This document shows positions 1 to 64,000 of a DNA stretch of 64,000 nt, piece by piece. This stretch comes from an uncultured Clostridia bacterium (GTDB lineage: Bacteria > Bacillota > Clostridia > Christensenellales > UBA1242). The notes beneath the pieces are model-generated. The model was not told the DNA's origin. It saw only the letters and a list, made by a program, of their open reading frames with translations, and did not search any database. The position numbers were made by a program, and so were the translations under genes. The stretch lies in contig CALWKF010000001.1 in NCBI GenBank assembly GCA_944381215.1, positions 65,201 through 129,200 on the forward strand, read 5' to 3'. Numbering within the stretch: position 1 is the stretch's first letter; every line of letters starts with the position of its first letter.

Positions 1-761
1 CGGAACTTTTTATACAAGGCTTGTGCCTCCTCATCCGCGTTAAAACTAACTATGCTAAACGTGTAATCGGCGATATTTTGTCCATTTTCTTTGACATTGC
101 TGTATAATTTTGAAACGGCAGATTTAAACGATTTTGCCTTGTCCAAAATCTTGAAATTTCCGTCCGTGTCGATACTGATTATCGGCTTTAGATTGAGGCT
201 CGCCCCCGTAAACGAACTCATTGCCCCCTTAAACACCTGGCTAGCCTTTATGCTGTCTGCGCTGTCCACGACGAAAATGCTGACAAATTTCCCGATTAAC
301 GTGTCCGCAAAGTCGAGTGCAGCCTCGAGGTCGCCCTCGCGCTCGTAAACAACCTTAGAAAGTGCTGCAATCTCACTCGTACCGCGCGAAACGGTCTTGG
401 TATCCATTAAAATGGCCATATTTTTAGGGTACTTTTTATTGAGGTCGCGAAAAGCGCGTTTTAGGCCCTCGCCATTGTCTAGTAGAAGCTTCGTCGACAC
501 CGAGAAGTACACCACATCGTTACCAGCCTTCAACTCCTCTTCGAAAAAGTCATACCACTCCTGATATTCTAGGGGGACGACCGAGTACTTGCCCGCGCGA
601 ATCTCCTCCGCGATTTTAGCAAAGTCGTTTGCTTTTGTGTAGTTTTTGAAATATGAAATGCGCGAGCCGTGCTTGATTTTGCTAGGGACTAAATTTAAAT
701 CAGTTATTTTTAATTCCTTGCCAAACATATCAGCATACGCATCAATATAAAATTTTACCAT
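1..761 (-). CDS. DegV-like (fatty-acid-binding family) protein; C-terminal end runs off the window
   Basis: Minus-strand frame is open from ATG (comp. 759-761) to position 1. It is absent from the ORF track because no stop falls in the window. AGGAGG at comp. 768-773. Translation MVKFYIDAYADMFGKELK...FSVSTKLL...MDTKTVSRGTS...FVVDSADSIKAS...LNLKPIISIDTDG resembles DegV motifs by eye. Confidence 0.5.
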   Translation of the reverse strand, partial: MVKFYIDAYADMFGKELKITDLNLVPSKIKHGSRISYFKNYTKANDFAKIAEEIRAGKYSVVPLEYQEWYDFFEEELKAGNDVVYFSVSTKLLLDNGEGLKRAFRDLNKKYPKNMAILMDTKTVSRGTSEIAALSKVVYEREGDLEAALDFADTLIGKFVSIFVVDSADSIKASQVFKGAMSSFTGASLNLKPIISIDTDGNFKILDKAKSFKSAVSKLYSNVKENGQNIADYTFSIVSFNADEEAQALYKKF

Positions 762-823
762 TTTTAGCCTCCTAGGCTACATTATACCATTTTAAAAATA
801 ATTAAGTCAACGAAATTTGCGAT

Positions 824-1360
824 TTAATAAAATTTAGTGTAGATTGTTATGTTTTGCTTGATTTTGGATAAATAATAGTTTGTGGCAGGGTAAGGGGTTG
901 AGGTTAACCGCTCGCCGTCGCTAAATTCTGGGTCGAGGAGCCACTCCTTAACGCGTGTTGGCCCCGCATTATAGGCGCACAACGCTGTGTCCGTGTCCTT
1001 AAAAGTGTCCACTAAATATTTAATATACGCCGTGCCCAAGGTGATGTTATACTCGGGCTCGAAAAGTCTGTTTTTATCAAATGTAATACCTTCTTTATTT
1101 GCAATAAACTTCGCAGTCTCGGGCATCAATTGCATTAGGCCTACTGCTCCCACGCTTGATACCGCTTGCGTATCAAAACCGCTTTCGGCATTGATTACAC
1201 TTGCGATTAGGACAGGTGGCAAATTATACTCATTTGCGATACTAATAATATTCTCACGATAGGCAAGCGGGTAAAATATTAAAAAAGCCCCGACAATCAG
1301 CCCCGACACGCAGACAATTCCTATAATATATAATATAATAAAAAACATAATTTTGTCCAT
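824..1360 (-). CDS. membrane-anchored lytic transglycosylase (SLT domain)
   Basis: N-terminal TM helix, then the SLT signature AESGFDTQAVSSVGAVGLMQLMPETA...AYNAGPTRV. Confidence 0.85.
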   Translation of the reverse strand: MDKIMFFIILYIIGIVCVSGLIVGAFLIFYPLAYRENIISIANEYNLPPVLIASVINAESGFDTQAVSSVGAVGLMQLMPETAKFIANKEGITFDKNRLFEPEYNITLGTAYIKYLVDTFKDTDTALCAYNAGPTRVKEWLLDPEFSDGERLTSTPYPATNYYLSKIKQNITIYTKFY

Positions 1361-1575
1361 AATTCTATTATATAAAAATTTATTTTTTAAATACGCAAAA
1401 TCGCAAAATATAAGCGCATTTCTTTTAATAGGTTAAAGGTCGTTGCTAAATTGTAAATTTTGTTTTTCCTATGTATCATTTTTTATAAAACAGGCTTTAA
1501 AATATACAAAACCCTCAACTTTTTCACTTTTTTCTAAAAAATTAGAAAAAAATGCTAAAAATTTTATACAATCTC

Positions 1576-1604
1576 TTGACAAATTAAGGTGGCGCATTTA
1601 TAAT
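1576..1604 (+). promoter_or_regulatory. sigma-A type promoter for ylxM-ffh operon
   Basis: TTGACA (1576-1581), 17-nt spacer, TATAAT (1599-1604), about 35 nt upstream of the ylxM start. Confidence 0.5.
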
Positions 1605-1639
1605 ATGTGTAAAGTAGAAATACTTTACAGAGGTGCCGT

Positions 1640-1981
1640 ATGGATGTAGGCAAATTAGTGCGGATGAGTGTCTTGCTAGATTTTTATGGCGGAATGCTGA
1701 CTAGCACGCAGTACGAAATTGCGCGCAGTTATGTAGATTACAACTCGAGCCTTGCTGAAATCGCTGAGGACACGCACACTTCGAGACAGGCAGTAAACGA
1801 TATCCTTCACCGCACTTTTAAAAAGTTAGAGGACTTTGAGAGCAAACTTGGCTTTTTAAAAAAGTACGAGAGGGTGCTTTATAGTGTCGAGCAAACGGCG
1901 AGCGCGTGCGAGCTAAATGCTGAGGAGTATAGGGCAGTAGTCGAGCACTTTACGAAATTAATAGAGAGTTTAAAGGAGTAG
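1640..1981 (+). CDS. ylxM: YlxM/UPF0122 putative DNA-binding protein
   Basis: Small HTH-like protein (LLDFYGGMLTSTQYEIARSYVDYNSSLAEIAE) directly upstream of ffh, the conserved Firmicute arrangement. Confidence 0.8.
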   Translation: MDVGKLVRMSVLLDFYGGMLTSTQYEIARSYVDYNSSLAEIAEDTHTSRQAVNDILHRTFKKLEDFESKLGFLKKYERVLYSVEQTASACELNAEEYRAVVEHFTKLIESLKE

Positions 1982-1985
1982 GGAT

Positions 1986-3305
1986 ATGGCAATGTTTGAG
2001 GGATTATCACAGAGGCTAAACCACATTTTCAGCAAGATTACCCAGCGTGGAAAACTTACCGAACTCGAAATTAATCAGGCAATGCGCGAAATCCGTGTGG
2101 CACTTTTGGAGGCGGATGTCAACTACTTAGTCGTAAAAAAGTTTGTCAACGACGTTTCTGAAAAGGCCAAGGGTGAGGAGGTAATGCAGAGCCTCACCCC
2201 AGGGCAACAAGTAATTAAAATCGTGCGCGACGAACTCGTAAACCTTATGGGTAGCACGCAGAGTAAACTCGACCTGTCTGGCACACCGCCCGCGGTCATC
2301 ATGATGTGCGGTCTGCAAGGTGCTGGTAAGACTACCCTTTGTGGCAAACTTGCGAGCTTACTAAAGAGTCAAGGCAAAAAAGTGCTACTCGTTGCCTGCG
2401 ATATTTACAGGAATGCTGCAATTGACCAGTTAAAAATTGTCGGCAAGCAGGCTGGCGTCGAAGTGTTCGAGCGCGGTACCCAAGACCCCGTGAAAACGGC
2501 TAGGCAGGGTATCGAGCACGCAAAGCACGAGGGCCTCGATGTAGTTATTATCGACACCGCAGGACGACTTCACATCGACGAACAAATGATGGACGAGTTA
2601 AAGCGCATGAAGGCGGACATTCATCCAAACGAGATTTTGTTCACAATCGACGCAATGACTGGTCAAGACTCTGTAAACGTTGCAAAAGAGTTTAACGACC
2701 AACTAGACATTACTGGCATAGTTGTCACCAAACTCGACGGCGACACCCGAGGCGGTGTGGCACTGTCCGTAAAGGCAGTGACAGGTAAGCCCATTAAGTA
2801 CTGCGGTGTGGGCGAGAAACAGGGCGATTTAGAGCCCTTTCACCCCGACCGTATGGCTAGCCGAATCTTAGGCATGGGCGACGTGCTCACCTTGATTGAG
2901 AAGGCCCAAAATGCTGTCGACGAGCAGGAAATGGAGAGGATGCAGAAGACTCTTCGGGAAAACAGTTTTACTTTGCAAGACTACCTCCAACAAATTGAGA
3001 GCCTCAACAAAATGGGCGACATCAACGCACTCATGGACATGATTCCAGGCCTGCGTGGCAAGATGAAGGGCGTTACAATCGACGAGGCAGAAATCGCTAG
3101 AAACAAGGCAATCATCCAGTCCATGACCCCTGAGGAGCGCTTTGACCCCGAGATTATCAAGGCCAGCCAGAAAAAGCGCATTGCAAACGGCAGTGGCACG
3201 ACTATTCAAGAGGTCAACACGCTACTAAAACAATTTGCCCAAAGCAAAGAACTCTTAAAGCAGTACTCGGGCAAAAAAAGAAAAGGTAAATTTCCGTTTT
3301 TTTAA
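1986..3305 (+). CDS. ffh: signal recognition particle protein Ffh
   Basis: GTPase motifs GLQGAGKTT, DTAGR, TKLDGD, and a Met-rich M domain. Confidence 0.97.
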   Translation: MAMFEGLSQRLNHIFSKITQRGKLTELEINQAMREIRVALLEADVNYLVVKKFVNDVSEKAKGEEVMQSLTPGQQVIKIVRDELVNLMGSTQSKLDLSGTPPAVIMMCGLQGAGKTTLCGKLASLLKSQGKKVLLVACDIYRNAAIDQLKIVGKQAGVEVFERGTQDPVKTARQGIEHAKHEGLDVVIIDTAGRLHIDEQMMDELKRMKADIHPNEILFTIDAMTGQDSVNVAKEFNDQLDITGIVVTKLDGDTRGGVALSVKAVTGKPIKYCGVGEKQGDLEPFHPDRMASRILGMGDVLTLIEKAQNAVDEQEMERMQKTLRENSFTLQDYLQQIESLNKMGDINALMDMIPGLRGKMKGVTIDEAEIARNKAIIQSMTPEERFDPEIIKASQKKRIANGSGTTIQEVNTLLKQFAQSKELLKQYSGKKRKGKFPFF

Positions 3306-3342
3306 ACGAAAATTATATTAAATTTATTTAAGGAGAAAGAAA

Positions 3343-3693
3343 ATGGCAGTTAAAATTAGATTAACTCGTTTAGGCGACAAAAAGTCACCGTTTTACCGCG
3401 TAGTCGTAACCGATTCACGCAGTGCAAGAGATGGAAAGTTTATTGAGAACTTGGGTACATATGACCCACTCAAAGACCCATTTCAATTGAGTCTTAACAA
3501 GGAGCGCGTAGAGTACTGGCTATCAGTTGGCGCAACACCTACCGACACCGTTCGCGAACTACTCGTTAAAGAGGGAATTGTTAAGGCAAAGCCCTATGTT
3601 GCTCCAAAACCAAAGCAAATGCCACCAGCACCAAAGGCAAAAGCTGAGGAGCCTGCTGAGGGTGAGGCAACTGCTGAAACCGCTAGTGAATAG
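3343..3693 (+). CDS. rpsP: 30S ribosomal protein S16 with Ala/Pro/Lys/Glu-rich C-terminal tail
   Basis: [22 protein letters not shown]... is a typical S16 N-terminus. GGAGA RBS. Follows ffh. Confidence 0.95.
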
Positions 3694-3759
3694 TTTTTAG
3701 AGCCTATTTGTTTGCAAAATTAATGCGAATTTGATAAAATAAAAGTAGGCTTTTCCAAA

Positions 3760-3786
3760 GTGAGAGGCTTTCCTCTCGCTTTTTGT
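3760..3786 (+). terminator. possible attenuator or terminator hairpin between rpsP and rimM
   Basis: gagagg-cttt-cctctc hairpin followed by gcttttt. Confidence 0.35.
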
Positions 3787-3800
3787 TTATGGAGGGATGT

Positions 3801-4301
3801 ATGAAAGTAGAATTAGGTAGAGTACTAAAGCCCCAAGGAATCAAGGGCGAATTAAAGGTCGAGCCACTCTCGAATCCAGAGTTTTTTAAAGATATTAGTC
3901 TAGTCGAAATCAACGGGCAAGAGGCGAATATCGAGTCCGCAAGTATTAGAGCCGATGGCGTGTATCTAAAACTCGACATAATTCACGATCGCACCGAGGC
4001 CGAAAATTATCGCGACGCAGTCATCACCGCCGAGCGCGAGGCACTCCCAGATTTAGCGGAAGGCCAGTTTTTCTACGAGGACCTTATTGGGTGTCAAGTG
4101 TATTTCGAGTCTGGTGAGTTTGTGGGTGAAATCGTGGACATCGAAAACTACGGAAACGCAGATTTGTTTGCTATTCACAAAGATTTTAGCACCGTTCTTT
4201 GTCCGTACATCGACGGCGTGTTTACCTCAATTGACACCCACGCTAAAAAAATCATAGCCAACGAAAAAAGATATAGGGAAGTGACCGATTATGAGGATTG
4301 A
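3801..4301 (+). CDS. rimM: 16S rRNA processing protein RimM
   Basis: MKVELGRVLKPQGIKGELKV is a typical RimM start. GGAGGG at 3791-3796 favours ATG 3801 over the track's TTG 3783. Overlaps the trmD start. Confidence 0.85.
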   Translation: MKVELGRVLKPQGIKGELKVEPLSNPEFFKDISLVEINGQEANIESASIRADGVYLKLDIIHDRTEAENYRDAVITAEREALPDLAEGQFFYEDLIGCQVYFESGEFVGEIVDIENYGNADLFAIHKDFSTVLCPYIDGVFTSIDTHAKKIIANEKRYREVTDYED

Positions 4302-4965
4302 TATATTGACACTTTTTCCCGATAGTTTTGCACCACTACGCGAAAGCATAATAGCGCGAGCCGTTGATTCGGGAAAATTCGACCTAAATATAATAAACAT
4401 CCGCGACTTTTCAACGGACAAGCATAAAAAATGCGATGACGAAATCTTCGGGGGCGGGGACGGACTCCTCATGATGCCTCAACCTCTATTTGATTGTATC
4501 GAGAGTGTAAGAAATAAAAACTCGCACATTATCTACTTATCCCCAAAGGGCACGACCTTTACCCAAACTAAGGCCAAGCAACTCGTAGAATACGAGCACC
4601 TAATATTAATTTGCGGACACTACGAGGGAATCGACCAGCGAGTGATTGACACCTTTGTCGACGAGGAAATCAGCATCGGCGACTACGTGCTGACTGGTGG
4701 GGAACTGCCCGCTATGGTCGTGGTCGACACGGTGGCACGGCTTATTCCAAACGTGCTCCACAGCGAGAACTCGGCAAAGGACGATAGTTTCGAGAACAAC
4801 CTGCTCGAATACCCGCAGTACACGCGCCCCGCTGACTTTCGCGGACTAAAAGTGCCCGAAATACTCCTTAGTGGCAATCACCAGGAAATCGCCAAGTGGC
4901 GAAAAGCGCAGAGCGAACACATTACAAAAGAGCGTCGCCCCGACCTAATTGATAAAAATAACTAA
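4291..4965 (+). CDS. trmD: tRNA (guanine37-N1)-methyltransferase
   Basis: MRIDILTLFP...GGGDGLLMMPQP...YEGIDQRV motifs. Confidence 0.95.
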   Translation: MRIDILTLFPDSFAPLRESIIARAVDSGKFDLNIINIRDFSTDKHKKCDDEIFGGGDGLLMMPQPLFDCIESVRNKNSHIIYLSPKGTTFTQTKAKQLVEYEHLILICGHYEGIDQRVIDTFVDEEISIGDYVLTGGELPAMVVVDTVARLIPNVLHSENSAKDDSFENNLLEYPQYTRPADFRGLKVPEILLSGNHQEIAKWRKAQSEHITKERRPDLIDKNN

Positions 4966-5088
4966 TTACTTATGACACTTGTCATATATGCCTCTTTACG
5001 CGGGGGCGGATAATTAAAAAACAAACTCATACTTTAAATAACTTTATAAAATGATAATTACCAAGACACAAAACAAAAGGAGTAAATT

Positions 5089-5934
5089 ATGAAAATTCAG
5101 TGGTTTCCAGGGCACATGACAAAGGCCTTGCGCGAAATGGAGAAAAACATCAAACTCATAGATTTAGTAATTTACGTGCTCGATGCCCGCGCGCCAAAGA
5201 GCTGTTTAAACCCGCAATTTCCCGAAATCATGGGCAACAAGCCGATTATTTATGTATTAAATAAAATCGACCTTGCCGACGATAATCAAACCAGCCTCTG
5301 GCTAAAACACTACAACGCATTTGAAAATTCGATGGCACTTCCGCTGAATTCAACCATGACAAACGCCAGTAAAACGATAATTAGCGGAATGGAAAAAATG
5401 TTGAGTAAAAAACTCGAGCGCAATAGGGAAAAGGGTGTTACAATGCCCCTACGTGCTATGGTCATAGGCGTGCCAAACTGCGGAAAAAGCACCTTAATAA
5501 ATAACCTTTGTGGTAAGTACAAGGCAATCACGGGCGACAGACCAAGTGTTACGAGGGCTACCCAGTGGGTGCGAATTGCAGGCTACCTAGAACTTTTGGA
5601 CACCCCAGGCACCTTGTGGCCAAGTTTTGAGGACGACGAAGTTGCGCACAACCTAGCTTACATAAACGCTATTAAAGACGAAGTGCTCGACCCCGCGGAA
5701 TTGGTGCTCGACTTTATTTCTAAAATGCTAAGCACCTACCGCGAGCTTTTCTTGGCGCGCTACGGCCTAACGTATAGTGAGGATATGCAACCCGTAGACT
5801 ATCTTGCTAAGGTCTGTGAAAACCGCAAGTTTATGCTCCGCGGCGGCGAACTCGATTGGGAGCGCGGTGCCAGGGCGATTCTCGACGATTTTAGAAAGGG
5901 CCGAATCGGTAAAATTACGCTAGACAGGTTATAA
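5089..5934 (+). CDS. rbgA: ribosome biogenesis GTPase A (YlqF/RbgA)
   Basis: MKIQWFPGHMTKA start, circularly permuted GTPase (NKIDL...GVPNCGKST...DTPG). AAGGAG RBS. Confidence 0.9.
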   Translation: MKIQWFPGHMTKALREMEKNIKLIDLVIYVLDARAPKSCLNPQFPEIMGNKPIIYVLNKIDLADDNQTSLWLKHYNAFENSMALPLNSTMTNASKTIISGMEKMLSKKLERNREKGVTMPLRAMVIGVPNCGKSTLINNLCGKYKAITGDRPSVTRATQWVRIAGYLELLDTPGTLWPSFEDDEVAHNLAYINAIKDEVLDPAELVLDFISKMLSTYRELFLARYGLTYSEDMQPVDYLAKVCENRKFMLRGGELDWERGARAILDDFRKGRIGKITLDRL

Positions 5935-5935
5935 A

Positions 5936-6280
5936 ATGAAAATATTTAACAGAGCAAAGGGTATACAAGGCGAGCAACTAGCCCTAAAATACCTGAGTAG
6001 ACATAAATTCAAGATTTTAGAGAAAAACTATACATGCCCAGTTGGCGAGGCGGACATAATCGCCATAAATAACGGAATGCTGGTCCTAATCGAGGTAAAG
6101 AGCAGGTCAACTCTCGAATTCGGTCGCCCCGCCGAAGCGGTAGACAGCGTAAAGCAACGAAAGTTACAAAACATCGCCCTTTTTTACCAAAAGAAAAAAC
6201 ACTTGTTTAATATGCCCGTGCGCTTTGATGTCGTGGAAGTACTGGGTACGGAAATCAACCACATAGAAAACGCCTTTTAA
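5936..6280 (+). CDS. yraN: YraN family (UPF0102) endonuclease-like protein
   Basis: GEQLALKYL...GEADIIA...LVLIEVKSR motif pattern. Confidence 0.85.
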   Translation: MKIFNRAKGIQGEQLALKYLSRHKFKILEKNYTCPVGEADIIAINNGMLVLIEVKSRSTLEFGRPAEAVDSVKQRKLQNIALFYQKKKHLFNMPVRFDVVEVLGTEINHIENAF

Positions 6281-6336
6281 CGAAAAATTTTAGTAATAAT
6301 TAGGTAACAATATTTAATTAAATTCAGGAGGAAGTT

Positions 6337-7455
6337 ATGAAAATAGAAAATTTAGGAGAATACGAGGGTGAGATTTTAAATTTAGATGGTAAAATTTTAC
6401 CTCACGGGATTGGGAAATTAGTGACAAATGATGGGGCTATTTTAGAGGGAAAGTTTTACGAAGGTAAACTAAATGGCAATGGTAAAATCACTTACACCGA
6501 TGGTAGTAGTTTTGAGGGCAATTTTAGAATAGGTAAATTAAATGGATACGGTACCCAAGTTTATTCTAACGGAAATATCTATAAAGGAAATTTTGTAGAT
6601 AATATAAAAGTCGGTATGGGTCGACTTTACTTTAAACGCGGTAGATATAAGTATATTGAGTGTGTGTGGAAAGATGATGAAATGTTTGCTGATTTTATTA
6701 TTGGACTAAAAAATGGTACACAGAGAAGGGCGAAGATTGTTAATTCGAAAATTCATCTAATCAAACCTAACAAAAAATATTTGATAAATGTTGATGGCGT
6801 TAAACCATTTTCAGTATACGATATTTATCACGAAAGTGAGTATTTTAGTTTTAATACAACAAATTGGGATAGCGATGAAAAGTATTTGTATAATAAGTTT
6901 TTAGTAACTGAACTTGAAGTAGCAGACCTAAACCATAATGTTTTTCGGGCTAATCCCGTACATGATAATTTAGACTTTCTTGTTTTGCCTAATAATAGTG
7001 ATTTATACAAAGATTACAGGGCAGAATTTTTTGGCAAAGTTATGAGCAAGGTTTTCGATTATATTAGAGGGAAAACAGAGTTAGCAGGTGTTATCATAAA
7101 AGAAATACTAAGTAATTTTGACACAAATAAGATTTGTCAGCGAATAAAGAAGTACAAGGATAGGTGGCTGAGGCGAAAAGAGGATTTTTCATTAGTAATA
7201 GGGGATGAAAATGTAAATTCTATTTTAAATGACCTAAATGCAGATAATCTTGAGAATAACGAATTTATCTTATCTTTGCCGCAAAAGACCGCCGAACTTT
7301 TAGACACCGTGAGTGATGATACATTAAGGAAAAATATTAATATAAAAATTGAAATAGATGCGGAAAATCAGCAGGCAAGTTTATTTGTATATGATGAAAT
7401 GGGATTCATTGAATTTATTATAAATATTGATATAAGAGACATTTTGAAAAAATAA
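6337..7455 (+). CDS. MORN-repeat protein with uncharacterised C-terminal domain
   Basis: N-terminal ~100 aa are tandem MORN-type repeats (YEGEIL..GKILPHGIGKL..GAILEGKFYEGKLNGNGKITYTDGSSFEGNFRIGKLNGYGTQVYSNGNIYKGNF). AGGAGG RBS. The gene is visibly AT-richer than its neighbours. Confidence 0.7.
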   Translation: MKIENLGEYEGEILNLDGKILPHGIGKLVTNDGAILEGKFYEGKLNGNGKITYTDGSSFEGNFRIGKLNGYGTQVYSNGNIYKGNFVDNIKVGMGRLYFKRGRYKYIECVWKDDEMFADFIIGLKNGTQRRAKIVNSKIHLIKPNKKYLINVDGVKPFSVYDIYHESEYFSFNTTNWDSDEKYLYNKFLVTELEVADLNHNVFRANPVHDNLDFLVLPNNSDLYKDYRAEFFGKVMSKVFDYIRGKTELAGVIIKEILSNFDTNKICQRIKKYKDRWLRRKEDFSLVIGDENVNSILNDLNADNLENNEFILSLPQKTAELLDTVSDDTLRKNINIKIEIDAENQQASLFVYDEMGFIEFIINIDIRDILKK

Positions 7456-7499
7456 ATTCTAAAAAAGAGGAATTTTTTAAACTTTTTAGCAATTTTGTA

Positions 7500-7528
7500 T
7501 TGCCAAACATAAAAATTTATGTTATTAT
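7500..7528 (+). promoter_or_regulatory. sigma-A type promoter for rplS
   Basis: TTGCCA (7500-7505), 17-nt spacer, TGnTATTAT extended -10 (7520-7528). Leaves a ~75-nt GC-rich 5' UTR. Confidence 0.5.
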
Positions 7529-7611
7529 ATCAATATGACTTCGGGCGGTCCGCTGTGGTGTGACTACACTATATGAACACTCGGATTAATCTTGTAAGGA
7601 GGTATTAAGTC

Positions 7612-7953
7612 ATGAACATTATCGCAACTCTTGAAAAAGAAGGCTTGAAGGAAAAAGTTAATGACTTCAACATCGGTGACACCGTTAGAGTGTACGTAAA
7701 AGTTGTTGAAGGCGACAAAGAGCGTATTCAGGCTTACGAGGGTGTTGTAATTGCACGTAAGAACGGTAGTATTCGCGAGACATTCACTGTGCGCCGTATC
7801 AGTTTTGGCGTAGGTGTCGAGAGAACTTTCCCAGTACACTCACCGCGTATCGACCGCATTGAGGTTGTGCGCAAGGGTAAGGTACGCAGAGCAAAACTTT
7901 ACTATGTTCGCAAACTCAGTGGCAAGCGCGCTAAGATTAAAGCCAGCATCTAA
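7612..7953 (+). CDS. rplS: 50S ribosomal protein L19
   Basis: [62 protein letters not shown] is a typical L19 sequence. AAGGAGG RBS. Confidence 0.97.
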
Positions 7954-7971
7954 TTTTTCTACAATATTTAA

Positions 7972-7997
7972 AGAACCGTTTCCGCGGTTCTTTTTTG
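7972..7997 (+). terminator. rho-independent terminator of rplS
   Basis: agaaccg / cggttct 7-bp stem with a 6-nt loop, then a T run. Confidence 0.75.
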
Positions 7998-8003
7998 CTT
8001 TTT

Positions 8004-8335
8004 AAAGAGGATACTGGGCTGGCGCGGTGCGTAGGTGTATTCCAAATATATTTAGGGTCATCCTGAGTGTCGACCCGCGTAGCCTTTGTAACTCAGCGCA
8101 TATGGAAAGTAGCAATAGAAATATTTAGCATGACGCTGCCCGAAGGATCTCATTCCTGCCTCTTAAAACAAACGGAGCACAAGTAATCGCTTTAAGAGGC
8201 TACTGTGGCTAGCGCGAGAGCATTCATTTCTAATTATACCAATCACTTACGCGCCAGACTTCCCGCAAGCGGGAAGGCATCCTGAGCCCGCCCCGCGAAG
8301 CCTTTAGACGAAGGATCTATTCCTCTTAGATACTT
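8004..8335 (+). repeat. mosaic GC-rich intergenic repeat array 1 (same module family as 59250-60062)
   Basis: Modules: X (8014-8056, CTGGGCTGGCGCGGTGCG...ATATATTTAGG); long core (8057-8153, GTCATCCTGAG...GTAACTCAGCGCAT...GACGCTGCCCGAAGGATCTCAT); Y (8203-8277, with the cttcccg-caag-cgggaag hairpin at 8259-8276); short core (8278-8320). No ORF. Confidence 0.85.
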
Positions 8336-8382
8336 TTCCCAGTATTTTACAGCCTCTAATTTTCTAAAAAACTTCGATTAAT

Positions 8383-8411
8383 TTGCTAAAACCTCTAAAT
8401 ATTGATATAAT
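8383..8411 (+). promoter_or_regulatory. strong sigma-A promoter of paralogue A
   Basis: TTGCTA (8383-8388), 17-nt spacer, TGaTATAAT extended -10 (8403-8411). The same block recurs at 60157-60185. Confidence 0.6.
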
Positions 8412-8452
8412 ATAAATATCAAATATTATTTATATCATTAGGAGGCCAAAAA

Positions 8453-8512
8453 ATGGAGCACTCTTTTAATACAAAAATGCATAAAAACCTACGGGGGGGG
8501 GGCGCTTTCTAG
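8453..8512 (+). other. 5' leader ORF (MEHSFNTKMHKNLRGGGAF*) carrying G10; the true N-terminus of paralogue A when the tract is 9 or 12 G
   Basis: AGGAGG at 8440-8445, ATG at 8453. With 10 G the frame stops at TAG 8510-8512. Deleting one G reads through as ...NLRGGALSSLIISCIAILILCAVFGLSFAQF..., in frame with ORF 8553-10772. Confidence 0.7.
8493..8502 (+). repeat. poly(G)10 homopolymer (candidate slipped-strand switch)
   Basis: Counted directly: acGGGGGGGGGGcgc. Confidence 0.9.
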
Positions 8513-8552
8513 CCTAATAATATCTTGTATCGCAATTCTTATTTTATGTGCG

Positions 8553-10772
8553 GTGTTCGGCCTATCCTTTGCTCAATTTATCAAAAACTCCAGCAACCCA
8601 GTAAACGCATTTACCGTTAGTAGCTCAAATGCGGTCATAGTTCCTCAACTATGGAACAGCAGTACACAGTCTTTTAACCGTGATGCAATGTCTACGCTAC
8701 TTAAGTACATATCAAGCGATGGTTCCATTAATAGAGTAAACACCACTCAACAAACCGCGGCAGATATTCGTGGATACACCTATAACGGCAAAACAAATAG
8801 TCAGGCAGTAGTAGTAACCATAGGCGATTATCAGTGGCAAGTAGTCTACCTTACTCGCACAAACAACACCAGTGGTGATCGTATAGCCACACTCTTAATG
8901 GTAGACAATGGTGGCACCGCTTCATTTAGTCACGGTGGATATGATAGAGGTAACAACTGGACAGGTGCTTATCCCTCCAATATGTATGGTGCTAGTTACC
9001 TTCGTGCTGTTACGCTAAACAATGGTGGAACGTACGCTAATATTACTGTTACTTATAGTAATTCATACTCAACTGCAACAGCAACTCAGTCCTCATCTCA
9101 TAAATACGCTTTATATACGGTAGCCTCACAAGGACTAACTAATTACTTAGTACAGCCTAAAAATGTATGGTATCAAACACGGGCTCAACTAACAGGCAGT
9201 GCTAATCCAGAAGGTTACACTTTAAACAACGAGTCTCTATCCACAACCATAAGTACAGGCTGGAACAACAATAATGCTTCTACTTACTCTTATCAATCTA
9301 AAGCCAACTACACGCAGTGGAGGAATGACTATCTCTGGTGTCCTAGCCTTTCAGAAACAGGTACAAGTAATTCTAAGTTAGGTATTTGGGAGTTATCCAC
9401 AACAGAACGTTCAGCTTCTACTGATTGGTGGTCGCGGTCTGGTGGCTATTCTAATTCGGACTCTGCTTACTACCTTGATTCCTCCGGCTCCAGCTGTAAT
9501 GACAGCGTTGTGCACTATAACAACGGCGTGCGGGTAGCGCTTCACTTAAATCTTGATAAAATTGCTCAAGATTTAACATACGCAATAACTGCCACATCGG
9601 ATACACAAAGTATCGTAGATAAAAATTCGTTAGAATACTACTTATTATTAAACGCCGAAGTTACCTTTACATATACTGCAAACCCCAATTATTATATAAA
9701 TCAAGTTCAAATTGGTTCTACTACAGTAACTAATTTCCAAACTACAATACCTAGTAGTTTTACTAACGCGGGTACTTTTCAATACAAGGCATATAGAGTA
9801 AATAATAGTAATAGTGTAAGTGTGGTGTTAAAGTCACTTACTACCGATTTAAATTTATCGTGTAGTGCGCAATCATACATTAATATCTCCACCGAAAACG
9901 CGGCGGTAACCGTAAATAGTTATAATCGAACGAATTATTTTTCTACGACCGCTACAATTTCCGTTCAACAAAATGTGGCATACACCCAGAGGTTTAGATT
10001 ACCAAGCCAAAACTGGATAGATATTAGCACAACTGCCTCGGGCGATGGTTATGTCGGCAGTATTTATTACCAGTACACGACCGCCAATAATGTTATAACC
10101 CTAAATTTCGAAAACCTCACCTTAGGCACAGTTTTTGAGGTCATCTTCAGCGGAGATGAGAAACCACTCTCATACACTGCAACGGGTGGCACGGCGACCT
10201 TCGAGGAATTTATAGATGATGAGGGCTACACCAATATAATCGTGCGCCCAGCAGAAGGCTATTATGTGAACACGATTACGGTCGACAACGTGGCCTTTAC
10301 TGTCGAGTACTACCGCGCCGAAATCATGGGGGCGGGCAATGCTCGAATTATCGGCTACACCGTAAAGGACACCAACAACGTGCTCGACTTGTGGCTCGTT
10401 GGGCAGTACGACAACTCCAACATCGTTTTCAACCTCTCCACAACTCGCCCTACCTACAGAGTCCCCGCGACAGGTGGGGCGGTTACTGGCACGGTAGTTA
10501 CTGCTGGTGCTGGCGGTGAAGCGCGCATTGTGGGCTTTGACTCAAGCGACACCGCAGATACTGACACTCTTACCTTTATCGCGGTAAGTTACTCGGGCTA
10601 CGCCTTCTCGGGCTGGGAGGTCGACGGCCAAATTCTCTCGGGCTACGGTTCGAATGCCTCGATTCCGTATTCGCTAGTTAAGGACAAAGTGGTAACCGCA
10701 GTCTTTACACCCACTTCGAATAACTCCGCAAACGGCACCACCGACAACCCCTGGGGCTCCGACATCGCCTAA
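8553..10772 (+). CDS. large secreted/surface protein, paralogue A: WWSRSG...GVRxALHLNL head (DUF6273-like) plus InlB-B-repeat-like C-terminus; as sequenced it lacks its signal anchor
   Basis: 739-aa ORF starting at an internal GTG with no RBS. Residues ~20-340 are highly similar by eye to the 60559-62511 product. The C-terminal YSGYAFSGWEVDGQ...VTAVFTP is a Listeria/Bacteroides-type B-repeat motif. Confidence 0.8.
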   Translation: MFGLSFAQFIKNSSNPVNAFTVSSSNAVIVPQLWNSSTQSFNRDAMSTLLKYISSDGSINRVNTTQQTAADIRGYTYNGKTNSQAVVVTIGDYQWQVVYLTRTNNTSGDRIATLLMVDNGGTASFSHGGYDRGNNWTGAYPSNMYGASYLRAVTLNNGGTYANITVTYSNSYSTATATQSSSHKYALYTVASQGLTNYLVQPKNVWYQTRAQLTGSANPEGYTLNNESLSTTISTGWNNNNASTYSYQSKANYTQWRNDYLWCPSLSETGTSNSKLGIWELSTTERSASTDWWSRSGGYSNSDSAYYLDSSGSSCNDSVVHYNNGVRVALHLNLDKIAQDLTYAITATSDTQSIVDKNSLEYYLLLNAEVTFTYTANPNYYINQVQIGSTTVTNFQTTIPSSFTNAGTFQYKAYRVNNSNSVSVVLKSLTTDLNLSCSAQSYINISTENAAVTVNSYNRTNYFSTTATISVQQNVAYTQRFRLPSQNWIDISTTASGDGYVGSIYYQYTTANNVITLNFENLTLGTVFEVIFSGDEKPLSYTATGGTATFEEFIDDEGYTNIIVRPAEGYYVNTITVDNVAFTVEYYRAEIMGAGNARIIGYTVKDTNNVLDLWLVGQYDNSNIVFNLSTTRPTYRVPATGGAVTGTVVTAGAGGEARIVGFDSSDTADTDTLTFIAVSYSGYAFSGWEVDGQILSGYGSNASIPYSLVKDKVVTAVFTPTSNNSANGTTDNPWGSDIA

Positions 10773-10853
10773 ACTTCTAGCAAGTTTTAACACAAATTGC
10801 TAGCAAATTTCGACACATAAATTGTTGCTAATTTACCTAAGTGTATTACGAAG

Positions 10854-10930
10854 AAACTACCATTTAATTGAATTTACCCCGAAAGTATTTTACTTCTGAG
10901 GTGTAATTCATCGGTGGTAGTTTTTTATTT
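10854..10930 (+). terminator. probable terminator of paralogue A
   Basis: aaactacca (10854-10862) pairs with tggtagttt (10915-10923) across a long loop, followed by a T run. Confidence 0.4.
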
Positions 10931-10970
10931 ATTAAATATATAAAGTCTCCATTTTAACGACTTGTACGAG

Positions 10971-10999
10971 TTGACAAAAATAACATATTTTGATAAACT
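10971..10999 (+). promoter_or_regulatory. sigma-A promoter for leuS
   Basis: TTGACA (10971-10976), 17-nt spacer, TGaTAAACT (10991-10999). Confidence 0.5.
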
Positions 11000-11027
11000 T
11001 AAATTTATAAATTCAAGGAGCAAGAAA

Positions 11028-13403
11028 ATGATACCATTTGATTATAAAGCAATAGAGGGAAAATGGCGTAAAAAGTGGGAAGAGACCGAGGTTTTCAAGA
11101 CCGACATCCGCGATTTTTCAAAGCCCAAATTTTACGCACTCGATATGATTCCGTACCCGTCAGGCCAAGGGCTACACATGGGCCACCCAATGGGCTACAC
11201 TGCGACCGACATCGTGTCCCGTATGAAGCGCATGCAGGGCTACAACGTGCTTCACCCAATCGGGTTCGACAGTTTCGGCCTTCCTGCCGAGCAGTTTGCC
11301 ATTAAAACTGGCAACCACCCAGGCGACTTCACCGACAAAAATATCGCCACATTCACGAGGCAGTTAAAGGCCATGGGATTTAGTTACGACTGGTCCAAGG
11401 AAATCTGCACGCACAAGCCCGACTACTACAAGTGGACTCAATGGATATTTGAGAGTTTATACAAGGACGGCTTCGCAAAGCACCAGCCCACATACGTAAA
11501 CTGGTGTGAAGGGCTAGACACCGTGCTTGCCGATGATGAGATTGTCGACGGCAAGAGCGAGCGCGGTGGCTTCCCAGTTGAAAAGAGACTTATGAAGCAG
11601 TGGACCCTAAACATCCCCGCATATGCTGAAAAACTGCTTTCTGGCCTCGACTCTCTACCAAATTGGCCAAATTCCACAAAAGAGGGTCAGCGCAATTGGA
11701 TAGGGCGGAGCGAGGGTGCCGAGGTTGAATTTAAAGTTGAAGACAGCGACCTAAGTTTCCGCGTTTTCACGACCCGCGCAGACACCTTGTTTGGCGTAAC
11801 TTACTGCGTGCTTTGTCCCGAGCACGACCTAATCAGCCGAATTACCACCTCCGCACAACGAGCCGAGGTCGAGGCCTACGTTCATGCGTGCGCTAGTAAG
11901 ACCGATATCGAGCGCACCGATATGAATGTTGAGAAAACTGGCGTGTTTACGGGCGCGTACGCAATAAACCCAGTAAATGGCGAGCGCGTGCCGATTTGGG
12001 TGGGCGACTATGTCCTAACATATGGTACGGGAGCCGTTATGGCAGTGCCCGCACACGACCAGCGCGACTATTTATTTAGTAAGGCGCACAATCTCCCCAT
12101 AAAGCGCGTAATCGAGGGTGGCGATCTCGAAATTGAAGCGTACACTGGCGACGGTGTCCACATAAATTCTAGCATTCTCGATGGCCTAAACAACGAGGAC
12201 GCAAAGAAAAAAATTATCTCTTGGCTCGAGGAAAAGGGCCTGGGCACTAGGAAAATTAACTACAAACTCCGCGAATGGACTTTTTCAAGACAAAGATACT
12301 GGGGCGAGCCGATTCCTGTCGTGTATCTTGAGGACGGCACCACGGTGCTAGACGAAAACCTGCCCCTAGTTCTGCCCGAAATGACCGATTACAAGGCAAA
12401 GCACGGCAAGCCTCCGCTAGACAACGCGACCGAGTGGAAGCAAGTTACCATAAACGGCAAACATGGCGAGCGCGAGACCTGCACAATGCCAGGCGCAGCC
12501 GCAACCAGTTGGTACTTCCTCCGTTTTATCGACCCGCACAATGACTCGCAAATCGCAGATATGGAATTACTAAAACACTGGATGCCAGTTGATTTGTATG
12601 TCGGCGGGGCGGAGCACACAGTAGGGCACCTACTTTACTCGCGCTTTTGGAATAACTACCTATTCGACAAAGACCTCAGCCCCGTTGCCGAGCCCTTTGA
12701 TAAACTTGTGCACCCAGGTATGCTACTAGGCGAAAACGGCGAAAAAATGAGCAAGAGTAAGGGCAATGTTATCAACCCCGACGACATCATCCGCGACTAC
12801 GGTGCAGATGTGCTACGAGTTTACGAGATGTTTATGGGCCCGATTACCGACGCAAAGCCGTGGAACACTCAAAACATCGAGGGCGCAAAACGCTTTATTC
12901 AAAAAGTTTGGTCGCTATATATAAACGACGACAAAATTAAAGACGCCGAGAACAAAAACCTAGAAAAGTTATATCACAAGACCGTAAAAAAGGTAACCGA
13001 GGACTACGAAAATTTAAGTTTTAACACCGCTATCAGTCAAATGATGATTTTTGTGAACGCCGTGCAGAAAGAAGAGGTTTTCCCATATGAATATGCGAGT
13101 GGCTTTATAAAACTACTTAACCCCGTCGCTCCATTTATCACCGAGGAAATTTGGGAGAGGGTGTTTGACGATAAAAACCTAATCGACTACCAGCCATGGC
13201 CCGAGTTTAACCCAAATCTCGTAAAGGATGACGAAATCGAGATTCCTGTGCAAATTAATGGCAAAGTTAAGGCAAGAATTACAATTTCCGTTGACGAGGA
13301 TGAGGAAAGTGTTCTATTCAAAGCAAAACAAGTAGTGAAACTCGACAATTTTGACAAGCAAATTTACATAAAAAATAAGATTGTCAACTTTATAAAAAAA
13401 TAA
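11028..13403 (+). CDS. leuS: leucine--tRNA ligase
   Basis: [19 protein letters not shown] start with AAGGAG RBS (the track's TTG 10962 sits in the promoter). HMGH and KMSKS motifs are present. Confidence 0.95.
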
Positions 13404-13407
13404 CTTA

Positions 13408-13431
13408 AAAACCACACCACGTGGTTTTTTT
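13408..13431 (+). terminator. rho-independent terminator of leuS
   Basis: aaaaccac / gtggtttt stem with a 5-nt loop, then a T run. Confidence 0.75.
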
Positions 13432-13622
13432 GTGTATTTTGTCGAGAATTATTTTATATTTTATAATATTTTTTAAAAAGGAATAAAAAATTGCCGAAAA
13501 ATACTCGAGATTTAGTGAAAGTATCGAATAAAAACTTGGTTTGTCGAATTGATAAAATTCGCTAAATTTATTTTGATTTTTCGATAAATTTAGTATAAAC
13601 TTGCAGTCAGGAGGTTTTAGAT

Positions 13623-14018
13623 ATGTCAAATCAAGTTAGTATTAAAGCGTACGCAAAGCGCGCAAAACGCCGTATGGCGAGCGGTTACTGGGACAAGGTT
13701 AGAAAGGAGCGCGAGGAGTACATACAAAATAATCCCGCCGAGGATGCGCACAAAATTATCGAACTTTATGCTCGTAGATTGATGCGCGAGATTTATGCTG
13801 ATGAGCGGGATAATAAGGATAACGAAATTTATTCAAAAGTCGTTAAATTATTAAAGAGTAACACCTTTACCTCGAACCCAATCGGCCAGCTAATCGACCA
13901 CAACGAGTTCGACAGACTTGACAAACAGGCCCAGCAGAATTACATTATTAAACTAACCGATAAATATAACGAAATGCGCGAAAGATACGAGCGCGAGAAA
14001 CAATATCATTCATTGTGA
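13623..14018 (+). CDS. hypothetical charged helical protein
   Basis: AGGAGG RBS, terminator downstream, 131 aa rich in K/R/E. No motif recognised. Confidence 0.6.
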   Translation: MSNQVSIKAYAKRAKRRMASGYWDKVRKEREEYIQNNPAEDAHKIIELYARRLMREIYADERDNKDNEIYSKVVKLLKSNTFTSNPIGQLIDHNEFDRLDKQAQQNYIIKLTDKYNEMRERYEREKQYHSL

Positions 14019-14025
14019 TTTTTAG

Positions 14026-14058
14026 AGCCGTTTTGATTGCCAAAAACGGCTTTTTTTG
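14026..14058 (+). terminator. rho-independent terminator
   Basis: gccgtttt / aaaacggc stem followed by T7. Confidence 0.75.
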
Positions 14059-14090
14059 TTATAATTTTTTACATTACTAGGGGAGAAAAT

Positions 14091-16265
14091 ATGAGTATTG
14101 TTGATAATTTAAACGAAGAACAACGCCTTCCAGTCTTACAAAGCGAGGGGGCAGTATTGGTAACCGCAGGGGCGGGCAGTGGGAAAACTAGACTCTTAAC
14201 CCACCGCATCGCCTACTTAATTAAGGAAAAGGGAGTACCGCCCTATAACATCTTAGCAATAACTTTTACTAATAAAGCGGCAAACGAGATGAAAGAGCGA
14301 ATTAGTCGTATGGTCGATTGCGGGGACCAGGTCTGGGTGTCCACATTCCACCGCTTGTGCGTGCTGATTCTCAGGCGATTTATTGATAGGCTAGAGGGCT
14401 TTACTACTAACTTTACAATCTACTCAGACATCGAGCGCAACCGCGTGCTAAAAGAGATTTACCGCGAACTCGAGGTCGAGGATGACGATGTAAGAAAAAG
14501 TATCGACTACCACATTGGCAACCTAAAAAATACCAATGCCGACCCTGATGAGTATTTTAGTGCCCTCACTAATTACAACAGTGAACTAATCGAAAAGGCC
14601 TACTACATGTACCAGGACGCGCTAAAAAATAGCAACGCACTCGACTTCGATGACCTGCTGATTTTTACTTACAAGTTGCTAACCCAAAATCCCGATGTTA
14701 GGGAGTACTATCAGGACAAATTCCACTACATCCATGTCGACGAGTTTCAGGACACCAACACGATTCAGTACGAAATCGTGCGCATTCTAGCAGGTAAGTG
14801 GGGGAATATTTTGGTTGTCGGCGATGAGGACCAGTGTATTTACGGCTGGCGTGGCGCAAACATTGGAAATATTATTAACTTTAAAAAAGACTTTAAGGAC
14901 GCAAAAATATTCAAGCTCGAGCAAAATTACCGCTCCACCAAAAACATTTTAGCAGTTGCCAACCGCGTAATTGACAACAACACCCAGAGGCTAAAAAAGA
15001 CCCTTTGGACCGAGAACGAGCAGGGCGGGAATGTCTCATTCTTTGTCGGTAACAACGACCGTGAGGAGGCCGACCACGTTGCGCGCACGATTCGGGATTT
15101 AGTTACAAAGGGTTACAAGTATTCCGATTTTGCGATTCTTATGCGCCTAACCGCCCCTTCGCGCCTCTTTGAAGAATACATGCTAAATTATAACCTGCCA
15201 TATAAGATGCTGGGGGGCTTTAGGTTCTTCGAGCGCGCCGAAATTAAGGGCGTTACTGGGTACCTTCGTGCTCTCGTAAACCCCCGCGATAACGACAGTG
15301 TCCTGCGCATTCTAAACTACCCGAAGCGAGGCATAGGCGATGGCACTGTCGAGGTCATAAAGCAGTATGCAACGGGCGGAAGCCTACTCAATATTATTTT
15401 GCATCTGGAAAACTATCCGCTAACCCCCGCAGTCGTCAAAAAACTCAGCGCGTTTAGAGATTTATACCTAGATCTTAAAACCAAGTCCGAGCAAATGGGG
15501 CTTAGCGAGTTTGCAGATTACCTAGTCGATGCCGTGGGCTTTAAGACCGCCTTTAATACGGGAAATGACGAAGATATCAACAAACTGCAAAACATCGCCG
15601 AGTTCGTGTCCTCGGTAAAAGATTTTGAGGAAAACAACCCAGGTAGCACTCTAAAAGAGTACCTCGAGTCGATTACACTGGTTAGCGATATTGACTCAGT
15701 CGGCGAGGATGATGACTATGTCTTAATCTCGACTGTCCATGCAGTAAAAGGGCTCGAGTTCCGCGTGGTTTTCGTTACTGCAATGGAGGAGGGGCTGTTC
15801 CCAATCAACCGCGGTGGCGAGAGGCCTAGCGACATTGAGGAGGAGCGACGCCTTGCCTATGTCGCGGTTACTCGCGCAAAAGAGTCGCTATTTCTCTCAT
15901 ACAGCCGTAGTCGCTTTATGTACAACGAGGTAAAGTACCAGGAGCCCAGTCGATTTTTACGTGAAATGGGCTTTATCGAAAAACAAGACTACCTTAGGCC
16001 AAATTCCGCCTTTTACCAAAAGCCCAAGGCCGACACATCTAGCAGTATTCAAAACATCTTAAACCGCAAAATCGATGCGCAGAAAAAGGATGTCTCGGCA
16101 TTCACAAAGGGCACCCAGGTCCTGCACCCTAAATTCGGCGCGGGCGTTATTACCGACGACAGCAGTCTAAATAAAAACCGAATGGTAACAATAGATTTTG
16201 GGAACATGGGCTCGAAAACCCTGAGCCTCGATTACGCACCGCTACAAATCTTGAAAAGGAAGTAA
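14091..16265 (+). CDS. pcrA: ATP-dependent DNA helicase PcrA (UvrD family)
   Basis: MSIVDNLNEEQRLPV...AGAGSGKT...DEFQDTN...GDEDQCIY...QNYRST motifs. ATG 14091 sits behind a GGGGAG RBS (track start 14037 is upstream of the RBS). Confidence 0.93.
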   Translation: MSIVDNLNEEQRLPVLQSEGAVLVTAGAGSGKTRLLTHRIAYLIKEKGVPPYNILAITFTNKAANEMKERISRMVDCGDQVWVSTFHRLCVLILRRFIDRLEGFTTNFTIYSDIERNRVLKEIYRELEVEDDDVRKSIDYHIGNLKNTNADPDEYFSALTNYNSELIEKAYYMYQDALKNSNALDFDDLLIFTYKLLTQNPDVREYYQDKFHYIHVDEFQDTNTIQYEIVRILAGKWGNILVVGDEDQCIYGWRGANIGNIINFKKDFKDAKIFKLEQNYRSTKNILAVANRVIDNNTQRLKKTLWTENEQGGNVSFFVGNNDREEADHVARTIRDLVTKGYKYSDFAILMRLTAPSRLFEEYMLNYNLPYKMLGGFRFFERAEIKGVTGYLRALVNPRDNDSVLRILNYPKRGIGDGTVEVIKQYATGGSLLNIILHLENYPLTPAVVKKLSAFRDLYLDLKTKSEQMGLSEFADYLVDAVGFKTAFNTGNDEDINKLQNIAEFVSSVKDFEENNPGSTLKEYLESITLVSDIDSVGEDDDYVLISTVHAVKGLEFRVVFVTAMEEGLFPINRGGERPSDIEEERRLAYVAVTRAKESLFLSYSRSRFMYNEVKYQEPSRFLREMGFIEKQDYLRPNSAFYQKPKADTSSSIQNILNRKIDAQKKDVSAFTKGTQVLHPKFGAGVITDDSSLNKNRMVTIDFGNMGSKTLSLDYAPLQILKRK

Positions 16266-18227
<1,962 letters not shown>

Positions 18228-18281
18228 CAGAATTACCAAATGGTGGTATCATTTTCCTATTAAATATCAAGGATGTAAAAT

Positions 18282-18575
18282 ATGAGTATAACAATTGATG
18301 ATGTTAAGAAACTAGCAAAACTTTCGAGGCTAGAGTTTACCGAGGAGGAAACAAAGGAATTTGTAAAAGAATTCGAGGCAACTCTAAACCAGGTCGACGC
18401 GATTAACCGTGTCGATGTCAGCAATATCGACTTGCTCGAAAAAACTATTGATGCGGACACTGAATTGCGCAAGGATGAGATTACCCCTAGCCTAAGGGCA
18501 GACGAGATTGTTAGCAATGCCCCCGCGAGTGAAGACGGCGCATTTTTAGTACCTATTACGGTGGCGGAGGATTAG
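18282..18575 (+). CDS. gatC: Asp/Glu-tRNA amidotransferase subunit C
   Basis: MSITIDDVKKLAKLSRLEFTEEE is a typical GatC start. Precedes gatA and gatB. Confidence 0.93.
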   Translation: MSITIDDVKKLAKLSRLEFTEEETKEFVKEFEATLNQVDAINRVDVSNIDLLEKTIDADTELRKDEITPSLRADEIVSNAPASEDGAFLVPITVAED

Positions 18576-18576
18576 A

Positions 18577-20019
18577 ATGAAGTATTTAGATTACAGTTTG
18601 ACAGAAATTATCGAAAAATTAAAAGGTGGCGAGGTTACCTCGGTCGAATTGGTTAAGGAGTGCTTTGAGCGAATCAAAGAGACTGCTGACCTAAACGCGC
18701 TAAACTCGACATACGAGAAAGAAGCCTTGGCTCGCGCAAAGGCAATCGATGAGACACGTGGTAGAGGCGAGGACGTAGGAGTGTTAGGTGGTGTGCCTGT
18801 GGTGCTAAAGGATAATATAAACTACCTTGGCACCCGCACCACTTGCGCTAGTAAATTTTTGGAGAACTTCATCTCTCCATATACCGCGACCTGCGCTCAA
18901 AAACTCCACGATGCTGGTGCTATAGTTATAGCAAAGGCAAATATGGATGAGTTCGCTATGGGGAGTAGTAATGAAAACTCCGCTTTTGGCCCAGTAAAGA
19001 ATCCCGTTGACAACACCCGCGTGCCAGGTGGTAGTAGTGGCGGTAGTGCTTGTACAGTAAAGGCTAGACAGTGCTTTATGAGTCTAGGTACCGACACGGG
19101 TGGCTCTATTCGCGAGCCTAGCAGTTTTTGTGGCGTTGTCGGTATAAAGCCAACTTACGGCAGAGTATCGAGATACGGCGTAGTCGCTTTCGCAAGTTCG
19201 TTAGACCAGGTGGGCCCTCTAACTCGTACAGTTAGGGACAATGCGCTTGCTTTAAGTATTATCGCTGGTGCCGACCCTATGGACATGACCTCCTCACAGA
19301 CCGAGGTCCCAAATTACCTTAGTGACATAGATAAAGGCGTAAAAGGCCTAAAAATCGGCATGCCCAGTCAATTCTTTACCGACAAACTTAGCCCGAGTGT
19401 CCGTTCGTCACTAGACAAGGCAATCGAGTGGTACCGCGAAAATGGTGCCGAAATCGTGCCCGTAGAACTTCCTAGCGTAGACACCGCACTGGCTGTATAT
19501 TATGTCATTTCCTCTGCAGAGGCCGCTAGTAACCTCGCTCGCTTCGACGGCGTAAAATATGGCGTGCGTGCCGAGAATTATGAGGACGTGGTCGACCTTT
19601 ACTTTAAGTCGCGCACCCAGGGCTTTGGGAAAGAGGTAAAGCGTCGCATAATGCTCGGTAACTATGTATTAAGCAGTGGCTACTACGATGCCTTTTACCG
19701 CAAGGCAAAACGCGTGCAAAAGGTAATTAGACAGGAATTTTTGTCCGCACTCGAAAAATGCGACTGCCTAATCAGTCCAACCACCGCGACTCCCGCCTTT
19801 AAACTGGGGGAGAAGGCAAACGACCATGTCGCAATGTACTTAACCGACATTTTTACCGTGCCAGTAAACATCGCTGGCGTGCCAGCCCTTAGTCTACCTT
19901 GCGGGGTGGACGAAGAGGGGCTACCAATCGGTATGCAACTAATTGGAAAACACTTTGACGAGGCAATGCTATACAGAGTAGCAAACGCCTTTGAATTAGC
20001 ACACAAGGAGGGCAAGTAA
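18577..20019 (+). CDS. gatA: Asp/Glu-tRNA amidotransferase subunit A
   Basis: Amidase signature GGSSGGSA...GTDTGGSIR. Confidence 0.96.
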   Translation: MKYLDYSLTEIIEKLKGGEVTSVELVKECFERIKETADLNALNSTYEKEALARAKAIDETRGRGEDVGVLGGVPVVLKDNINYLGTRTTCASKFLENFISPYTATCAQKLHDAGAIVIAKANMDEFAMGSSNENSAFGPVKNPVDNTRVPGGSSGGSACTVKARQCFMSLGTDTGGSIREPSSFCGVVGIKPTYGRVSRYGVVAFASSLDQVGPLTRTVRDNALALSIIAGADPMDMTSSQTEVPNYLSDIDKGVKGLKIGMPSQFFTDKLSPSVRSSLDKAIEWYRENGAEIVPVELPSVDTALAVYYVISSAEAASNLARFDGVKYGVRAENYEDVVDLYFKSRTQGFGKEVKRRIMLGNYVLSSGYYDAFYRKAKRVQKVIRQEFLSALEKCDCLISPTTATPAFKLGEKANDHVAMYLTDIFTVPVNIAGVPALSLPCGVDEEGLPIGMQLIGKHFDEAMLYRVANAFELAHKEGK

Positions 20020-20020
20020 T

Positions 20021-21439
20021 ATGAGTTGGAACACTGTTATTGGACTCGAAGTGCACAGCGAGTTAAACACTAAAACAAAGTGCTTCTGCGGATGTAAAAA
20101 CGAGTTTGGCGACAAACCAAACACGAACTGTTGCCCCGTGTGCACCGCAATGCCAGGGTCGCTTCCCGTACTAAACCGTGATGCTGTCGAGCGCGCGATT
20201 TTAATGGGGTTGGCAGTCGGTTGTAGAATTAACAACTACTCCGTTTTCGAACGCAAGAACTACTTTTACCCAGACTTGTGTAAGGCCTACCAGATTTCGC
20301 AACTCGAATACCCGCTATGTGTTGGCGGTGGACTAGAGATTGAACTTGAAGACGGCACAAAGAAATTTATTCGACTTGACCGAATTCACCTTGAAGAAGA
20401 TGCTGGTAAACTCATTCACTCACGTAATGGTACCATGATTGACTACAACCGTGGTGGCGTGCCCTTGATCGAAATTGTATCGAAACCCGATATGAACAGC
20501 GCAGAGGAGGCAGTTGCGTATTTGCAGAAACTTCGTAGTACACTCCTTTATGTCGGCGTTAGCGATTGTAAAATGCAGGAGGGTAGCATCCGCTTTGATG
20601 TCAACATTTCAGTAAACCGCGACGGCGAGCCTTTGGGGACCAGAACGGAGCTAAAAAACCTAAACTCATTTAGGGCAGTGCTTCGCGCTATTAAGTACGA
20701 GTCAGCAAGACAGATTGAGGAGCTCGAGGCAGGCAGAAAGGTTATCCAGGAAACCCGTCGTTGGGATGATGCGAAGGGCAAGACCTACTCCATGCGTACA
20801 AAGGAAGACAGCCAAGACTACCGCTACTTCCCAGACCCCGACTTAATTCCTCTAGATGTAACTGAGGAGTATATTGAGTCCATTCGCAAGAAACTCCCTA
20901 AACTCGCACCCGAGCGTAAGGCGGAATATCAAAAAATGGGCCTTACCGAACAGGATGCTACACTTATTACTAGCGAGCGCGCTTATGCCGACTTTTTTGA
21001 GGCAGTGCTAAAATACTTTAACGAACCTAAGTTTGTGTGCAACTGGATAACCGCCGAGGTGTTTAAGAAATTAAATGCACTCGAGGAGGATGACCGAAAG
21101 ATTTCCGTTACCCCTCAGGACCTTGCAAAAATGCTCGAGTTGTATAAAAATGGTGAGATTAACCAGGCAGGTGCTCGTAAGATTTTTGACGCTCTTTGGG
21201 AAGGGGAGACCGATCCTGTAAGACTAGTTGAGACTCTCGGCCTCAAACAATTAAACGACACAGGGGCTTTAAAAGCAGTACTCGAAAAAATTATTGCAGA
21301 TAATCCAAAGGCCGTAGCCGAGTTGAAGGCTGGCAATGAAAAAACTATGGCCTTCTTCGTTGGCCAAGCGATGCGCGCGACCCAAGGGAAGGCAAACCCG
21401 AAACTCGTAAACGACTTAGTTAGAGAACTTATTAAATAG
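20021..21439 (+). CDS. gatB: Asp/Glu-tRNA amidotransferase subunit B
   Basis: WNTVIGLEVHSELNTKTKCFCGC...RIHLEEDAGK motifs. Confidence 0.96.
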   Translation: MSWNTVIGLEVHSELNTKTKCFCGCKNEFGDKPNTNCCPVCTAMPGSLPVLNRDAVERAILMGLAVGCRINNYSVFERKNYFYPDLCKAYQISQLEYPLCVGGGLEIELEDGTKKFIRLDRIHLEEDAGKLIHSRNGTMIDYNRGGVPLIEIVSKPDMNSAEEAVAYLQKLRSTLLYVGVSDCKMQEGSIRFDVNISVNRDGEPLGTRTELKNLNSFRAVLRAIKYESARQIEELEAGRKVIQETRRWDDAKGKTYSMRTKEDSQDYRYFPDPDLIPLDVTEEYIESIRKKLPKLAPERKAEYQKMGLTEQDATLITSERAYADFFEAVLKYFNEPKFVCNWITAEVFKKLNALEEDDRKISVTPQDLAKMLELYKNGEINQAGARKIFDALWEGETDPVRLVETLGLKQLNDTGALKAVLEKIIADNPKAVAELKAGNEKTMAFFVGQAMRATQGKANPKLVNDLVRELIK

Positions 21440-21448
21440 GAGGGAATT

Positions 21449-21673
21449 ATGAGAGACGAAAAAGAATATGTAATGGCAAAACCGCCAATTGATGACTTGA
21501 CTAAAAAGGTGGGTAACAAATTTTTACTTACTTGCCTAGTTGCAAAGAGAGCAAAACAGTTGAATAACGATTACCTACTAGGCGAGCCCATGGACAAGGA
21601 CCCAAAGGTTATTGCTATGGCCGCAGAAGAGGTTTATGAGGGCAAGGTAGGGGCATTCAAACCCCAGCAGTAA
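21449..21673 (+). CDS. rpoZ: DNA-directed RNA polymerase subunit omega
   Basis: PPIDDLTKKVGNKFLLTCLVAKRAKQLN matches the omega core. AGGAGGG RBS. Confidence 0.8.
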   Translation: MRDEKEYVMAKPPIDDLTKKVGNKFLLTCLVAKRAKQLNNDYLLGEPMDKDPKVIAMAAEEVYEGKVGAFKPQQ

Positions 21674-21682
21674 GGAGTAAAG

Positions 21683-23878
21683 ATGATTGCCGAAGTCATA
21701 GTTGACATTACGAACGATCAGGTTGACAAAGTGTTTGATTATATTGCGCGACCTGACACCGTTGCTGGCGAACGCGTAACTGTGCCTTTTGGTAAACGCT
21801 ATATCACGGGATATGTGTTACGCTTAAAGGAAAAGAGTGATTTGCCTAGCAATATATTGAAGCCACTCGGGCAGCCAAAGGATGATTATCCCGTGCTGTT
21901 GCCCGAGTTTTTGGCTTTAAATGACCAAATGCGCGCGACCTTTCACTTACGGAATGTCGACTGCATGCGCTTGTTTATTCCTACGCAGTTAAGAAATGAC
22001 AAGGCAAAGCCCCTCTACATCCGCTTTATTGAGATAACCGAAAGTTTTAACGATGTTGAACTTCTCTCGTTAGTGCGTAAAAATGCCACAAAACAAATAG
22101 AACTAATTAAGTACCTGCGCCCTGATATATCGTACCCACAAGCCGAATTGAATAGAAAGTTCGGCGCAAATAATGTGGCGAAATTATTAGAACTGCGCGT
22201 TGTTCGGCAAATAACCTCGCAAAAACTCCGTGCCCCCAAGTTTACCTCGCGCGAGGATAAAAAGGTAACGCTTACCCCCGCGCAACAAAAGGTTGTGGAC
22301 TCCATTCTAAACAATCGCGAGCACGAGCACTTGATTTTTGGCGTTACTGGCAGTGGTAAGACCGAAGTTTATATGCGCATTATCTCAAAAGTTTTGGAGG
22401 AGGGAAAGAACGCCATTTTGCTAGTGCCCGAAATCTCTTTAACTCCGCAGGTGTTATCGACCTTCACTGCGCGCTTTGGCGAAAACGTCGCAATTCTGCA
22501 CAGTGGGCTTAGCGATGGCGAACGCTTTGACGAGTGGCGTCGAATTAGGCTAGGGGAGGCGCGTATTGTAATCGGTGCCCGCAGTGCCATTTTCGCGCCG
22601 CTTGAAAACATCGGCGCAATAATACTCGACGAGGAGCACGACACCAGTTACAAGGCCGAGTCAAACCCTAGATATATAACTCACACGGTCGCAAAAATTA
22701 GAGGGGAATATAACCATTGCCCCGTGATTTACGGCAGTGCCACCCCGAGCCTCGACACTTTTTACCGCGCGAAAAAAGGCGAAGTACTGCTACACACCCT
22801 CCCAAATCGCGCAAATAGTAAACCCATGCCTAGTATAGAAATAGTCAATATGTGTGACGAGATGCGAACGGGCAATACGGGCATTTTTAGCGGGAAACTT
22901 TTAGAGGAACTTGATAAAGTGGTGAGCGAAAATAATCAGGCAATGCTCTTTTTAAACCGCCGTGGTTTTAGTAGCAGTATGGTGTGCCGTGAGTGCGGGT
23001 ATGTGGCAAAGTGCGAGGACTGCGATGTCGCTCTTGTGTATCACAAGGCCGATAATTTGCTAAAATGCCACTACTGTAACCGTCGGTACAAGGCCCTTAC
23101 AAACTGCCCAAAATGTGGCAGTAGTTACATCCGTATGGGTGTCGTAGGCACCGAGCAGGTGGCCGAGGAAATCTCAAAGCGTTTTCCAGGGGTAACGGTA
23201 CTCCGCATGGACTACGACACCACAAAGAACAAGAACGAACTCAATAATTTACTCGAAAAATTCGGTAAAACCCGCCCTTGTATTTTGGTGGGTACCCAAA
23301 TGATTGCAAAAGGGCACGACTTTCCAAATGTTACGCTTGTTGGCATAATTAATGCCGATATGAGCCTGCATTTTAGCGATTTTCGGGCGACCGAACGCAC
23401 CTACCAACTAATCACCCAGGTGGCAGGGCGCGCAGGTAGAGCGGACAAGGATGGTAAGGTCATTTTGCAAACCTATACGCCTAAGCACTACGTATATAGA
23501 TTTGCCTCAAACTACGACTATTTAGGCTTTTACGCTAAGGAAATAAACCTCCGCGAGGTCGCCAAATTCCCGCCATTTTCTAAAATAATTAGAGTGCTGA
23601 TTACCTCGGAAAATAAGGATGAGGCGCGGGCAACTACCGCTAGACTGTACTCGCCAATTCAGGACTATTTCTTAAATAATCGCGAGCAATTCTTATATTG
23701 CGAGGCCATGGCATCCCCAGTTACGCGCATTGAAAAGAAGTATCGCTACCAAATTTTATGCCGATTTTTACTAGATACAGAGCCCAAAATTACTGACTTT
23801 ATTTACGAAACCGTTAGCAGGGACAAGCATCCCTCCGCGCTGGTTTTTGTAGAAATCAACCCCAGCAATATGTCCTAA
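21683..23878 (+). CDS. priA: primosomal protein N' (replication restart helicase)
   Basis: [11 protein letters not shown] Walker A, DEEHD, and a Cys-rich zinc region CRECGYVAKCEDCDVALVYH...CHYCN...CPKCGS. Confidence 0.93.
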   Translation: MIAEVIVDITNDQVDKVFDYIARPDTVAGERVTVPFGKRYITGYVLRLKEKSDLPSNILKPLGQPKDDYPVLLPEFLALNDQMRATFHLRNVDCMRLFIPTQLRNDKAKPLYIRFIEITESFNDVELLSLVRKNATKQIELIKYLRPDISYPQAELNRKFGANNVAKLLELRVVRQITSQKLRAPKFTSREDKKVTLTPAQQKVVDSILNNREHEHLIFGVTGSGKTEVYMRIISKVLEEGKNAILLVPEISLTPQVLSTFTARFGENVAILHSGLSDGERFDEWRRIRLGEARIVIGARSAIFAPLENIGAIILDEEHDTSYKAESNPRYITHTVAKIRGEYNHCPVIYGSATPSLDTFYRAKKGEVLLHTLPNRANSKPMPSIEIVNMCDEMRTGNTGIFSGKLLEELDKVVSENNQAMLFLNRRGFSSSMVCRECGYVAKCEDCDVALVYHKADNLLKCHYCNRRYKALTNCPKCGSSYIRMGVVGTEQVAEEISKRFPGVTVLRMDYDTTKNKNELNNLLEKFGKTRPCILVGTQMIAKGHDFPNVTLVGIINADMSLHFSDFRATERTYQLITQVAGRAGRADKDGKVILQTYTPKHYVYRFASNYDYLGFYAKEINLREVAKFPPFSKIIRVLITSENKDEARATTARLYSPIQDYFLNNREQFLYCEAMASPVTRIEKKYRYQILCRFLLDTEPKITDFIYETVSRDKHPSALVFVEINPSNMS

Positions 23879-23925
23879 ATCAATGTATATTTATACATAA
23901 TATTAATAAAAATTCGAGGTGAAAA

Positions 23926-24792
23926 TTGATAAAAGCACAGATTATAAAAGGCGTCGGTGGTGATTTTTGGGTGAGGGATGACACTCGCGTTTTGGTGGTA
24001 AAAGGGCGAAAAAAATTAAAGGAAGATAAGCTCTATATCGGAGACTATGTCGAGGTAGATGAGGAGGCAAAGGTTATCGAAAAATTACTCCCTAGGAAGA
24101 ACTTTTTGGTGCGCCCGCCTCTTGCAAATGTGGAGCAGGCATTAATTATTCTTGCCCCAATACCCAAGCCCGATTTGTTGCTTGTTGATAAACTTTTGGT
24201 AAAATTCTTTTCGCTAAAAATCGAACCCGTGATTGTAATAAACAAGATTGACCTGTGCGCCAATGCCGTAATCAGCGAGGTTACCGCGCAGTACGGGAGT
24301 ATTTGTAAAATCGTATTGATTTCGGCACTCGACTATAATACTACATCGGTTACCCTCAATCCCTTGCTCGCAAATAAATTTAGCATTTTGACTGGGCAGT
24401 CGGCTGTGGGGAAGACGAGCATTCTAAACTGCCTAAAACCCGATATTACGAGCGTTACTGGGGAGCTTAGCCGAATTGGTCGGGGGAGGAACACAACTCG
24501 CCACAGCGAAATTTTCGTGCTAGACTCTGGGGCAATGATTGCTGACACTCCTGGATTCAACGCGTTCGAGTTGGACGGCTTTACCCCCGAGGACATCGTG
24601 GACAACTACATCGATTTTCATATATTTAGTAGAGAATGTAAATTCAATAACTGCAATCACATTAGCGAGAGTTTTGAGGACTGCGCCGTAAAGCGAGCAG
24701 TAAGTAGTGGCGAGATTACGCAGGCGCGCTACGATAGATATAAGACACTTTTTAATTCCGCATTAGAAAAGGAGAAAAAGCAATATGGATAA
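23926..24792 (+). CDS. rsgA: ribosome small subunit-dependent GTPase A
   Basis: NKIDL...GQSAVGKTSILN...DTPGF and a C-terminal zinc knuckle CKFNNCNHISESFEDCAV. TTG start behind GAGGTG. Confidence 0.9.
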   Translation: MIKAQIIKGVGGDFWVRDDTRVLVVKGRKKLKEDKLYIGDYVEVDEEAKVIEKLLPRKNFLVRPPLANVEQALIILAPIPKPDLLLVDKLLVKFFSLKIEPVIVINKIDLCANAVISEVTAQYGSICKIVLISALDYNTTSVTLNPLLANKFSILTGQSAVGKTSILNCLKPDITSVTGELSRIGRGRNTTRHSEIFVLDSGAMIADTPGFNAFELDGFTPEDIVDNYIDFHIFSRECKFNNCNHISESFEDCAVKRAVSSGEITQARYDRYKTLFNSALEKEKKQYG

Positions 24793-25456
24793 AAAAATAT
24801 TAATCGCCCCCAGTACCGACCCGTGCCCGATTGGAGATTTAATTGAGTACGGCCGTGAGCTCTTGCGCGAGGGCGCAGACTGGATTCATTGCGACATAAT
24901 GGACGGACACTTTGTCGAGCGCAAAACCTTCGATGAGATTGTTTTGAGCCTGCTTAGTAAGCGTGTAAACGGCATTATGGACGTGCATCTAATGGTGGAG
25001 GACCCGATTGAAAAATTGCATCTTTATGCAAAAGCGGGAGCCAATAACATCACCGTGCATTACGAGGCGTTGAAGGGAACGATTGCTACCATTAACGCGA
25101 TTAATGAAATCCACACACTAGGGTGCAAGGCTGGGTTGTCGATAAAGCCTGAGACTCCTGTATCCGTAATTGAGAACTTCCTGCCTTTTGTAGATATTGT
25201 GCTAGTTATGAGTGTAGAGCCAGGCAAAAGCGGGCAGAAGTTTATCAACGACAGTCTCTCTAAAATCGCAAAACTTAATACCTTGCGAGAGCAGAACGGC
25301 TATAACTTTTTAATCGAGGTCGACGGCGGAATAAACGATCAAACGGCAGGGGCGGTAGTCTCTTTGGGAGCCGACGTGCTAGTCGTAGGCAGTGCTATAT
25401 ATTCCTCACATAACCGCGCCCAACTTATCCGAACTCTTAAAACTATAAATGATTAA
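24785..25456 (+). CDS. rpe: ribulose-phosphate 3-epimerase
   Basis: IHCDIMDGHFV...MSVEPGKSGQKF...VDGGIN motifs. Overlaps the rsgA stop. Confidence 0.95.
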   Translation: MDKKILIAPSTDPCPIGDLIEYGRELLREGADWIHCDIMDGHFVERKTFDEIVLSLLSKRVNGIMDVHLMVEDPIEKLHLYAKAGANNITVHYEALKGTIATINAINEIHTLGCKAGLSIKPETPVSVIENFLPFVDIVLVMSVEPGKSGQKFINDSLSKIAKLNTLREQNGYNFLIEVDGGINDQTAGAVVSLGADVLVVGSAIYSSHNRAQLIRTLKTIND

Positions 25457-25522
25457 ACCCTTACATTCCGCACAATTTCTTTGAGTCTATCATATAAAAC
25501 TATATACATAAGGGGGAATATT

Positions 25523-25594
25523 GTGCGTATAATTGTTATAAAGGCACCTAAAATACTACGGGGGCTGTTTAGATTACTCTTTCGTAAACAATTA
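25523..25594 (+). CDS. spoVM: SpoVM-like micro-protein (23 codons as sequenced; the C-terminal half looks frameshifted)
   Basis: Not in the ORF track (too short). AAGGGGG RBS, GTG start. MRIIVIKAPKILRG resembles B. subtilis SpoVM MKFYTIKLPKFLGG (from memory). It sits in the B. subtilis position between rpe and the divergent rpmB. Confidence 0.5.
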
Positions 25595-25603
25595 GCAAAT
25601 TAA

Positions 25604-25650
25604 AAAATATACCCAAGTCAATTACTATAAACTTAGGGTATATTTTTATT
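25604..25650. terminator. bidirectional terminator between the spoVM-like ORF and the 207-aa orphan
   Basis: atataccc (25606-25613) pairs with gggtatat (25636-25643). A run before, T run after. Confidence 0.55.
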
Positions 25651-26269
25651 TTGAGTAATCAAGTTCATGCTCTTTTCCAATTAATATGGGCAGGTAAATG
25701 TAACTTTTACCATATAACTTTTCTACAGGTTGGAGTTTGGGTAACTGCTTGTCAATTTGTCGGTTAAACTCTTTTTTCTTTACAACCGAGTACATAATTT
25801 CGCGCATTGTTTGCGTGTTCTGCTTTACTAATTGTTCACGCATTTTTTCGGTCTGCCAGTAGGGTTTTGCTTCGCCGTTTTTGCAGTAACTTAATGAAAT
25901 ATGCTTATCAAGCGTTTGAATAACTTTAGGGAAGTCATAGTTAAAGATTTTGTAAAAACAGCCGTTTTGCCGTATGGTTTCTAGTAATTCATACCCAAGA
26001 GTATTGTCATCTTTAAGTATTATATATAGGTTCAATTTACCTTTTTCAATATCCCAAACCATCTCTAGCCCAAACAAATTGCGACGCCCCTTTAGACTGT
26101 ATTTGGGTAATGCAGGCCCCTTATTTTTACCTGTAGTTAGGTCGTTGTACGTAATATAGTTTTGATTTATGTCATTTAAGTACTGCTTTATGCACTCCAG
26201 CATATTCTCTTTACTGGGATTCTTTGTATTTTGTCTAAGTGAGTAATCGCTACCACACATCATTGCCAT
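25646..26269 (-). CDS. hypothetical protein (orphan, AT-rich)
   Basis: 207-aa ORF, GGAGA about 10 nt upstream. No recognisable motif. Composition is visibly AT-richer than the flanks. Confidence 0.6.
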   Translation of the reverse strand: MAMMCGSDYSLRQNTKNPSKENMLECIKQYLNDINQNYITYNDLTTGKNKGPALPKYSLKGRRNLFGLEMVWDIEKGKLNLYIILKDDNTLGYELLETIRQNGCFYKIFNYDFPKVIQTLDKHISLSYCKNGEAKPYWQTEKMREQLVKQNTQTMREIMYSVVKKKEFNRQIDKQLPKLQPVEKLYGKSYIYLPILIGKEHELDYSK

Positions 26270-26497
26270 TTTTGTTTCATCTCCTGTAATCGATATAAAT
26301 ATATCACAATATAACCTTTTTGTCTATATCTAATAATGAAATTTTTAACAACTTTGTATCAAAAAGCAAACTGGCACATGTCTTTTAGTTCTTTATTTTT
26401 CTATAAGATAGTCAAAAGCCAATAAAACAAGTGTTCTATTGTAATGTTAGTAAAGGGAACAAAAAAAAGACCGCTAATATGCAGTCTTGATTATAAA

Positions 26498-26695
26498 TTA
26501 TTCAGCCTTCATTTTTTTGATGCAACGGGTGCAAAGCTTCATTTTGCATTTGTTACCGTTTTCGGTAGTTACAGTTACTGTCTGCAAGTTTACTTGCTTT
26601 GGTGAAGAAGTACGACGCTGTACCCATTGACTTTGACGGTGCACCTGATTGGCAGCCATCTGTGTCTTACCGCAATTTTCACATACTTTGCTCAT
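26498..26695 (-). CDS. rpmB: 50S ribosomal protein L28 (Cys-containing, zinc-ribbon form)
   Basis: Start at the internal Met MSKVCENCGK behind an AGGGGG RBS. VNLQTV and CTRC match the L28 pattern. Divergent from asp23/yloV as in Bacillus. Confidence 0.8.
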   Translation of the reverse strand: MSKVCENCGKTQMAANQVHRQSQWVQRRTSSPKQVNLQTVTVTTENGNKCKMKLCTRCIKKMKAE

Positions 26696-26926
26696 AAAAA
26701 CACCCCCTGTTGAGATTTCTATATTCGCTCGATAGAACCCTAATTTTGCACTATCGAAAAAATGGTATAATGATTGTATCATTTTTTTATAATTTTTGCA
26801 AGCCTATTTGCATATATTTTTTAAAGAAAATTAAATTTATAAAAAAATTTGGCCAAAACACTTGATAAATTCGGCATTTAGTAGTAAAATAAATCTTGTA
26901 CCATGTACACAAACTAGTGAGGTTTT

Positions 26927-27277
26927 ATGTCAGTTACCACGACTAACTATTATGGTAAAATATACATAGCAGATGACGCAATCGCAGCGATTGCCGCAGC
27001 GGCTGCCTTAGACTGCTATGGTGTAGTTGACCTTGTATCAAAAAAACTTAGCGACAACTTTGCCGACCTATTTAAGAAGCAACAGTTAGGTAAGGGTGTC
27101 AAGATCATTACGAACGAAAATAGGATTTTCATAGACTTATTTGTAGTCTTAAAATATGGAGTGTCGATTAGTGCTGTTGCCGAATCTCTAAAAAAGGCGG
27201 TCAAGTATCGCGTGGAGGAGTTTTCTGGGATGATAGTCGACACCGTAAATATTAATGTAATAGGTGTAAGGGTTTAA
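26927..27277 (+). CDS. Asp23/Gls24 family envelope stress protein (YloU-like)
   Basis: YGKIYIADDAIAAIAAAAALDCYGVV is a typical Asp23 N-terminus. Followed by yloV. Confidence 0.9.
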   Translation: MSVTTTNYYGKIYIADDAIAAIAAAAALDCYGVVDLVSKKLSDNFADLFKKQQLGKGVKIITNENRIFIDLFVVLKYGVSISAVAESLKKAVKYRVEEFSGMIVDTVNINVIGVRV

Positions 27278-27332
27278 CTTACATCATTTTCCCATTTCAT
27301 TTCAATTGTTTTTAGTAAGAGGTTTAAGTATA

Positions 27333-28973
27333 ATGGAAAAAAGTATAAACGGTGCTACATTACGTAGGATGATTAACGCCGCAAATGTATATTTGGAAAA
27401 CAATAAAAAATATATCGATAGTCTAAATGTGTATCCAGTGCCCGATGGAGACACAGGAAACAACACTTCGATGACATTAAAGTCAGCCACAAAGGAAGTA
27501 AACGATTGCCCGACAAATAACCTTGACAGCCTTGGCGAGGCACTAGGCAAAGGTGCTCTGCGTGGCGCGAGAGGAAACTCAGGCGTAATTTTATCGCAGA
27601 TTTTGCGCGGAATGTCTAACGAGATTATAAAACATACCGAAATCACGACCAAGACCTTCGCAAAGGCAATGCGCGGTGGTGCCGAGTACGCGTATAAGGC
27701 TGTGTCCATTCCAAAAGAAGGCACAATTCTAACAGTAATTCGCGTCATGGCAGATAGTGCCGAGGCCGCAGCAAAGAAACACTCAGACTTCGAGGGCTTT
27801 TTTGACCAGGTATTGAAAACTGGTGAGGAAATCTTGGAGCAGACACCTGAGTTACTGCCTGTATTAAAGCAAGCGGGCGTTGTCGACGCTGGTGGAAAGG
27901 CGCTCCTTGTCATCTTTACAGGTTTTTACAAGGGCCTTATTACTGAGGACGAGGAATTTATTCTCAAAGAAGCGGAAGAGGCAAAGCCGATTGAGGACAA
28001 CAGCGCAATTATCAACTATGAGAACCTTGCCGACATCGAATTTGCCTACTGTACCGAGTTTATGGTCATCGAAATGAATAAAAAGACCACAGAGTCGGAC
28101 ATTGACAAGCTTCGCGAAAAGTTGATGGCAATCGGCGATTCAGTAATTTGTATTGGGGACCTCAGTCTTGTCAAAGTCCACGTTCACACGAACGAGCCGA
28201 ACCGCGCTCTTGGCTACGCGCTGGAGTTGGGCGAAATTCACAACATCAAAATTGAGAATATGGTCCAGCAAAATCGTGAACTAAAAGCAGCAAGAGCCAA
28301 GGCCAACCAGTTTACAAAGCCATTCGGTATGGTGTCGATTGCCACTGGTGAGGGAATTAGTGCCGTGTTTAAAGATTTGGGCGTAGACCAAATCGTAGAA
28401 GGTGGGCAGACTATGAACCCGAGTGCTGACGACATTGCAAAGGCCGTTGAAAAGGTGCCTAGCGACCACGTCTTTGTATTTCCAAATAACAAAAATATTA
28501 TTCTTGCTGCCGAGCAGGCGCAAAATTTAACGAAACGCTTTATACATGTCATCCCTACGGTGTCAATTCCTGAGGGAGTTTCAGCGTGCCTAGCGTTTAA
28601 CATGGACGGCACAGTGGAGGAAAACATCGAGGCAATGAATACCGCGCGCAGTAGCGTGTCGAGCGGTGCTGTAACTTACGCAGTGAGAAAAACTCACATC
28701 GACGGCTTTGACCTAAGTGAGGGTGATATCATTGGAATGTCTGCTGGTAAAATCGTGTCAAAGGATAAACTCGTAGGTGAGGCAACTATAAAACTCGTCG
28801 AAAAGATGATGAACGAGGATAAGGTAAATATAACTCTTTTCTATGGCGAAGGCGTTAATGAAGAGGATGCCAACGCGCTTTGCGAGAAGTTGCAGGGAAA
28901 ATACCCCGATTGCGAGGTTTCCGCAATTCCTGGTGGGCAACCCGTTTATTACTATCTAATCAGTATCGAATAA
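27333..28973 (+). CDS. yloV: DAK2 domain fusion protein YloV
   Basis: YPVPDGDTGNNTSMTL and GARGNSGVILSQ are Dak2 motifs, with a DegV-like C-terminal half. ATG 27333 is preferred to the track's TTG 27306. Confidence 0.88.
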   Translation: MEKSINGATLRRMINAANVYLENNKKYIDSLNVYPVPDGDTGNNTSMTLKSATKEVNDCPTNNLDSLGEALGKGALRGARGNSGVILSQILRGMSNEIIKHTEITTKTFAKAMRGGAEYAYKAVSIPKEGTILTVIRVMADSAEAAAKKHSDFEGFFDQVLKTGEEILEQTPELLPVLKQAGVVDAGGKALLVIFTGFYKGLITEDEEFILKEAEEAKPIEDNSAIINYENLADIEFAYCTEFMVIEMNKKTTESDIDKLREKLMAIGDSVICIGDLSLVKVHVHTNEPNRALGYALELGEIHNIKIENMVQQNRELKAARAKANQFTKPFGMVSIATGEGISAVFKDLGVDQIVEGGQTMNPSADDIAKAVEKVPSDHVFVFPNNKNIILAAEQAQNLTKRFIHVIPTVSIPEGVSACLAFNMDGTVEENIEAMNTARSSVSSGAVTYAVRKTHIDGFDLSEGDIIGMSAGKIVSKDKLVGEATIKLVEKMMNEDKVNITLFYGEGVNEEDANALCEKLQGKYPDCEVSAIPGGQPVYYYLISIE

Positions 28974-29042
28974 TAATTTAAAACGGCTAATTATTTGTTA
29001 CTACCTAATCAGTATTAAATAATAAAATTTAAAGCGACTAAT
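28945..29042 (+). repeat. tandem diverged duplication (48 + 49 bp) spanning the yloV stop codon
   Basis: 28945-28992 tttattactatctaatcagtatcgaataataatttaaaacggctaatt versus 28994-29042 tttgttactacctaatcagtattaaataataaaatttaaagcgactaatt. Confidence 0.8.
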
Positions 29043-29205
29043 TTAACTACACCTCAAAAGTGTCCAACTTTTGGGGTGTGCTTAAAATAAATAGTCGTTT
29101 TTTTAATAAAAATTACAATCTTTTACATAATATAAAATGAATTAAAAATAACATTCCACATACAATAACAATGCAAACCGGCTTGCAAAAAATGGAGGTG
29201 GAATA

Positions 29206-29424
29206 ATGGCTACCAAGTCATCTACGAATTCCAATGCTCGTACTCGTGCAACTGCCTCGAAGAATTGCGGTGGCAAGTGCGATAGAAATCGTGTAAACAA
29301 GTCTATCGAAAGTGGTACGGAAATGTGTTCAAGTAGCACCCGTGCTAATAGTTCTAGCACCCGAGCAAAAAGTAGCACAAAGTCATGTGGAAATCGTAAC
29401 ACTCGTAATTCTCGTACAAAATAA
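29206..29424 (+). CDS. small basic Ser/Thr/Arg/Asn-rich protein with 4 Cys
   Basis: GGAGGTGG RBS 5 nt upstream of the ATG and a strong terminator just downstream. 72 aa of low complexity (SSTRANSSSTRAKSSTKS). Confidence 0.5.
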   Translation: MATKSSTNSNARTRATASKNCGGKCDRNRVNKSIESGTEMCSSSTRANSSSTRAKSSTKSCGNRNTRNSRTK

Positions 29425-29440
29425 TCGAGAATTAATAAAA

Positions 29441-29470
29441 AAGACAAAGTTATTAGACTTTGTCTTTTTG
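29441..29470 (+). terminator. rho-independent terminator
   Basis: aagacaaagt / actttgtctt 10-bp stem with a 6-nt loop, then a T run. Confidence 0.8.
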
Positions 29471-29648
29471 AATTTTTAGTAAATAAATATAATAATTTGC
29501 TTTTGTATTCGCACTTTTTTAAAAAAATTTACTAAAAAGTAGGGAAGTATCGCGTTTAAAACGCGCTGAGAGCCGAGATTTTATTTTTTAATGACTTGGG
29601 TATCGTTAAAAATCAGGCGTTTTTAGTGATTTTGCGAATAGTTCTAGG

Positions 29649-31034
29649 TTATTTATCGTCAGTTGGGTGTTTATAGCCGAGATAAAAGTACGCAAATTGC
29701 GACTTGTTGTCTGTGTATGGCGGATATTTAATCATAAGTTCCATATTCGGGTTCTTTTTTAAGACGCACTTTGCGTGTGAAAATGTGGCGAACGAAAATT
29801 TCCCGTGATAGTTGCCCATACCACTCGCACCCACACCACCAAAAGGCAGATTGTGCTCGGTAAAGTGCATAATTACCTCGTTTATGCAGACTCCGCCAGA
29901 ACTTGTTAGGCTCACAACCTTGTTTATACTCTGCTTGTTTTTTGAAAAGTAGTATAGGGCTAGCGGTTTGTCGTGGGAGTTGATGTAAGCAATAACGTCA
30001 TCGAGGTTTTCATACTTAATAACTGGCATTATGGGGCCAAAAATTTCCTCTTGCATAACGGGGTCGGTGTACTCTACATCGCGCATAATTGTTGGCTCGA
30101 TTTGTCTGCCAGTTGCCTTGCCTCCAATCACGACTTTTTTCGGGTCAATTAGGCCTTTTAGCCTCTCGGTATGCTTGTCATTTACAATATACATAAAATT
30201 GTCGGTAAGTTTATCGTTAATGTAGTAAAATTTCTTCACCTGCTCCGTAGCCATTTCGAGAAATTTCTCATAGATTGAAGAATGTATCAGGATGTAGTCG
30301 GGCGCGATGCAAGTCTGTCCAGCGTTTAGAAACTTGCCCCAAACGACACGACGAACGGCAGTTTTTAGGTTCGCAGTCTCATCGATAATGCAGGGCGACT
30401 TGCCCCCAAGTTCCAAAATGACAGGGCAGAGGTGCTGTGAGGCCTTTTCCTCCACGACTTTGCCCACTTCCTTGCTACCAGTAAAGAAAATTAGGTCAAA
30501 ATGCTGGTCGAGCAATTCTTGGTTCTGCGCACGCCCACCCATAACGGTCGTGATGTACGCAGGGTCAAACTCGTCGAGTATGTTTTTAATCACTTGCGCA
30601 ACATTCGGCGTGTACGCGCTGGGCTTAACAACTGCCGTGTTCCCAGTTGCGATTGATGCAATTAAAGGATTAATTGTTAGCTGGAACGGGTAATTCCACG
30701 GCGACATAATCAACACCGTGCCGTACGGCTCGTAAATAATTTTGCCTCTTGCAGGGAAGTTAAGTAGGGTAGTACGTACGCTATGTGCACGCATGAAACG
30801 GCGCAAGTGCTTTCTTTGATAGCGCAATTCTTGCATCGCTAGGCTTATTTCAGTAGTTACTGCGTCAAATTCGCACTTGTTTAGGTCCGTCTTAAAGGCC
30901 TCGAGCAGTTCTGCAGTGTGCTTTATAATCGATTTTTCTAATATGATTAATTGTTGTTTACGAAATTCATAGGAAAGAGTCTTGCCAGTCAAAAATAACT
31001 CACGCTGTCTTTCCACTATCTCACTTATGTTCAT
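29649..31034 (-). CDS. NAD(P)-dependent aldehyde dehydrogenase (class 3-like)
   Basis: ELGGKSPCII and the catalytic FLNAGQTCIAPDY motifs. 461 aa. Confidence 0.9.
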   Translation of the reverse strand: MNISEIVERQRELFLTGKTLSYEFRKQQLIILEKSIIKHTAELLEAFKTDLNKCEFDAVTTEISLAMQELRYQRKHLRRFMRAHSVRTTLLNFPARGKIIYEPYGTVLIMSPWNYPFQLTINPLIASIATGNTAVVKPSAYTPNVAQVIKNILDEFDPAYITTVMGGRAQNQELLDQHFDLIFFTGSKEVGKVVEEKASQHLCPVILELGGKSPCIIDETANLKTAVRRVVWGKFLNAGQTCIAPDYILIHSSIYEKFLEMATEQVKKFYYINDKLTDNFMYIVNDKHTERLKGLIDPKKVVIGGKATGRQIEPTIMRDVEYTDPVMQEEIFGPIMPVIKYENLDDVIAYINSHDKPLALYYFSKNKQSINKVVSLTSSGGVCINEVIMHFTEHNLPFGGVGASGMGNYHGKFSFATFSHAKCVLKKNPNMELMIKYPPYTDNKSQFAYFYLGYKHPTDDK

Positions 31035-31185
31035 TGTTCACCTCAAAAGTTAGAAATTAGAGTTGCCTCTCGACTAGATTGTAACACATTAAGTCATATT
31101 TTGCAATAAATTTATCGTTTAGTACTTGAATATTTTGCCTTTTTGTGATATATATATTTATATATAATATATAGGAAGTGAGTTT

Positions 31186-31665
31186 ATGAGTATTCATGGT
31201 TACAAAAATTACATTCAAACTGACGGTATCAAGCAACCCAAGACTAGTCAGGAGCTAATGGAGGAAATCAAGGAGCACATCGAGAGCGAAAAGGAAACCC
31301 CAAAGACTAGGGAAGAGGTTTTGGAGGAAGCTAGACACGAGACCGAGAGTAAAAAGGTTAAATACACAGTAGTTAACGGAAAGGAGTACCCGATTCCAGG
31401 CCACGAGGTGAGCAGGAATATCCCCGTACCTCCATACAACGGCGAGGATATGCAGAAAGTTGCACCAAAGGAAAAATCGAAGGCATATTTCGAGGCACTC
31501 GAGCAACAGAAAAGGGCTGAGAAAAGTGGCAAGCATGTAACATATTTCGAAGACGGCGTAGTGTATGAGAATTCTTTGCAGTTTATGAACAGGGCTGTTC
31601 CAAAGGCCGTAAAGGACAGATACGCGATAAAAGATAAAAGTTCCGAGCAAGAGCGCAGTATGTAG
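31186..31665 (+). CDS. hypothetical acidic/charged protein
   Basis: 159-aa ORF with a purine-rich RBS and a terminator downstream. No motif recognised. Confidence 0.55.
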   Translation: MSIHGYKNYIQTDGIKQPKTSQELMEEIKEHIESEKETPKTREEVLEEARHETESKKVKYTVVNGKEYPIPGHEVSRNIPVPPYNGEDMQKVAPKEKSKAYFEALEQQKRAEKSGKHVTYFEDGVVYENSLQFMNRAVPKAVKDRYAIKDKSSEQERSM

Positions 31666-31672
31666 TTTATAT

Positions 31673-31710
31673 AGACGTGATAATTAAAAACTCACGTCTT
31701 TTCTTTTTAT
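31673..31710 (+). terminator. rho-independent terminator
   Basis: agacgtga / tcacgtct stem, then ttttctttttat. Confidence 0.65.
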
Positions 31711-31782
31711 AAATATTATGTTTTTATTTGACATAATTTAGCGTATTTAATAAAATAAAATATTATAAAGAGGTTAAAATAA

Positions 31783-32367
31783 ATGATAACAGAAAATAAA
31801 GAAAAATTTATCTCGCTTTTAAAAAACAATGTAACCCGCGATGGTGCCGACAAATTACTCGAGTGGCTCGAGACTACTGATTTCTTTACAGCACCCGCTA
31901 GCACGAAATTTCACTCCGCAGTCGAGGGCGGGCTATGTGCTCACAGTCTCAATGTATTCGAGCGATTTTTGACACTTGTAAAGAGTGAATATGGCGAAGA
32001 CTGGCAACAGCATATTTCGCTTGAAAGCGTTACGCTAATCGCACTGCTACACGATATTTGTAAGGTTAATACCTATAAAATCGACTATAAAAATGTCAAG
32101 GTTGACGGCGTGTGGACGCAGCAGCCCTATTTTATGGTGGATGACCAACTTCCGTACGGCCACGGCGAAAAATCGGTGTACATAATCAACGGCTTTTTGC
32201 GCCTAACTCGTGAGGAGGCAATGGCAATAAACTGGCACATGGGCGGGTTCGATATGCGCGTGCGTGGTGGTTCGTACTCGATTTCGGACGCGTATTATAA
32301 GTATCCAATTTGCGTGCTTTTCCATGTTGCAGACCTTATGGCAACTTATTTGGACGAGCAAAAATAA
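31783..32367 (+). CDS. HD-domain phosphohydrolase
   Basis: FHSAVEGGLCAHSLNV...LLHDICK has the H...HD metal-binding pattern. Confidence 0.8.
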   Translation: MITENKEKFISLLKNNVTRDGADKLLEWLETTDFFTAPASTKFHSAVEGGLCAHSLNVFERFLTLVKSEYGEDWQQHISLESVTLIALLHDICKVNTYKIDYKNVKVDGVWTQQPYFMVDDQLPYGHGEKSVYIINGFLRLTREEAMAINWHMGGFDMRVRGGSYSISDAYYKYPICVLFHVADLMATYLDEQK

Positions 32368-32565
32368 CAATATTATATATTTGATGTATTTTATAGAAAA
32401 GTTTAGGAAAAATAGAAACAAAAAGTGAAATATTTTCAAAATATGTCGTTTTTTGTTTGTAAAACTTTTATTCAATGTGGTAAAATTAATTAAAGCATTT
32501 ACAGAGTATCTGCAATTTTACGAATAAAAATTTTTTCAAGACTAAAATAAAACGGAGGACATTTT

Positions 32566-35500
32566 ATGAGTACATTCTTGAGGGGTGTAAACCTATCTAA
32601 AAAGTGGTTAAAGATTACATTATTTGCCCTTTTAGCGGTCGTTTGCGCCACTGCGATTACTCTCGCGGTAGTCCTCTCTGGTCGCGATAACTATGTCGTT
32701 ACACCAGAGACAGAGTCAAAGGTCGAGGTGCTAGATTCCAGTGCGATTGTGTCTAAAAATGGCTGGAATAACACCTTGCTAGCACAACTCACTCAAAATG
32801 TGACTTCGTATGGGGATAATGTTGCTCTTGGTAATGCGGGTGGCGACATTGTGTCCTCAGTTGTTGAGTTGGGCGGTATTTCGTGGACCGTCGTATACAT
32901 GCAAGATGGTATAGTTACACTGTATGCAAATGAGGCAGTGGCTACTATGCCTTTTGGCAATACTGAATATAAAAATAGTCTAGTTAGAGATTACCTAATC
33001 AACGAATTTTACCCTGAGTTTATCGAAAAAATCGGCTATACCGACATCGAAAAATACATAATTCCTTATGGGCAGAGCGATATCTACTACCAGGCTGACG
33101 GCGCGCAGGCTGTTGTTTTGAGCACCCTAAATGGTGGCGAGATTAGCGGTAACGACGGCGTGGCAAACGATATGGTTTGGCTACCAAGTGCCTACGAAGT
33201 GGGCGGTTTTGCTAATAACGATTCTTCACCAAAATCACGTGTAAATAGTTTTAAAGTTATCGAGGCTGACGGCTTTACTTTAAATAGTGGTCTATTTAAC
33301 ACTTCAAACACTATTAGGCTTATGACCGATACATCTTGGCTCCGTTCTAGCGTAAATGGTGCACAATCAGCACTCAAAGATGGTGTTGTAAAGCAAGTTA
33401 ATGACGGGGAGTACGCAGTGCGCCCTTGTATCAATATCGCTCTTCCAGGCCTTGCTGACATTGTCGAAGTAAGCGAAGATATCGACAGTTCAAATGATAC
33501 CATTCTCGCAACTGTTGCTCCTGACTACTCGGACATTTTCAAAGAGTATTCTGACAATCAAGGTGAAGGCACGCAAGCAAGCCCTTATGTATTCTCTGAT
33601 CGCCAATTCCTAATCTATCTATCTGACGCAGTTATGGCTGGTCAGGATACAACTGATATGTACTTTCAAATGGCCGGTGACATCGACATGACTGGTGTGA
33701 CTGTTTGGAGTCCAATTGGTAGGGAAGGGTTCCCATTTAAGGGTCATTTTGATGGTAACGGTTACACTGTTAGCAACCTCGCTTCGGCAGGCTCGGGCCT
33801 TGTAGGTCTATTTGGCTATGTTGAAAATGCTGTTATTACTCAAGTGGGTGTTACAAATTCCTCTTGGTACACAACAAACTCTAATGTCGGCGGTATCGCA
33901 GGCCACGTTACAAACTCGCTAATTTCCGAGTGCTACAGCGATTGTGGTGTCGGTGGATACAAATATGTTGGTGGTCTAGTAGGTAGAATTATTCGTAGTA
34001 CTTCAACCGACGACTCTAAGGGTATTATAAACTGCTACAACCTCAATGGTATCACTGGCCGTGATTATGTCGGCGGTATCGCAGGTGAGGTATCAGCATC
34101 ATTAGTTAAAAACTGCTATAACACTGGTGCTACACAGGCAATCTACTCAAACCCAAGTTGCGGTGGTATTGCAGGTGCTCTAAACAACTCACCTAGTACC
34201 AGTTCGCTACAAAACTGTGTCTTCTACAACTCAACTGACAACAACCTTAACGGCGACACACCAATTTCATCTTATGACACTCTGCGTAACAGGGATGCAA
34301 TCGCTACTACATACCCAAGCTGGTCATTTAGGAACACCACCGCTAATGGCGTATGGTTCATGTCTAACGTAGTAAACGATCGTCTGCCTATGCTTTACTG
34401 CTTTATGCACAATGTTTCCGTTAACCTAATTTCGAACATCCCCGAGTGCTCCGTTTCTGCTGGCAAAACTGATGCGCAGATTAACTCGACACTCGCTATC
34501 GTTGCCTACGCAACTTCTACTACTAACGAGCACTACATGTTCGAGGGCTGGTATCACTTCGATGTTGACGCAGCAGGGAACAAGATTGAGGGGTCCGAGC
34601 GTCCGTTTGTGCTAATGTCTGATGAAAACAACGGAATTACAAAAGGCGCACTTTCTAATAACGCATACCCCTTCACATACAATCTAGTGTTAGACGACTA
34701 CTACAACCTCGAAGCGCGCTTTGTAAAACTATACAACTTTGAAGTAAGTCCTATGTTTAATGGCTTCACATCAAACTATACTGGTGGCTCTACATTTAGT
34801 TATACCGCTCATAACAGTGAAATGACTGCTGTACAGCCTGCTTATAACACTGATTTAACCACATGGACTAGCGGTGCTAGATGGTACCCTGAGGGCACTG
34901 TAATTACAATCAATATTCAGCCCGATGCTCAGCGTCAGTACTATCAATTAAATGTTGGACACAGCAGTACTAATGTTAATAATCAAGTGGCTAATCTAGG
35001 TGAGGATAATCCTTTCTACAACTTATCTTCAGGAGAGAATGGCTGGACATATAATATCACTATTAGAGATACAGCGGAATGGAATGGCTTTGATGTGTTC
35101 TATTTCAGACCTATGTTTAACAGGGTATATGCTCTCACCACTTCAGTAACTACTCCGTCAGGATACACCGAGACTACACCTATTTCACAGGTAACGTTTA
35201 CTAATCTGTCCAATGGCTCGACTACTATTAGCAGTAGTGGTGGAACAGCAACTGACAACACTATCTACACATCGACATTGACACTTAATATATCCAACTT
35301 AAATGATGTAAGTGGCAAACTCGTGTTCAGTAGTTGGATTCTAGAGTTTGTCGACCCAAGTGCTGGGGCACAAAGCTCTCAAGACCTTGGATCAAGTGTT
35401 GGTGCTACAAATGGGCAATATGCATTAACTGGCATTCAATCTGCTGTAACAGACACAACAACAGGCATTAATATTAGGGCAAACTTTAATTACGACACAA

Positions 35501-37197
35501 AACAGGTGTCAATTAGGGAAATGTACAACAGTGCTGAAAATTCTAATGCAGGTTACGTATATCTTTCCACAGAAAAGAAGGAGTCAAGTTTTGTGCCTAC
35601 ACAGGACATAACACAACTTACAAATCTTGACTACAACTCGACTGTCTACATCTACATTTTGCCTAACTATGCTGGTGGTTTCCAATACTCTTCGAACACT
35701 ATTCCTGGGGCTAACCTTACATCAAATTCATCTACTGGCGTAACTTATGGTAGTTTTGTAGTAAACTTTGCCGAAAGCAGTGCTACATATGATGTAGTAT
35801 ACACCGAGGCTAGCAACTTTGCGCTCAACTTTAATGTAACGCTGAATGGTGCAACACCTCCAGAAGACACCTTCCAAGTGTCAAGTAACGCAACTGGCCT
35901 CACTCTAAACTCGCCACTTAGCAGTTACACTGTAACCGTTTTGGGTGAGAACGAGTACAGAAAGTACTACATGAGAACTGTTAGAGTCGCATTCATTCCT
36001 GACTCTCTCGATGCAAATGGGACTACAATTATTACCTATACACCTAGTGGAATTTACCAAGGAACACAGGGTGCTCAGTCGATATTTGCGGGCCTTGGAG
36101 CAAACGCAGTTGTTAACAACATTTACACGAAAGCAAATGTTACGCCGAGCAACAAGAACACAACAATTTATGTTTACATTAACTACATTACGATTACTCG
36201 TACAATTAATGTAACTGAGTATATTGACAATGTTCCCACAACTTCTCGTAGTATGTACTCAATCACTGCTACTGGCGTTACAAACGGAAAGGGTGGTAGT
36301 GATTACATCCTAGAGGACACTATCACTCTAACTGCTGGCGCGTCAGGGGCTGATCAAATCGGTTTTAGAGTTGACTCAATTACAATTACTCCAAATCTTG
36401 CTGCTGCAACTATTGATGGCTCTACTTGGGGAAATTCTGGTACCCTTAAATTTAAGTTAACCGAGGATGTATCAATTTCAATTTACTACACTCAACGTCC
36501 ATACAACATCACTATCGGCGACAACTTAAACAACACAAGTTATGGTAGCACAGTTACTGGATTGAAAGTTACTGTTAGCAACAACCACTTTAACTACACT
36601 TTAACTGGTGGTTCTTCAACGCAATACAGCGCACCATTTACGGGTTTATTCTCTAATAGCTTAACTATTAATGGTTATCAAACTCAAATTGATTTAACAA
36701 TTGATGATTTAAAGCGCAAGGCAGTGCTTAATCGTATCGTTGTGCTCGATTCGAACAATGCTTTACTAAAGGAATATGACCCAGCATCGCAATTTACCTA
36801 CACACTAAACGATGCAAACGACAATATAAAAATTGTATTCCAGTATCAACTGTTACAGGCATTAAATGTAACATTTAGTGATGAAGTAACTGGGGGAAGT
36901 AACGCAGCACTCGTAGTTCTCGAAAATGTACATGATTCTAGCGACCGCCTAGTACTAATCGTACCAGCAGGGCAAGACGGTGTTACAGTAGATTGTCAAG
37001 TTGCTGAATACCGCGTAACTATTACCGTTGCAATCTTTGTTCAAACCGCTGTAAATACTACTCCTGTTGGTTCAGGTAGTGTGCAGGACGGTAACTACCA
37101 GATTTCTATTGCAGATGGAAAGGCAACTTCGGTAGCAATTACAGTGCAAAACATTATTAACGGTGTGGACAGCGTGTTTGCATCAGGCTCGATGTAA
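32566..37197 (+). CDS. giant surface protein: N-terminal signal anchor, DUF6273-like head, GLUG-motif repeats, long Ser/Thr/Asn-rich beta-rich region
   Basis: TM LKITLFALLAVVCATAITLAVVL. MVWLPSAYEVGG...SWLRSS...YAVRPCINIAL (same head family as the two paralogues). Repeated VGGIAG / VGGLVG ...NCYN (GLUG-like). GGAGGA RBS. Confidence 0.85.
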   Translation: MSTFLRGVNLSKKWLKITLFALLAVVCATAITLAVVLSGRDNYVVTPETESKVEVLDSSAIVSKNGWNNTLLAQLTQNVTSYGDNVALGNAGGDIVSSVVELGGISWTVVYMQDGIVTLYANEAVATMPFGNTEYKNSLVRDYLINEFYPEFIEKIGYTDIEKYIIPYGQSDIYYQADGAQAVVLSTLNGGEISGNDGVANDMVWLPSAYEVGGFANNDSSPKSRVNSFKVIEADGFTLNSGLFNTSNTIRLMTDTSWLRSSVNGAQSALKDGVVKQVNDGEYAVRPCINIALPGLADIVEVSEDIDSSNDTILATVAPDYSDIFKEYSDNQGEGTQASPYVFSDRQFLIYLSDAVMAGQDTTDMYFQMAGDIDMTGVTVWSPIGREGFPFKGHFDGNGYTVSNLASAGSGLVGLFGYVENAVITQVGVTNSSWYTTNSNVGGIAGHVTNSLISECYSDCGVGGYKYVGGLVGRIIRSTSTDDSKGIINCYNLNGITGRDYVGGIAGEVSASLVKNCYNTGATQAIYSNPSCGGIAGALNNSPSTSSLQNCVFYNSTDNNLNGDTPISSYDTLRNRDAIATTYPSWSFRNTTANGVWFMSNVVNDRLPMLYCFMHNVSVNLISNIPECSVSAGKTDAQINSTLAIVAYATSTTNEHYMFEGWYHFDVDAAGNKIEGSERPFVLMSDENNGITKGALSNNAYPFTYNLVLDDYYNLEARFVKLYNFEVSPMFNGFTSNYTGGSTFSYTAHNSEMTAVQPAYNTDLTTWTSGARWYPEGTVITINIQPDAQRQYYQLNVGHSSTNVNNQVANLGEDNPFYNLSSGENGWTYNITIRDTAEWNGFDVFYFRPMFNRVYALTTSVTTPSGYTETTPISQVTFTNLSNGSTTISSSGGTATDNTIYTSTLTLNISNLNDVSGKLVFSSWILEFVDPSAGAQSSQDLGSSVGATNGQYALTGIQSAVTDTTTGINIRANFNYDTKQVSIREMYNSAENSNAGYVYLSTEKKESSFVPTQDITQLTNLDYNSTVYIYILPNYAGGFQYSSNTIPGANLTSNSSTGVTYGSFVVNFAESSATYDVVYTEASNFALNFNVTLNGATPPEDTFQVSSNATGLTLNSPLSSYTVTVLGENEYRKYYMRTVRVAFIPDSLDANGTTIITYTPSGIYQGTQGAQSIFAGLGANAVVNNIYTKANVTPSNKNTTIYVYINYITITRTINVTEYIDNVPTTSRSMYSITATGVTNGKGGSDYILEDTITLTAGASGADQIGFRVDSITITPNLAAATIDGSTWGNSGTLKFKLTEDVSISIYYTQRPYNITIGDNLNNTSYGSTVTGLKVTVSNNHFNYTLTGGSSTQYSAPFTGLFSNSLTINGYQTQIDLTIDDLKRKAVLNRIVVLDSNNALLKEYDPASQFTYTLNDANDNIKIVFQYQLLQALNVTFSDEVTGGSNAALVVLENVHDSSDRLVLIVPAGQDGVTVDCQVAEYRVTITVAIFVQTAVNTTPVGSGSVQDGNYQISIADGKATSVAITVQNIINGVDSVFASGSM

Positions 37198-37230
37198 TAC
37201 GGGTTTATAAATAAAAAAGGGAGAAAAATC

Positions 37231-38145
37231 GTGTTCAATAAATTATTTAGAAATGGACAACTGATTGATATGCACATTCATACGCAATATTCCGACGGAA
37301 TGTATTCCGTTCCTGAATTGTTGCGTTTTGCTGAAAATCGTGGGCTAGATGTTATGGCCTTTACCGATCATGACAACTTAGAGGCGAATTTTGAAGTGCG
37401 CGAGATGAAAAGTAATGGGGGTTTTTGTGGCCGAATTGTAAACGGCTGTGAGATTGCTGTTACTTATAATGGGCACAAGTACGAAGTGCTGGCATATGAC
37501 TTTGATTTGGACACGCTAGCAAAGTTCCCTGTACTCAATTACGATTATCAGTTTATGTTGGAGGAAAAGAGGCTAGAGACTCTAAAGGAAATCGGCGCAA
37601 GACTTGGGTTTAAGTTCACTGAGGGCTTGCAGTTTGACCCTGTTTATCGTACTGCGCACAAGACCTTTTTCCACGACCTAGCAAATTATCCAGAGAACCA
37701 AAGATTGTACTTGAAGTATGGTATTGAAAAAACTGATAACTTTTATCGTGATCATGTAGCAAAACCTGGGGCAATTTTCCACTGCTACGAATTAATTAAA
37801 GACACTCCTACAATTGAGGAGGTGTGCCAGCGCATTCATGAGGCAGGTGGATATGCAATCTTTGCGCATGCATTTAGGGTATATGGCGAGCCAAATCCTA
37901 AGAAGTTGATCAAAGACTTAACAGCACTTGATATTCTAGACGGATTTGAGTGTATTCACAAAAAGTTTAGTTTATCTGAGTGTCAGTGGCTCGAAAATTA
38001 CTGTAACGAACAACATCTAATCAAAACAGGTGGTTCCGATTTCCACGGGGATGGGTTCAAGATTGACGGCAAGCGTTTCGCGCCAGAATATCTTGGATAC
38101 GTACAAAATTCGGACTTGGAGATTAAGTTCCCTATAAAAAAATAA
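37231..38145 (+). CDS. PHP-domain phosphoesterase
   Basis: IDMHIHTQYSDG...AFTDHD...GGSDFHG is the PHP metal-binding pattern. GTG start behind GGGAG. Lies between two giant surface-protein genes. Confidence 0.8.
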   Translation: MFNKLFRNGQLIDMHIHTQYSDGMYSVPELLRFAENRGLDVMAFTDHDNLEANFEVREMKSNGGFCGRIVNGCEIAVTYNGHKYEVLAYDFDLDTLAKFPVLNYDYQFMLEEKRLETLKEIGARLGFKFTEGLQFDPVYRTAHKTFFHDLANYPENQRLYLKYGIEKTDNFYRDHVAKPGAIFHCYELIKDTPTIEEVCQRIHEAGGYAIFAHAFRVYGEPNPKKLIKDLTALDILDGFECIHKKFSLSECQWLENYCNEQHLIKTGGSDFHGDGFKIDGKRFAPEYLGYVQNSDLEIKFPIKK

Positions 38146-38185
38146 AAAGTTTTAGATTTGGGCAATCTAATTCTTGGAGGAAAAT

Positions 38186-41100
38186 ATGAATTCGAATAGA
38201 TTCTTTAAGTTGAGCAAATGGAAGATAATGCAAACCGTTCTCTTGTTGCTTTTAGGAGCGGTTGTTGCAATATCTTTCTTGGTGCCTAATTCCATTTCAA
38301 ATAGGAATTATGTAAGTGCAGATGAGGTCGATGCAGTGCCAGCGAGTTCGCTTGAAGGATTTGTTCCTACTGCGCTAGGTAGTGGTGAATACTTCGAGAC
38401 CGAGGTCGATTCTAGTGTCGAGCCAAATGCTACTTACTACCTAATTAGTGATGCGGATGACTTGCGCACGCTAGCTTACTTTGTAAACACTACATTTACA
38501 GAGGAGCAGACTAGCGAATTAGAGTTGCAGGAGAAATATTCGCGCGCATCTTACCGCATGACGAATCACATCGACCTGTCTAGGTGGACTCAATGGGAGC
38601 CTATTGGTACCATGGCGAATCCTTTCTCGGGGTCGTTTAGTGGACAGGGGTATTCGATTTATGGCTTAACCATTATCGATGATATCGAAGAGCCTACTAC
38701 AGATACTTATGCTGGTTTATTTGGTAATGTATCTTATCTAAAGGACGGCGACACTGAATATAAGCCCGTGATTCAGCGTCTAGGTCTAAAAGACACTATT
38801 ATCAAAACAAATCGCGAGTATGTCGGCTCAATTGTGGCAGTTGCCAATGGTGTAAACCCCATGATTTATGGTGCTGATGCCATTATCAACCCCACTTTTA
38901 GGACAAAAACTGAGGTTGAAAACATCAGTAGTGATGAAACAGTAAACAGGGCATATTCCGATGCTCAAGGGTCACTCGTTATCCAAGACTGTTACAATGT
39001 AGGTTATGTTGAGGGTGGCAACTATGTAGGTGGCCTTGCTGGTGCACTCTACTACGGTGCTGTAATCTACAACTGCTACAACGCACCCTCGACCACCAAC
39101 GCCTACAACACAAACTACGACGTATACTCTAGCAACGCAAACTCCAATATCGGTGGTATAGTTGGTGCTGGTGATTTTACCACAATGGCTATCGTATATA
39201 ACTGTATTAGTACGGTGAGTGTATCAAAACAAGATGCCACCAACAGTTCAACCAACATCGGTTATATCATTGGTAGCAAGTCAAATCTTGCAGGTAGCAC
39301 CCAGTACACATATAACGTTTATTATAATAGGAATTTTACATATTCAGGTGATTTCGGTACTGGTTTAAGTCTAGCACGTTTATCTTCGACATCTTACTTA
39401 ACAAATAGAGGCTTCTCAATTACAGGTTATAACCCTGGCACTTGGGCTAGCAATACATCAACTATTTGGGCTCAACAATCGGATGTAAACAATGGTGTGC
39501 CAGTGCTCTACAATGTCCCGCAATTAGTTAAATACGACTTTGTGGCACAGGATGTTGACGGGAATGAATTAATAGCTAGCGAAGCAATATCTGAGGCCGT
39601 AGACACTGCGGACTTAGAGGCATACGATGGCGCATTGCTATTTGAGCAGGGGACTTCGTTCTTAACTAGAGGTACTTCGGTAATGGAATATAAGTACGAG
39701 TTCAGCAAGTGGAGTGAGTATTATACTGCAAACTCTATAGAGCCTGCCGAGTATGAGGACTATATTGCAAATTCAGATATTTCAAGCGTCCAATTCTTCA
39801 CAAATCACGATGCTACAATCATTGCCGTGTTCGGCTTCAAGACTTATACACTTACGCTAACAGCAGACCCTTCAGATAAGATTGATGGCGAAAATACAAT
39901 TATATCGATAAGAGATGGCATTTCTAATACTTACAATAATGTCCAGAACGGTCTCACTGTTGAGTATAATGACGAGATAACAATCCAAGGTGTTGCTACT
40001 ACTGGTTATGAGATTAGTGCTTGGACAACTATGTATCAAGATGCAATTTCTGGTACAGGTGCGGACATTACATTAAGCGTTCAGGCTTATGTAGACGCAT
40101 ATATGAGTGCTTCACAAGCTGAAATTCCCGTAAGCCTTAATATAATCGCACATATTCAGCCAAAATCGTATGACTTTTCAATAAATGAAATCGACTCTAG
40201 CATTGGTACAATTACCGCTACAGTGAATGGTGGGGATAGCCTAGGCACTAGCGACAGCGTAGAGTTTGGCTCTCAAATCGCGCTTCAAGCAACAGTTACA
40301 GACCCTAATTATGAGTTTATTTCATGGGTGATTTCGTTTGGGAATGGAACGACTCAACAAATTGAATTACTAAACTATTCTTTCACGGTTCAAGATCAAG
40401 GTAGTATCAGCATTACCGCAAACTTCGATAAAAAGAAGTTTTACGTAACCATTTCATCGGTCGCAGGCGGTAGTGCCTCGGTAATCAGCGCAACTGAGTC
40501 ATCAACTAGTGGCAATAGCTTCTATTACGATGAGACAATAGAAATTCAAGCTACAGCAAGCACTGGTTACGAATTAACTGGAATTAATGTCTACAAGGGC
40601 GAGGAACTCATAGATCTTGACTCCGAGGGAATGGTATTTGACCTTGAGTCAGGAGTACTTACAATTAATACCTTAAATGCAGACATCCGCGTAGTTCCCG
40701 TGTTTAGCATTATGAGCTTTGACCTAACAGTTGTAGTTACCCCAGCGGACGGCGCAACAGTTACTTATAACGGCGAAAGCATCGTGGGTACGAACGAGTT
40801 TGTTTATAATACAGACGTTCCAATCAACGTGTTTGTGACAGAGGGGTACGAGTTAGTTAGCATAACCTCCGATGACGGAGCTGTTTATTCAAATGGTAAC
40901 TTCGTAAAAGTTTTGAAAGATACCACAATCACTATCACTTTGCAAAAGCAAACGTTTGTCGTAAATGTTACAATAAACTATGATTCAAGCTCTGCTTATT
41001 CAATCGATGCAAGTTGCATTAATGGAGTAGGTCAGTACACCTATGGCGATGTAGTTGAAATCAGCTTTGACACCCCCGTTATGTTTAGGTTCTCTAGGTG

Positions 41101-42724
41101 GGATCTCGCTAGAAATTATGAAAACAGTAGTTACGACAGTGTAAACGGAACATTTACTTGCACTGGAATTGAAGAAAATATTTATCTAACCGTATACTTT
41201 GCGCTAGTCAACACCCAAATCACATTTACAGCAGAAGGCGTGGATGAAGAGGGCGGATGGTACCTTTACGACGGTAGTAATATGGTTGATACCCAGGGTG
41301 AAATTGCTATCAAATCATACGCAAACGATGTGCGCGTGCAACTAGCTAGCGCATATAGAGATAACGGCGAATACACACGTAAATACACATTTAGCCACTG
41401 GGAAATCAATGGTATTCCCGTATCAAGTGCGAGCGATTACACATTTAAAGTAACTGGCGAAGAAATGAATGTCAACGCCGTGTTTATGCCAGTTGAATTG
41501 CGTGTAACCGCTAATGTTGTCAGAATCAACGAAAACTCAGGCATGTATGATAACCTTAGTGAAGCTGGCGATGTAAAAGGCTTACTAGTAAACACCTACC
41601 ACTATGGCGACGTTATCACTCTTGAAGCGTCAACTCACAAGGGCTTTGTGTTCCTAGGGTGGTATGTTTGGAACGAGAACTTGGATTCGAGCCAAGCAAA
41701 TGGCAGATTCATTACCGATGAGCCAACAATTACTTTAACTATCACATCAAACACCAAGATTTACGCCACTTTCGAGCGTATTAGCAATGTCACTATACAA
41801 ATGTCTGACGACAGCGCAGGCACAACCACTGGTAGTGGTACCTACATGGTGGGCGAAAACATCACCCTGTCTGCAACCCCTAACGCAGGTTACAGGTTCG
41901 TAAGCTGGCAGGAGAACGGTAGTGTCGTAAGTAACGATGCTAACTACCGCTTAACAGTTACTAGGGACGATCGCACTCTACTTGCTGTGTTCGAGCCAAT
42001 TTTTAAGATAACTCTTATTTCTAGTAACGATGACTACGGCAAAATTATTGGCAACACTAGCGGAAACTACCGCGAGAATGTAACCCTAAGGGCTGTCAGC
42101 GAAAACAACTGCTCCTTTGTTGGTTGGGTTATTAACGATAAGATTGTCAGCACTTCTGATACATTAAGCCTAAACCTAAACGGTGATATCGAAGTGCGTG
42201 CACTGTTTAAGAAAAACTTTGACTGGAATATCTTGATTATTTTGGTAGGTTGCGTGCTGTTTGCTGGTATCTTGATTGCTGGTTCCGCAGCTTACATCAA
42301 GATGAGAGAGGCAGAACCAATGCCTGTCCGCGTACTGCTTAATAGCAAGGATGACAAAGAAGCCCTGCAGAAGCCTTCTAGGCGCAATCAATACCGCGAC
42401 ACCATTGAGCCAGTACCTACACGCAAGAATACAAAGGCAAATGTCGCTCCTATCCCTGTTAGAAAGATTACAGTCGCTCCTATTAATCACAAGGGCGAGT
42501 TGGTAGGCAGGACAAAACGCGCCGCTGAGGAGCAACCAACACTAAAGACCGAGACAACTCCTGAAAAACCTATTGAAAAAGAAACAAAGAGTGAAAAGAC
42601 AGAAAAGCCTAAAACCACCACGGCTGCAAAGTCAAAATCAACTCAAAATTCTAAATCAAAGGCAAATAAGGGCAAGAAGTCAGGTGGCAATCACAAGGGT
42701 AAAAAGTCCAAAAAGAAAAAATAA
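38186..42724 (+). CDS. giant surface protein: N-terminal TM, GLUG-motif region, ~10 InlB-B-like repeats, C-terminal TM and ~190-aa Lys-rich tail
   Basis: ATG 38186 behind GGAGG (track TTG 38174 lies in the RBS). YVGGLAGAL...NCYN motifs. Recurring GY(E/R)F(I/V)SW / GFVFLGWY repeat motifs. TM ILIILVGCVLFAGILIAGSAAYI, then ...KGKKSGGNHKGKKSKKKK. Confidence 0.85.
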   Translation: MNSNRFFKLSKWKIMQTVLLLLLGAVVAISFLVPNSISNRNYVSADEVDAVPASSLEGFVPTALGSGEYFETEVDSSVEPNATYYLISDADDLRTLAYFVNTTFTEEQTSELELQEKYSRASYRMTNHIDLSRWTQWEPIGTMANPFSGSFSGQGYSIYGLTIIDDIEEPTTDTYAGLFGNVSYLKDGDTEYKPVIQRLGLKDTIIKTNREYVGSIVAVANGVNPMIYGADAIINPTFRTKTEVENISSDETVNRAYSDAQGSLVIQDCYNVGYVEGGNYVGGLAGALYYGAVIYNCYNAPSTTNAYNTNYDVYSSNANSNIGGIVGAGDFTTMAIVYNCISTVSVSKQDATNSSTNIGYIIGSKSNLAGSTQYTYNVYYNRNFTYSGDFGTGLSLARLSSTSYLTNRGFSITGYNPGTWASNTSTIWAQQSDVNNGVPVLYNVPQLVKYDFVAQDVDGNELIASEAISEAVDTADLEAYDGALLFEQGTSFLTRGTSVMEYKYEFSKWSEYYTANSIEPAEYEDYIANSDISSVQFFTNHDATIIAVFGFKTYTLTLTADPSDKIDGENTIISIRDGISNTYNNVQNGLTVEYNDEITIQGVATTGYEISAWTTMYQDAISGTGADITLSVQAYVDAYMSASQAEIPVSLNIIAHIQPKSYDFSINEIDSSIGTITATVNGGDSLGTSDSVEFGSQIALQATVTDPNYEFISWVISFGNGTTQQIELLNYSFTVQDQGSISITANFDKKKFYVTISSVAGGSASVISATESSTSGNSFYYDETIEIQATASTGYELTGINVYKGEELIDLDSEGMVFDLESGVLTINTLNADIRVVPVFSIMSFDLTVVVTPADGATVTYNGESIVGTNEFVYNTDVPINVFVTEGYELVSITSDDGAVYSNGNFVKVLKDTTITITLQKQTFVVNVTINYDSSSAYSIDASCINGVGQYTYGDVVEISFDTPVMFRFSRWDLARNYENSSYDSVNGTFTCTGIEENIYLTVYFALVNTQITFTAEGVDEEGGWYLYDGSNMVDTQGEIAIKSYANDVRVQLASAYRDNGEYTRKYTFSHWEINGIPVSSASDYTFKVTGEEMNVNAVFMPVELRVTANVVRINENSGMYDNLSEAGDVKGLLVNTYHYGDVITLEASTHKGFVFLGWYVWNENLDSSQANGRFITDEPTITLTITSNTKIYATFERISNVTIQMSDDSAGTTTGSGTYMVGENITLSATPNAGYRFVSWQENGSVVSNDANYRLTVTRDDRTLLAVFEPIFKITLISSNDDYGKIIGNTSGNYRENVTLRAVSENNCSFVGWVINDKIVSTSDTLSLNLNGDIEVRALFKKNFDWNILIILVGCVLFAGILIAGSAAYIKMREAEPMPVRVLLNSKDDKEALQKPSRRNQYRDTIEPVPTRKNTKANVAPIPVRKITVAPINHKGELVGRTKRAAEEQPTLKTETTPEKPIEKETKSEKTEKPKTTTAAKSKSTQNSKSKANKGKKSGGNHKGKKSKKKK

Positions 42725-42728
42725 TACA

Positions 42729-42756
42729 AAAGACTGCTAAATAGCAGTCTTTTTGT
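42729..42756 (+). terminator. rho-independent terminator
   Basis: aagactgct / agcagtctt 9-bp stem with a 4-nt loop, then a T run. Confidence 0.8.
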
Positions 42757-42806
42757 TTGATAAATCGATGCAAATTAGATATAATTAAAGAAAAAAGGAT
42801 AGTGTT

Positions 42807-43232
42807 ATGTTATATCTCGCAAACGATCACGCAGGTTATTCTTTAAAAGAGGAATTGGTAAAATATTTAAAAAAACATAATATCGAGTACGATGACTTAG
42901 GCTCATATTCTGCCGAACGCACCGACTTTCCGCAATATGCAAAGTTGCTCTCCGAAAAGGTAGCTAGTAGTCCCGACAACCGCGGTGTGCTGATTTGTGG
43001 AACTGGAATAGGGATGAGCATCGCCGCAAATCGAAACCCAAAGATTCGAGCCGCTCTTTGCAAAAATGTAAAGACTGCACGCCTCTCTAGACAGCATAAC
43101 GATGCCAATGTGCTGGTTTTAGCAGGCAGAAGCACTTGTAAGTTTCGGGCTAAACGAATTTTAGCAACCTTCTTGTCAACCGACACTTTGGGCGGAATAT
43201 ACGCAGAACGTATGCGTGAAATCGACAATTAA
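42807..43232 (+). CDS. rpiB: ribose-5-phosphate isomerase B
   Basis: LANDHAGYSLKEELVKYL...ICGTGIGMSIAANR is the RpiB/LacAB signature. Confidence 0.92.
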   Translation: MLYLANDHAGYSLKEELVKYLKKHNIEYDDLGSYSAERTDFPQYAKLLSEKVASSPDNRGVLICGTGIGMSIAANRNPKIRAALCKNVKTARLSRQHNDANVLVLAGRSTCKFRAKRILATFLSTDTLGGIYAERMREIDN

Positions 43233-43316
43233 AACTAAAAAACTTGGATTATTCCCAAGTTTTTTCGTATTTTCATAGTCAATATTTAATATATTTATAG
43301 AAAAGGAGTGAGTACT

Positions 43317-43994
43317 ATGAAATTACGTTATCTTTTTAGCGTCTTGCCATTGTGTGTCGCGTTTATGTTCGCAGGGTGTGGGGTGACTGCCGAAGATTTG
43401 ACTAAAAATCACTTGGCAGAACTTCAAAATAACTTCTTTGTGGGTACTACACAAAATTTTAAGGTTTCCTTGTGGAGTGGTACAAGAGAGGAACCGTACG
43501 AGCCTAATGGCGAGTTAGGGGAACTTGTTGATTTCTGTATTATCAGTGTTGTGCCAGTAGGGGATGTAAACACTTTCGGGCTAAATTATACAGTAGAGGT
43601 AAACGATATGACCTATAATGGTGAGTTCGAAAAAAGCCCGTTTGATAATAGCCTAGCCGCTGATATTGGTGTCAGTGTCGAGGATACCGACACTATTTAT
43701 GCCTATATTATCATGGATGGTGTGTCCGAGGTGGGGAAACTCGAGTGCGTCTCAACTAACTTTGCGATAAAAAATACCGATGCGCTAAATATCGTGGTAG
43801 ATAACTTCGGCGAAAATATTTTAACTCTATCTAATAATGGAGAAATCCCAGTTGAGGCCTATTGCAAAATTATCAGTACAGATAAAAATCTAGGCGTGTA
43901 TTTTTGGTACGTTAGAGTCGTAAACGCCGAAGGTCAGGATATATCAGTTGTCATTGACCCAAATAGTGGCGAGATTATGGCAAAAAAGTTGTAA
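43317..43994 (+). CDS. putative lipoprotein
   Basis: MKLRYLFSVLPLCVAFMFAGCGV has a lipobox-like FAGC. AAGGAG RBS 8 nt before ATG 43317. Confidence 0.65.
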   Translation: MKLRYLFSVLPLCVAFMFAGCGVTAEDLTKNHLAELQNNFFVGTTQNFKVSLWSGTREEPYEPNGELGELVDFCIISVVPVGDVNTFGLNYTVEVNDMTYNGEFEKSPFDNSLAADIGVSVEDTDTIYAYIIMDGVSEVGKLECVSTNFAIKNTDALNIVVDNFGENILTLSNNGEIPVEAYCKIISTDKNLGVYFWYVRVVNAEGQDISVVIDPNSGEIMAKKL

Positions 43995-44129
43995 CATTTT
44001 TTAACTCCATTCTATATAATGACAATGTAGAGATAAATCTTTTAAAAGCACAAAAGATTGTAAAATACGAAAGAATTTATACATAATGATAAAATTCCTT
44101 GAAAAACAATAGATTTGGAGGTCCAAAAG

Positions 44130-44342
44130 ATGTTCAGCAAATTATTCGGAAACGGCTGTGGCTGTTCTGGAAAAAATTCTAGTTGCGATGTCCTTACATG
44201 GTTGGTAATTCTCTATGTACTAATGAACTGCGGTATCCTAAACTGTGGTCTTGACTGGTGCACTATCTTAATCTTGTTACTGTTTTTCTGCTGCTGCTTC
44301 AAGAAAGATGGCTGTGGATGTAACAACTATGGTTGCAACTAA
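44130..44342 (+). CDS. Cys-rich small membrane peptide (70 aa)
   Basis: GGAGG 8 nt before ATG 44130 and a terminator downstream. GNGCGCSG...two hydrophobic segments...FFCCCFKKDGCGCNNYGCN. Confidence 0.55.
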   Translation: MFSKLFGNGCGCSGKNSSCDVLTWLVILYVLMNCGILNCGLDWCTILILLLFFCCCFKKDGCGCNNYGCN

Positions 44343-44374
44343 TCTATCTAATTAACTAAACACTCTATCTAATT

Positions 44375-44420
44375 GTACACTCTTAAAAAGCATAATGCCT
44401 TTTAGGAGTGTACTTTTTTC
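44375..44420 (+). terminator. rho-independent terminator
   Basis: gtacactcttaaa / tttaggagtgtac 13-bp stem (one G-U pair), then T6. Confidence 0.75.
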
Positions 44421-44623
44421 ATGTATAGATGCGTTAACCACGAAATTAATACCTAATTTAAATTAAATACTGTCAAATTAACTAAATGAAATAGGGGCGA
44501 ATTTTACCTTTCGACAAAATAAGTCCAAAAGTTACAGAATAAAAGAAATCAACTATCTTAAACTAGAATTGTAAAAAAAGCGATTTTTTTGGTAAAATGT
44601 TTATAAAATTAGCGCGTAATTTG

Positions 44624-44652
44624 TTGACAAAACTTCGGTAATGTTATACAAT
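44624..44652 (+). promoter_or_regulatory. sigma-A promoter for the 44686 gene
   Basis: TTGACA (44624-44629), 17-nt spacer, TACAAT (44647-44652). Confidence 0.5.
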
Positions 44653-44685
44653 TGCAATGTTACTAATTAAACAAGGAGACCTTAA

Positions 44686-47600
44686 ATGAAAACGAAATTA
44701 TTAGGCAAGATTACTTTATTAGCATTTGTGCTAATGGTGACTCTGTCATTCGGTTCAATCAGTCCTATGTTAGCCACCGTTAGCGCAGCTACCACAATCG
44801 AGAGTGCTGGTGACACTGGATATATTATTGAATTGACAGGGTATCAATCAAGCTATGACTTGGATGATACCGAAGATTTTGGCGACGCTACGGGATACAA
44901 ACTCCCTACACCTGTTGTAAAGAGCTGGACTGGCTCTACAACTCAGGTTGAGAGTGGTGTAAACGTGGATGTTACCGTTACCAGTTCTTCTGGTAGAGAG
45001 GTCGCAGTCGCTGTAAGTGGCTCAGACCGCTTTATTCAAGTAGGCAAGTCTGACCGCTACACCGTAACTTACACCGCTACAAACGAAAGTGGCGTAGTTA
45101 CCGCTACCCGCAATGTTACAATCGACATCACTGCACAGGATGCCGAGTTTGAGTTTGACTCTAACAGTCCTCAAATTATGCCCACAGTTGTTGAGGCAGG
45201 GGACAAAATCGTATTCCCATGGCCAAAAGTAAGCTTTGGCGATGACCAATACGCAACTGAGCCAAACATCACAATCACCCTTGAAGGTCCTACAAAGGCA
45301 AGCGAGGGTGCTACCAGCGCAGTTACTTCGCGTGAGTTAGGCAACCAGGTTATTGACAATGTTAACTACAAGACTTACACTGTTACCGAAAACGACACTG
45401 GTACCTTTACCGTAACCTATACCTACGACAACAGCGGTACTGACATTGTTGAGAAGTTTACATTCAATGTTGTTACGACCGCTCCCGAGGTAAATCTCGC
45501 TTACAGCGGATGGTCAAGTTCGATTGAGAACTTGTCGCTATCAGTAGGTCAGGAGGCACCTCTTCCAACACCTACCGTTATTAACACCGCACAAAGCAAT
45601 GTAACAGTTAGCAATGTTTACACCGAAATCACTATCGTAAACCTAACAACTAACAAAACTTACCCTGTAATTACTGACTTCAAGTTTACCCCAGACGAAG
45701 ACGGCGACTACCGCATTACCTACGTTACAAAGGACTTTACTGGTGCCGTTGTTTCGTACACTACTTTGAAGAGTCACGTTAGAAAGACTGGCGACTCTAT
45801 TACCATTAAAGTAGTAGATGACTACTCTGACAAGGTAACTGTTGACGGCGAGGGTAACACCACAATCGACTCTAGTATGGCAGACATCAACGATGTTGAA
45901 AATGCTGACTACGCAATTCCGTCGAACGTTTACCTAGTTGGTGGCGAGGCTACCGTTACATTCCCAGCAATTTATGCAACAGCAGGTTGGGGGGATTATG
46001 ACAACCTTCACTTAACTCGTCAAATTTACCGCAGAAACTCTTCGCAACAAATTCTAGAGCGACAGCAGAAGCCAAACAGTTCTGAGACCTACAAGGCATA
46101 CGAAGAGGCACCTTACACCTTCACATCAGAGGGCGAGTACTCAATTCGTTACATCGCATACTATGTTGACGACGAGGGTAAAGAAATTAATGGTACTACT
46201 AGACAGTTGAGCATCAGCTTCACTGTTCACGATGTTGACGCAGAGCCTACAATCGACCTTAGTATCACTGCTCCAAATGTTACAAAGGCTACTAGAAAGG
46301 GTAGCACAATCACATTCAGTGCACCTACTGCTACCTCTGTAATTTCGGGTACTAACGAAGTTGCCGACGCAAACATCAAAATCGATGTTCGTTACAGATT
46401 TAACTACGGCACAGGCTACAGCGACTACTACACCGCTGAGTTAAACGACGACAATCTATACGAAATTAAGATTGAAATGCCAGAGGGAATGGAAGAGGCT
46501 CAATGGAACACTGTTTCATCTCTTGAAATTTCCTTCAAGGCAATCGATGACTTCTGCGACGGCGTACCTGCTACTGCCGTTAGAACGGTTAGCATCGTAG
46601 ACTTTTCTGCAGACAACACCGCTCCACAACTTACTGCTTTTGACGCAAGTGTTGACTCGAGCGAGGCAGGCATTCTAACTCTTCCTACTGTTACCTTCAC
46701 TGATGACAACTCGAGCATCAGCCTAGTTGCATACGTATTGAAGGGCAACAGTGTAATGAGAGTTATTAACGCAAACACTGGCGATACCGCAACAATTCAA
46801 GGTGCTACCTACACACCTACCGAAGAGGGTACCTACACTGTTACCTTTGTTGCAACCGACCAGAACAACAACATTAGCACAATCAGTGTTAACTACAAGG
46901 TGGACTTCCACAACGGATACTCTGTATCTATTGACAACATCAGCGCACAACAATATGGTACTGTAATCAATCTCCTTGACTACATCAATGTTACCGACCA
47001 CGGCACTGCTATCGACATGGCTGACATGACAGTTAGAGTCGTTCAAGAAGAGGTTACTCAAGAGTTCCTTAATAGTGCCGAGAGTATGCCTAACAACACA
47101 TTGATTATCTATGTATCTGGCGACTTCCAATTCCCGATTGCTGACCGTATCGACGGCGAGATTGTTACTCTCGAGGGTGATGTAACCGTTAGAGCATGGG
47201 CAAAGGATAGCGAAGGCGTATGTGACTACACACAAAATGGTTCTTCAGCAATCACATTTACAACCTCTGACTCTACAAACCCGACCTTCACAATCGAGGA
47301 TGAGTCGCTCGACGGTAGTAACTACGAGTTTACTGACAGCACCGCTGACAACGAGATTACTCTTCCTTGGTTTGACCGCGTAATCGACAACGAGAGCGGT
47401 ATCAACCCCGACACCATGAAGATTGAAGTGTACTACCAGGACACTCCTGACGAAATCATTCACACATTTACTAGTGCAAACATCGATGCATTGAAATTCA
47501 CACCAAATAGACAGGGTAAGATTACTGCCGAGTACTCAGTATCTGACATGATTGGTAACACTTACACCCGTACGTTTACCCTAAACATCGGTGATGTTAC

Positions 47601-48069
47601 TCCTCCTGAAATCGTGCTAAATGATGGCGCAATTACTGCTGACAACTACGTTGGTGGTAAGTTGACTATCGACCTAAACAACTTCGATATTGACAACGAC
47701 GCGCTTGACCCGCTAGAAGACATTGCTATCACCATTACTCGTGATGGTACCGATGTTGAATTCTCTCGCGACAGTGAGAACCGCAACATTATTGAAATTA
47801 CTCTTGACACCGCAGGCACTTATGTAGTTACTTTCGATACTGAGGACACCGCAGGCAACCAGGCACAGACTGTTACTAGAACTTACAACATTTCTGCACA
47901 GTCTACTACTCCTACAAACACTGCAACTATTTGGGGTACAATATTGATTATTGTAGCATTAATTGTACTAGGTCTTGTAATATTCTTCTTTGTAAAGCCT
48001 TCTAAGTCAAAGGTTTCCGCTCCTAAGACTACTACAAAGAAAGATGAGGACAGCAAGAAGAACAAATAA
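44686..48069 (+). CDS. large surface protein with tandem Ig-like domains, cleavable signal peptide, C-terminal TM anchor
   Basis: Signal MKTKLLGKITLLAFVLMVTLSFG...ATVSAATT. Recurring domain starts of D-x-T-x-P type (DNTAPQLT, DSTNPTFT, GDVTPPEIV). TM ILIIVALIVLGLVIFFFV plus a K-rich tail. No LPXTG. Confidence 0.85.
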   Translation: MKTKLLGKITLLAFVLMVTLSFGSISPMLATVSAATTIESAGDTGYIIELTGYQSSYDLDDTEDFGDATGYKLPTPVVKSWTGSTTQVESGVNVDVTVTSSSGREVAVAVSGSDRFIQVGKSDRYTVTYTATNESGVVTATRNVTIDITAQDAEFEFDSNSPQIMPTVVEAGDKIVFPWPKVSFGDDQYATEPNITITLEGPTKASEGATSAVTSRELGNQVIDNVNYKTYTVTENDTGTFTVTYTYDNSGTDIVEKFTFNVVTTAPEVNLAYSGWSSSIENLSLSVGQEAPLPTPTVINTAQSNVTVSNVYTEITIVNLTTNKTYPVITDFKFTPDEDGDYRITYVTKDFTGAVVSYTTLKSHVRKTGDSITIKVVDDYSDKVTVDGEGNTTIDSSMADINDVENADYAIPSNVYLVGGEATVTFPAIYATAGWGDYDNLHLTRQIYRRNSSQQILERQQKPNSSETYKAYEEAPYTFTSEGEYSIRYIAYYVDDEGKEINGTTRQLSISFTVHDVDAEPTIDLSITAPNVTKATRKGSTITFSAPTATSVISGTNEVADANIKIDVRYRFNYGTGYSDYYTAELNDDNLYEIKIEMPEGMEEAQWNTVSSLEISFKAIDDFCDGVPATAVRTVSIVDFSADNTAPQLTAFDASVDSSEAGILTLPTVTFTDDNSSISLVAYVLKGNSVMRVINANTGDTATIQGATYTPTEEGTYTVTFVATDQNNNISTISVNYKVDFHNGYSVSIDNISAQQYGTVINLLDYINVTDHGTAIDMADMTVRVVQEEVTQEFLNSAESMPNNTLIIYVSGDFQFPIADRIDGEIVTLEGDVTVRAWAKDSEGVCDYTQNGSSAITFTTSDSTNPTFTIEDESLDGSNYEFTDSTADNEITLPWFDRVIDNESGINPDTMKIEVYYQDTPDEIIHTFTSANIDALKFTPNRQGKITAEYSVSDMIGNTYTRTFTLNIGDVTPPEIVLNDGAITADNYVGGKLTIDLNNFDIDNDALDPLEDIAITITRDGTDVEFSRDSENRNIIEITLDTAGTYVVTFDTEDTAGNQAQTVTRTYNISAQSTTPTNTATIWGTILIIVALIVLGLVIFFFVKPSKSKVSAPKTTTKKDEDSKKNK

Positions 48070-48080
48070 TGCTTTATAAA

Positions 48081-48108
48081 AGAGCAGGCGAACAGCTTGC
48101 TCTTTTTG
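48081..48108 (+). terminator. rho-independent terminator
   Basis: agagcaggc / gcttgctct stem (one G-U pair), then T5. Confidence 0.7.
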
Positions 48109-48230
48109 TAATTATTTACTTTGCATTTAAATTTACAAATAATCAGCAGAATTTTTAAGCTAAAGCGTTAATACACAAAACTCCGTAAATACGCGGAGTT
48201 TTTGTATTTATTTAACTGTATATAGATGTA

Positions 48231-48259
48231 TTGCAAATATTTAAATTGTGTGATATAAT
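48231..48259 (+). promoter_or_regulatory. sigma-A promoter for uvrBA
   Basis: TTGCAA, 17-nt spacer, TGaTATAAT extended -10. Coordinates are approximate. Confidence 0.45.
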
Positions 48260-48291
48260 TATTATTAATCATTTTGGGGTAAGATAGATTT

Positions 48292-50262
48292 ATGGAAGAT
48301 AGAAAATTTGAATTAGTATCAAAATACCAGCCAACTGGCGACCAGCCACAAGCGATTGATAAATTAGTTGAGGGCATTCACGATGGACTAAGGGAACAGG
48401 TGCTTCTTGGTGTTACTGGCAGTGGAAAAACGTTTACAATGGCAAATATTATCGCAAAACTAAATAGACCTGCTTTGGTGTTGGCTCATAATAAGACTTT
48501 GGCCGCACAACTGTGTAACGAGTTTCGCGAGTTTTTTCCACACAATAGGGTGGAGTACTTTGTGTCGTATTATGACTATTATCAGCCCGAGGCGTACATT
48601 CCCAGTAGCGACACTTATATCGAAAAGGACCTAGCAATCAATGACGAGATTGACAAACTTCGCCACAGTGCCACCTGCTCGCTACTAGAGCGTCGCGACA
48701 CCATAGTCGTGGCCTCAGTTTCGTGCATTTATGGTTTAGGTAACCCCGAAACTTATTACAACATGGGTCTCAGTCTACGCGTGAACCAGGAAATCGATAT
48801 GCGCCTAGTCGTGCAAAAGTTGATTGCAATGCACTATGCTCGAAACGATGTCGACTTTGCGCGTTCGTGTTTTAGATTAAAAGGGGACACGCTTGACATT
48901 TTTCCAGCATATAGTAGCGAAATTGCGGTTCGTATTGAGTTTTTTGGCGACACAATTGAGCAAATTTTTGAATTTGACCCAGTTACAGGCAAAAAAATCA
49001 ATACACTCGAGCACTTCTTGTTGTTTCCTGCTACGCACTTTGGTGTCAGCCCCGAGAATTTGAGTACTGCACTCGCTCAAATCAAGGCCGATGCTGTTAC
49101 CGCGGAGCAGGACTTTGTCGCGCAAGGGAAACTAATCGAGGCACAGCGTATAAAGGAAAGAGTGGCACACGATGTCGAGATGATTCAGGAAATGGGGTAT
49201 TGCAATGGAATCGAAAATTATTCCCGCTACTTTGACGGCAGAGCACCAGGTGAGGCCCCGTATGTGTTGCTCGACTATTTCCCGCCTGATTTTATCACTT
49301 TTATCGACGAGTCCCACATTACTCTACCTCAAATTCGAGGCATGTACAACGGCGACTTGGCTCGCAAGAAAAACTTGGTCGATTACGGATTTAGATTGCC
49401 CGCCGCATACGACAATCGCCCGCTAAGGTTTGAGGAGTTCGATAATAGAATAGGGCAGTTGATTTGCGTGTCAGCAACTCCAGGGCAGTACGAACTCGAG
49501 CACGCAGGTCAAGTGGTTGAGCAGATTATTAGACCCACAGGCCTTGTCGACCCCGAAATCGAAGTGCGCAAGACCAAGGGCCAGATTGATGACCTTATGG
49601 GCGAGATTTTCAAGACCGTGGAAACTGGCGGGCGTGTGCTCGTTACAACGCTTACAAAGCGAATGGCAGAAGACTTAACCACATTTTTTATGGAACACGG
49701 AATCAAAGTCAAATACCTGCACAGCGAGATTGACACTCTAGAGCGAATCGAGATAATAAATGGCTTGCGCGCTGGCGAGTTTGACGTGATTGTGGGCATT
49801 AACTTACTGCGTGAAGGGCTCGACTTGCCTGAGGTGAAACTAGTCGCTATTCTCGATGCCGACAAAGAGGGCTTTTTGCGTAGTGACACCTCGCTTATTC
49901 AGATTATTGGTCGTGCTGCTCGAAATGCCGAGGCAAGAGTTATTATGTATGCCGACAACATCACCGATAGTATGCGCCGTGCAATCGATGTGACCGAACG
50001 CCGTAGAAAGTTGCAGACCGATTATAACAAGGCCCATAACATTACACCCAAGACCATTATAAAAGAGATAAAGAACACTATCGAGATTACTAAAAAGGTC
50101 GACGCCGATCCAAAAGATTTAAAGGATAAAGACCTAAGGGCCGAAATCGACAGAGTAAAAGGGTTAATGCAAGTTGCTAGCAAAAATCTCGAGTTTGAAA
50201 AAGCAATCGAATTACGTGAACAATTAAATTATTTACGCAAATTATTAAGAGAGGAAAAGTAA
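48292..50262 (+). CDS. uvrB: excinuclease ABC subunit B
   Basis: [17 protein letters not shown]...[10 protein letters not shown], helicase motifs, and a C-terminal UVR domain. Confidence 0.97.
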
Positions 50263-50263
50263 A

Positions 50264-53092
50264 ATGCAAAAAGATATAGTAATAAAAGGTGCGCGCGAGA
50301 ACAATCTAAAAGATATAAACCTTACCATTCCGCGCAATAAGTTAATCGTCTTTACTGGGGTAAGCGGTAGCGGAAAATCGACCCTCGCCTTTGATACAAT
50401 TTACGCCGAAGGCCAGCGCAGATACGTCGAGTCGCTTTCTAGTTACGCGCGCCAGTTTTTGGGGCAAATGCAGAAGCCCGATGTAGACAGTATCGACGGA
50501 CTCAGCCCTGCAATTAGTATCGACCAAAAGACCACGAGCAACAACCCGCGCTCAACTGTGGGTACCGTTACCGAAATTTACGACTACTTGCGCCTATTAT
50601 TTGCTCGCGTCGGCATCCCACATTGCCCCAAGTGTGGCAGAGTCGTTGAAAAGCAGAGTATCGACCAAATCGTAGATAAGGTAATTACCGACATCCCCGA
50701 GGGCACCAAAATGATGGTGTTAGCCCCCGTTATTAGAGGGCAGAAGGGGGAACACACCAAGGTCCTCGACAGTATTAGAAAGGGCGGTTTTTCACGTGTC
50801 GACATCGACGGCAGTATTTACACCTTTGACGAGGAAATCAAGCTCGACAAGAACAAAAAACACTCAATTTCGGTAGTTGTGGACCGCATTATTACGAAGC
50901 CCGACATCGAAAAGCGACTTACCGAGAGTATCGAGACCGCAATCAAGACCGCAAACGGCATGGTCGTCGTCATTACTCCCGACAATCAGTACTTATTTAG
51001 TACGCAGTTTGCGTGCCAGCATTGCGGAATCGGGTTCGAGGAAATCACCCCTAGGTTATTTAGTTTTAACAATCCGTTTGGTGCTTGTCCAGAGTGTCAC
51101 GGGCTTGGCTTTACTAGCGAAATTGACCCAGATTTAATTGTAAAGGACAAGAACAAGACCATCCGCGAGGGTGCAATAAATGTGTCAGGGTGGGGCATCG
51201 ACACTAGCCTCTTTTCGCTCAGTTATTTTGAGGCATTGAGTAATAAGTACCATTTCAGCCTCGATGTGCCCTTTAAGGACTTGCCCGAGGAAATAGTAAA
51301 TATTTTAATGTACGGAAATTGTGGTGAAGAACTCGACATTTCGTGGAATACGAAGCGTTTTTCGGGAAATACCCGCGGTTCGTTCGAGGGAATTATAAAT
51401 AATCTCGCCCGCAGATACCGTGAAACAACTAGCGAATATATAAAGGGCGAAATTGCCAAATATATGCGCGATAAACCCTGTAAACTTTGCCACGGCGAGA
51501 GGTTAAAGGATGTTGCGCTCGCCGTAACCATTTTCGATAAAAATATAATCAAACTATGTGATATGAGTATCGATGAATTGGTAAAATTTTTCACTGATAA
51601 CAAATTTACCGAGGCTGAAAATATGATTGCAGGTCCAATTGTCAAGGAAGTTGTGGCTCGCCTCAATTTCTTGCAAGATGTAGGCCTAAATTACTTAACA
51701 CTATCTAGGAGTGCTGGCAGTTTGAGTGGCGGAGAATCCCAGCGAATTAGATTGGCTACTCAAATCGGTAGTGGGCTGACTGGGGTCATTTACATCCTCG
51801 ACGAGCCAAGCATAGGACTACATCAGCGTGATAACGACAAGTTGATTGCGACCTTAAAGCATTTGCGCGATCTCGGGAATACACTAATTGTGGTCGAGCA
51901 TGACGAGGACACTATGCGCGCCGCAGATTATTTGGTAGACATCGGCCCATATGCAGGTAAAAACGGCGGTCGGCTGGTCGCTAGTGGTACCTTGCCCGAA
52001 ATTATCGCTTGCAAGGACTCCGTAACAGGAAAGTACCTCAGCGGTGAATGGAAAATTGAAGTCCCAAAAACTAGGCGAAAGGGCACTGGCAAGGTGCTCA
52101 CTATTCGTGGTGCACGCGAAAACAACCTAAAAAACATAGACGTAGATTTTCCTTTGGGTGTGTTTACCTGCGTAACTGGCGTTAGTGGTAGCGGAAAAAG
52201 TAGTTTGATTACGGACATTTTGTACCCCGCGCTTTCAAATAGGCTGAATGGTAGCACTATGGCAGAGGGTAGGTACGACAAAATCGAAGGTCTCGAGAAT
52301 GTCGACAAGGTTATCGCCATCGACCAAAGCCCGATTGGTAGGACTCCTAGGTCGAACCCCGCAACTTATACGGGCGTGTTTACTCAAATTCGTGAACTCT
52401 ATGCGCAGACCACGGATGCGCAAGAACGCGGATATCTGCCAGGTCGGTTTAGTTTCAACGTGTCTGGCGGACGATGCGAGGCTTGTTGCGGCGATGGTAT
52501 CAAAAAAATCGAAATGTACTTCCTACCCGATATCTATGTGCCATGTGAGGTATGTAAAGGCCGTAGGTATAACCGCGAAACCCTTGAAGTAAAATACAAG
52601 GGCAAGAGTATTTACGATGTCCTCGAGATGACGGTAGAGGAGGCCCTCAAATTTTTCGAAAACCAGAGTCAAATCCGCTCTAAAATTCAAGCACTTTACG
52701 ATGTGGGCCTTGGATACATTAAACTAGGGCAGTCAGCCACAACATTAAGTGGTGGTGAGGCGCAGAGAGTGAAATTGGCAACCGAGTTGTCAAAAAAGAG
52801 TACAGGTAAGACTGTCTACATCCTCGATGAACCCACAACGGGACTACACATCTACGACGTCGACAAGTTAATCAAAATTATGGACAGACTGGTTGAGGCA
52901 GGCAACACCGTAATAGTAATTGAGCACAACCTCGATGTCATTAAAGTAGCCGACTATATAATCGATATCGGCCCCGAAGGCGGTGTAGGTGGTGGACAAG
53001 TAATCGCAAAGGGCACTCCAGAGGAAATCGCCAAGTCAAAGGTAAGTTATACAGGGAAATTCCTAACCAAAATTTTAAAAAAGCCCACTTAA
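50264..53092 (+). CDS. uvrA: excinuclease ABC subunit A
   Basis: GARENNLK...[14 protein letters not shown] occurs twice, with zinc fingers and LSGGE signatures. Confidence 0.97.
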
Positions 53093-53160
53093 ATTTCTCT
53101 ATAGGCCTTGACTAAATCGCGATTATGTGATAAAGTTATATAGCAAAAGGAGTGAACATT

Positions 53161-53475
53161 ATGGAAGACCAATTTTTAATGAAAAAAGATGAGTACAACT
53201 ACGCAGTGCTTAGTGAAGACATTTTGAGAATCGCTGCTAGTCGCGACAAAGAGATTTTCGACAACGCCGAATTGCAGGCTATGCAGAGCAAGGGCGAAGT
53301 TCGTAGCGAAGGCTACACAATTCAGGGCGACGTAACTTATGAGACATACGATCTAACCGAAATCGGCAAGGTTTTGTTGCATTCGCTCAGCAATGGAAAA
53401 AATCCAAAACCTATGATTAGGAAGAGCCACATTGCCGAAATCAAATCTAAAAAGGAAGCAGAAATCGAAAGATAA
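53161..53475 (+). CDS. hypothetical protein
   Basis: AAGGAG RBS before ATG 53161 and a terminator downstream. 104 aa with no motif recognised. Confidence 0.55.
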   Translation: MEDQFLMKKDEYNYAVLSEDILRIAASRDKEIFDNAELQAMQSKGEVRSEGYTIQGDVTYETYDLTEIGKVLLHSLSNGKNPKPMIRKSHIAEIKSKKEAEIER

Positions 53476-53487
53476 TACTCATTAAAA

Positions 53488-53512
53488 AAATATCCCTACT
53501 TGGGATATTTTT
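53488..53512 (+). terminator. rho-independent terminator
   Basis: aaatatccc / gggatattt 9-bp stem with a 5-nt loop, then a T run. Confidence 0.75.
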
Positions 53513-53633
53513 AATTTTACTTAATCTAATAAGATACATATTTTTTAGCTTTTAAATAATAACTGATTTAATCCTCATTTGCGGGTAAATTTACATCGCC
53601 TTTAATACATTTTTAGCCTTTTAATAACTATAC

Positions 53634-53677
53634 AAAAAGCCCTTATTTAAACTTTTTAGTCTAAATAAGGGTTTTTA
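53634..53677 (-). terminator. terminator of the 53679-56957 gene (bidirectional shape)
   Basis: cccttattta / taaataaggg 10-bp stem flanked by an A run and a T run. Confidence 0.7.
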
Positions 53678-53678
53678 T

Positions 53679-56600
53679 TTATTTACGACGCTTAATTTGA
53701 ACGGTCTTTTCTTTTTTCTCAGTTTCTTTCTTGATTTTTTGATTTATGCGGTCATATTCATCTTCAAGGATTCGAATGTCCAATTCAATTTGCTCAATTT
53801 TGTCTTGCTGAATTTTGATTGATTTAGCAATCTGCTTCTCATCGGGCAACTCTAACTCCACATTAGGATTGTCTTGCGCAATCTCTTTTGCAGTGTTGTA
53901 TGCTTGTACTTTCTTTTCGTACTCGGCTTGTTCTTGTGCCAAGAAGTCTTGCGACTGCTTCAACTCCTCGTGGAGTAGGTCAATCTTGTGCTTAATTGCA
54001 GTCTTGCGCTCACGGCGGTCAACATCTTTAAGCAAGGTCTGCAAGCGGTCGTAGTCGGTGCCCACAACAGTTGCATTCTTTCTCGGGCGGTTTTGGTAGA
54101 ATTTCTTGATGTAGAAGCCAACCACAGCCACAATTACAGCCACCGCGATAATTACGGTAGGGATAGCAAACCAGTCAAATGAGCCATAAACATTTGGAGT
54201 CTCTTCCTCTTCCTCAACGGTGTTAGTAGCCATTAGGATGTTGTCGGGCAAGTTCTCGGTATCAATGGTCGCTGTTTCACTGTTGTAGTCGTCTTCGGAT
54301 AGGTTCGTTACAGTAAGGCCTGCAAAGAACACATAACCAGTCGTAGGCATAGCCTGCGTGCCGAGCCCAAGGCGAATCACACCATCAACGTCGCTCGTGG
54401 TGTTGATGTACATAACGTACTCGGTCCATTCGTTCGTACGGTCATTGAACATATCCTCCAAGGTCGTACGCTCGTTTTTCGCGGTATTAATTCCAGTAAA
54501 ACTGCTGTCAATTCCGTCAATACTAATCGATGCACCATTTACATAAGGGTTACCATTCTCATCGTATTCGCCTTCAACATTTTTAGCAATGTTTATAGTG
54601 CGCACCCAAACACTCAGTTTGTAGTATTGGCCCGAGGTAAAGGTGTAGGTGAGGTTGCTAGTGTAGTAGTAGTACATCGGGTTTGTCGTGTCAGTTGTAG
54701 CGATAAATAGCACCATGTTGTTGTCATCACTAGGAGCGGTAGGGTTGCCCTCAAGGTAGCGGTCGTAGTAGCGCACGTCAATTAGACCACTGTTTACGTA
54801 AATAGGGTCGTAGCCCTCGCCAATGCTCCCAGTCCAGTAGGTAGGCTGGCCATTTGTAACGGCAGTCAGCGAGTTTGTAGTCAGGTCAACCACATAGGTG
54901 TTGTCATCAGCAGTAATGCCGTTAAAGGTTTCCTCGGTGATGCTCGTGTCAATGATACAGTTGTCGAAGAACGCCACACCACTGGTAGGAGTATTCTCAT
55001 CTCCTAGGGTCAAACTTACGGTCAGATCTTGCGCGTCAAAGGTGTTTTTGATGTAAATTTCGTAGCTTTCCCAAGCATTTGTGCTAGGTAGTCTAATTTG
55101 CTGAATGATAACATTGTCAGCATTTCTAACGGTAATCGCTGCGTAGCCATTTGAACTAATACTGCGCGTGTACGCCTCAACGCTAATCAAGGCATATCCG
55201 TCAGCGGTCACGTTCACACTACCACTGGTGTATCCCTGGTAGTAGCGCGCATCGTTACGAACCATCAGCACATTGTCCGAGTAGTCTCCGCTAGGCTTAG
55301 CAGGGCGGGCAATGTTTAGATTGCTCTCGCTCCAAAGTTCGGGTAAAAGGTTTACGACACCGCTGTTGATTACATTGTCGCTAACAGCAGTCCAGTCCTT
55401 AGGTGCCAGCGGATAGGAAACTCCGTCTTCGCCAATTTCCACGAAGTTAAATGTGCCGTTTACAAAGGAAAGGGTCGTGAAGTTGTTTAAGGTTAAAGTT
55501 GCAGTGCTAGAAGCACTCGAAGTAGCATCCTGTTGAGCAGTGGTTACTTTTTCGCTCCTAATTCCAGCAATTGCAACATAGCCTGTTGCATTTGCACTGC
55601 TGGTCCCTAGACCAAGGGTAAGGTTTACGACGCCGTCAAATAACGGGTTACCCTCGATATAAAAGGTGTAGAGTGCCCAGTTGTTGTTAATGGCTAATGC
55701 AGAGGTCGATAGGGTGCTAATGCTCTGGCTCTGCAAGGTCCCCTCAGGGTTGTCCTCGTCAGGCATTACGGTCTGCTCAGGCAGGTATCCCGATACCATA
55801 AAGTTAGCCGACCCTGTTGTCAGGTTCCCCTTAGCCCAGAATGTGATGCGGTAGAGGCCGTGTTGCTTGATTTCAATGTCGCTGGACTTAATAGCGTCAT
55901 AACCGTCGTTTACAGCGATTACAACACCACTGTTATCACCGCGTTGGTTCGTACCGAAAATAATACTCTCATCGTTAACGGTCAAAGGCTTGTTAAAATC
56001 ACTGTTGGTAGCATTTGAGCCGTTTACGTAAATTACAGTACCATTCGAGGATGTCTCATTAGTCCAAGTCCCAGATAGAGGCTTTGAGAAGTCCCCGTTT
56101 TCCACAAAGCCGTCGCCACTAGTTAGGTAAGTGGGGCGAAGGTCAACAAAACTCGAGTATGTGCTAGTGTTTAAAACCTCGTTAAATTTGTCCCCAGAGT
56201 AACGCTTTACCATTACATTGTCAAAGAGTACAAACCCAGCACTGCCACCGATTGTGGACTTTTCGCCAAGGAATAGCTCGAGCCCAACACTCGTGTCGCC
56301 CTCGGAACCGGTCGCAATGTAGAAGGTTACTGTCTGCCAGCCACCTTGAGTGTTAATTCCTGTGATTTGCGATTCATAGGTTTCCTCAACATCCTCGCCA
56401 GTTAAGTACACACTCGCCGAAGCGGTCGGGTCGGTGTACACGCGCACACTGATTTCGTAGAAGCTGTTGCTGGTTAGGGTAACGTCAGTGTCGTTTGCAT
56501 AACCATAGTTGTAACGTACATCACTGCTACCATTGTTACCGCTGTTAATCATTAGGACATATTGGTCAGAGCTTGAAGCCGAACTAGCTGGCGGGCGAGT

Positions 56601-56957
56601 AAATTCTGTCAGGCCATAGTCGCCGTGGTGCGAGTTCCAAGTTGAAAGAGTTAGGTCAATTATACCAGCCTTTTCGGGTTCGATTAGTGTGTTCTCATCC
56701 CAAACTGACCACGATTGAGGAGGCCTCGGGAATGAGGAAGTACTAGACGCATTCGCAAAAGTGTTGTTTGAAAAGTTTGTTACACTGTCATCAATGTTGA
56801 TTGCGTCAGTAGTCAGGTCCGTAACGTCGCTAGCAGAAACAATGCTACGGCTCCCCGCGATTCCAGTAAGAAAGATAGCGTTCTGCATCAACAGAAAACT
56901 AATCACCAAAATCATTGTAAGAATAAATGTGTTAATTGAGAAAGATTTTTTAGTCAT
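53679..56957 (-). CDS. large envelope protein: N-terminal signal anchor, four CBM-like jelly-roll modules, C-terminal TM, cytoplasmic coiled-coil tail
   Basis: Four ~190-aa modules with a recurring pattern (NGDF/NGTF...W...GVVNL/GIIDL...Y.ISV.VYT...W..Y.IYI...GL.L.LG...G...FDN..V). TM AIPTVIIAVAVIVAVVGFYI, then heptad-like K/E/Q-rich ~130 aa. Confidence 0.8.
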   Translation of the reverse strand: MTKKSFSINTFILTMILVISFLLMQNAIFLTGIAGSRSIVSASDVTDLTTDAINIDDSVTNFSNNTFANASSTSSFPRPPQSWSVWDENTLIEPEKAGIIDLTLSTWNSHHGDYGLTEFTRPPASSASSSDQYVLMINSGNNGSSDVRYNYGYANDTDVTLTSNSFYEISVRVYTDPTASASVYLTGEDVEETYESQITGINTQGGWQTVTFYIATGSEGDTSVGLELFLGEKSTIGGSAGFVLFDNVMVKRYSGDKFNEVLNTSTYSSFVDLRPTYLTSGDGFVENGDFSKPLSGTWTNETSSNGTVIYVNGSNATNSDFNKPLTVNDESIIFGTNQRGDNSGVVIAVNDGYDAIKSSDIEIKQHGLYRITFWAKGNLTTGSANFMVSGYLPEQTVMPDEDNPEGTLQSQSISTLSTSALAINNNWALYTFYIEGNPLFDGVVNLTLGLGTSSANATGYVAIAGIRSEKVTTAQQDATSSASSTATLTLNNFTTLSFVNGTFNFVEIGEDGVSYPLAPKDWTAVSDNVINSGVVNLLPELWSESNLNIARPAKPSGDYSDNVLMVRNDARYYQGYTSGSVNVTADGYALISVEAYTRSISSNGYAAITVRNADNVIIQQIRLPSTNAWESYEIYIKNTFDAQDLTVSLTLGDENTPTSGVAFFDNCIIDTSITEETFNGITADDNTYVVDLTTNSLTAVTNGQPTYWTGSIGEGYDPIYVNSGLIDVRYYDRYLEGNPTAPSDDNNMVLFIATTDTTNPMYYYYTSNLTYTFTSGQYYKLSVWVRTINIAKNVEGEYDENGNPYVNGASISIDGIDSSFTGINTAKNERTTLEDMFNDRTNEWTEYVMYINTTSDVDGVIRLGLGTQAMPTTGYVFFAGLTVTNLSEDDYNSETATIDTENLPDNILMATNTVEEEEETPNVYGSFDWFAIPTVIIAVAVIVAVVGFYIKKFYQNRPRKNATVVGTDYDRLQTLLKDVDRRERKTAIKHKIDLLHEELKQSQDFLAQEQAEYEKKVQAYNTAKEIAQDNPNVELELPDEKQIAKSIKIQQDKIEQIELDIRILEDEYDRINQKIKKETEKKEKTVQIKRRK

Positions 56958-57108
56958 AATGTTTACCTTTTAGTTAGAATAATCACGCATATTTCTAGTG
57001 CATAATATACATCCTATTATATATCATTACTAAAATAAAAGCAAGTTTTTACACGCACTTTAAATAGATAAATTTTGCACTTTAACAATAAAATGCGGGG
57101 AAAAGAGG

Positions 57109-57465
57109 ATGACTGTATCAAAAATTAGCGGTTTAGTAGTCGCGGGAATGGTAATTGGAGTCATAAATGGCTTTTTTGGCGGTGGGGGCGGAATGATATG
57201 CGTGCCAGCACTCCTGCTACTCGGCCTAAAAAACAAAGAGGCCCAAGCAACCGCAATTTTGATTATGCTACCCATAAGTATTGCCAGCGCGATTGTTTAT
57301 TATTCAAACGGCTTTGTTGATTGGTGGACCGTGCTGTTTGTCGCAATTGGCTCAATATTCGGCGGAATAGTCGGGGCGTACTTGCTTAAAAAATTATCAA
57401 ACAATGTTTTACAATATATTTTTGCTGTCGTGGTGCTGTCGGCTGGTATTAGAATGCTGTTTTAG
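57109..57465 (+). CDS. TSUP (TauE/SafE) family transporter, half-size subunit 1
   Basis: GFFGGGGGMICVPALLLLG glycine motif. 118 aa, about 4 TM segments. Confidence 0.8.
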   Translation: MTVSKISGLVVAGMVIGVINGFFGGGGGMICVPALLLLGLKNKEAQATAILIMLPISIASAIVYYSNGFVDWWTVLFVAIGSIFGGIVGAYLLKKLSNNVLQYIFAVVVLSAGIRMLF

Positions 57466-57473
57466 GAGGGGTT

Positions 57474-57911
57474 ATGGCGTGGTATTTTTTGGTGCTTGCG
57501 GGCCTGTTTGGCGGGCTCGTCGGCGGAATGGGAATGGGCGGAGGCACATTATTAATTCCAATTCTTACAATGTTTTTAGGGGTCGAGCAACATCTAGCGC
57601 AAGCAATAAACCTGCTCGTTTTCATCCCCACAGGCCTAATAGCCGTTCTCATCCACGCGAAAAATAAATTGCTCGATTTCAAGGTCTTCGGCATTATCAT
57701 CATCCCAGCAATAGCCACAGCCGTGGGTTCTGCATTGCTAGTGGGCGAGATAAAGAGCGACACTTTGCGCATAATTTTCGGCGCATTTTTAATTATTATT
57801 GGCCTGTTTGAATTGTACCAGGCAATAAACACCACAATCAAGAATAAAAGGAAAATAAACACCCCGATTATAAAACACAATCTCTACTCGCGCTTTTCTC
57901 GAGATTTTTAA
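57474..57911 (+). CDS. TSUP (TauE/SafE) family transporter, half-size subunit 2
   Basis: GGMGMGGGTLLIPILTMFLG motif. 145 aa. Starts 8 nt after subunit 1. Confidence 0.8.
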   Translation: MAWYFLVLAGLFGGLVGGMGMGGGTLLIPILTMFLGVEQHLAQAINLLVFIPTGLIAVLIHAKNKLLDFKVFGIIIIPAIATAVGSALLVGEIKSDTLRIIFGAFLIIIGLFELYQAINTTIKNKRKINTPIIKHNLYSRFSRDF

Positions 57912-57973
57912 CGTGGACAAGCAACTTTATTTACTTTATACGCATATACCTATTTATTAAAGGGGGTGCGTAC

Positions 57974-58681
57974 TTGATAATAGAAACTTTTGTCACTTTT
58001 ATGAATAAGATAATGTTGTTCTCATCGTATGTTGACCACGCATCTAGTTTCCCAAAGACCTTGACTCCCGAAGAGGAAAAATACTATATAGACCGAATGC
58101 GCGCAGGAGATACCGAGGCCAAAAACATCCTAGTCTCGCATAATTTAAGGCTGGTGGCTCATATAGTTAAAAAGTACAGCAACAGCTCAAAAGACGCCGA
58201 CGACCTAATCTCAGTCGGCGCAATCGGGCTAATTAAGGCGATAAATAGCTTTTCCCCCGAAAAGGGCGCACAACTGTCGACCTACGCCGCGCGCTGTATC
58301 GAAAACGAAATTCTTATGCTGTTTAGAGCAAACAAAAAACATCAGGGAAATATCTCCTTGGAGGAAACAATAGGCACGGAAAAGGACGGAAACGAAATAA
58401 TGCTCGAGGACGTAATCTGCGACATCGATACCGATATCGTGGAAATGGTCGAGAGCAACATTTTGACAGAAAAACTAATAAATATTATAAAAGGTTCGTT
58501 ATCAAATCGGGAGTACAAGATTCTCTGTATGCGCTACGGCATCGGGGGCGGGGTGGCCTATACCCAGCGCGAAGTTGCGAAAAAACTAGGCATATCTCGT
58601 AGCTACATCAGTAGGCTCGAAAAGAAGGCCATCGAAACGGTCCGCGCCGAGGTGCACGCCAAGAAAATTTACGCAGATTAA
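57974..58681 (+). CDS. sigK: sporulation sigma factor, pro-sigma-K type (uninterrupted)
   Basis: Pro-sequence plus SYVDHASSFPKTLTPEEEKYY...GD.EAKN.LV.HNLRLVAHIVKKY...YAARCIENEILM closely parallels B. subtilis SigK from memory. AAGGGGG RBS, TTG start. Confidence 0.85.
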   Translation: MIIETFVTFMNKIMLFSSYVDHASSFPKTLTPEEEKYYIDRMRAGDTEAKNILVSHNLRLVAHIVKKYSNSSKDADDLISVGAIGLIKAINSFSPEKGAQLSTYAARCIENEILMLFRANKKHQGNISLEETIGTEKDGNEIMLEDVICDIDTDIVEMVESNILTEKLINIIKGSLSNREYKILCMRYGIGGGVAYTQREVAKKLGISRSYISRLEKKAIETVRAEVHAKKIYAD

Positions 58682-58780
58682 AAAAATTAGGCATTTCTAG
58701 GAGTTATATTAGCAGGCTTGAGAATAAGGCCATAGAAATGATTTGCGCCGAAGTGCACGCAAAAAATCTACGCAGATTAA
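58682..58780 (+). repeat. diverged tandem ghost copy of the last ~33 codons of sigK (region 4.2)
   Basis: Aligns to 58580-58681 base for base, with roughly one difference in five and a 1-nt deletion near the end. Starts directly after the sigK stop codon. Confidence 0.85.
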
Positions 58781-58869
58781 AAAAATTGACAAAAATTGTG
58801 CTATAATATTTTACATTTTCTCGCAATTGTTGTACAATACTAATATTAATAATAGAAAGGAGATAGATT

Positions 58870-59208
58870 ATGGCTGAAACAAAAAAGAGTTCTAGCTCAA
58901 AGTCTTCGAGCAGTAGCAGTAGTAGTAGCAGTAAGAAGTCATCAATGTGGGGCTTAAACAAGATTTCGTTCTACACAATCGCCGCAGTTGCAATTTTATA
59001 CTTGATTAGTTTAATCTTGTCTGCTTGTGGCGTTTCATCTGTTGCTGTAATGGCTATGCAGAATATCGGTACTGCTATTATGGTAGGTATCACCGCATAT
59101 CTAGCATGGAAGTATGTTCGCCCTAAACAAACCGTTTGGAAAGTACTATACTTCGTACTGTTGCTCGTAATTCTAGCTGGTATTATCGTGCCTCTAGTAA
59201 TGGGCTAA
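58870..59208 (+). CDS. small membrane protein with poly-Ser N-terminus
   Basis: AAGGAG RBS. KKSSSSKSSSSSSSSSSKKSS is encoded by an AGY/TCN run. Three hydrophobic segments. Strong terminator. Confidence 0.7.
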   Translation: MAETKKSSSSKSSSSSSSSSSKKSSMWGLNKISFYTIAAVAILYLISLILSACGVSSVAVMAMQNIGTAIMVGITAYLAWKYVRPKQTVWKVLYFVLLLVILAGIIVPLVMG

Positions 59209-59216
59209 AAACAAAA

Positions 59217-59243
59217 AACTTGGGATACCCCAAGTTTTTTTGT
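59217..59243 (+). terminator. rho-independent terminator
   Basis: aacttggg / cccaagtt stem with a 4-nt loop, then T7. Confidence 0.8.
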
Positions 59244-59249
59244 TTTTAA

Positions 59250-60062
59250 AGGCCATTATACTAACGCAGTGCGAGGACGTACTTCCAAATATATTTAAGG
59301 TCATCCTGAGCCCGCCCCGCGAAGCCTGAGACGAAGGATCTCATTCCTGCCACTTTTAAAAGGACACTGGGCTGGCGCGAGAGTATTCGTTTCTAATTAT
59401 ACCAATCATTCGCGCGCCAGACTTCCCGTAAACGGGAAGGCATCCTGAGCCTCGACCCGCGAAGCCCTTTGTAACTCAGCGCATAGGAAAAGTAACAATA
59501 GAAATATTTAGCACGACGCTGCCCGAAGGATCTCATCTCATCCGCTTAAAAAGGACACTGGGCTGGCATGGTGCGAAGTCGCACACAATATATTTAAAGT
59601 CATTCTGAGCCCGCCCCTCGTAGCCTTCGACGAAGAATCTCATTCCATCCGCTTTAAAAGGCCACAGGGCTGGCGCGAGAGTATTCGTTTCTAATTATAC
59701 CAATCATTCACGCGCCAGACTTCCCGCAAGCGGGAAGGCATCCTGAGCCCGCCCCGCGAAGCCTTCGTAACTCAGCGCATAAGAAAAGCAACAATAGAAA
59801 CATCTAGCATGACGCTGCCCGAAGGATCTCATCTCCTTTGGTCATCCTGAGCCCGCCCCGCGAAGCCTGAGACGAAGGATCTCATTCCTGCCTCTTAAAA
59901 CAATGCCCAACAAACCATAAAGATGTAGTAGAACAAAGCGGCTGAGATTCTTCGTCTCAGGCTCTGTAAGCAGGGCTCAGAATGACAGTGTTTTTTACCA
60001 ATAAAATCACTTAGTCATCCTGAGTGCCGACCCTCGAAGCTCTCAGACGAAGGATCTCATCC
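59250..60062 (+). repeat. mosaic GC-rich intergenic repeat array 2 (about 0.8 kb)
   Basis: Core copies: short 59300-59344, long 59441-59536, short 59599-59643, long 59739-59832, short 59841-59885, inverted short 59944-59986, short 60014-60060. Y modules: 59367-59440 and 59665-59738. X modules: 59261-59299 and 59556-59598. No ORF. Confidence 0.9.
59944..59986 (-). repeat. inverted copy of the short core module
   Basis: gagattcttcgtctcaggc...ggctcagaatgac is the reverse complement of the GTCATTCTGAGCC...GCCTGAGACGAAGAATCTC consensus. Confidence 0.85.
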
Positions 60063-60156
60063 ACTTATTTACTGCTTTCTAAAGAGATTTTTTACGCAAT
60101 TTAAATAATTTACCAGTATTTTACAGCCTATAATTTTTAAAAACTTTTTAAAAAAT

Positions 60157-60185
60157 TTGCTAAAAACCTCGAAAATTGTTATAAT
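60157..60185 (+). promoter_or_regulatory. sigma-A promoter, homologue of 8383-8411
   Basis: TTGCTA (60157-60162), 17-nt spacer, TGtTATAAT (60177-60185), within a block homologous to 8338-8420. Confidence 0.55.
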
Positions 60186-60362
60186 AATATTATTAGAATA
60201 TGTAAAGGAGGGAATCAACAACAAACAACTTCTAGGACGATGTAGCCTTTAATTGCTAGTTAATCATAGTATAACCTTGTTTAATTTAAGTCGATTATTA
60301 AATTATATCTTGTTCCTAGTCTAAAATTAAATTATATTAAGTTATGTTGTTGAAAAATAAAT

Positions 60363-60422
60363 ATGAAGTACTCTTTTAATACAAAATTGCATAAAAACCT
60401 ACGGGGGGGGGGCGCTTTCTAG
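60363..60422 (+). other. relic leader ORF (MKYSFNTKLHKNLRGGGAF*) carrying G10, now a uORF in the 5' leader of paralogue B
   Basis: About 75 bp near-identical to 8459-8530. No good RBS. With 9 G it would run only to a TAA 14 codons later, not into the gene. Confidence 0.6.
60403..60412 (+). repeat. poly(G)10 homopolymer, second copy
   Basis: Counted directly: acGGGGGGGGGGcgc, in the same context as 8493-8502. Confidence 0.9.
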
Positions 60423-60558
60423 CCTAAAAATTTCTTGTATTAGAAAAACTCACTTTAATCTATAAATTTATTTTTAATCAAAAAATTTAATTAATTTTAC
60501 TAAAAATAAAAGTAATTTATAGAAAATGTCGTAATTTTATAACAAAAGGTGAGTTTTT

Positions 60559-62511
60559 ATGATAAAATTATCCAAAACTAAAACGAGTTTAATAGTAACC
60601 CTTGTCTGCATTTTCTGTATAGCCACACTATTAACCGCTTTTTTATTTACCCCGAAAGATATGGTAAACGCATTTACCAGTGTCGATAGTTCGAACGCAG
60701 TCGTTGTGCCTCAATTATGGGGTGAGTCCAGCCAGTCTTTTAACTATGATGCAATGTCAACACTACTAAGTTACATATCCAGTGATGGCACAATTAATGG
60801 GGTAAATACTACCCAGCAGACCGCCGCAGACATTCGCAACTATACCTACGGAGGAAAAGAAAGTGGAAAATCAGTCGTAGTAACTCTAGGTGATTACCAA
60901 TGGCAAGTAGTATACCTAACTAGGACAGGTAACACCACCGGCGACCGTATAGCCACATTACTAATGGTTAATAACGATGGTACAGCTAGTATAACTCCTG
61001 GTGGCTTCGATAGTGGTAGTAACTGGACAGGTGCTTATCCCTCTAATATGTATGGTGCTAGTTATATGCGTGCAGTTATCTTAAATAATGGCGGAATATA
61101 TGCTAATATTACTGCTGATAGTAACAATTCATATTCAACAGCATCAGCTACTCAATCTGCATCGCACAAGTACGCATTATATACTGTAGCCTCACAAGGA
61201 CTAACTCATTACTTAGTACAACCTAAAAATGTATGGTACCAAACCCAAGCACAGTTAACAGGCAGTGCTAATCCCGATGGATACACTCTAAACAACGAGT
61301 CATTATCTACCAGTATAAGTACAGGCTGGTACAGGAACTACGCTTCTGGTTACTCATACCAAACAAAGAACTATTACACCCAATGGGGGAATGACCATTT
61401 GTGGCTACCCAGCCTTTCAGAGACAGGTACAAGTAATTCTGAGTTGGGTATTTGGGAGTTGTCCACAACAGAACGTTCGGCTTCTAATGAGTGGTGGTCG
61501 CGGTCTGGTTGCTATAATGATTCGTACAGTGCTTACTTCCTTTATCCTTCCGGCTCCATCTCTCGTATCGGCATGGTGCACACTAGCTACGGCGTGCGGC
61601 CTTCGCTTCACTTAAATCTTGACTCTGCATTGAATAATTTAACAAATGATATAATAGTAGAGTCAAACGATTCTACTCAAGGTACAGTTTCAGGCGGTGG
61701 AGTGTATGACTTTGAGTATACGGGCACCACCACAATCACTGCACTTGCAAATTATGGCTATGTATTCGACTACTGGCAAGACAGTAGCGGGAACAAAATT
61801 TACCAAAACCCATATACTTTTCCAGTAACTAAAAGCGAAACATATACTGCATATTTCCGTGAACCTATAATTACAATTACATCCTCAAATGGTGGTGCCG
61901 AAATTACTCGTACAGACACCGATCCCGGCAACGTGTCAATCACTTATGGCCTAACATTTTCTGCAAATAATTATATATCGGGCATAATAATCAATAGCGG
62001 AGTTGTCCAAGATATCGGGAGCCTGAGTGGTGATTTAATAGTTGATGACACTTGCACCGCCATAAGTTACCGCACCAACACAACGGGCTCGCAACTCATA
62101 CTTGAAATTTTTCAAGTTACCAACGATATCACCATAAACCTAATATTTGTCGACATTGCCCAAAGTTACACCCCCGCCAGTGGTGGCACTAGTATTACGG
62201 GTGTCGCATTGCAAGTGAGCGGAGGCAATGGCGCGACCTTTGAGGCGGTAGGAGAGGCTCGAATCACAGGCTACTCCCAAGCCGAAAACATCACCTACGT
62301 GCACGTGAGCGCAGTCCCTTCGAGTGGCTACTATTTCGTAGGCTGGCAGACTAGCGACGACACCGACCTAAGCGATTACGGAAGCAGTGCCGACATCCCA
62401 TACAACCTAATCGAGGGAAAAATACTCACCGCTGTCTTCGCCCCCAAAACTTCTCAAAATGCCGACTCCACGCTAGACAACGCAGGGGACCAGTTTGCAC
62501 CCACTAGTTAA
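60559..62511 (+). CDS. large secreted/surface protein, paralogue B (DUF6273-like head plus B-repeat-like domains), intact with its own signal anchor
   Basis: MIKLSKTKTSLIVTLVCIFCIATLLTAFLF signal anchor. LWLPSLSE...WWSRSG...GVRPSLHLNL. GYVFDYWQDSSGN and GYYFVGWQTSDD repeat motifs. Confidence 0.85.
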   Translation: MIKLSKTKTSLIVTLVCIFCIATLLTAFLFTPKDMVNAFTSVDSSNAVVVPQLWGESSQSFNYDAMSTLLSYISSDGTINGVNTTQQTAADIRNYTYGGKESGKSVVVTLGDYQWQVVYLTRTGNTTGDRIATLLMVNNDGTASITPGGFDSGSNWTGAYPSNMYGASYMRAVILNNGGIYANITADSNNSYSTASATQSASHKYALYTVASQGLTHYLVQPKNVWYQTQAQLTGSANPDGYTLNNESLSTSISTGWYRNYASGYSYQTKNYYTQWGNDHLWLPSLSETGTSNSELGIWELSTTERSASNEWWSRSGCYNDSYSAYFLYPSGSISRIGMVHTSYGVRPSLHLNLDSALNNLTNDIIVESNDSTQGTVSGGGVYDFEYTGTTTITALANYGYVFDYWQDSSGNKIYQNPYTFPVTKSETYTAYFREPIITITSSNGGAEITRTDTDPGNVSITYGLTFSANNYISGIIINSGVVQDIGSLSGDLIVDDTCTAISYRTNTTGSQLILEIFQVTNDITINLIFVDIAQSYTPASGGTSITGVALQVSGGNGATFEAVGEARITGYSQAENITYVHVSAVPSSGYYFVGWQTSDDTDLSDYGSSADIPYNLIEGKILTAVFAPKTSQNADSTLDNAGDQFAPTS

Positions 62512-62683
62512 GTACTATGCATTAAAAATGTAAATTTCTCGATTTTTAGCACAAAAGTATTCGCAAAATTTATTGCATAATACTTTGCATAATATTAAAA
62601 CATCTTGATTTTTCAATAAAATTTATTATACAAAGTTTCTATCAGTTTATATAAAATTATTATAGAAATTCTTTTTAATTTTA

Positions 62684-62719
62684 AAATTCTCATATCTTTA
62701 AAATATGAGAATTTTTTTA
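62684..62719. terminator. strong bidirectional terminator
   Basis: aaattctcatat / atatgagaattt 12-bp perfect stem with a 7-nt loop. A run before, T run after. Confidence 0.8.
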
Positions 62720-62748
62720 TAAAGGAAAAAAGGTTAGAGTGTGGATGT

Positions 62749-62976
62749 TTAGAAAAGCGTTTGCGTAATTGTGCCAGTGTCCGAAATTATTCGATTTCTG
62801 CACCACCAGTTTGAATTGTTGTTAATGTTATCATTAAGGGTCGTTACTCCAGCGAGTGCGATTAGGGCGATTAGCAAAATTATTAGAATATTGGAGTTCG
62901 TCGCAAGGTCGGTATTGGTCGACCCCGCCCACACAGAAATCAACAGCACGATGACTAAGGCTTGCGAAATGGTCAT
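62749..62976 (-). CDS. hypothetical small membrane protein
   Basis: GGGAG 6 nt before the internal ATG (comp. 62974-62976). Two hydrophobic segments and Asn-rich loops. Confidence 0.45.
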   Translation of the reverse strand: MTISQALVIVLLISVWAGSTNTDLATNSNILIILLIALIALAGVTTLNDNINNNSNWWCRNRIISDTGTITQTLF

Positions 62977-63037
62977 AGTCTGCTCCCAAAACTTTTTAAG
63001 TGGTATATGCAAAAGCAAAAAAATTTGTGAGTAACGA

Positions 63038-63066
63038 TTGAAAAAACCAACAAATTGTAGTATAAT
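63038..63066 (+). promoter_or_regulatory. sigma-A promoter for uvrC
   Basis: TTGAAA (63038-63043), 17-nt spacer, TATAAT (63061-63066). Confidence 0.5.
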
Positions 63067-63072
63067 AAAATT

Positions 63073-64000
63073 ATGGATTTAAAAACAAAGGTTAGTGAAC
63101 TCCCGCAAAACAGCGGAGTATATATAATGAAAAACGCCGAGGGTGTCGTTATCTATGTAGGGAAGGCGAAAAATCTAAAAAATCGCGTTTCGCAGTACTT
63201 CCAGCATAGTAAAAACCACACGATAAAAGTGCGAAAAATGGTGGAAAATATCGCCGATTTTTACTATATTGTAACGCCCAATGAGGCGGAGGCTTTAGCA
63301 CTAGAAAATAATTTAATTAAACGCTACCAACCTTTTTACAACATATTGCTAAAAGACGGGAAGTCATACCCATACATTCGTATTGACTTAAAAAAGGACT
63401 TTCCAAACCTCGAAATCGTGCGCAAAATCAAGCGTGACGGCGCAAAATATTTCGGCCCGTACTTTGCTGGCGTCAGCCCAACAGTCTTAATCAAAATGAT
63501 AAATAACGCGTACCCCTTGCGCATGTGCCGTGGTAGACTCCCAAAGCGCACCCGCCCTTGCATAAACTACGATTTAGGGCTGTGTAGCGCGCCTTGTTGC
63601 GGGAAAATTACAAAACAGGAGTACCGCGTTTTATTAAACAAGGCCATGGACTTCCTCAACGGAAAATTCAGCGAGGTCCAGGAGATTTTGGTCGAGAAAA
63701 TGACCCGCCTTGCCGAAAACGAGCAGTTTGAACTAGCCCTAACTATTCGCGACGGCCTAAATATGCTCGATAGACTAAAACAGCATACGCTAACCTTTAT
63801 GCCGAATCTCGACAATATCGATGCCTTTGCCTGGGCGAGCAACGGCTCGGTCGCTAGTGTCGCGGTGCTTGTCATCCGTGGTGGGCGAAGCGTCGGGGTC
63901 GATTGCTTCCACTTAATTGATGCTGAACTCAATGTCGAGGACAGCCTAACTCAATTTATTACCCAGTACTACTCGACCACCGCAATTCCACCTGAACAGG
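63073..64000 (+). CDS. uvrC: excinuclease ABC subunit C, N-terminal part (continues beyond the window)
   Basis: Not in the ORF track (no stop in window). MDLKTKVSELPQNSGVYIMKNAEGVVIYVGKAKNLKNRVSQYF is the GIY-YIG N-terminus, and the frame stays open to 64000. Confidence 0.93.
   Translation, partial: MDLKTKVSELPQNSGVYIMKNAEGVVIYVGKAKNLKNRVSQYFQHSKNHTIKVRKMVENIADFYYIVTPNEAEALALENNLIKRYQPFYNILLKDGKSYPYIRIDLKKDFPNLEIVRKIKRDGAKYFGPYFAGVSPTVLIKMINNAYPLRMCRGRLPKRTRPCINYDLGLCSAPCCGKITKQEYRVLLNKAMDFLNGKFSEVQEILVEKMTRLAENEQFELALTIRDGLNMLDRLKQHTLTFMPNLDNIDAFAWASNGSVASVAVLVIRGGRSVGVDCFHLIDAELNVEDSLTQFITQYYSTTAIPPEQ

Follow-up and report, generated by a model that had tools for sequence, protein, structure and literature searches.

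The analyzed stretch of DNA (64 kb, referred to below as the window) carries two paralogous genes that were assigned to the DUF6273-family / InlB-B-repeat surface proteins on basis of Pfam DUF6273 matches of paralogue B and of an orthologue, paralogue A itself matching only Flg_new_2. At both loci the gap between the terminator-like hairpin of the upstream gene and the promoter-like site of the paralogue is occupied by an array of short repeat units, in the same arrangement (Table 1). The layout that the initial annotation had given for locus A, namely X module, long core, unique spacer, Y module and short core between the rplS terminator and the promoter, was reproduced by the sequence and by the blastn comparison. 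The difference in the number of cores, two at locus A (8004-8335) versus seven at locus B (59250-60066), was likewise recovered, with the addition that one of the cores at locus B is inverted.

Table 1. Features of the two repeat-bearing loci (positions in the window)
Feature	Position	Strand	Remarks
rplS (L19)	7612-7953		Pfam identification of L19
Intrinsic-terminator-like hairpin of rplS	7970-7993	+	Terminator scan; left boundary of array A
X leader module	8004-8056	+	Y-like start ACTGGGCTGGCGCG, then GTGCGTAGGTG...AAATATATTTAGG; 76% match (blastn) to 59236-59327 and 59546-59627; partial Y-profile match 8003-8026
Long core	8057-8171	+	5' box GTCATCCTGAG 8057-8067, 3' box CGAAGGATCTC 8141-8151, tail ATTCCTGCCTCTTAAAACAA; 87-88% identity to 59441-59551 and 59739-59837
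Nested insert of long core A	8082-8142		~60 nt, CAGCG...CGCTG hairpin; insert profile E=1e-19
Short spacer, ~16-22 nt	8172-8187	none	Gap between blastn matches ending at 8171 and restarting at 8188; the 'unique 22 bp' of the initial annotation; no counterpart at locus B
Y leader module	8188-8275	+	Y profile E=5.5e-22; 92% identity to 59650-59765
Y leader A, terminal inverted-repeat arm	8191-8199		TTTAAGAGG
Y leader A, hairpin 1	8209-8257		CTAGCGCG...CGCGCCAG
Y leader A, hairpin 2	8259-8276		CTTCCCG-CAAG-CGGGAAG
Short core	8276-8330	+	GGCATCCTGAG, GCGAAGC mini-hairpin motif 8295-8301, CGAAGGATCTA 8309-8319; core profile E=3e-19; tail ATTCCTCTTAGA pairs with 8191-8199
Promoter-like site, paralogue A	8383-8411	+	TTGCTA, 17 nt, TG-extended TATAAT (TTGCTA-17-TGnTATAAT); 79% homologous to 60109-60201
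Paralogue A	8453-10772	+	ATG 8453, G10 tract 8493-8502
Intrinsic-terminator-like hairpin of 112-aa membrane-protein gene (58870-59208)	59213-59240	+	Left boundary of array B
Array B	59250-60066	+	7 cores; ~298-bp double unit tandemly duplicated (spacings 298-299 bp)
Array B, first part	59250-59534		X 59250-59299; short core 59300-59342; Y 59355-59438; long core 59439-59534
Array B, second part	59545-59830		X 59545-59598; short core, T/A helix variant, 59599-59641; Y 59653-59736; long core 59737-59830
Array B, last part	59841-60058		Short core 59841-59883; spacer; inverted core; short core 60014-60058
Inverted short core, sole one	59944-59986	-	ATTCT/AGAAT helix variant; forms an inverted pair with 59841-59884, 80% complementary
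Promoter-like site, locus B	60157-60185	+	Hexamers and spacing as at locus A
Relic A-type gene head	60363-60440	+	G10 tract 60403-60412; 93% identity to 8449-8530
Paralogue B	60559-62511	+	650 aa, own start and signal peptide

The two core boxes (GTCATCCTGAG and CGAAGGATCTC) each occur nine times in the window when at most one mismatch is allowed, against about 0.5 expected, and nine copies were reached in none of 100 shuffles. All copies are confined to 8057-8319 (two cores, + strand) and 59300-60058 (six on the + and one on the - strand). Diverged copies were sought with nhmmer --max, using profile HMMs built for three parts of the units (core, Y leader and long-core insert), and every significant match in the window fell within 8003-8331 or 59297-60068. 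Box counts and profile searches thus agree with the initial annotation that the family is present at only two loci in the window. Of some 50 intergenic gaps, the two that hold arrays are those immediately before the two paralogues.

The units have a mosaic structure made up of hairpin modules, namely X, Y, short core, long insert and tail. More specifically, a hairpin-built leader (X or Y) is joined to a core, and some cores contain a nested insert of ~60 nt. The core begins with GTCATCC or GGCATCC and is composed of a 5-bp closing helix (ATCCT/AGGAT), a GA/GA mismatch pair and a central GCGNAGC or GCGNNAGC mini-hairpin, while the core tail pairs with the start of the unit. In 38 of the 53 lineage cores a heptamer or octamer of this kind (GCGAAGC, GCGTAGC, GCGTTAGC, GCGCAAGC or GCGTAAGC) is found at the center, at a fixed offset of 8-9 nt after GAG. 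The same motifs, d(GCGNAGC) and d(GCGNNAGC), are known as extraordinarily stable DNA mini-hairpins that are much less stable as RNA; their known natural examples are single sites, in phage or plasmid single-strand origins or the N4 promoter, and not dispersed repeats (PMC13037366). For 14 Y copies RNAalifold predicted three hairpins with 20 pairs, three of which show compensatory changes and almost none of which is broken. In most Y units, the terminal inverted repeats (AAGCGGAAT / ATTCCGCTT and TTTAAGAGG / CCTCTTAAA) match at 7-9 of the 9 positions, as in MITEs. Folding of whole units as single-stranded DNA yielded z-scores of -1.3 to -4.5, the window copy of the Y unit at locus A (z = -1.3) folding no better than shuffled sequences. 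A CRISPR array was rejected, as the units abut, differ in type and show 76-95% similarity, and as the ~298-bp period reflects the duplicated double unit.

A comparison with metagenomic strains showed that the arrays differ in copy number and composition at both loci, in line with the earlier proposal that they expand and contract. At locus A, syntenic strains have two or three cores in differing unit orders and orientations, whereas at locus B the seven cores of the window compare to a single intact core in two strains (L191 and L192). A core that follows Y in the window follows X in L082, and the unit of Y plus core is inverted in L079, L083 and L086. In fact, the content of the arrays is not conserved across strains, whereas the promoter and the gene head are. 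The differences resemble module exchange at shared segments rather than clean insertion or excision. In the contig of one strain, ERZ16268101 scaffold_2260, which is assembled in the order B–tRNA–rplS–A, B is located 9 kb upstream of A, versus 51 kb downstream in the window; a circular replicon of ~60 kb was considered as explanation of this adjacency and rejected, because the window runs on into uvrC after B.

The head of paralogue A contains a G10 tract that puts the ATG at 8453 out of frame with the main ORF (8553-10772), where G9 would restore the frame. Across strains the tract at locus A was found as G8, G9 (four strains), G10 (three strains) and G11, and an ORF of 765 aa starts at the upstream ATG where it is G9. 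By this frame-switching polymorphism in tract length, paralogue A may, judged from its sequence, be classified as a homopolymer phase-variable gene. The likeness to homopolymer contingency loci (a tract of 8-11 nt in the signal-peptide region, in frame as G9) concerns gene A and not the arrays, which precede the promoter and are unable to alter the reading frame. At locus B the corresponding head is a relic: it lacks a Shine-Dalgarno sequence, is closed in every frame and lies ~120 nt upstream of the gene B start at 60559; its tract is G9 in strain L191. Paralogue B, for which an exact search in the assemblies collection gave no match, shares 74% identity with A in the N-terminal 343 aa.

The initial annotation considered the array, promoter, G10 leader and gene as one duplicated cassette. 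Homology in direct orientation indeed extends over all these parts (repeat units 76-92%, promoter 79%, G10 head 93% and gene body 78% over 964 bp), but the repeats are not a dedicated part of such a cassette, as they are dispersed elsewhere (see below). The exact matches between A and B of more than 25 bp (56, 40, 31, 28 and 26 bp), the two longest included, are all situated in the repeats and the head, and those in the gene bodies reach 23 bp at most. In two strains, moreover, the SNPs of the head are distributed mosaically over A and B, a hint of conversion between the loci. The homology suggested earlier as a substrate for gene conversion is thus present. The region between the loci holds the genes for LeuRS, GatA/GatB, PriA, UvrB and UvrA; those for LeuRS, GatA/GatB and PriA are usually essential, in agreement with the earlier notion that essential genes separate the two copies.

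The dispersal of the family was determined in the congeneric MAG CASEHF01, which shares the synteny of the window and an identical L19 protein, and hence describes this sister MAG, not the complete genome of the window organism itself. Among the matches listed, CASEHF01 has 25 intergenic clusters with complete cores, distributed over 19 blocks and never inside an ORF; 21 of these clusters have no paralogue in their 8-kb block and 3 of the 19 blocks hold one. The neighbors encode RecR, CCA/polyA polymerase, ClpP, an M50 peptidase, ScpA and HTH regulators, and several clusters are found between convergent housekeeping genes. In relatives, a third repeat site is present just left of the window, beside a tRNA-Ile/Ala cluster. 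In L166 the gene homologous to the 112-aa gene is followed by an array that has no paralogue behind it, and in L198 cores are found between an unrelated 254-aa gene and secG. The repeat family is thus not bound to this gene family. No arrays were found upstream of more distant DUF6273 homologues or of the window's own DUF6273 protein (32566-37197). On the other hand, two paralogues in CASEHF01 that were found independently of the repeats both have arrays at most 1 kb upstream, at loci with non-homologous promoters. The counter-scenario of the initial annotation, repeats at many unrelated intergenic sites and no enrichment next to the gene family, thus applies in its first half, whereas some enrichment near the paralogues remains and a functional link between arrays and paralogues is possible.

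The arrays could accordingly be seen as a functional part of surface-protein variation, retained beside contingency genes for promoting recombination or conversion between paralogous cassettes or for serving as upstream regulatory DNA. The location of both window arrays is in line with this, as are the arrays near the CASEHF01 paralogues despite their unrelated promoters, the concentration of the longest exact A/B identities in repeats and head, the mosaic SNPs in a head that is 93% identical versus 78-79% for its flanks, and the 9-kb spacing of B and A in one contig. Nevertheless, we consider this reading rather unlikely, given the 21 of 25 CASEHF01 clusters (among the matches listed) away from paralogues, several of them between convergent housekeeping genes, the variation of array content at loci where promoter and head stay the same, and the distant homologues and other DUF6273 / InlB-repeat giants of the window that have no arrays. 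Moreover, the core adjoins unrelated genes across phyla, and the sample of paralogues on which the association is based is tiny and was partly ascertained via the repeats.

The core is not restricted to the lineage. Phage contigs and at least nine phyla contain the form GTCATYCTGAG–mini-hairpin–CGAAGRATCT, with more than 103 matching genome blocks among the matches listed. The groups that carry it comprise Acidobacteriota, Gemmatimonadota, Chloroflexota, Planctomycetota, Omnitrophota, Patescibacteria, Bacteroidota, Cyanobacteria-related groups and Clostridia, and its simplest form across phyla is GTCATCCTGA-GCGAAGC-GAAGGATC. In IMG/VR 77 stretches match the core, and a GT that was not imposed by the search is found just upstream in 71 of 82 instances. 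At the helix position that was left free, 79 instances have C/G, 30 have T/A and none is mixed; a relaxed search recovered five perfectly complementary helix types (202, 75, 8, 6 and 4 instances), with the background peaking at 4 mismatches. No consistent neighboring gene was found across phyla, nor was any Pfam family enriched among 150 core-adjacent ORFs. A BLAST search of the canonical core against annotated plasmids and phages retrieved Hymenobacter and Planktothrix plasmids and one virus, without informative annotation, and a literature search by sequence (11-mers of both boxes, both strands) returned only primers and unrelated matches. The core is unannotated in the records checked and absent from Rfam. 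Outside the lineage its strand is unrelated to that of the flanking ORFs (16 co-oriented versus 18 anti-oriented; 12 versus 14 in viral sequences), whereas within the lineage it is mostly co-oriented with the flanking genes (11 versus 3; window 8 versus 1). Gene orientation and replication direction are confounded in these Clostridia.

It is conceivable, but unlikely, that the core represents an undescribed single-stranded DNA hairpin element that spreads horizontally and is recognized by broadly conserved machinery, and that the lineage-specific units drive rearrangement of the surface genes. The core would then be recognized, for instance, as a primase- or SSB-excluding priming or processing signal, or by a hairpin-specific mobilizing enzyme, and the gut Clostridia lineage would have built it into multi-hairpin units beside phase-variable surface-protein genes.

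Unlikely as well is a role of the units as structured RNA, i.e. as small RNA, 3'-UTR stabilizer or cluster of back-up terminators, in which the core hairpin with its tandem G·A pairs would be bound by a widely conserved RNA-binding factor. All three hairpins and the core helix show compensatory changes, conservation of the GA-rich non-Watson-Crick positions is confined to one strand, and the lineage cores are co-oriented with the upstream genes and directly follow terminators; moreover, hairpin clusters have been proposed to terminate transcription (PMC8355165). However, G·U-type helix combinations are almost absent (0 of 109 at the free position and 4 of ~320 in the relaxed search), there is no strand bias versus genes in other phyla or phage contigs, and the stability of the GCGNAGC center as DNA greatly exceeds that as RNA. 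Isolated cores folded as RNA had z-scores around 0, without significance, and a strong autonomous RNA hairpin was therefore rejected for the lineage cores. Scans of both loci revealed no promoter-like site before the units and no U-tract after the cores. In Rfam 15, the window had no match at the gathering threshold and locus B nothing relevant at E<=10, and a search with 12 loci rich in canonical and lineage copies returned only a tRNA. Tandem small-RNA genes were rejected in view of the mosaic of units and the lack of promoter-like sites, and a hammerhead-like ribozyme (CUGA...GAA resembles the hammerhead core) was dismissed by inspection, because the UGA of CUGAUGA is missing and Rfam gave no match.

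The units are very unlikely to be MITEs, mobilized in trans by a transposase encoded elsewhere and accumulated by repeated hot-spot insertion: terminal inverted repeats of 9-12 bp, copies in both orientations, the nested appearance of the long cores and the presence of copies in phage contigs and plasmids as possible carriers between hosts would fit, but no transposase lies beside any copy examined, strain differences take the form of module exchange, and a target-site duplication is not definable because conserved sequence runs past the inverted repeats into further sub-modules.

The closest parallels are found among known intergenic repeats. The REP, BOX and NIME families are specific to species or genus, and REPs have a 5' GTAG tetranucleotide beside a palindrome as well as a cognate RAYT (IS200-like Y1 transposase) gene that is typically flanked by REPs. 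Like REP/BIME elements, the family consists of short imperfect hairpin palindromes that are strictly intergenic, often located after terminators or between convergent genes, and present at dozens of sites per genome in variable mosaic clusters with other short motifs and in both orientations; such dispersed clusters were observed in CASEHF01. Unlike REP/BIME, it has no conserved GTAG head, its units are longer (110-200 nt) and multi-hairpin, and 21 core nucleotides are conserved across phyla. In addition, no RAYT is found near the copies examined: neither a Y1/RAYT nor another transposase was present among the 150 core-adjacent ORFs across phyla or among 10 CASEHF01 neighbors, and ORFs flanked by cores that were considered as such encode M50 peptidase, ClpP and similar proteins. 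The likeness to BOX of Streptococcus pneumoniae (boxA-boxB(n)-boxC) is architectural only: a Firmicute, modular, intergenic element with a variable number of internal modules (here two and seven cores in the window and one to three in other strains), with predicted stable secondary structure, sometimes near phase-variable or surface genes, and with no associated transposase. BOX is genus-specific and differs in this from the present family, whose core extends across phyla and some of whose cores hold nested inserts. The NIME (RS units flanked by dRS3) and Correia elements are similar, again only in architecture, in that units of 50-150 bp with short inverted repeats at their ends form arrays; they lie near surface-protein or contingency genes and have been proposed to provide homology for recombination, which is the role suggested in the initial annotation. 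Here, however, most CASEHF01 copies are away from surface-protein genes and there is no dRS3-like integrase target.

We thus favor, with a probability of roughly 0.6, the interpretation of the arrays as local clusters of a dispersed, mosaic, hairpin-forming intergenic repeat family that is BIME/BOX/NIME-like and acts at the DNA level. The arrays are not a dedicated component of the surface-protein genes; accumulation of the family in permissive terminator-to-promoter gaps is the best reading of their position. The units would have spread into many such gaps, and into gaps between convergent genes, and would have been reshuffled, inverted, duplicated and lost through recombination or slippage between copies. 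Most likely they act as single-stranded DNA hairpins and not as transcript, in line with the lack of strand bias outside the lineage and of any Rfam match, although the co-orientation in the lineage speaks against a DNA-level action and a role at the RNA level, in read-through transcripts, is possible. They may also affect recombination or transcriptional insulation. The presence of repeats at both loci would then reflect the long, permissive upstream gaps that both genes have. The promoter-proximal cassette (last unit, promoter, G-tract head and 5' part of the gene) was probably copied between the loci by duplication or conversion, after which array B would have grown by tandem duplication of the 298-bp double unit.

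For the organism this implies that the arrays at both surface-protein loci should be read as generic intergenic repeats and not as promoter logic. At the same time, the longest exact identity between the two contingency loci, which are direct repeats on either side of the usually essential leuS, gatA/gatB and priA, is found in these arrays. They also mark breakpoints of the metagenome assemblies of this organism and may explain rearranged contigs. Finally, if the core is not merely tolerated junk, the identification of its recognizer would explain a sequence that pollutes the gene calls of many uncultured genomes, and could reveal a new mobilization or single-strand DNA signal.

The two core boxes of the repeat family, GTCATCCTGAG and CGAAGGATCTC, occur nine times each in the 64-kb window with one mismatch allowed, where about 0.5 copies are expected, and none of the shuffled windows contained nine copies of either box. 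The cores are confined to 8057-8319 (two copies), downstream of rplS at locus A, and to 59300-60058 at locus B, some 51 kb further on (six copies on the plus strand and one on the minus strand, at 59944-59986). Profile HMMs for the core, the Y leader and the insert of the long cores were built from 53 copies of the lineage (the window organism and its close relatives) and used at maximum sensitivity; significant matches in the window were found only inside 8003-8331 and 59297-60068. Box count and profile search agree with the initial annotation, which had placed the boxes at these two loci only, and the order of modules proposed there for locus A is the one that we observe. The array fills the gap between terminator-like hairpin and promoter-like site at locus A and locus B alike, and array B contains a double unit of about 298 bp that is tandemly duplicated.

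Coordinates of the features at loci A and B and in the contigs compared (L-numbers are database contigs; other positions refer to the window)
Feature	Position	Remark
Terminator-like hairpins left of the arrays	7970-7993 (A); 59213-59240 (B)	intrinsic-terminator-like
Array A		X leader, long core, short unique spacer, Y leader, short core
Promoter-like sites right of the arrays	8383-8411 (A); 60157-60185 (B)	TTGCTA-17-TGnTATAAT, identical at both
Paralogue A	ATG 8453; G10 tract 8493-8502; main ORF 8553-10772	
Paralogue B	60559-62511	own start
G tracts of paralogue A	window 8493-8502; L079:11055-11063; L082:10741-10748; L086:10946-10956	signal-peptide region
A/B homology, repeat units	various positions at both loci	76-92% identity
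A/B homology, promoter	8335-8426 and 60109-60201	79% identity
A/B homology, head with G tract	8449-8530 and 60359-60440	93% identity
A/B homology, gene body (964 bp)	8601-9556 and 60664-61622	78% identity
Tandem 5' half-sites	L039:12014-12078; L090:3478-3577; L136:4604-4780; L137:1849-1950	
Tandem 5' half-sites, further loci	L053, L070, L075, L143, L151, L167	

The surface proteins encoded by paralogues A and B share 74% identity over their N-terminal 343 residues. InlB-type B repeats are found in both, and Pfam DUF6273 matches B and the A orthologue of a sister MAG, CASEHF01. The head of locus B (the 5' gene start with its G tract; 60363-60440, G10 at 60403-60412) has no Shine-Dalgarno sequence and all its frames are closed. 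It is a relic of an A-type head, has a 157-nt insertion on one side and the leader of gene B itself on the other, and is closer to A (93%) than the flanking promoter or gene body. The longest exact matches between the loci measure 56 bp (repeat), 40 bp (head, including G10) and 31, 28 and 26 bp (repeats), whereas those in the gene bodies do not exceed 23 bp; no stretch outside the repeats and the head is of sufficient length for efficient homologous exchange. The genes for LeuRS, GatA/GatB, PriA, UvrB and UvrA lie in between. Together, the match lengths, the homology map of repeats, promoter, head and gene body, and the intervening genes bear out the earlier picture of a duplicated cassette whose homology for recombination resides in repeats and head. 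Given these long exact stretches, exchange itself appears plausible, if unproven. Two further genes of the window encode giant secreted proteins, one with DUF6273 (32566-37197, 1543 aa) and one with InlB-type B repeats (38174-42724, 1516 aa); upstream of these the profile search revealed no core array, and there is no G tract.

A comparison of strains showed that core number and order differ at both loci, in keeping with the suggested expansion and contraction of the arrays. The L19 protein of the window and the synteny rplS-array-paralogue A-leuS were found on ten metagenomic contigs. L078 equals the window exactly from the rplS stop to the gene head. In L079, L081, L083, L084 and L085, two X+core units come after a Y+core unit that is inverted. 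L082 contains three cores, one of them long and two short, L086 contains two, one in each orientation, and L080 is more divergent from the window. One and the same core is preceded by a Y leader in the window and by an X leader in L082; modules have thus been exchanged and not merely inserted. At locus B, seven cores in the window compare with one intact core in L191 and L192, and L194 shows another order. Two SNPs in the head are mosaic: the A head of the L086/L191 strain has the variants of the window's B, and its B head has one variant of the window's A, which hints at A/B conversion but is no proof of it.

Many contigs (L193-L197, L087, L198/L199) stop at an array border or just inside it, or some 120 nt before a paralogue, as would be expected if short-read assemblies break at a multi-copy family. 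On the L086/L191 contig (ERZ16268101 scaffold_2260, 30,996 bp) a block running from uvrA via sigma-70, a 112-aa gene and the array to B is directly followed by tRNA-Ile/Ala, a 272-aa lipoprotein gene and degV, on to rplS and A. B thus lies about 9 kb upstream of A there, whereas in the window it lies 51 kb downstream of A and is followed by uvrC; this order reflects a true rearrangement or else an assembly chimera, and the junction after B contains no core. In most strains (L079:10343-10470 and the same relative position in L081-L086) imperfect tandem repeats of some 26 nt (TTTCTATAAAGCTAGC...) occupy about 110 bp between the rplS stop codon and the terminator; the window and L078 lack them.

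The initial annotation had further asked whether the repeats go with this gene family throughout the genome; a wider census, made in a congeneric MAG, does not support such a tie. One genome per species was scanned with a pattern for cores with a lineage-type centre and a free helix position, which at least 103 blocks match. CASEHF01, labelled 'uncultured Christensenella sp.', is a congener of the window organism, since its contig 5 is the L080 contig. Among the matches listed, it contributes 19 blocks on at least 15 contigs with 25 intergenic clusters of at least one complete core, none of the 25 inside an ORF, and tblastn located a paralogue in only three of the 19 blocks (L119, L138, L189), so that most clusters have none in their block. 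Other neighbours are RecR, CCA/polyA polymerase, ClpP, M50 peptidase, ScpA and HTH regulators, and several clusters lie between convergent genes, where a promoter is not expected. In L166 the array follows a homologue of the window's 112-aa gene without a paralogue behind it, and the cores of L198 separate an unrelated gene from secG. A third array, found in relatives of the window strain, sits directly left of the window, with a membrane-protein gene on one side and a tRNA-Ile/tRNA-Ala cluster on the other. No cores were found upstream of the more distant protein homologues L200, L201 and L202. Nevertheless, some enrichment remains: both sister-MAG paralogues from a protein search independent of the repeats have an array within 1 kb upstream. 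Their promoters are homologous to the window's at the orthologous locus only.

Just left of the window start (L078:250-880, L079:1400-2025), three or four partial copies of the tRNA-Ile 3' half (GGTGGGAAGCAATGGACTCGAACCATCGACCT) precede the intact tRNA-Ile(GAT) and tRNA-Ala(TGC) that the array adjoins; they resemble scars left by recurrent integration at the tRNA. A lineage-like core variant (centre ...CGTCGACCCGCGCAAGCCTATATT...) was found on contigs of about 41% GC (L103, L130, L146, L185) from CAVEBU01, whose label Alistipes finegoldii may be a binning error.

The 53 distinct lineage cores follow the consensus G(G/T)CATCCTGAG – 8-9 nt – GCGNAGC or GCGNNAGC – YYYAGA – CGAAGGATCT – ATTCC(G/T)CTTAAA. 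The heptamer or octamer, at a fixed offset in 38 of them, is exactly the 'mini-hairpin DNA' motif, which is extraordinarily stable as DNA and far less so as RNA and is known from the single-strand origins of phages G4, St-1 and α3 (PMC13037366). Nested within the long cores is an insert of some 60 nt with a CAGCG/CGCTG hairpin of its own. Two hairpins are present in the Y leader (CTGGCGCG...CGCGCCAG and CTTCCCG-N4-CGGGAAG); for 14 Y units RNAalifold predicted three hairpins with 20 pairs, three of them compensatory and almost none broken. In most units the tail pairs with the start (AAGCGGAAT / ATTCCGCTT; TTTAAGAGG / CCTCTTAAA) at 7-9 of nine positions, and whole units are predicted to fold as multi-branched single-stranded DNA; their z-scores reach -4.5, the weakest being the -1.3 of the window's copy at A. 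Further conserved sub-modules (a GGTGCG-N4-CGCAC hairpin followed by CCCGATATA; also CTTGGGYTACAACTAAAAAAATAAGAGG) make the family a mosaic.

The core is not restricted to the lineage. CATCCTGAG-N15-45-CGAAGGATCT matched 77 stretches in IMG/VR contigs; the two unforced bases upstream of the viral core are GT in 71 of 82 distinct instances (about five expected by chance), and the variable centre is predicted to fold better than its own shuffles. Among the matches listed, genomes belong to Longimicrobium and other Gemmatimonadota, Acidobacteriota, Chloroflexota, Planctomycetota, Omnitrophota, Patescibacteria, Bacteroidota, Obscuribacterales, Armatimonadota and several Clostridia; Hymenobacter and Planktothrix plasmids bear unannotated copies. 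When the third helix position was allowed to vary, C...G was found 79 times, T...A 30 times and mixed combinations never. With all five positions free, 296 of 493 matches were perfectly complementary, against a random background peaking at four mismatches, and fell mainly into ATCCT/AGGAT (202) and ATTCT/AGAAT (75), both present in the window, besides ATTCC/GGAAT (8), ATTTC/GAAAT (6) and ATCCC/GGGAT (4). This covariation argues strongly for selection on a hairpin in a single-stranded nucleic acid. Copies in other phyla often have two to five tandem repeats of the 5' half (TGTCATYCTGAGCG.AGCCC), at a period of about 21 nt, ahead of one 3' half, an arrangement that points to growth of the half-sites by slippage or in an iteron-like manner.

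That this nucleic acid would be DNA rather than RNA is less certain. The centre counts for DNA, being the DNA mini-hairpin motif, as do the near absence of G·T-type combinations from the helix and the failure of any Rfam family to match, canonical copies included. It is likewise in favour of DNA that cores outside the lineage show no preference for the strand of the ORFs beside them (16 against 18; 12 against 14 for viral copies), on ORF calls that are crude, above all in high-GC genomes. RNA is favoured by the lineage itself, where most cores point the same way as their neighbours (11 against 3; 8 against 1 in the window).

Across strains, the G tract of paralogue A measures 8, 9 (four strains), 10 (three) or 11 nt. 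G10 puts the ATG and the main ORF in different frames, and G9 would bring them into the same one; in G9 strains a continuous 765-aa ORF is called from the upstream ATG. The tract is a classic homopolymer contingency switch, and the G10 of the window is an OFF state. The tract of the relic head varies as well, with G10 in the window and G9 in L191 (L191:7005-7090). A distant homologue from a different organism (33% identity, L202:5034-5042) has a G9 inside its signal-peptide region and lacks a repeat array; this protein family may be recurrently subject to homopolymer switching.

The best-supported reading of the arrays is a family of mosaic palindromic repeats like BIME, BOX and NIME, a likeness of architecture. 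REP and MITE elements are related comparisons: the family lacks the GTAG of REPs and no RAYT gene was found among 150 core-adjacent ORFs, and it shares the inverted repeats of MITEs, with a target duplication not demonstrable, so that it can be likened to these families and assigned to none. The same ORFs show no enrichment for any Pfam family or for transposases; their products are as diverse as ribosomal protein L4 and the portal and terminase proteins of phages. Units of a BIME-like family would colonise permissive intergenic gaps and be reshuffled through recombination between copies. Their presence at both paralogues would likely have two causes, the copying of a promoter-proximal cassette between the loci and the long, array-tolerant gaps at both, and array B would afterwards have grown by tandem duplication. 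Since the arrays lie upstream of the promoters, they are outside the mRNAs of A and B unless there is read-through past the upstream terminators, and phase variation of A is accounted for by the G tract alone.

Follow-up and report, generated by a model that had tools for sequence, protein, structure and literature searches.

Repeats placed in the promoter spacer are known from porA and opc of Neisseria (poly-G/C) and from vlp of Mycoplasma hyorhinis (poly-A). In Campylobacter, where hypermutability goes together with an absence of mismatch repair, the targets of switching are mostly enzymes of glycosylation and capsule synthesis. One poly-G contingency locus of Campylobacter jejuni is discussed in PMC3417653. 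According to the summary in PMC5354566, pilC1 and pilC2 of Neisseria gonorrhoeae have a homo-G tract in the region coding for the signal peptide (Jonsson et al. 1991). DUF6273, the domain typical of the proteins treated here, was described as C-type-lectin-like (PMC10743442, PMC11792537).

A run of ten G was found at a position similar to that of the pilC tract in the window, as the whole 64-kb stretch of Christensenellales DNA analysed is called here. It lies where the n-region meets the hydrophobic core in the signal peptide of a surface protein, and is probably a slipped-strand (simple-sequence-repeat) contingency switch. A candidate switch of this kind had been proposed in the first-pass annotation, and both length variation at the orthologous locus and tracts of G8–G14 in other species speak for it. 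Comparison of strains and species thus gives strong support to the putative phase switch.

Organization of the leader region

The gene with the tract (locus 1) is coded on the forward strand, and the following features were recognized.

8339..8355, + strand: conserved motif CCAGTATTTTACAGCCT, about 28 nt 5' of the -35 hexamer, common to family promoters
8383..8411, + strand: sigma-70-type promoter-like site, TTGCTA-17-TATAAT with extended -10 TG, 10 of 12 consensus matches
8440..8445, + strand: Shine-Dalgarno AGGAGG, 7 nt 5' of ATG 8453-8455, read directly
8453..8512, + strand: leader reading frame at G10 (OFF), MEHSFNTKMHKNLRGGGAF and then TAG 8510-8512
8493-8502, + strand: ten consecutive G with C on either flank, read from the window sequence
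8502..8573, + strand: hydrophobic segment ALSSLIISCIAILILCAVFGLSFA of the signal anchor, at G10 shifted by one base from the frame of the ATG
8553..10772, + strand: gene body, mechanical 739-aa ORF from GTG 8553

On re-reading, the coordinates given earlier for G10, AGGAGG, ATG, the promoter-like site, TAG, and GTG were all correct. The site at 8383-8411 is promoter-like by its match to the consensus, and the same module recurs at 60157-60185 and in all orthologous loci. Motif CCAGTATTTTACAGCCT has two sites in the window at 3 or fewer mismatches (8339-8355 and 60113-60129), each 5' of a family gene, and was also seen in L001, L059, L061, and L064. The AGGAGG sequence is kept in L067-L075. The GC-rich intergenic region 7960-8330 had no match when the whole window was scanned with Rfam (gathering threshold) and ARAGORN, and so does not represent a known RNA.

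Codons 1-14 of the leader code for the basic n-region of a signal peptide, and the signal-anchor segment that follows is translated only at G9 or G12. When the tract was swapped in silico, G9 and G12 gave products of 772 and 773 aa, respectively, and G7, G8, G10, G11, and G13 gave only 18-21 aa, so the expectation that the gene is ON only at multiples of three proved right. The window allele is OFF. A helix was modelled at residues 14-43 in a low-confidence AlphaFold model of the repaired N-terminus, and L079 and L080, two distant homologues, again have the SLIISCI core of the anchor behind their poly-G. A locked version of the G tract is GGAGGTGGAG.

The G10 tract is not a chance feature, as the window, with G+C content of 42.7%, has no other G run longer than 6 and no C run longer than 5, apart from a second G10 at 60403-60412. 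During replication, the tract would gain or lose a G. At G9 or G12, ribosomes starting at ATG 8453, which is well placed with AGGAGG and a strong promoter-like site before it, would continue through Gly codons and the signal anchor to complete the 750-odd-residue protein. At G8, G10, and G11 they would stop after 19-21 codons, and the gene body itself has neither a ribosome-binding site nor an export signal. The product is predicted to be a cell-surface protein with a DUF6273 C-type-lectin-like domain and InlB B-repeats.

In the 739-aa ORF, a DUF6273-like domain on the N-terminal side is followed by a middle region and, towards the C-terminus, by a divergent InlB B-repeat (Flg_new_2) at about 10494-10712. 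In Pfam, DUF6273 was recognized in the paralogue described below with E = 6e-7, and for the locus-1 protein there was no match to it at E <= 0.01. An AlphaFold2 model of the repaired N-terminal 383 aa, computed from an alignment of 15 sequences, had a mean pLDDT of 46.8 and was too poor for a fold search. Exact-sequence look-ups with the 739-aa ORF, the 650-aa paralogue, P0002, and P0022 matched no contig.

A second locus with a relic tract

Another gene of the family (locus 2) has the same promoter-like module and a second tract.

60157..60185, + strand: promoter-like site, same module as 8383-8411
60363..60422, + strand: relic leader copy, MKYSFNTKLHKNLRGGGAF and then a stop, with no Shine-Dalgarno sequence
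60403..60412, + strand: second G10 tract, in the 5' UTR of the paralogue
60545-60553, + strand: Shine-Dalgarno sequence of the paralogue, AAAGGTGAG
60559..62511, + strand: paralogue of 650 aa, identical to database protein P0002

The relic is a block of about 80 nt, about 95% identical to the locus-1 leader and situated 5' of the paralogue. Stops are present in all three frames before 60559, whatever the tract length; in L001, relic-like upstream sequence runs on in frame into a full gene. The second G10 had been overlooked in the first-pass annotation. The paralogue had been regarded there as intact, and it does have a 650-aa ORF with its own Shine-Dalgarno sequence and anchor, but a relic of the same switch stands in its 5' UTR, so it is not simply intact. 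The claimed parallel between its N-terminus and the repaired leader did not hold, as MIKLSKTKTS... is a different, non-homologous sequence type; the signal anchor is of the paralogue's own type B, MIKLSKTKTSLIV....

The length of the relic tract differs between loci: L059, the syntenic orthologue, has G9, L058 has G12, and L061, a paralogous locus, has G10. As this tract is polymorphic too, the sequence is intrinsically unstable, and length variation alone is no proof of selection for switching. For regulation of the paralogue by the relic G10 through an upstream ORF, no terminator or coupling feature was found at locus 2. A 150-nt insert in the locus-2-type 5' UTR, which would fold and bring a far-upstream GGAGGG beside the ATG, was considered as well. 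The MFE structure of this 5' UTR pairs CAACAACAA with UUGUUGUUG, but its z-score is just -1.8, and for this reason the folding is not claimed.

Tract length at the orthologous locus

Ten syntenic rplS-gene-leuS loci were retrieved via the neighbouring rplS protein. The strains compared are metagenome assemblies, about 95-99% related, and the tract lengths are those of consensus assemblies, some at just 4-5x coverage, where any single contig may hold a homopolymer error. The alleles were as follows.

L068: G8, OFF
L069, L071, L073, and L074: G9, ON; four samples, at least 99.9% identical to each other
L070: G10, OFF; 98.75% identical to L069
L075: G11, OFF
Window and L067: G10, OFF

Comparison of the tract in relatives, which the first-pass annotation had proposed, gave the predicted outcome, with G8, G9, G10, and G11 across strain lineages and G9 alone in frame. 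In the G9 alleles, the ATG equivalent to 8453 opens the full gene; in L069, L071, L073, and L074 it was called at 765 aa from this ATG, with the N-terminus MEHSFNTKMHKNPRGGALSS.... The same leader is joined in frame via G9 in database protein P0001 (L001). The lineage sampled four times had G9 each time, which means that its consensus state is fairly stable or that ON is selected. Phase-variable loci are recognized, among other features, by an uninterrupted hypermutable repeat (about 7-8 units or more for homopolymeric G/C), placed so that a change of one unit alters expression, and by polymorphism of repeat number among close strains with conserved flanks. Here the G10 run is of sufficient length and is uninterrupted in every lineage at the orthologous locus, frame arithmetic links each unit to expression, and flanks nearly identical in every orthologous locus surround tracts of G8-G11. 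We infer that switching within a lineage would be frequent and reversible and would have a surface phenotype.

The same lengths bear on sequencing or assembly error, under which the gene would in truth have a G9 tract, be intact, and be expressed constitutively. On every platform, homopolymers of about 10 nt are more prone to error than any other site, several related contigs have low coverage, and G9 is uniform in the best-sampled lineage. However, L067 likewise has G10, although with 100% identity to the window across 7.3 kb it is possibly not independent. Moreover, this locus shows four lengths, the relic tract three, and other species G8-G14, and OFF states are as common as ON; if consensus errors had been made on an invariant G9, such a spread would not be expected. 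Such an error is an improbable source of the G10 allele, if the strongest competitor of the slipped-strand switch.

Poly-G tracts in other Christensenellales

Homologous genes with a poly-G of 8-14 at the 5' end, in both ON and OFF states, were found in at least eight Christensenellales species. In distant homologues (25-40% identity, at least seven other species-level MAGs), runs of G8-G14 lie at the n/h boundary or just past the anchor. The ON state was read in L025 (G10), L030 (G11), L031 (G9), and L079 (G11), and the OFF state in L012 (G10), L022 (G14), L036 (G11), L080 (G8), and L033 (G10). About 498 kb of sequence (window and fetched loci) contains 28 G runs of at least 8 and no C run of that length; 27 of the 28 lie in the promoter of a family gene or at its 5' end, and the remaining one belongs to a terminator-like hairpin in L018. 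According to a survey (PMC2831843), prokaryotic genes generally contain fewer poly-G/C tracts than expected, and the G8-G14 runs therefore stand out.

In Lapin-030 bin96, the tract is located between -35 and -10 of three family genes (L017, L027, and L049) as TTGACA-ata-G10-caatac-TATAAT, where its length sets the spacer at 18-19 nt. No G tract was found across at least seven family loci of the closest GTDB species, CASEHF01, so the switch is not universal in the family. A scan of JGI metagenomes for the leader as an exact DNA pattern gave 0 matches, and a protein-pattern scan of JGI metagenomes gave seven distant loci, two of them with tracts.

These homologues are also informative about a decaying pseudogene, in which a frameshift at a hot spot would have inactivated the gene for good and no adaptive switching would take place. 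The gene is out of frame in the window and in three other lineages, and the relic leader is proof that 5' ends decay in this family. The locus-1 product was also missing among protein database hits, so annotators may have treated the gene as frameshifted, and the family is under-counted. Nevertheless, the OFF allele is otherwise intact, with 739 codons open; the gene body shares 76% overall identity with the in-frame 765-aa orthologue of L069, and the C-terminal halves are nearly identical. The G run is pure in every lineage. Homologues at 25-40% identity keep it at the same position; their genomes have 34-47% GC and otherwise lack long G or C runs. Permanent decay is, by a small step, even less probable than an assembly error.

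Recoding and internal initiation

Recoding with no change of DNA, either by RNA polymerase slippage on G10 or by a +1 ribosomal shift on GGG-GGG, would restore the frame in some of the transcripts or translations and make G10 a state of low expression and not OFF. Slippage of transcription on long homopolymers is established for Buchnera poly-A tracts, as cited in PMC2831843, and tRNA-Gly is able to re-pair on the G run in the +1 frame. On the other side, no hungry or stop codon in the A site and no evident downstream structure were seen beside the run, a -1 slip yields only RFLA-stop, and natural alleles occur in all three phases with no single preferred recoding length. In programmed frameshifting or transcriptional slippage, a single out-of-frame arrangement is expected to be conserved, together with a slippery site and a stimulatory element, and this combination was not observed. 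Recoding is unlikely as the main mechanism, slightly more so than decay; it could add leakiness but does not replace the DNA switch. Normal initiation at internal GTG 8553, with the upstream leader as an unrelated small ORF, is hardly credible. The long mechanical ORF has its first start codon at this GTG, but, as the first-pass annotation had noticed and sequence inspection confirmed, no Shine-Dalgarno sequence precedes it and its predicted product has no signal anchor or export signal. The product would begin in the middle of the hydrophobic segment, in-frame alleles are continuous from the ATG, and the frame is open 5' of 8553 back through the tract.

Variable regions of the family

Two variable regions with the pattern typical of a diversity-generating retroelement (DGR) were recognized in the window.

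9426..9533, + strand: variable region of DGR type, WWSRSGGYSNSDSAYYLDSSGSSCNDSVVHYNNGVR, C-terminal within the DUF6273-like domain of locus 1
61492-61599: variable region of the paralogue

Variable codons differ at positions 1 and 2 only, position 3 is fixed as C or T (NNC/NNT), and the nucleotides between them are invariant; the NNC/NNT pattern is present in both window regions. In a sister species, 91 of 101 mismatches between a template repeat (L002:510-624) and six variable regions fall at adenines of the template (Fisher p about 1e-45); this repeat lies about 500 nt from the contig end. No template repeat was found within the 64-kb window when the variable regions and the A-substituted consensus were used as queries, as only the two variable regions matched, and a Pfam scan of 17 window ORFs revealed no reverse-transcriptase domain. 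By its sequence pattern, the DUF6273-bearing family appears typical of a DGR target family.

The paralogous family may vary in at least three ways, by poly-G switching, by recombination between paralogues, and by DGR adenine mutagenesis of the ligand-binding loop. Over a long evolutionary time, the poly-G switch would have stayed at the signal-peptide n/h boundary, and in one lineage it would have shifted into the promoter spacer. Recombining paralogues would swap promoters, leaders, and domains and leave relic switches in 5' UTRs, and one DGR template could rewrite the binding loop of many paralogues in trans. The balance tips slightly towards this whole picture, a multi-copy, signal-anchored, lectin-like surface family of gut Christensenellales under a poly-G switch, paralogue recombination, and a single-template DGR.

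Biological significance

Christensenellaceae-type bacteria are prominent, heritable, and health-associated members of the gut microbiota. To our knowledge, they are almost entirely uncultured, and phase variation of gut commensals is known to us mainly from invertible promoters of Bacteroides and a few Firmicutes. Searches of the literature on Christensenellaceae with phase variation, and on DGR with homopolymer or Christensenellales, gave nothing relevant. If the whole picture is true, no SSR phasome would have been described for Christensenellales before, and the family would include the first DGR targets individually gated by homopolymer phase variation, with combinatorial control over the hypervariable adhesins displayed. 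Homopolymer contingency in an order of Clostridia would carry the strategy of Neisseria and Campylobacter to commensal anaerobes, and action on a DGR-diversified lectin-like family makes the switch more notable. The G-tract length at defined loci would be a marker readable straight from existing metagenomic reads, and it could be used to track selection by host, phage, or immunity. Annotation pipelines will call such genes pseudogenes or shorten them.

Comparison with known systems

Like pilC1/pilC2, the locus codes for a surface protein of adhesin type, has a G run within the part that specifies the signal peptide, and exists in paralogous copies. RecA-independent frameshifting turns pilC translation on and off, and comparable switching may be expected for locus 1. 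They differ in that pilC codes for a pilus-tip protein of a Gram-negative proteobacterium, whereas here a DUF6273/InlB-B-repeat protein of Christensenellales is concerned. With the poly-G loci of C. jejuni, the locus shares intragenic tracts of the G8-G11 class in a low-GC genome that avoids G/C runs, their occurrence in multi-gene families, and a mixture of ON and OFF alleles between strains. The opa genes of Neisseria are likewise paralogous adhesins, each switched independently by a repeat in the leader peptide, with recombination between copies, but their repeat is a CTCTT pentamer near the 5' end and not a homopolymer (PMC5354566). The inlA gene of Listeria monocytogenes also codes for a surface protein of the Firmicute internalin world inactivated by slippage at a 5' homopolymer (Orsi et al. 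2010, PMC2831843), but there the tract is A7 and inactivation is mostly one-way.

The G10 between -35 and -10 in L017, L027, and L049 of Lapin-030 bin96 corresponds to the promoter-spacer repeats. This likeness is limited to relatives, as the tracts of the window lie within coding sequence at locus 1 and within the 5' UTR at locus 2. As in published DUF6273 DGR targets (PMC10743442, PMC11792537), the variable region is at the C-terminal end of DUF6273 and AAY-type codons are variable. Those targets are receptor-binding proteins of phages and prophages, whereas the family described here is chromosomal, signal-anchored, cellular, and multi-copy; the literature searched contained no case of DGR targets coupled to poly-G switching. 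The mechanism is of a known kind, comparable to Neisseria pilC and Campylobacter poly-G, and what is new is the clade and the protein family.

Locus 1 and its reading frames

The large surface-protein gene between rplS and leuS (locus 1) has the features listed below, as described in the first-pass annotation made from the sequence alone.

8383-8411, + strand: promoter-like TTGCTA-17-TATAAT with TG upstream (consensus scan match)
8440-8445, + strand: Shine-Dalgarno AGGAGG (sequence read directly)
8453, + strand: leader start ATG (sequence read directly)
8493-8502, + strand: G10 homopolymer, C on both flanks
8510-8512, + strand: leader stop TAG, in frame with ATG 8453
8553-10772, + strand: long ORF of 739 aa from GTG (mechanical ORF listing)

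It had been calculated that one G fewer (G9) or two more (G12) would join the frames, and in-silico tract substitution gave the same result, with products of 772 and 773 aa, respectively; G7, G8, G10, G11, and G13 gave only 18-21 aa. The repaired N-terminus, MEHSFNTKMHKNLRGG(G)ALSSLIISCIAILILCAVFGLSFAQF, consists of a basic n-region, the Gly codons of the tract, and a 24-residue hydrophobic segment with an AXA-like SFA end. The window has G+C content of 42.7% and two G10 runs; otherwise its longest G run is 6 and its longest C run 5. The locus-1 tract is most unlikely to be a product of chance.

The same locus in other strains

Orthologous loci were fetched via the exact L19 protein encoded just upstream, which gave ten contigs with rplS-family gene-leuS synteny. 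The first-pass annotation had proposed comparing the tract in related genomes and MAGs, and G8, G9, G10, and G11 were found at this one syntenic locus, with near-identical tract flanks (promoter, Shine-Dalgarno, leader, and anchor) across the compared loci. The leader is out of frame in the window allele at G10, as had been claimed, and in frame in the G9 orthologues, where gene calling starts at that same ATG and gives 765 aa.

Table. Tract lengths at family loci (L numbers, fetched comparison contigs; ON, leader in frame with the gene body; OFF, out of frame)
Orthologous locus 1
window, L067: G10, OFF
L068: G8, OFF
L069, L071, L073, L074: G9, ON; from four samples, with mutual identity of 99.9% or more
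L070: G10, OFF; 98.75% identical to L069
L075: G11, OFF
L072 (species CASEHF01), L076: no tract, same synteny
Across species
L025: G10, ON; MNNDNLKNLRGGGIPSKRK...
L031: G9, ON
L030, L079: G11, ON
L012, L030 second gene: G10, OFF
L033: G10, OFF; the in-frame start is the anchor-less one only
L022: G14, OFF
L036: G11, OFF
L080: G8, OFF
Relic tract at locus 2 and related loci
window: G10, upstream of type-B gene
L058: G12, upstream of type-B gene
L059: G9, syntenic orthologue (TauE-TauE-sigma70-112 aa-gene)
L061: G10, paralogous locus, pfk/rpsT context

L067 does not differ from the window over 7,342 nt (100% identity) and so is probably the same strain. Compared with the window ORF, the L069 ON protein has 76% identity overall and hardly any difference in the last 200-plus residues, at the C-terminus, so the OFF allele is not otherwise degenerate. 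In CASEHF01, the closest GTDB species, the syntenic family gene (L072:4781-7073) has no G tract and is called as two ORFs of 282 and 486 aa; it may be inactivated by another route.

Recurrence across species

In the window and 83 fetched loci (about 498 kb), 28 G runs of at least 8 were counted and no C runs of this length. All are poly-G on the sense strand, and 27 of them are in promoters or at the 5' ends of family genes; the exception, in L018, is a terminator-like hairpin. In distant homologues (25-40% identity; at least seven other species-level MAGs), the tract follows a short basic n-region and precedes the hydrophobic core, or it comes directly after the anchor. The motif SLIISCI follows the tract in the window, L079, and L080, which speaks for a leader architecture of long standing, with its G run kept unbroken through speciation. 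Such persistence is not predicted by neutral decay.

Three family genes of Lapin-030 bin96 (34% GC) have G10 tracts (L017:2721-2730, L027:2749-2758, and L049:2629-2638) about 250 nt upstream, between TTGACA and TATAAT. In the arrangement TTGACA-ata-G10-ca(a)tac-TATAAT, the tract is the promoter spacer of 18 or 19 nt and the switch would here act on promoter strength, akin to the porA/opc and Mycoplasma vlp genes. No tracts were found in at least seven family loci of the nearest sister species (CASEHF01), so the switch has been gained, lost, or bypassed repeatedly.

Relic leader and paralogue at locus 2

The second G10 run (60403-60412), missed in the first-pass annotation, lies 150 nt upstream of the 650-aa paralogue (60559-62511), within a block of about 80 nt that matches the locus-1 leader nearly base for base. 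The 32-nt core of the block has one mismatch between the loci, where no match is expected by chance; the proteins are just 74% identical across their first 343 residues.

60157-60185, + strand: promoter-like TTGCTA-17-TATAAT with TG, same module as at locus 1
60363-60422, + strand: relic leader from ATG 60363, without Shine-Dalgarno, reading MKYSFNTKLHKNLRGGGAF-stop

Stops in all three frames cut the relic leader off from the gene, and about 110 nt of AT-rich sequence precede a separate Shine-Dalgarno (AAAGGTGAG) and ATG 60559. The N-terminus opened there, MIKLSKTKTSLIV..., had been taken as the parallel of the repaired leader; it is a signal anchor of a different kind (type B), not homologous to it. 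No better promoter was found closer to the paralogue than the module at 60157-60185. As this module, the motif CCAGTATTTTACAGCCT 5' of it, and the leader block are common to both loci, the 5' UTR of the paralogue contains a relic switch.

The relic tract has three lengths. With no frame at stake there, this variation is best read as intrinsic mutability of the sequence; the relic tract is an internal control for mutability, and a warning that length polymorphism by itself is no proof of selection. The database protein P0001 starts MKYSFNTKLHKNLRGGALSSLIISC..., and its DNA on contig L001 has the locus-2-type upstream region, G9, and then an in-frame continuation. Paralogues are mosaics: L001 joins this upstream region to a locus-1-type signal anchor and a P0003-type C-terminal half, which indicates that family members often recombine or undergo gene conversion.

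The module of promoter, leader, tract, and type-B start occurs also at another genomic locus (L061) and is conserved far better than the coding regions. Predicted locus-2-type transcripts (L001:396-600; window 60190-60365) have an insert of about 150 nt that separates the leader ATG from a GGAGGG near the start of the transcript. In the MFE fold this insert is closed by CAACAACAA/UUGUUGUUG, with a z-score of just -1.8; speculatively, it would bring the Shine-Dalgarno closer to the leader ATG. GC-rich repeats with hairpin-like units (CATCCTGAGCC...GACGAAGGATCT) lie at 7995-8330 and 59288-60060, within the window only in these two intergenic regions directly upstream of family promoters. They are arranged at locus 2 as tandem units of about 298 nt, are present also in L001, L059, and L061, and had no match in Rfam. 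Two genes upstream of locus 2, at 57974-58681, lies the gene of a sigma-70-family protein (regions 2 and 4), with synteny kept in L059; it may have a link to the conserved motif 5' of the family promoters. In L059/L075 (ERZ16268101 scaffold_2260), the locus-2 block is directly upstream of sequence matching window 1-1085; in the window the block (compared over 57063-62511) comes after locus 1, at a distance of 52 kb. The difference is due either to a rearrangement between the family loci, which are direct repeats, or to a chimeric assembly.

Mechanism and alternative explanations

Slipped-strand mispairing of DNA at the G tract, which would toggle translation of a signal-anchored protein, is the best-supported model for locus 1 and probably correct; the window allele is OFF. 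This phase-switch interpretation came from the first-pass annotation and is supported by the comparison of strains and species. The defining sequence-level features of contingency loci are present at locus 1.

An assembly error may affect any single contig, but is an unlikely source of the G10, as this would leave unexplained the four lengths at one locus, the three at the relic tract, and OFF being as common as ON across species. It is quite unlikely that locus 1 is a plain pseudogene, since the downstream frame is intact and the tract is conserved as a pure G run. Recoding without change of the DNA is very unlikely: the shift needed is +1, no stop or rare codon adjoins, a -1 slip leads to RFLA-stop, and alleles exist in all three phases. 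Transcriptional slippage may make the OFF state leaky, by analogy with the poly-A tracts of Buchnera, a precedent cited in PMC2831843. Initiation at GTG 8553, inside the hydrophobic segment, is hardly credible, as no Shine-Dalgarno sequence is at the site (in accord with the first-pass annotation) and the product would have no export signal.

Protein family and variable region

Both proteins have a divergent InlB B-repeat (Flg_new_2, Pfam) in the C-terminal part. Of the two, only the paralogue matched Pfam DUF6273, in its N-terminal part; for the locus-1 protein there was no such match at E <= 0.01, and 74% identity to the paralogue is the ground for calling its N-terminal domain DUF6273-like. 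The repaired N-terminal 383 residues had just 40 relatives in a collection of 5.8 billion proteins, all from ENA/NCBI metagenome assemblies. Among them, P0002, on a 177-kb contig, is identical to the paralogue; the locus-1 product itself is absent, as expected if annotators treated the gene as frameshifted. With each GTDB species represented by one genome, a scan gave 56 loci, all from MAGs labelled uncultured Christensenella, Christensenellaceae, or Clostridia, with CASEHF01 as the closest species (54-66% identity).

The surroundings in the window are ordinary chromosome (ffh, rpsP, rimM, trmD, rplS, leuS, priA, uvrAB, and rpiB). Four other very large ORFs (1092-1543 aa) are at 32566-37197, 38174-42724, 44686-48069, and 53679-56957(-), none with a long G tract or a variable-region match. 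Three have DUF6273, GLUG, InlB B-repeat, or Ig-like domain matches in Pfam, and 53679-56957(-) matched no Pfam family; this part of the window may be rich in surface proteins.

DUF6273 is described (PMC10743442, PMC11792537) as the C-type-lectin-like domain of phage targets of diversity-generating retroelements (DGRs), in which the variable region occupies the C-terminal end of the domain. The family segment WWSRSG.Y...S..AY.L.SSGS......V....GVRPALHLNLD lies at the same place, and the variable regions are at window 9426-9533 (locus 1) and 61492-61599 (paralogue). Between paralogues within a genome, variable codons differ at positions 1 and 2 only, position 3 being fixed as C or T, and the bases between them are invariant, synonymous sites included. 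A template repeat of the sister species (L002:510-624) lies in non-coding DNA upstream of a family gene; its 33 adenines account for 91 of the 101 mismatches to six variable regions from six contigs (Fisher p about 1e-45). In the window, neither a template repeat nor, among the 17 ORFs scanned against Pfam, a reverse transcriptase was found, so we infer DGR targeting of its two genes from the codon pattern only.

Comparison with known systems

Full-text literature search gave nothing on phase variation in Christensenellaceae or on DGR targets gated by homopolymers. In a general survey, poly-G/C tracts were under-represented in prokaryotic genes (PMC2831843). We rate the mechanism as of a known, textbook kind and the clade and protein family as new. 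Noteworthy are its presence in uncultured commensal Clostridia, the long-term conservation of the tract in a signal peptide, the promoter-spacer variant, and the coupling of the switch to lectin-like proteins that are putative DGR targets; it is credible that phase variation, recombination, and DGR mutagenesis are stacked on one another in this family. The closest analogue is Neisseria pilC, with paralogous adhesin genes in which a homo-G tract lies where the signal peptide is encoded (PMC5354566), followed by the poly-G contingency genes of Campylobacter and the leader repeats of Neisseria opa.

Follow-up and report, generated by a model that had tools for sequence, protein, structure and literature searches.

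Within the 64-kb stretch of DNA analysed here (hereafter, the window), a micro-ORF of 26 codons lies between rpe and a convergent rpmB (Table 1). Relatives of this locus were fetched with Rpe as the anchor, which gave 54 loci from a collection of species-representative genomes; the five closest (L001–L005, Rpe identity 61–91%) belong to one metagenome-assembled genome (MAG) labelled "uncultured Christensenella sp." and four MAGs of uncultured Clostridia. The same micro-ORF follows rpe directly in all five, and within the reach of its contig no relative departs from the order priA-rsgA-rpe-[ORF]-rpmB(-)-asp23-yloV. An earlier note on this DNA had placed the micro-ORF after rpe, facing rpmB and upstream of asp23/yloV, and this position was confirmed. 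SpoVM (stage V sporulation protein M) is a mother-cell peptide of about 26 residues in endospore formers. In B. subtilis, where the order is rpe-thiN-spoVM, convergent rpmB and then yloU-yloV, spoVM likewise adjoins a convergent rpmB, with rpe upstream and asp23 (yloU) and yloV beyond; unlike in B. subtilis, no thiN/yloS lies between rpe and the ORF of the window. Close linkage of spoVM to rpmB has been published (PMC5607322).

A 207-aa ORF with no Pfam or NCBIfam match, preceded by a sigma-70-like promoter, occupies the opposite strand between the micro-ORF and rpmB. L001 and L003 have homologues at the corresponding position (75% and 41% identity, respectively), and it is absent from L002, L004, L005, and L057/L058, where rpmB directly follows spoVM. 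This ORF is a lineage-variable insertion.

Table 1. Positions of the micro-ORF, its neighbours and the other features of the window mentioned in the text
Feature	Position	Strand	Remarks
ATG-initiated frame with G10	8453–8510		RBS AGGAGG at 8440–8445; G10 at 8493–8502
739-aa ORF	8553–10772		listed from GTG 8553
rpe	24785–25456	+	ribulose-phosphate 3-epimerase; PF00834 on the identical ENA contig; upstream neighbour
Putative -35-like element	25470–25476	+	GCACAAT ("AC" type); putative mother-cell (sigmaE/sigmaK-type) element
Putative -10-like element	25491–25498	+	CATATAAA; fits the CATA-type box common to sigmaE/sigmaK promoters (PMC3789822)
RBS	25510–25516	+	AAGGGGG, 6 nt before the start; GGGGG or GGAGG likewise placed in every relative
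spoVM-like CDS	25523–25603	+	GTG start, 26 codons and TAA; product MRIIVIKAPKILRGLFRLLFRKQLAN
G5 run	25560–25564	+	inside CGG-GGG-CTG (Arg13-Gly14-Leu15); length confirmed by a regex count
Hairpin terminator	25603–25652		stem-loop 25603–25647, T tract to 25652
207-aa ORF	25646–26269	-	between spoVM and rpmB
Promoter of the 207-aa ORF	26326–26298		sigma-70-like
rpmB	26498–26695	-	ribosomal protein L28; PF00830; convergent neighbour marking the spoVM slot
Motif upstream of sigK	~57930–57955		AC-N17-CATATACC, read by eye
sigK (pro-sigma-K)	57974–58681	+	235 aa; N-terminal pro-sequence, no intervening element
Second copy of the G10 segment	60363–60425		~75 nt; G10 at 60403–60412
650-aa ORF	60559–62511		own ATG and signal peptide
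Small ORF	62749–63018	-	hydrophobic; no Pfam match
Second exact CACAAW-N14-CATA match	63006–63029	-	upstream of the small ORF

Reading frame across the G run

Direct translation of positions 25523–25603 gave VRIIVIKAPKILRGLFRLLFRKQLAN followed by a stop, that is, 26 aa in frame as sequenced; the DNA here reads AAGGGGGAATATT GTG CGT ATA ATT GTT ATA AAG GCA CCT AAA ATA CTA CGG GGG CTG TTT AGA TTA CTC TTT CGT AAA CAA TTA GCA AAT TAA. The GTG start (25523–25525) behind AAGGGGG and the N-terminal half, MRIIVIKAPKILRG, were as the earlier note had given them. That note had also counted only four Gs (25560–25563), and had concluded that the sequence as it stands encodes 23 aa ending in CLDYSFVNN, that one extra G would be needed for 26 aa, and that the C-terminal half matches SpoVM only in the +1 frame. 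None of these statements survived: the run contains five Gs, the supposedly missing G is already present, the window sequence yields 26 aa unaltered, and all relatives carry a 26–28-aa frame, the 23-aa version occurring in none of them. In silico removal of one G changed the product to one ending in RGCLDYSFVNN, exactly the 23-aa product described before, which indicates that the earlier reading had dropped a G. The supposed frame break is a miscount, and there is no frameshift in the gene.

The public ENA contig ERZ28614358 scaffold_338 was identical to the window over 6.7 kb, the ORF included, and an independent Logan assembly was identical through codon 9, where its contig ends. Metagenome contigs were scanned with a degenerate pattern of the N-terminal half only, so that the scan was not biased towards in-frame versions; it found no independent same-strain assembly across the G run, and returned two contigs of one further lineage. 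The mechanical ORF list contains the 26-aa frame within a TTG-extended ORF (25481–25603). This longer start was rejected, as it has no RBS, overlaps the promoter motif, and adds an extension that is not conserved, L001 having an in-frame stop five codons upstream.

With no frameshift, the locus is evidence neither of sporulation decay nor of a mis-assembled homopolymer. It also gives no reason to doubt the G10 tracts of the window, on whose lengths the miscounted run had been thought to bear, and is uninformative on their reliability. The first of these tracts lies inside a 5' coding end, where ATG 8453 opens MEHSFNTKMHKNLRGG; with G10 this frame stops after 19 codons, and with G9 or G12 it runs for 772–773 codons via the signal/TM-like ALSSLIISCIAILILCAVFGLSF into the 739-aa ORF. 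It has the look of a phase-variable poly-G switch that is OFF, unless the homopolymer length is in error; the protein would be a large secreted/surface one. The second copy of the segment lies ~150 nt upstream of the 650-aa ORF, which encodes a paralogue of the 739-aa protein. The short ORF at this copy stops in every G-run phase, and the segment may have been left as a remnant or serve as a regulatory duplicate.

Conservation and similarity to SpoVM

Seven peptides were compared, namely those of the window, of L001–L005 (VRIIVIKAPKILRGLFKLLFRKQLAN, LRIIVIKAPKFLRGLFKLIFNKQYIKGA, VRIIVIKAPRFLRGLFKLIFHKQIAN, MRIIVIKAPKFLRGLFKLIFNRQLAK, and LRIIVIKAPKFLRGLFRLIFSKQILKSS, respectively), and of the further metagenome lineage (LRIIVIKAPKFLRGLFKLIFGKSVIK). 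The ORF is 26–28 aa long across these lineages, 16 positions are invariant, and the start codon, whether GTG, TTG, or ATG, has the same aligned position throughout, with a G-rich RBS ahead of it. In the relatives, the Leu-Arg-Gly-Leu at the G run is encoded with AGA GGA TTA, AGG GGG CTT, AGG GGA TTG, AGA GGG TTG, AGA GGT TTA, and CGA GGT CTG; because these synonymous codons differ, the frame is conserved with or without a G run. In a Nei-Gojobori comparison, pS was 0.44–0.91, with synonymous sites near saturation, and pN was 0.02–0.18, giving a dN/dS of ~0.03–0.09 where it could be computed; between the window and L001 there are eight synonymous differences and one non-synonymous difference. 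These substitution patterns mark the ORF as a translated gene under strong purifying selection.

When the seven-member clade was compared with 18 published SpoVMs using hhalign, the match had a probability of 97.2% (E = 4.3e-11), aligned from residue 1, with a profile-profile consensus identity of 52%. The comparison with B. subtilis SpoVM alone gave a probability of 87%, with 40% identity over residues 1–20. The sole NCBIfam match was NF033436 (SpoVM_broad), on which the window peptide scored 18.2 bits (E = 0.0018) and the relatives 15.9–27.2 bits (E = 1e-5 to 3e-6 in four, the best being 2.8e-6). The curated cut-offs, which are operational rather than biological criteria (31 bits for NCBIfam NF033436 and 20.6 bits for Pfam PF08183), were missed: the window peptide and all relatives stayed below 31 bits on NF033436, and Pfam gave no match for the 26-aa, the 40-aa, or the hypothetical 23-aa product. 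As controls, B. subtilis SpoVM reached 63 (SpoVM_broad) and 61 bits (PF08183), and nine published clostridial-type SpoVMs were run on NF033436. Three of the nine passed 31 bits, four scored 23–26 bits, and two had no match, so that the SpoVMs of C. thermocellum, Caldicellulosiruptor, C. novyi, Arthromitus, Ammonifex, and Symbiobacterium (6/9) fell below the cut-off; on Pfam, C. perfringens SpoVM reached 15.9 bits, below the gathering score of 20.6. The cut-offs are therefore conservative for Clostridia. PF08183 is a Bacillus-centred model. On NF033436, the window peptide lies slightly below, and its relatives within, the score range of accepted sub-threshold clostridial SpoVMs.

A test HMM was built from 21 published SpoVMs and applied to small ORFs taken from every start codon in six frames. 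The micro-ORF ranked first of the 1,680 small ORFs of the window, with 20.7 bits versus 8.1 bits for the best unrelated one. When the 54 rpe loci were searched with this HMM (10,532 small ORFs), matches came from the five close relatives only (19–27 bits), and nothing in the 49 more distant loci exceeded 9 bits. Most of those 49 belong to lineages without known endospore formation, such as Lactococcus-like bacteria, Verrucomicrobia, Chloroflexota, and archaea. BLASTP against B. subtilis SpoVM produced no alignment, and HMMER searches of PDB sequences with the peptide and its profile produced no match; the peptide is too short for such methods.

The N-terminal motif M-[KR]-h-x-x-[IVF]-[KRQ]-h-P-[KRG]-[FLC]-[LIVF] is found in MRIIVIKAPKIL, with I6, K7, and K10 in place without gaps, and an ungapped alignment from residue 1 pairs M1, R/K2, I6, K7, P9, K10, F/I11, L12, G14, and R/K17, including the Arg that had been matched to SpoVM R17 in the earlier note; the B. 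subtilis sequence given there is identical to PDB 2MVH chain A. Pro9 and Ile6 are present in every clade member, and Pro9 is the only invariant residue besides Met1 in the published set. In B. subtilis, Pro9 kinks the helix and is needed to recognise convex membranes, and Ile6 is a contact with SpoIVA (PMC5607322). B. subtilis SpoVM (P37817; PDB 2MVH/2MVJ; NF011327/NF033436, PF08183) has the same length as the window peptide, 26 aa, and shares with it M1, a basic residue 2, I6, K7, P9, K10, L12, G14, and R17; the window peptide differs at positions 8 (A for L), 11 (I for F), and 13 (R for G), and its C-terminal third is unlike that of B. subtilis and more basic (net charge +7 versus +5). Position 8 is Ala rather than Leu/Met/Val, and position 11 is Ile rather than Phe in the window and L001. 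Basic residues 10, 13, 17, and 21 form one helical stripe (i, i+3, i+7, i+11), as read from the sequence. In a crude test, the hydrophobic moment from residue 10 to the end did not significantly exceed that of shuffled sequences: it was 0.44 for the window peptide, with 24% of shuffles as high, 0.22–0.23 for the relatives, and 0.51 for B. subtilis SpoVM (p ~0.07). We therefore make no claim of an amphipathic helix after Pro9.

Clostridial SpoVMs (C. perfringens, C. acetobutylicum, C. thermocellum, Caldicellulosiruptor, Ammonifex, and others in Galperin et al. 2012; C. difficile in Ribis et al. 2017) have the same type of N-terminus, MRI(I/M)x(I/F)KxPKFL, and the same short basic tail, and like the window peptide they are rpmB-linked, seldom annotated, and mostly under the NCBIfam cut-off. 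SpoVMs range from ~21 to 28 residues (Galperin et al. 2012, Fig. S4); the clade has the full 26–28 aa, as in Bacilli, whereas many clostridial SpoVMs have 21–25 aa. It is also set apart from them by its own invariant residues, A8, R13-G14, F16, and F20.

The micro-ORF had been described as unannotated, and this was borne out as far as it could be tested. Gene calls on the identical ENA contig pass from rpe straight to the 207-aa ORF, with none at the micro-ORF, and a protein collection of 5.8 billion clusters, queried with the 40-aa TTG-extended product, held nothing sharing even three 5-mers with it. The absence of annotation results from a length of 26 codons, which is under the limits of gene callers, together with the scores of this clade (IKAPK, LRGLF) under the curated model cut-offs. 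Automated annotation under-calls spoVM in Clostridia.

Putative expression signals

The sequence (G/T)CAC(A/C)A(A/T)-N14-CATA occurs in all seven lineages, 21–27 nt before the start codon; the L003 copy, identified by eye, has one mismatch. Around this motif, the spacers and the remaining intergenic sequence have diverged, and rpe ends 54–155 nt ahead of the start codon in the five relatives from the genome collection. According to Saujet et al. (2013, PMC3789822), -35 elements contain ATA for sigmaE and AC for sigmaK, and the two sigma factors share the CATA-type -10 element. The -35 of the window reads ACA ("AC" type), not the ATA typical of sigmaE promoters, so that the motif can be assigned to the mother-cell type, with sigmaE and sigmaK not distinguishable. 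We therefore regard it as a putative mother-cell sigma (sigmaE/sigmaK-type) promoter, a type of motif that B. subtilis spoVM also has. A scan for sigma-70 promoters found none near the micro-ORF. The exact core CACAAW-N14-CATA occurs twice in the 64-kb window versus 0.38 expected. The other exact match precedes a small ORF (Table 1), which could encode another mother-cell-expressed small membrane protein.

Downstream, the RNA of the terminator hairpin folds at -15.3 kcal/mol (z = -4.2), and 0/200 shuffles fold as well. A simple terminator scan found none near the micro-ORF, having missed this hairpin because of its long loop. A stem-loop followed by a T run stands just after the stop codon in five of six relatives, as read by eye without folding; in L002 there is only a weak GC-rich hairpin candidate. 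Owing to an A tract on its 5' side, the window hairpin could also terminate the convergent 207-aa ORF.

Possible role in sporulation

Homology, synteny, and conservation together support the identity as a spoVM-like micro-ORF put forward in the earlier note. What the sequence comparisons show is an intact, conserved micro-gene, homologous to published SpoVMs and equipped with an RBS and a terminator of its own. As the best explanation of the whole, we propose that positions 25523–25603 are an intact spoVM orthologue in Christensenella-like Clostridia, with a role in sporulation assigned by analogy, and we put the probability of this reading at roughly 0.86. If the gene works as in B. subtilis and C. 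difficile, spoVM would be transcribed during sporulation from the AC/CATA-type promoter with one of the mother-cell sigma factors, sigmaE or sigmaK; the SpoVM peptide would then insert into the outer forespore membrane, bind SpoIVA there, and contribute to anchoring the coat and cortex of the spore and to their organisation. The pro-sigma-K that had been noted in the window is also intact: it scored 295.5 bits on NF004471 (cut-off 252) and 290.4 bits on TIGR02846, just under the cut-off of 298.65. Upstream of sigK there is an AC-N17-type motif (Table 1). In the window, spoVM and pro-sigma-K are both intact, which is not the picture of a decaying sporulation pathway.

A true SpoVM homologue might alternatively have been kept in a non-sporulating lineage for another membrane role, such as modulation of an FtsH-type protease or curvature sensing in division. 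Descriptions of cultured Christensenella species call them non-spore-forming (PMC11536998), most Christensenellales MAGs fell into the non-sporulating class in a machine-learning survey, and the invariant residues of the clade (A8, R13, F16, F20) are its own; even in C. difficile, SpoVM binds SpoIVA yet is largely dispensable (PMC5607322). However, the motif conserved upstream of the ORF belongs to the mother-cell sigma type rather than the sigmaA type, and pro-sigma-K is intact in the same window. Sporulation genes have been reported in Christensenellaceae genomes, ethanol pre-treatment aided isolation (PMC11085954), and the same survey predicted some Christensenellaceae MAGs to be spore formers. 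We consider this alternative role improbable. A search for literature joining SpoVM with Christensenellaceae found none.

It is much less probable still that the peptide has no kinship with SpoVM and that its composition converged on that of SpoVM, in which case it would be some other conserved peptide, small, basic, and hydrophobic, for example a type I toxin or a leader peptide. The ORF is indeed short and of low complexity, and neither the curated family cut-offs nor BLASTP against B. subtilis SpoVM would by themselves have recognised it; but its likeness to SpoVM is positional rather than compositional, its genomic slot is that of known spoVM genes, and 12,000 other small ORFs yielded no comparable match. 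An Rfam scan of 25300–27000 likewise brought up neither an RNA element nor an antisense RNA family, giving only a chance-level Trp_leader match (26461–26530, E = 0.9). A spoVM frameshifted at the G run, whether truly, as a pseudogene where sporulation is being lost, or by mis-assembly of the homopolymer, is hardly credible, since nothing in the sequence supports it except after the artificial loss of one G, the 26-aa frame is intact in the window and in the identical public contig, with the Logan assembly agreeing to codon 9, and the relatives keep their frame with varied synonymous codons, several of them without any G run.

The main value of the analysis is therefore a correction: the gene is an ordinary, intact spoVM, not one broken at a homopolymer. 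With it, Christensenella-like gut Clostridia contribute a divergent clade (MRIIVIKAPKFLRGLF...) to the known SpoVMs, and because gene callers as well as the Pfam and NCBIfam thresholds miss this clade, presence/absence tables that serve to predict sporulation in MAGs will wrongly record spoVM as missing from it. Together with an intact sigK, the spoVM gene is one more hint that the lineage may retain the capacity for sporulation. More tentatively, we suggest that Christensenellales may keep, under strong purifying selection, a clade-specific SpoVM with a conserved mother-cell-type promoter and near an intact sigK, which current models systematically miss and which would reflect either cryptic endospore formation or a sporulation-independent role of SpoVM. 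If true, this would mean cryptic sporulation across an abundant, health-associated gut lineage, or a function of SpoVM outside sporulation.

What the first reader, a model, noticed from the sequence alone, without database searches (positions are those of the whole stretch)
32566..48069. Cluster of giant envelope proteins anchored by TM segments rather than LPXTG, interleaved with a PHP phosphoesterase, a lipoprotein and a Cys-rich peptide
**The three large proteins.**
- The 1543-aa protein (32566) has an N-terminal signal anchor and no C-terminal TM.
- The 1512-aa protein (38186) has N- and C-terminal TM segments and a ~190-aa Lys/Thr/Pro-rich cytoplasmic tail ending KGKKSKKKK.
- The 1127-aa protein (44686) has a cleavable signal peptide, a C-terminal TM, and a short Lys-rich tail.

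**Shared and distinct content.** The first two share GLUG-type repeats (VGGIAG / VGGLAG ... NCYN). The second carries about ten B-repeat-like units. The third has tandem Ig-like domains.

**What is absent and what is nearby.** I saw no LPXTG, SLH, CWB2 or choline-binding motifs. A PHP-domain phosphoesterase is wedged between the first two genes, 33 nt after one and 40 nt before the next, so co-transcription is likely. A lipoprotein and a 70-aa Cys-rich membrane peptide lie between the second and third.

**Interpretation.** Together with 53679-56957 and the two paralogues, roughly a third of this window encodes surface proteins with an unconventional anchoring logic. Whether these genes work together as a system is unknown.
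Basis: partly seen in the sequence, partly recalled or inferred. Interest (0 to 1): 0.55.

Follow-up and report, generated by a model that had tools for sequence, protein, structure and literature searches.

The report
Membrane-anchored giant surface proteins, not one system
An uncultured gut Clostridia bacterium related to Christensenella carries three fast-evolving, adhesin-like giant surface proteins held by membrane-spanning segments and slotted between ordinary housekeeping genes, which makes this an ordinary kind of feature with two small curiosities.

Summary
All ORFs, spacings, transmembrane (TM) topologies and domain guesses were reproduced, and no sortase, SLH, CWB2 or choline-binding signal was found. 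There are two corrections. The cytoplasmic tail of the second giant is about 141 aa, not about 190.

The 'system' reading is not supported. The window is core chromosome of an uncultured Christensenella-like Clostridia MAG. In about 12 more distant species the order is HD-PHP-RpiB-lipoprotein-Cys peptide-G3, with no giants beside PHP. In about 20 closer species G1 and G2 sit on either side of PHP. PHP is therefore an ancestral housekeeping gene trapped between two inserted genes. Terminators and promoters split the region into at least four transcription units.

- **G1:** N-terminal TM anchor, a C-type-lectin-like DUF6273 domain, a GLUG beta-helix and a variable C-terminal 900 aa.
- **G2:** signal peptide, GLUG beta-helix, at least 8 InlB-type B-repeats and a C-terminal TM.
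- **G3:** a rod of about ten Ig-like domains with a C-terminal TM.

All three diverge far faster than their neighbours. The two curiosities are G2's proximal cytoplasmic tail, which is its best-conserved segment, and the 70-aa Cys-rich peptide, which is restricted to this clade yet 62-100% conserved.

The parts
31783..32367 (+). HD-domain protein (194 aa). It is the conserved upstream neighbour of PHP and part of the ancestral backbone.
   Evidence: Weak Pfam HD hit (E 3.6e-4). Orthologue at 60-92% identity immediately upstream of PHP, or of G1, in nearly all related loci.
32457..32486 (+). Promoter-like site with an extended -10 upstream of G1.
   Evidence: Consensus scan, 9/12 matches with TG. 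Sequence read. This is an inference only.
32566..37197 (+). G1, a 1543-aa giant surface protein. It has an N-terminal signal anchor (about aa 12-38), a DUF6273 C-type-lectin-like domain (about aa 52-295), a GLUG beta-helix (about aa 340-560) and a variable beta-rich C-terminal part of about 900 aa. There is no C-terminal TM.
   Evidence: AF2 model of residues 1-710, pLDDT 80. Fold matches to the beta-helix of M26 IgA1 proteases 7uvl and 6xja and to phage DUF6273 proteins.
34800..35100 (+). Within-species variation hot-spot in G1, about 20% mismatches against about 1% in housekeeping genes.
37231..38145 (+). PHP-domain phosphoesterase (304 aa, GTG start). It is cytoplasmic and TrpH/YciV-like, an ancestral housekeeping gene.
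   Evidence: PF02811 at 44 bits. NCBIfam RNase RNM and pAp-phosphatase models score 77 bits, far below their cut-offs of 375 and 400. The orthologue group spans 55-98% identity and then drops to 35% or less. Synteny.
38186..42724 (+). G2, a 1512-aa type I membrane protein. It has a signal peptide, a GLUG beta-helix module, at least 8 Flg_new_2 (InlB B-repeat) units, a C-terminal TM and a cytoplasmic tail of about 141 aa.
39160..39442 (+). Allelic mosaic patch in G2, with 20-30% divergence between strains of the same species.
   Evidence: The allele in L001 resembles the one in species L014, which points to recombination rather than A-specific mutagenesis.
42224..42583 (+). G2 TM segment plus the conserved proximal cytoplasmic tail. 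The tail contains tandem EPVPTRK / PIPVRK motifs followed by VAPxNHKGE.
   Evidence: Tail alignment of 18 orthologues. With the adjacent juxtamembrane stretch this is the most conserved part of G2: blocks 1301-1450 average 54-63% identity against 23-33% in the stalk.
42728..42753 (+). Intrinsic terminator after G2.
   Evidence: 11-bp stem followed by a T-run.
42807..43232 (+). rpiB (ribose-5-phosphate isomerase B, 141 aa). It has its own promoter (42757-42785) and terminator (43237-43265).
   Evidence: PF02502, E 4e-47. TIGR01120 at 142.3 bits against a cut-off of 138.65.
43317..43994 (+). Lipoprotein of 225 aa with lipobox MFAG|C and a weak PepSY-like C-terminus.
   Evidence: PepSY E 0.021, below threshold. 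Orthologues at 31-87% identity across the clade.
44130..44342 (+). Cys-rich peptide of 70 aa with two TM segments. It is restricted to this clade and highly conserved.
   Evidence: It is 62-100% identical in 24 loci. Only 2 cluster representatives were found among 1.84 billion proteins. No Pfam or NCBIfam hit.
44624..44652 (+). Promoter-like site (TTGACA, 17 nt, TACAAT) upstream of G3.
   Evidence: 11/12 match.
44686..48069 (+). G3, a 1127-aa type I membrane protein. It has a signal peptide (about aa 1-34), about ten tandem Ig-like beta-sandwich domains (aa 36-1070), a Ser/Thr linker, a TM (aa 1085-1103) and a 24-aa Lys-rich tail.
   Evidence: AF2 model, pLDDT 76. Foldseek matches are generic multi-Ig rods. 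Some homologues carry PF16403.
48078..48106 (+). Intrinsic terminator after G3.
   Evidence: 12-bp stem followed by a T-run.

Best explanation
This is not one system. It is a conserved housekeeping stretch (HD hydrolase, PHP phosphoesterase, RpiB, then UvrB/UvrA) of an uncultured Christensenella-like gut Clostridia bacterium. Genes for giant, Sec-exported, membrane-anchored, adhesin-like fibrils have accumulated in this stretch.

- **G3**, with its upstream lipoprotein and Cys-rich peptide, is old and found across the whole clade.
- **G1 and G2** were acquired once, in one subclade, on either side of PHP. PHP is now read through as the middle gene of a G1-PHP-G2 transcript.
- **G1** is held by an uncleaved N-terminal signal anchor. 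Its conserved lectin-like DUF6273 domain and GLUG beta-helix lie near the membrane, and its variable 900 aa point outward.
- **G2 and G3** are type I proteins. A C-terminal TM helix with a basic tail holds a stalk of B-repeats (G2) or Ig-like domains (G3). In G2 the stalk presents a GLUG beta-helix at the distal tip.

**Shown:** gene order, topology, domain content, conservation pattern and evolutionary rates.

**Inferred:** ligand binding or adhesion as the function, diversifying selection by phage or host as the cause of the rapid divergence, and the transcription units.
For: **Genomic context.**
- The window is core chromosome: ffh, trmD, leuS, pcrA, ligA, gatAB, priA, rsgA, rpe, fakA and uvrBA.
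- The closest genome records are titled uncultured Christensenella sp. or Clostridia bacterium.

**Synteny census over 36 loci.**
- Loci with PHP at 66-98% identity have HD-G1-PHP-G2-RpiB.
- Loci with PHP at 55-65% identity have HD-PHP-RpiB-lipoprotein-peptide-G3, with no giants beside PHP.
- The lipoprotein-peptide-G3 trio is present in 24 loci across both groups.

**Transcription.**
- Terminators follow G2, rpiB and G3. Promoters with 11/12 matches precede the HD gene, rpiB and G3.
- No terminator lies in the 33-nt and 40-nt gaps around PHP.

**Topology.** It is conserved in every orthologue, and no sortase motif occurs in 34 C-terminally anchored proteins.

**Domains.**
- DUF6273 in G1 and Flg_new_2 in G2.
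- The GLUG module is shared by G1 and G2. It is also shared with hundreds of giant proteins that carry SLH, dockerin, type IX secretion tails or M26_N instead.
- DUF6273 is described as a C-type-lectin-like receptor-binding domain in phage tentaclins (PMC10743442). It is also the N-terminal domain of the IgA protease ThomasA (PMC12402451).

**Rates.**
- G1 is 42% identical where PHP is 96% identical.
- Within the species G1 differs by 3-7% and shows mosaic patches, against about 1% in housekeeping genes.
Against: - No expression, localisation or binding data exist.
- Signal-peptide cleavage could not be predicted with a dedicated tool. G1 could therefore be released rather than anchored.
- The rest of the genome could not be searched for sortases or other wall-binding modules.
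- G2's proximal cytoplasmic tail is conserved more strongly than its ectodomain. This implies a cytoplasmic partner that a pure adhesin-on-an-anchor model does not explain.
- G1-PHP-G2 has kept its tight spacing in about 20 species. That is compatible with neutral inheritance but is not proof of it.
Confidence: 0.7

Rival explanations
1. G1-PHP-G2 is a functional three-gene module. The cytoplasmic PHP phosphoesterase would act with the giants, for example on a nucleotide signal or on a partner bound by G2's conserved cytoplasmic tail.
For: - The gaps are 33 and 40 nt with no terminator, and each gene has a ribosome-binding site.
- The arrangement is retained, with gaps of about 15-40 nt, in about 20 species.
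- G2's proximal tail is its most conserved segment.
Against: - PHP orthologues in the sister subclade sit between the same HD gene and rpiB with no giants.
- The group carrying the giants is a single block by PHP identity, so one insertion event explains the co-occurrence.
- PHP has no signal peptide or TM. It resembles general RNase AM or pAp-phosphatase-type enzymes.
Confidence: 0.1
2. The giants, especially the clade-wide G3, are structural envelope or S-layer-like coat proteins rather than adhesins. The lipoprotein and the Cys-rich peptide would be assembly or anchoring partners.
For: - G3, the lipoprotein and the peptide are syntenic in 24 loci across the whole clade.
- G3 has a near-consensus promoter and its own terminator.
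- The fold search lists the S-layer proteins Sap and SbsB among many multi-Ig hits.
- The peptide is an orphan conserved at 62-100%.
Against: - The Sap and SbsB matches are generic Ig-rod matches, ranked 39-45 with TM-scores of about 0.1.
- The three genes appear to be separate transcription units, and spacing and insertions between them vary.
- G3 diverges quickly, to 25-30% identity across the clade. It has a single TM anchor, unlike classical S-layer proteins.
Confidence: 0.15
3. The beta-helix giants G1 and G2 are surface enzymes, either polysaccharide-degrading enzymes or proteases of the IgA1-protease type, rather than binding proteins.
For: The best fold matches of the G1 N-terminus are M26 IgA1 proteases. 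Weaker matches are to pectate lyases and phage tailspike depolymerases. Some GLUG homologues carry Peptidase_M26_N.
Against: - None of the giants has an HExxH motif, and Pfam finds no peptidase, lyase or glycoside hydrolase domain.
- The match to the IgA1 proteases covers only their non-catalytic beta-helix domain, about 214-256 aligned columns.
- The lyase and tailspike matches have E values of 0.03 or worse.
Confidence: 0.08
4. TM anchoring reflects an unusual envelope in this lineage, with a thin or absent wall or no sortase at all. It would then be a necessity rather than a special logic of this cluster.
For: - Every exported large protein with a C-terminal anchor in 0.87 Mb of clade sequence lacks a sortase motif.
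- No sortase-like ORF was found there with S. aureus SrtA as the query.
- From my own knowledge, Christensenella minuta stains Gram-negative although it belongs to the Firmicutes.
Against: - Only the surroundings of two loci were sampled, not whole genomes.
- From my own knowledge, Christensenella is reported to have peptidoglycan containing LL-DAP.
Confidence: 0.3

Closest known systems
Hydrophobic-tail (C-terminal TM) anchored Gram-positive surface proteins, for example Listeria ActA (own knowledge)
   Same: G2 and G3 have an N-terminal signal peptide, a large ectodomain, a single C-terminal TM helix followed by a basic tail, and no LPXTG.
   Different: - They are far larger and are built from B-repeat or Ig-like stalks.
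- G2's tail is about 141 aa long and has a conserved proximal motif block.
- G1 instead uses an N-terminal signal anchor.
GLUG-motif giant surface proteins and the N-terminal beta-helix of M26 IgA1 proteases (PF07581 / PF05342; PDB 7uvk, 7uvl, 6xja)
   Same: - G1 and G2 contain about 200-250 aa of VGGxAG...NCYN repeats.
- This module is homologous to that of PF07581-bearing proteins (E 1e-25 to 1e-73).
- It is modelled as a right-handed beta-helix that superposes on the IgA1 protease N-terminal domain.
   Different: - There is no Zn-metalloprotease domain and no HExxH motif.
- Homologues elsewhere are attached by SLH, dockerin or type IX secretion tails, whereas here attachment is by TM segments.
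- The Pfam Glug score for G1 (18.2 bits) is just below the cut-off of 20.5.
DUF6273 C-type-lectin-like domain of phage tentaclins and the ThomasA IgA protease (PMC10743442, PMC12402451)
   Same: G1 residues 130-292 pass the Pfam threshold (30.7 against 23.5). The model matches phage DUF6273 proteins.
   Different: - The window has no diversity-generating retroelement: no reverse transcriptase and no template repeat.
- The domain is among the more conserved parts of G1, so it is not hypervariable here.
InlB B-repeat / Listeria-Bacteroides repeat proteins (PF18998 Flg_new_2, PF09479)
   Same: G2 carries at least 8 such units (125 bits). The 739-aa and 650-aa paralogues in the window carry them too.
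   Different: There is no leucine-rich-repeat internalin domain and no GW or LPXTG anchor.
Multi-Ig-domain fibrillar adhesins, stalk-plus-tip architecture (own knowledge)
   Same: G3 is a rod of about ten beta-sandwich domains on a membrane anchor. Some homologues carry PF16403.
   Different: G3 itself has no Pfam domain above threshold, no recognisable tip domain, and a TM rather than a wall anchor.

Membership tests
Sortase-anchored (LPXTG) surface proteins | C-terminal LPXTG-type motif followed by a hydrophobic segment and a basic tail (PF00746) | tested here: not met
   No motif in G1, G2 or G3 or in 34 related C-terminally anchored proteins. No PF00746 hit.
Sortase-anchored (LPXTG) surface proteins | A sortase gene present in the genome | not testable with these tools
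   Only the window and about 0.87 Mb of related loci could be scanned, with no hit.
SLH-, CWB2- or choline-binding wall-attached proteins | PF00395, PF04122 or PF01473 repeats | tested here: not met
   No Pfam hit at E<=0.01. Some distant GLUG homologues do carry PF00395.
Hydrophobic-tail / TM-anchored surface proteins | N-terminal export signal, a single C-terminal TM and a positively charged cytoplasmic tail | tested here: met
   Met for G2 and G3 and conserved in all orthologues. G1 has only an N-terminal TM, so it is of the signal-anchor type.
GLUG motif family (PF07581) | Pfam gathering score | tested here: inconclusive
   G1 scores 18.2 bits against a cut-off of 20.5. However, phmmer links the module to many PF07581 proteins at E<=1e-25, and the motifs are visible in the sequence.
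M26 IgA1 metalloproteases | Zn-metalloprotease catalytic domain with HExxH | tested here: not met
   No HExxH motif and no peptidase Pfam hit. Only the beta-helix domain matches.
DUF6273 (PF19789) | Pfam gathering score | tested here: met
   G1 scores 30.7 bits against 23.5. The precomputed hit is also present in most orthologues.
Diversity-generating retroelement (DGR) target proteins | A nearby reverse transcriptase and a template repeat matching a variable region with adenine-specific differences | tested here: not met
   No reverse transcriptase among the window ORFs. No repeat pairs with G1. Strain differences are mosaic allele swaps. A DGR acting from elsewhere in the genome cannot be excluded.
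InlB B-repeat (PF18998 Flg_new_2) | Pfam gathering score | tested here: met
   G2 scores 125.2 bits against 23.6. A self-built HMM finds 8 units.
Internalins | N-terminal leucine-rich-repeat domain | tested here: not met
   No LRR Pfam hit.
Bact_surface_Ig-like (PF16403) / Big domains | Pfam gathering score in G3 | tested here: inconclusive
   G3 has only sub-threshold Big_3_4 and InlK_D3 hits. Homologues P0120, P0122 and P0123 carry PF16403. The model shows Ig-like sandwiches.
PHP phosphoesterases of the TrpH/YciV (RNase AM) or pAp-phosphatase type | PHP domain, plus the equivalog score for a specific enzyme | tested here: inconclusive
   PF02811 at 44 bits is met. NCBIfam RNase RNM and nucleoside-bisphosphate phosphatase score 77 bits against cut-offs of 375 and 400, so these are not met. 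Only superfamily-level membership is shown.
RpiB | TIGR01120 equivalog score | tested here: met
   142.3 bits against 138.65.
Bacterial lipoproteins | Signal peptide ending in a lipobox [LVI][ASTVI][GAS]C | tested here: inconclusive
   The N-terminus MKLRYLFSVLPLCVAFMFAG|C has the hydrophobic region and the AG|C core, but Phe sits at position -3 instead of L/V/I, so the strict pattern is not matched. No dedicated predictor was available.

The most novel reading that the evidence does not exclude
The TM segments may be more than passive anchors. G2's conserved proximal tail carries tandem EPVPxRK motifs followed by VAPxNHKGE. It could dock a cytoplasmic partner that positions or regulates the giant fibril, possibly together with the co-transcribed PHP enzyme. 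Separately, the clade-restricted, highly conserved Cys-rich two-TM peptide and the PepSY-like lipoprotein could form a dedicated membrane platform for G3. Either would be a sortase-independent surface-display machinery specific to this Christensenella-like lineage.
Probability: 0.12. Interest if true: 0.6.

Novelty: new member of a known kind. Interest (0 to 1): 0.3.

Why it matters
- **Practical value.** Christensenella-like Clostridia are heritable, health-associated gut bacteria whose cell surface is almost uncharacterised. The analysis gives a defined, rapidly diversifying and partly phase-variable set of membrane-anchored adhesin-like proteins. These are candidates for host, methanogen or phage interaction and for strain typing.
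- **Lesson for annotation.** A conserved tight gene sandwich (giant-PHP-giant) can arise by insertion around a housekeeping gene. It should not be read as a functional system without looking at outgroups.
- **What may deserve experiments.** The conserved G2 tail and the orphan Cys-rich peptide are the only parts that might hide new biology.

Tried and rejected
- **PDB sequence searches.** Searches with G1, G2 and G3 gave no meaningful hit.
- **RNA genes.** Rfam at gathering thresholds and a tRNA scan of the window found nothing.
- **Wall-less (Mollicutes-like) host.** I considered this as an explanation for TM anchoring. It is rejected as the primary reading because the nearest genome records are titled Christensenella or Clostridia. 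The envelope type itself could not be tested.
- **DGR hypermutation of the DUF6273 domain.** No reverse transcriptase or template repeat was found, and the domain is conserved. The within-species hot-spot in G2 turned out to be an allele swap.
- **Protease function.** No HExxH motif.
- **Literature.** A search for Christensenellaceae with sortase, and one on the Christensenella envelope, gave nothing usable.
- **Sortase ORFs.** This is uninformative for the whole genome.
- **Homology of the small proteins.** Lenient Pfam and NCBIfam scans of the Cys-rich peptide found nothing. The lipoprotein gave only a sub-threshold PepSY hit.
- **Fold search of G3.** It returned only generic multi-Ig matches.

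Full report
**1. Observation**

- G1: 32566-37197, 1543 aa.
- PHP: 37231-38145, 304 aa, GTG start behind an AGGGAGA ribosome-binding site.
- G2: 38186-42724, 1512 aa from the ATG behind GGAGG.
- Lipoprotein: 43317-43994, 225 aa, with the lipobox MFAG|C.
- Cys-rich peptide: 44130-44342, 70 aa.
- G3: 44686-48069, 1127 aa.

A hydropathy scan reproduces the stated topologies.
- G1 has one TM at residues 19-37 and nothing at the C-terminus.
- G2 has an N-terminal signal sequence and a TM at about residues 1351-1375.
- G3 has a signal peptide and a TM at residues 1085-1103, followed by 24 Lys-rich residues.

No LPXTG-like motif is present. Pfam finds no Gram_pos_anchor, SLH, CW_binding or LysM domain.

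Three corrections are needed.
- G2's tail is about 141 aa, not about 190.
- G1 also contains a DUF6273 domain (30.7 bits against a cut-off of 23.5).
It lies between G2 and the lipoprotein.

**2. Context and organism**

The window is ordinary core chromosome. It carries ffh, rpsP, rimM, trmD, rplS, leuS, pcrA, ligA, gatA/B, priA, rsgA, rpe, an Asp23-family gene, fakA, uvrB and uvrA. Surface-protein genes are interspersed among them.

Exact-match look-ups place the window on gut-metagenome contigs. L002 is 100% identical over 20.4 kb. A scan of GTDB species representatives with a PHP profile returns records titled 'uncultured Christensenella sp.' or 'Clostridia bacterium'.

The PHP protein has a clean orthologue group. 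In the protein search it spans 55-93% identity and then drops to 30%. The genome scan adds loci up to 98% and then drops to 35% or less. This group defines the clade used for comparison.

**3. Conservation of the neighbourhood**

I located homologues of every window gene in 42 loci by tblastn (gene calls). Two arrangements appear.

*Closer subclade* (PHP at 66-98% identity, about 20 species representatives, L011-L030 plus L007 and L008).
- The order is HD194-G1-PHP-G2-RpiB.
- It is usually followed by lipoprotein, peptide, G3 and UvrB.

*More distant subclade* (PHP at 55-65% identity, about 12 representatives, L031-L042 plus L009 and L010).
- The order is HD194-PHP-(small ORF)-RpiB-lipoprotein-peptide-G3.
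- It is often followed by the 1092-aa protein on the opposite strand.
- No giant gene lies beside PHP.

Two conclusions follow. First, HD-PHP-RpiB is the ancestral string. G1 and G2 were inserted on either side of PHP once, so PHP is a trapped housekeeping gene. L028 has only a G2-like gene. Second, the lipoprotein-peptide-G3 trio is the older, clade-wide element, present in 24 loci.

But the conservation does not argue for a PHP-giant functional link.

**4. Transcription units**

These come from a consensus scan and are inferences (sequence read).
- Terminator-like hairpins follow G2 (42728-42753), rpiB (43237-43265) and G3 (48078-48106).
- Promoters with 11/12 matches precede HD194 (31728), rpiB (42757) and G3 (44624).
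- No terminator lies in the G1-PHP or PHP-G2 gaps.

The region is thus at least four units: (HD?)-G1-PHP-G2, rpiB, lipoprotein with or without the peptide, and G3.

**5. What the giants are**

*G1.*
- A model of residues 1-710, built on 32 sequences with pLDDT 80, shows four parts. These are a TM helix (12-38), a mixed alpha/beta domain (52-295, which is DUF6273), a disordered linker, and a beta-strand solenoid (about 340-560) that carries the VGGxAG/NCYN motifs.
- Foldseek places the solenoid on the non-catalytic beta-helix of the M26 IgA1 proteases. The matches are 7uvk, 7uvl (214 columns, 4.5 A, 19% identity) and 6xja.
- In the viral library the model matches 'putative IgA1 protease' and 'DUF6273 domain-containing' phage proteins.
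- The literature describes DUF6273 as a C-type-lectin-like receptor-binding domain of phage tentaclins (PMC10743442). It is also the N-terminal domain of the Thomasclavelia IgA protease ThomasA (PMC12402451).
- No giant has an HExxH motif.

*G2.*
- It shares only the GLUG module with G1 (26% identity, E 9e-13).
- It then carries at least 8 InlB-type B-repeats.

*G3.*
- A model built on 9 sequences, with pLDDT 76, is a chain of about ten beta-sandwich domains. These are followed by a disordered Ser/Thr linker and the TM helix.
- Its fold matches are generic multi-Ig rods: GhpA, contactin, alpha-2-macroglobulin and Sap.

*Distribution of the modules.*
- A database search with G1 found about 38 full-length orthologues, all in this clade.
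- Beyond these there are hundreds of giant proteins that share only the GLUG module. They are combined with SLH, dockerin, type IX secretion tails, M26_N or fn3 domains.
- The modules are therefore common currency. Only the attachment device differs here.

**6. Anchoring across the clade**

- Every G1 orthologue has only an N-terminal TM.
- Every G2 orthologue has a signal peptide, a C-terminal TM and a basic tail of 40-158 aa (72 aa or more in all but the divergent L028).
- Every G3 orthologue has a C-terminal TM and an 18-40 aa basic tail.
- Among 61 distinct exported proteins of at least 400 aa in the related loci, 34 have a C-terminal TM. None of these has a sortase-type motif upstream of it.
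- Whether the genomes encode a sortase could not be tested. A phmmer search with SrtA over 0.87 Mb of held sequence found nothing, but this is weak evidence.

**7. Evolutionary behaviour**

- The giants diverge much faster than their neighbours. Where PHP is 96% identical, G1 and G2 are about 42% and G3 about 52% identical.
- Within the species, housekeeping genes differ by about 1%. G1 differs by 3-7%, with a hot-spot at 34800-35100. G2 has one patch of 20-30% divergence at 39160-39442.
- That G2 patch is an allele swap. The allele in L001 resembles the one in species L014. This points to recombination, not DGR-type mutagenesis.
- Conservation profiles show that G1's membrane-proximal 500 aa (TM, DUF6273, GLUG) are its most conserved part, at 45-63%. 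Its C-terminal 900 aa are at 20-35%.
- In G2 the most conserved stretch is the juxtamembrane segment, the TM and the proximal tail, at 54-63%. The stalk is at 23-33%.
- The tail alignment reveals a conserved block, YIKxKEAEPMxVRxLLxSKDDK...EPVPTRK...PIPVRKIxVAPxNHKGE. A variable, optional Lys/Ser/Thr-rich end follows it.

**8. The small genes**

- The 70-aa peptide is MFSKLFG..GCGC..KNSSCDVLTxLVIxYVLxNCGIxNCGLDxCTILILLLFFCCCFKK..C.C. It has two TM segments and Cys clusters at both ends.
- It is 62-100% identical across the clade.
- It has only two cluster representatives among 1.84 billion proteins and no family hit.
- The lipoprotein has a sub-threshold PepSY-like C-terminus (E 0.021).

**9. 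Interpretation**

The best-supported reading is a set of independent, Sec-exported, membrane-anchored fibrillar proteins. Each combines binding modules (lectin-like DUF6273, GLUG beta-helix) with repeat stalks. They are under diversifying pressure, and they accumulated on a housekeeping backbone.

PHP, RpiB and the HD protein are bystanders. Adhesion or ligand binding is inferred from domain homology only.

Four rivals remain.
- A true G1-PHP-G2 module (about 0.1).
- A structural coat role for G3, with the two small proteins as partners (about 0.15).
- Surface enzymes (about 0.08).
- A lineage-wide absence of sortase, which would make TM anchoring obligatory (about 0.3, and compatible with the main reading).

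**10. Novelty and score**

The domain families, the stalk-plus-tip architecture and TM or hydrophobic-tail anchoring are all known. This is a new member of a known kind in a poorly studied lineage.

The conserved G2 tail motif block and the orphan Cys-rich peptide are unexplained and mildly interesting. Interest is 0.3.

Noticed in passing
window 8440-8560 (5' end of the 739-aa DUF6273/Flg_new_2 surface-protein gene, 8553-10772): A G10 homopolymer at 8493-8502 lies inside the 5' coding region. The ATG at 8453 with G9 gives a 765-aa ORF with a signal peptide. With G10, as in this window, the frame stops after 19 codons, and only a GTG-started ORF without a signal remains. Other samples of the same species carry G8, G9 (four samples, ON), G10 (two samples) and G11. 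This is a likely slipped-strand ON/OFF phase-variation switch, although assembly noise at the homopolymer is not excluded.
   Followed up: yes
window 8002-8530 and 59288-60440: Families of non-coding repeats, 75-95% identical with a periodicity of about 300 nt in the second block, lie upstream of the two paralogous surface-protein genes. The second block also holds a remnant copy of the leader, including its G10 tract (60363-60412). No Rfam family matches. The nature of the repeats is unknown: a duplicated leader, a miniature mobile element or a structured RNA.
   Followed up: partly
window 44130-44342: The 70-aa Cys-rich two-TM peptide is an orphan restricted to this clade. It has only 2 representatives among 1.84 billion proteins, yet it is 62-100% conserved and always lies between the lipoprotein and G3.
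   Followed up: partly
window 42299-42583: The proximal cytoplasmic tail of G2 contains tandem EPVPTRK / PIPVRK motifs and a VAPxNHKGE motif. It is conserved more strongly than the ectodomain. No other ORF in the window carries the motif.
   Followed up: partly
window 53679-56957 (minus strand): A 1092-aa protein with a signal peptide, a TM at residues 930-948 and a cytoplasmic tail of about 144 aa rich in charged heptad-like sequence. It has no Pfam hit. In the more distant subclade it lies directly after G3, whereas here uvrB, uvrA and a 107-aa ORF separate the two.
   Followed up: partly
window 6337-7455: A 372-aa MORN-repeat protein sits between a UPF0102-family gene and rplS. It is present in some strains of the species (L070, L071, L075) and absent from others (L072-L074, L076, L077).
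   Followed up: no
loci L007/L024 15891-19063: In one related species G2 is followed by HAD, ASCH and GmrSD_N (a DNA-modification-dependent nuclease domain) genes instead of rpiB. The downstream side of G2 is therefore a variable insertion point.
   Followed up: no
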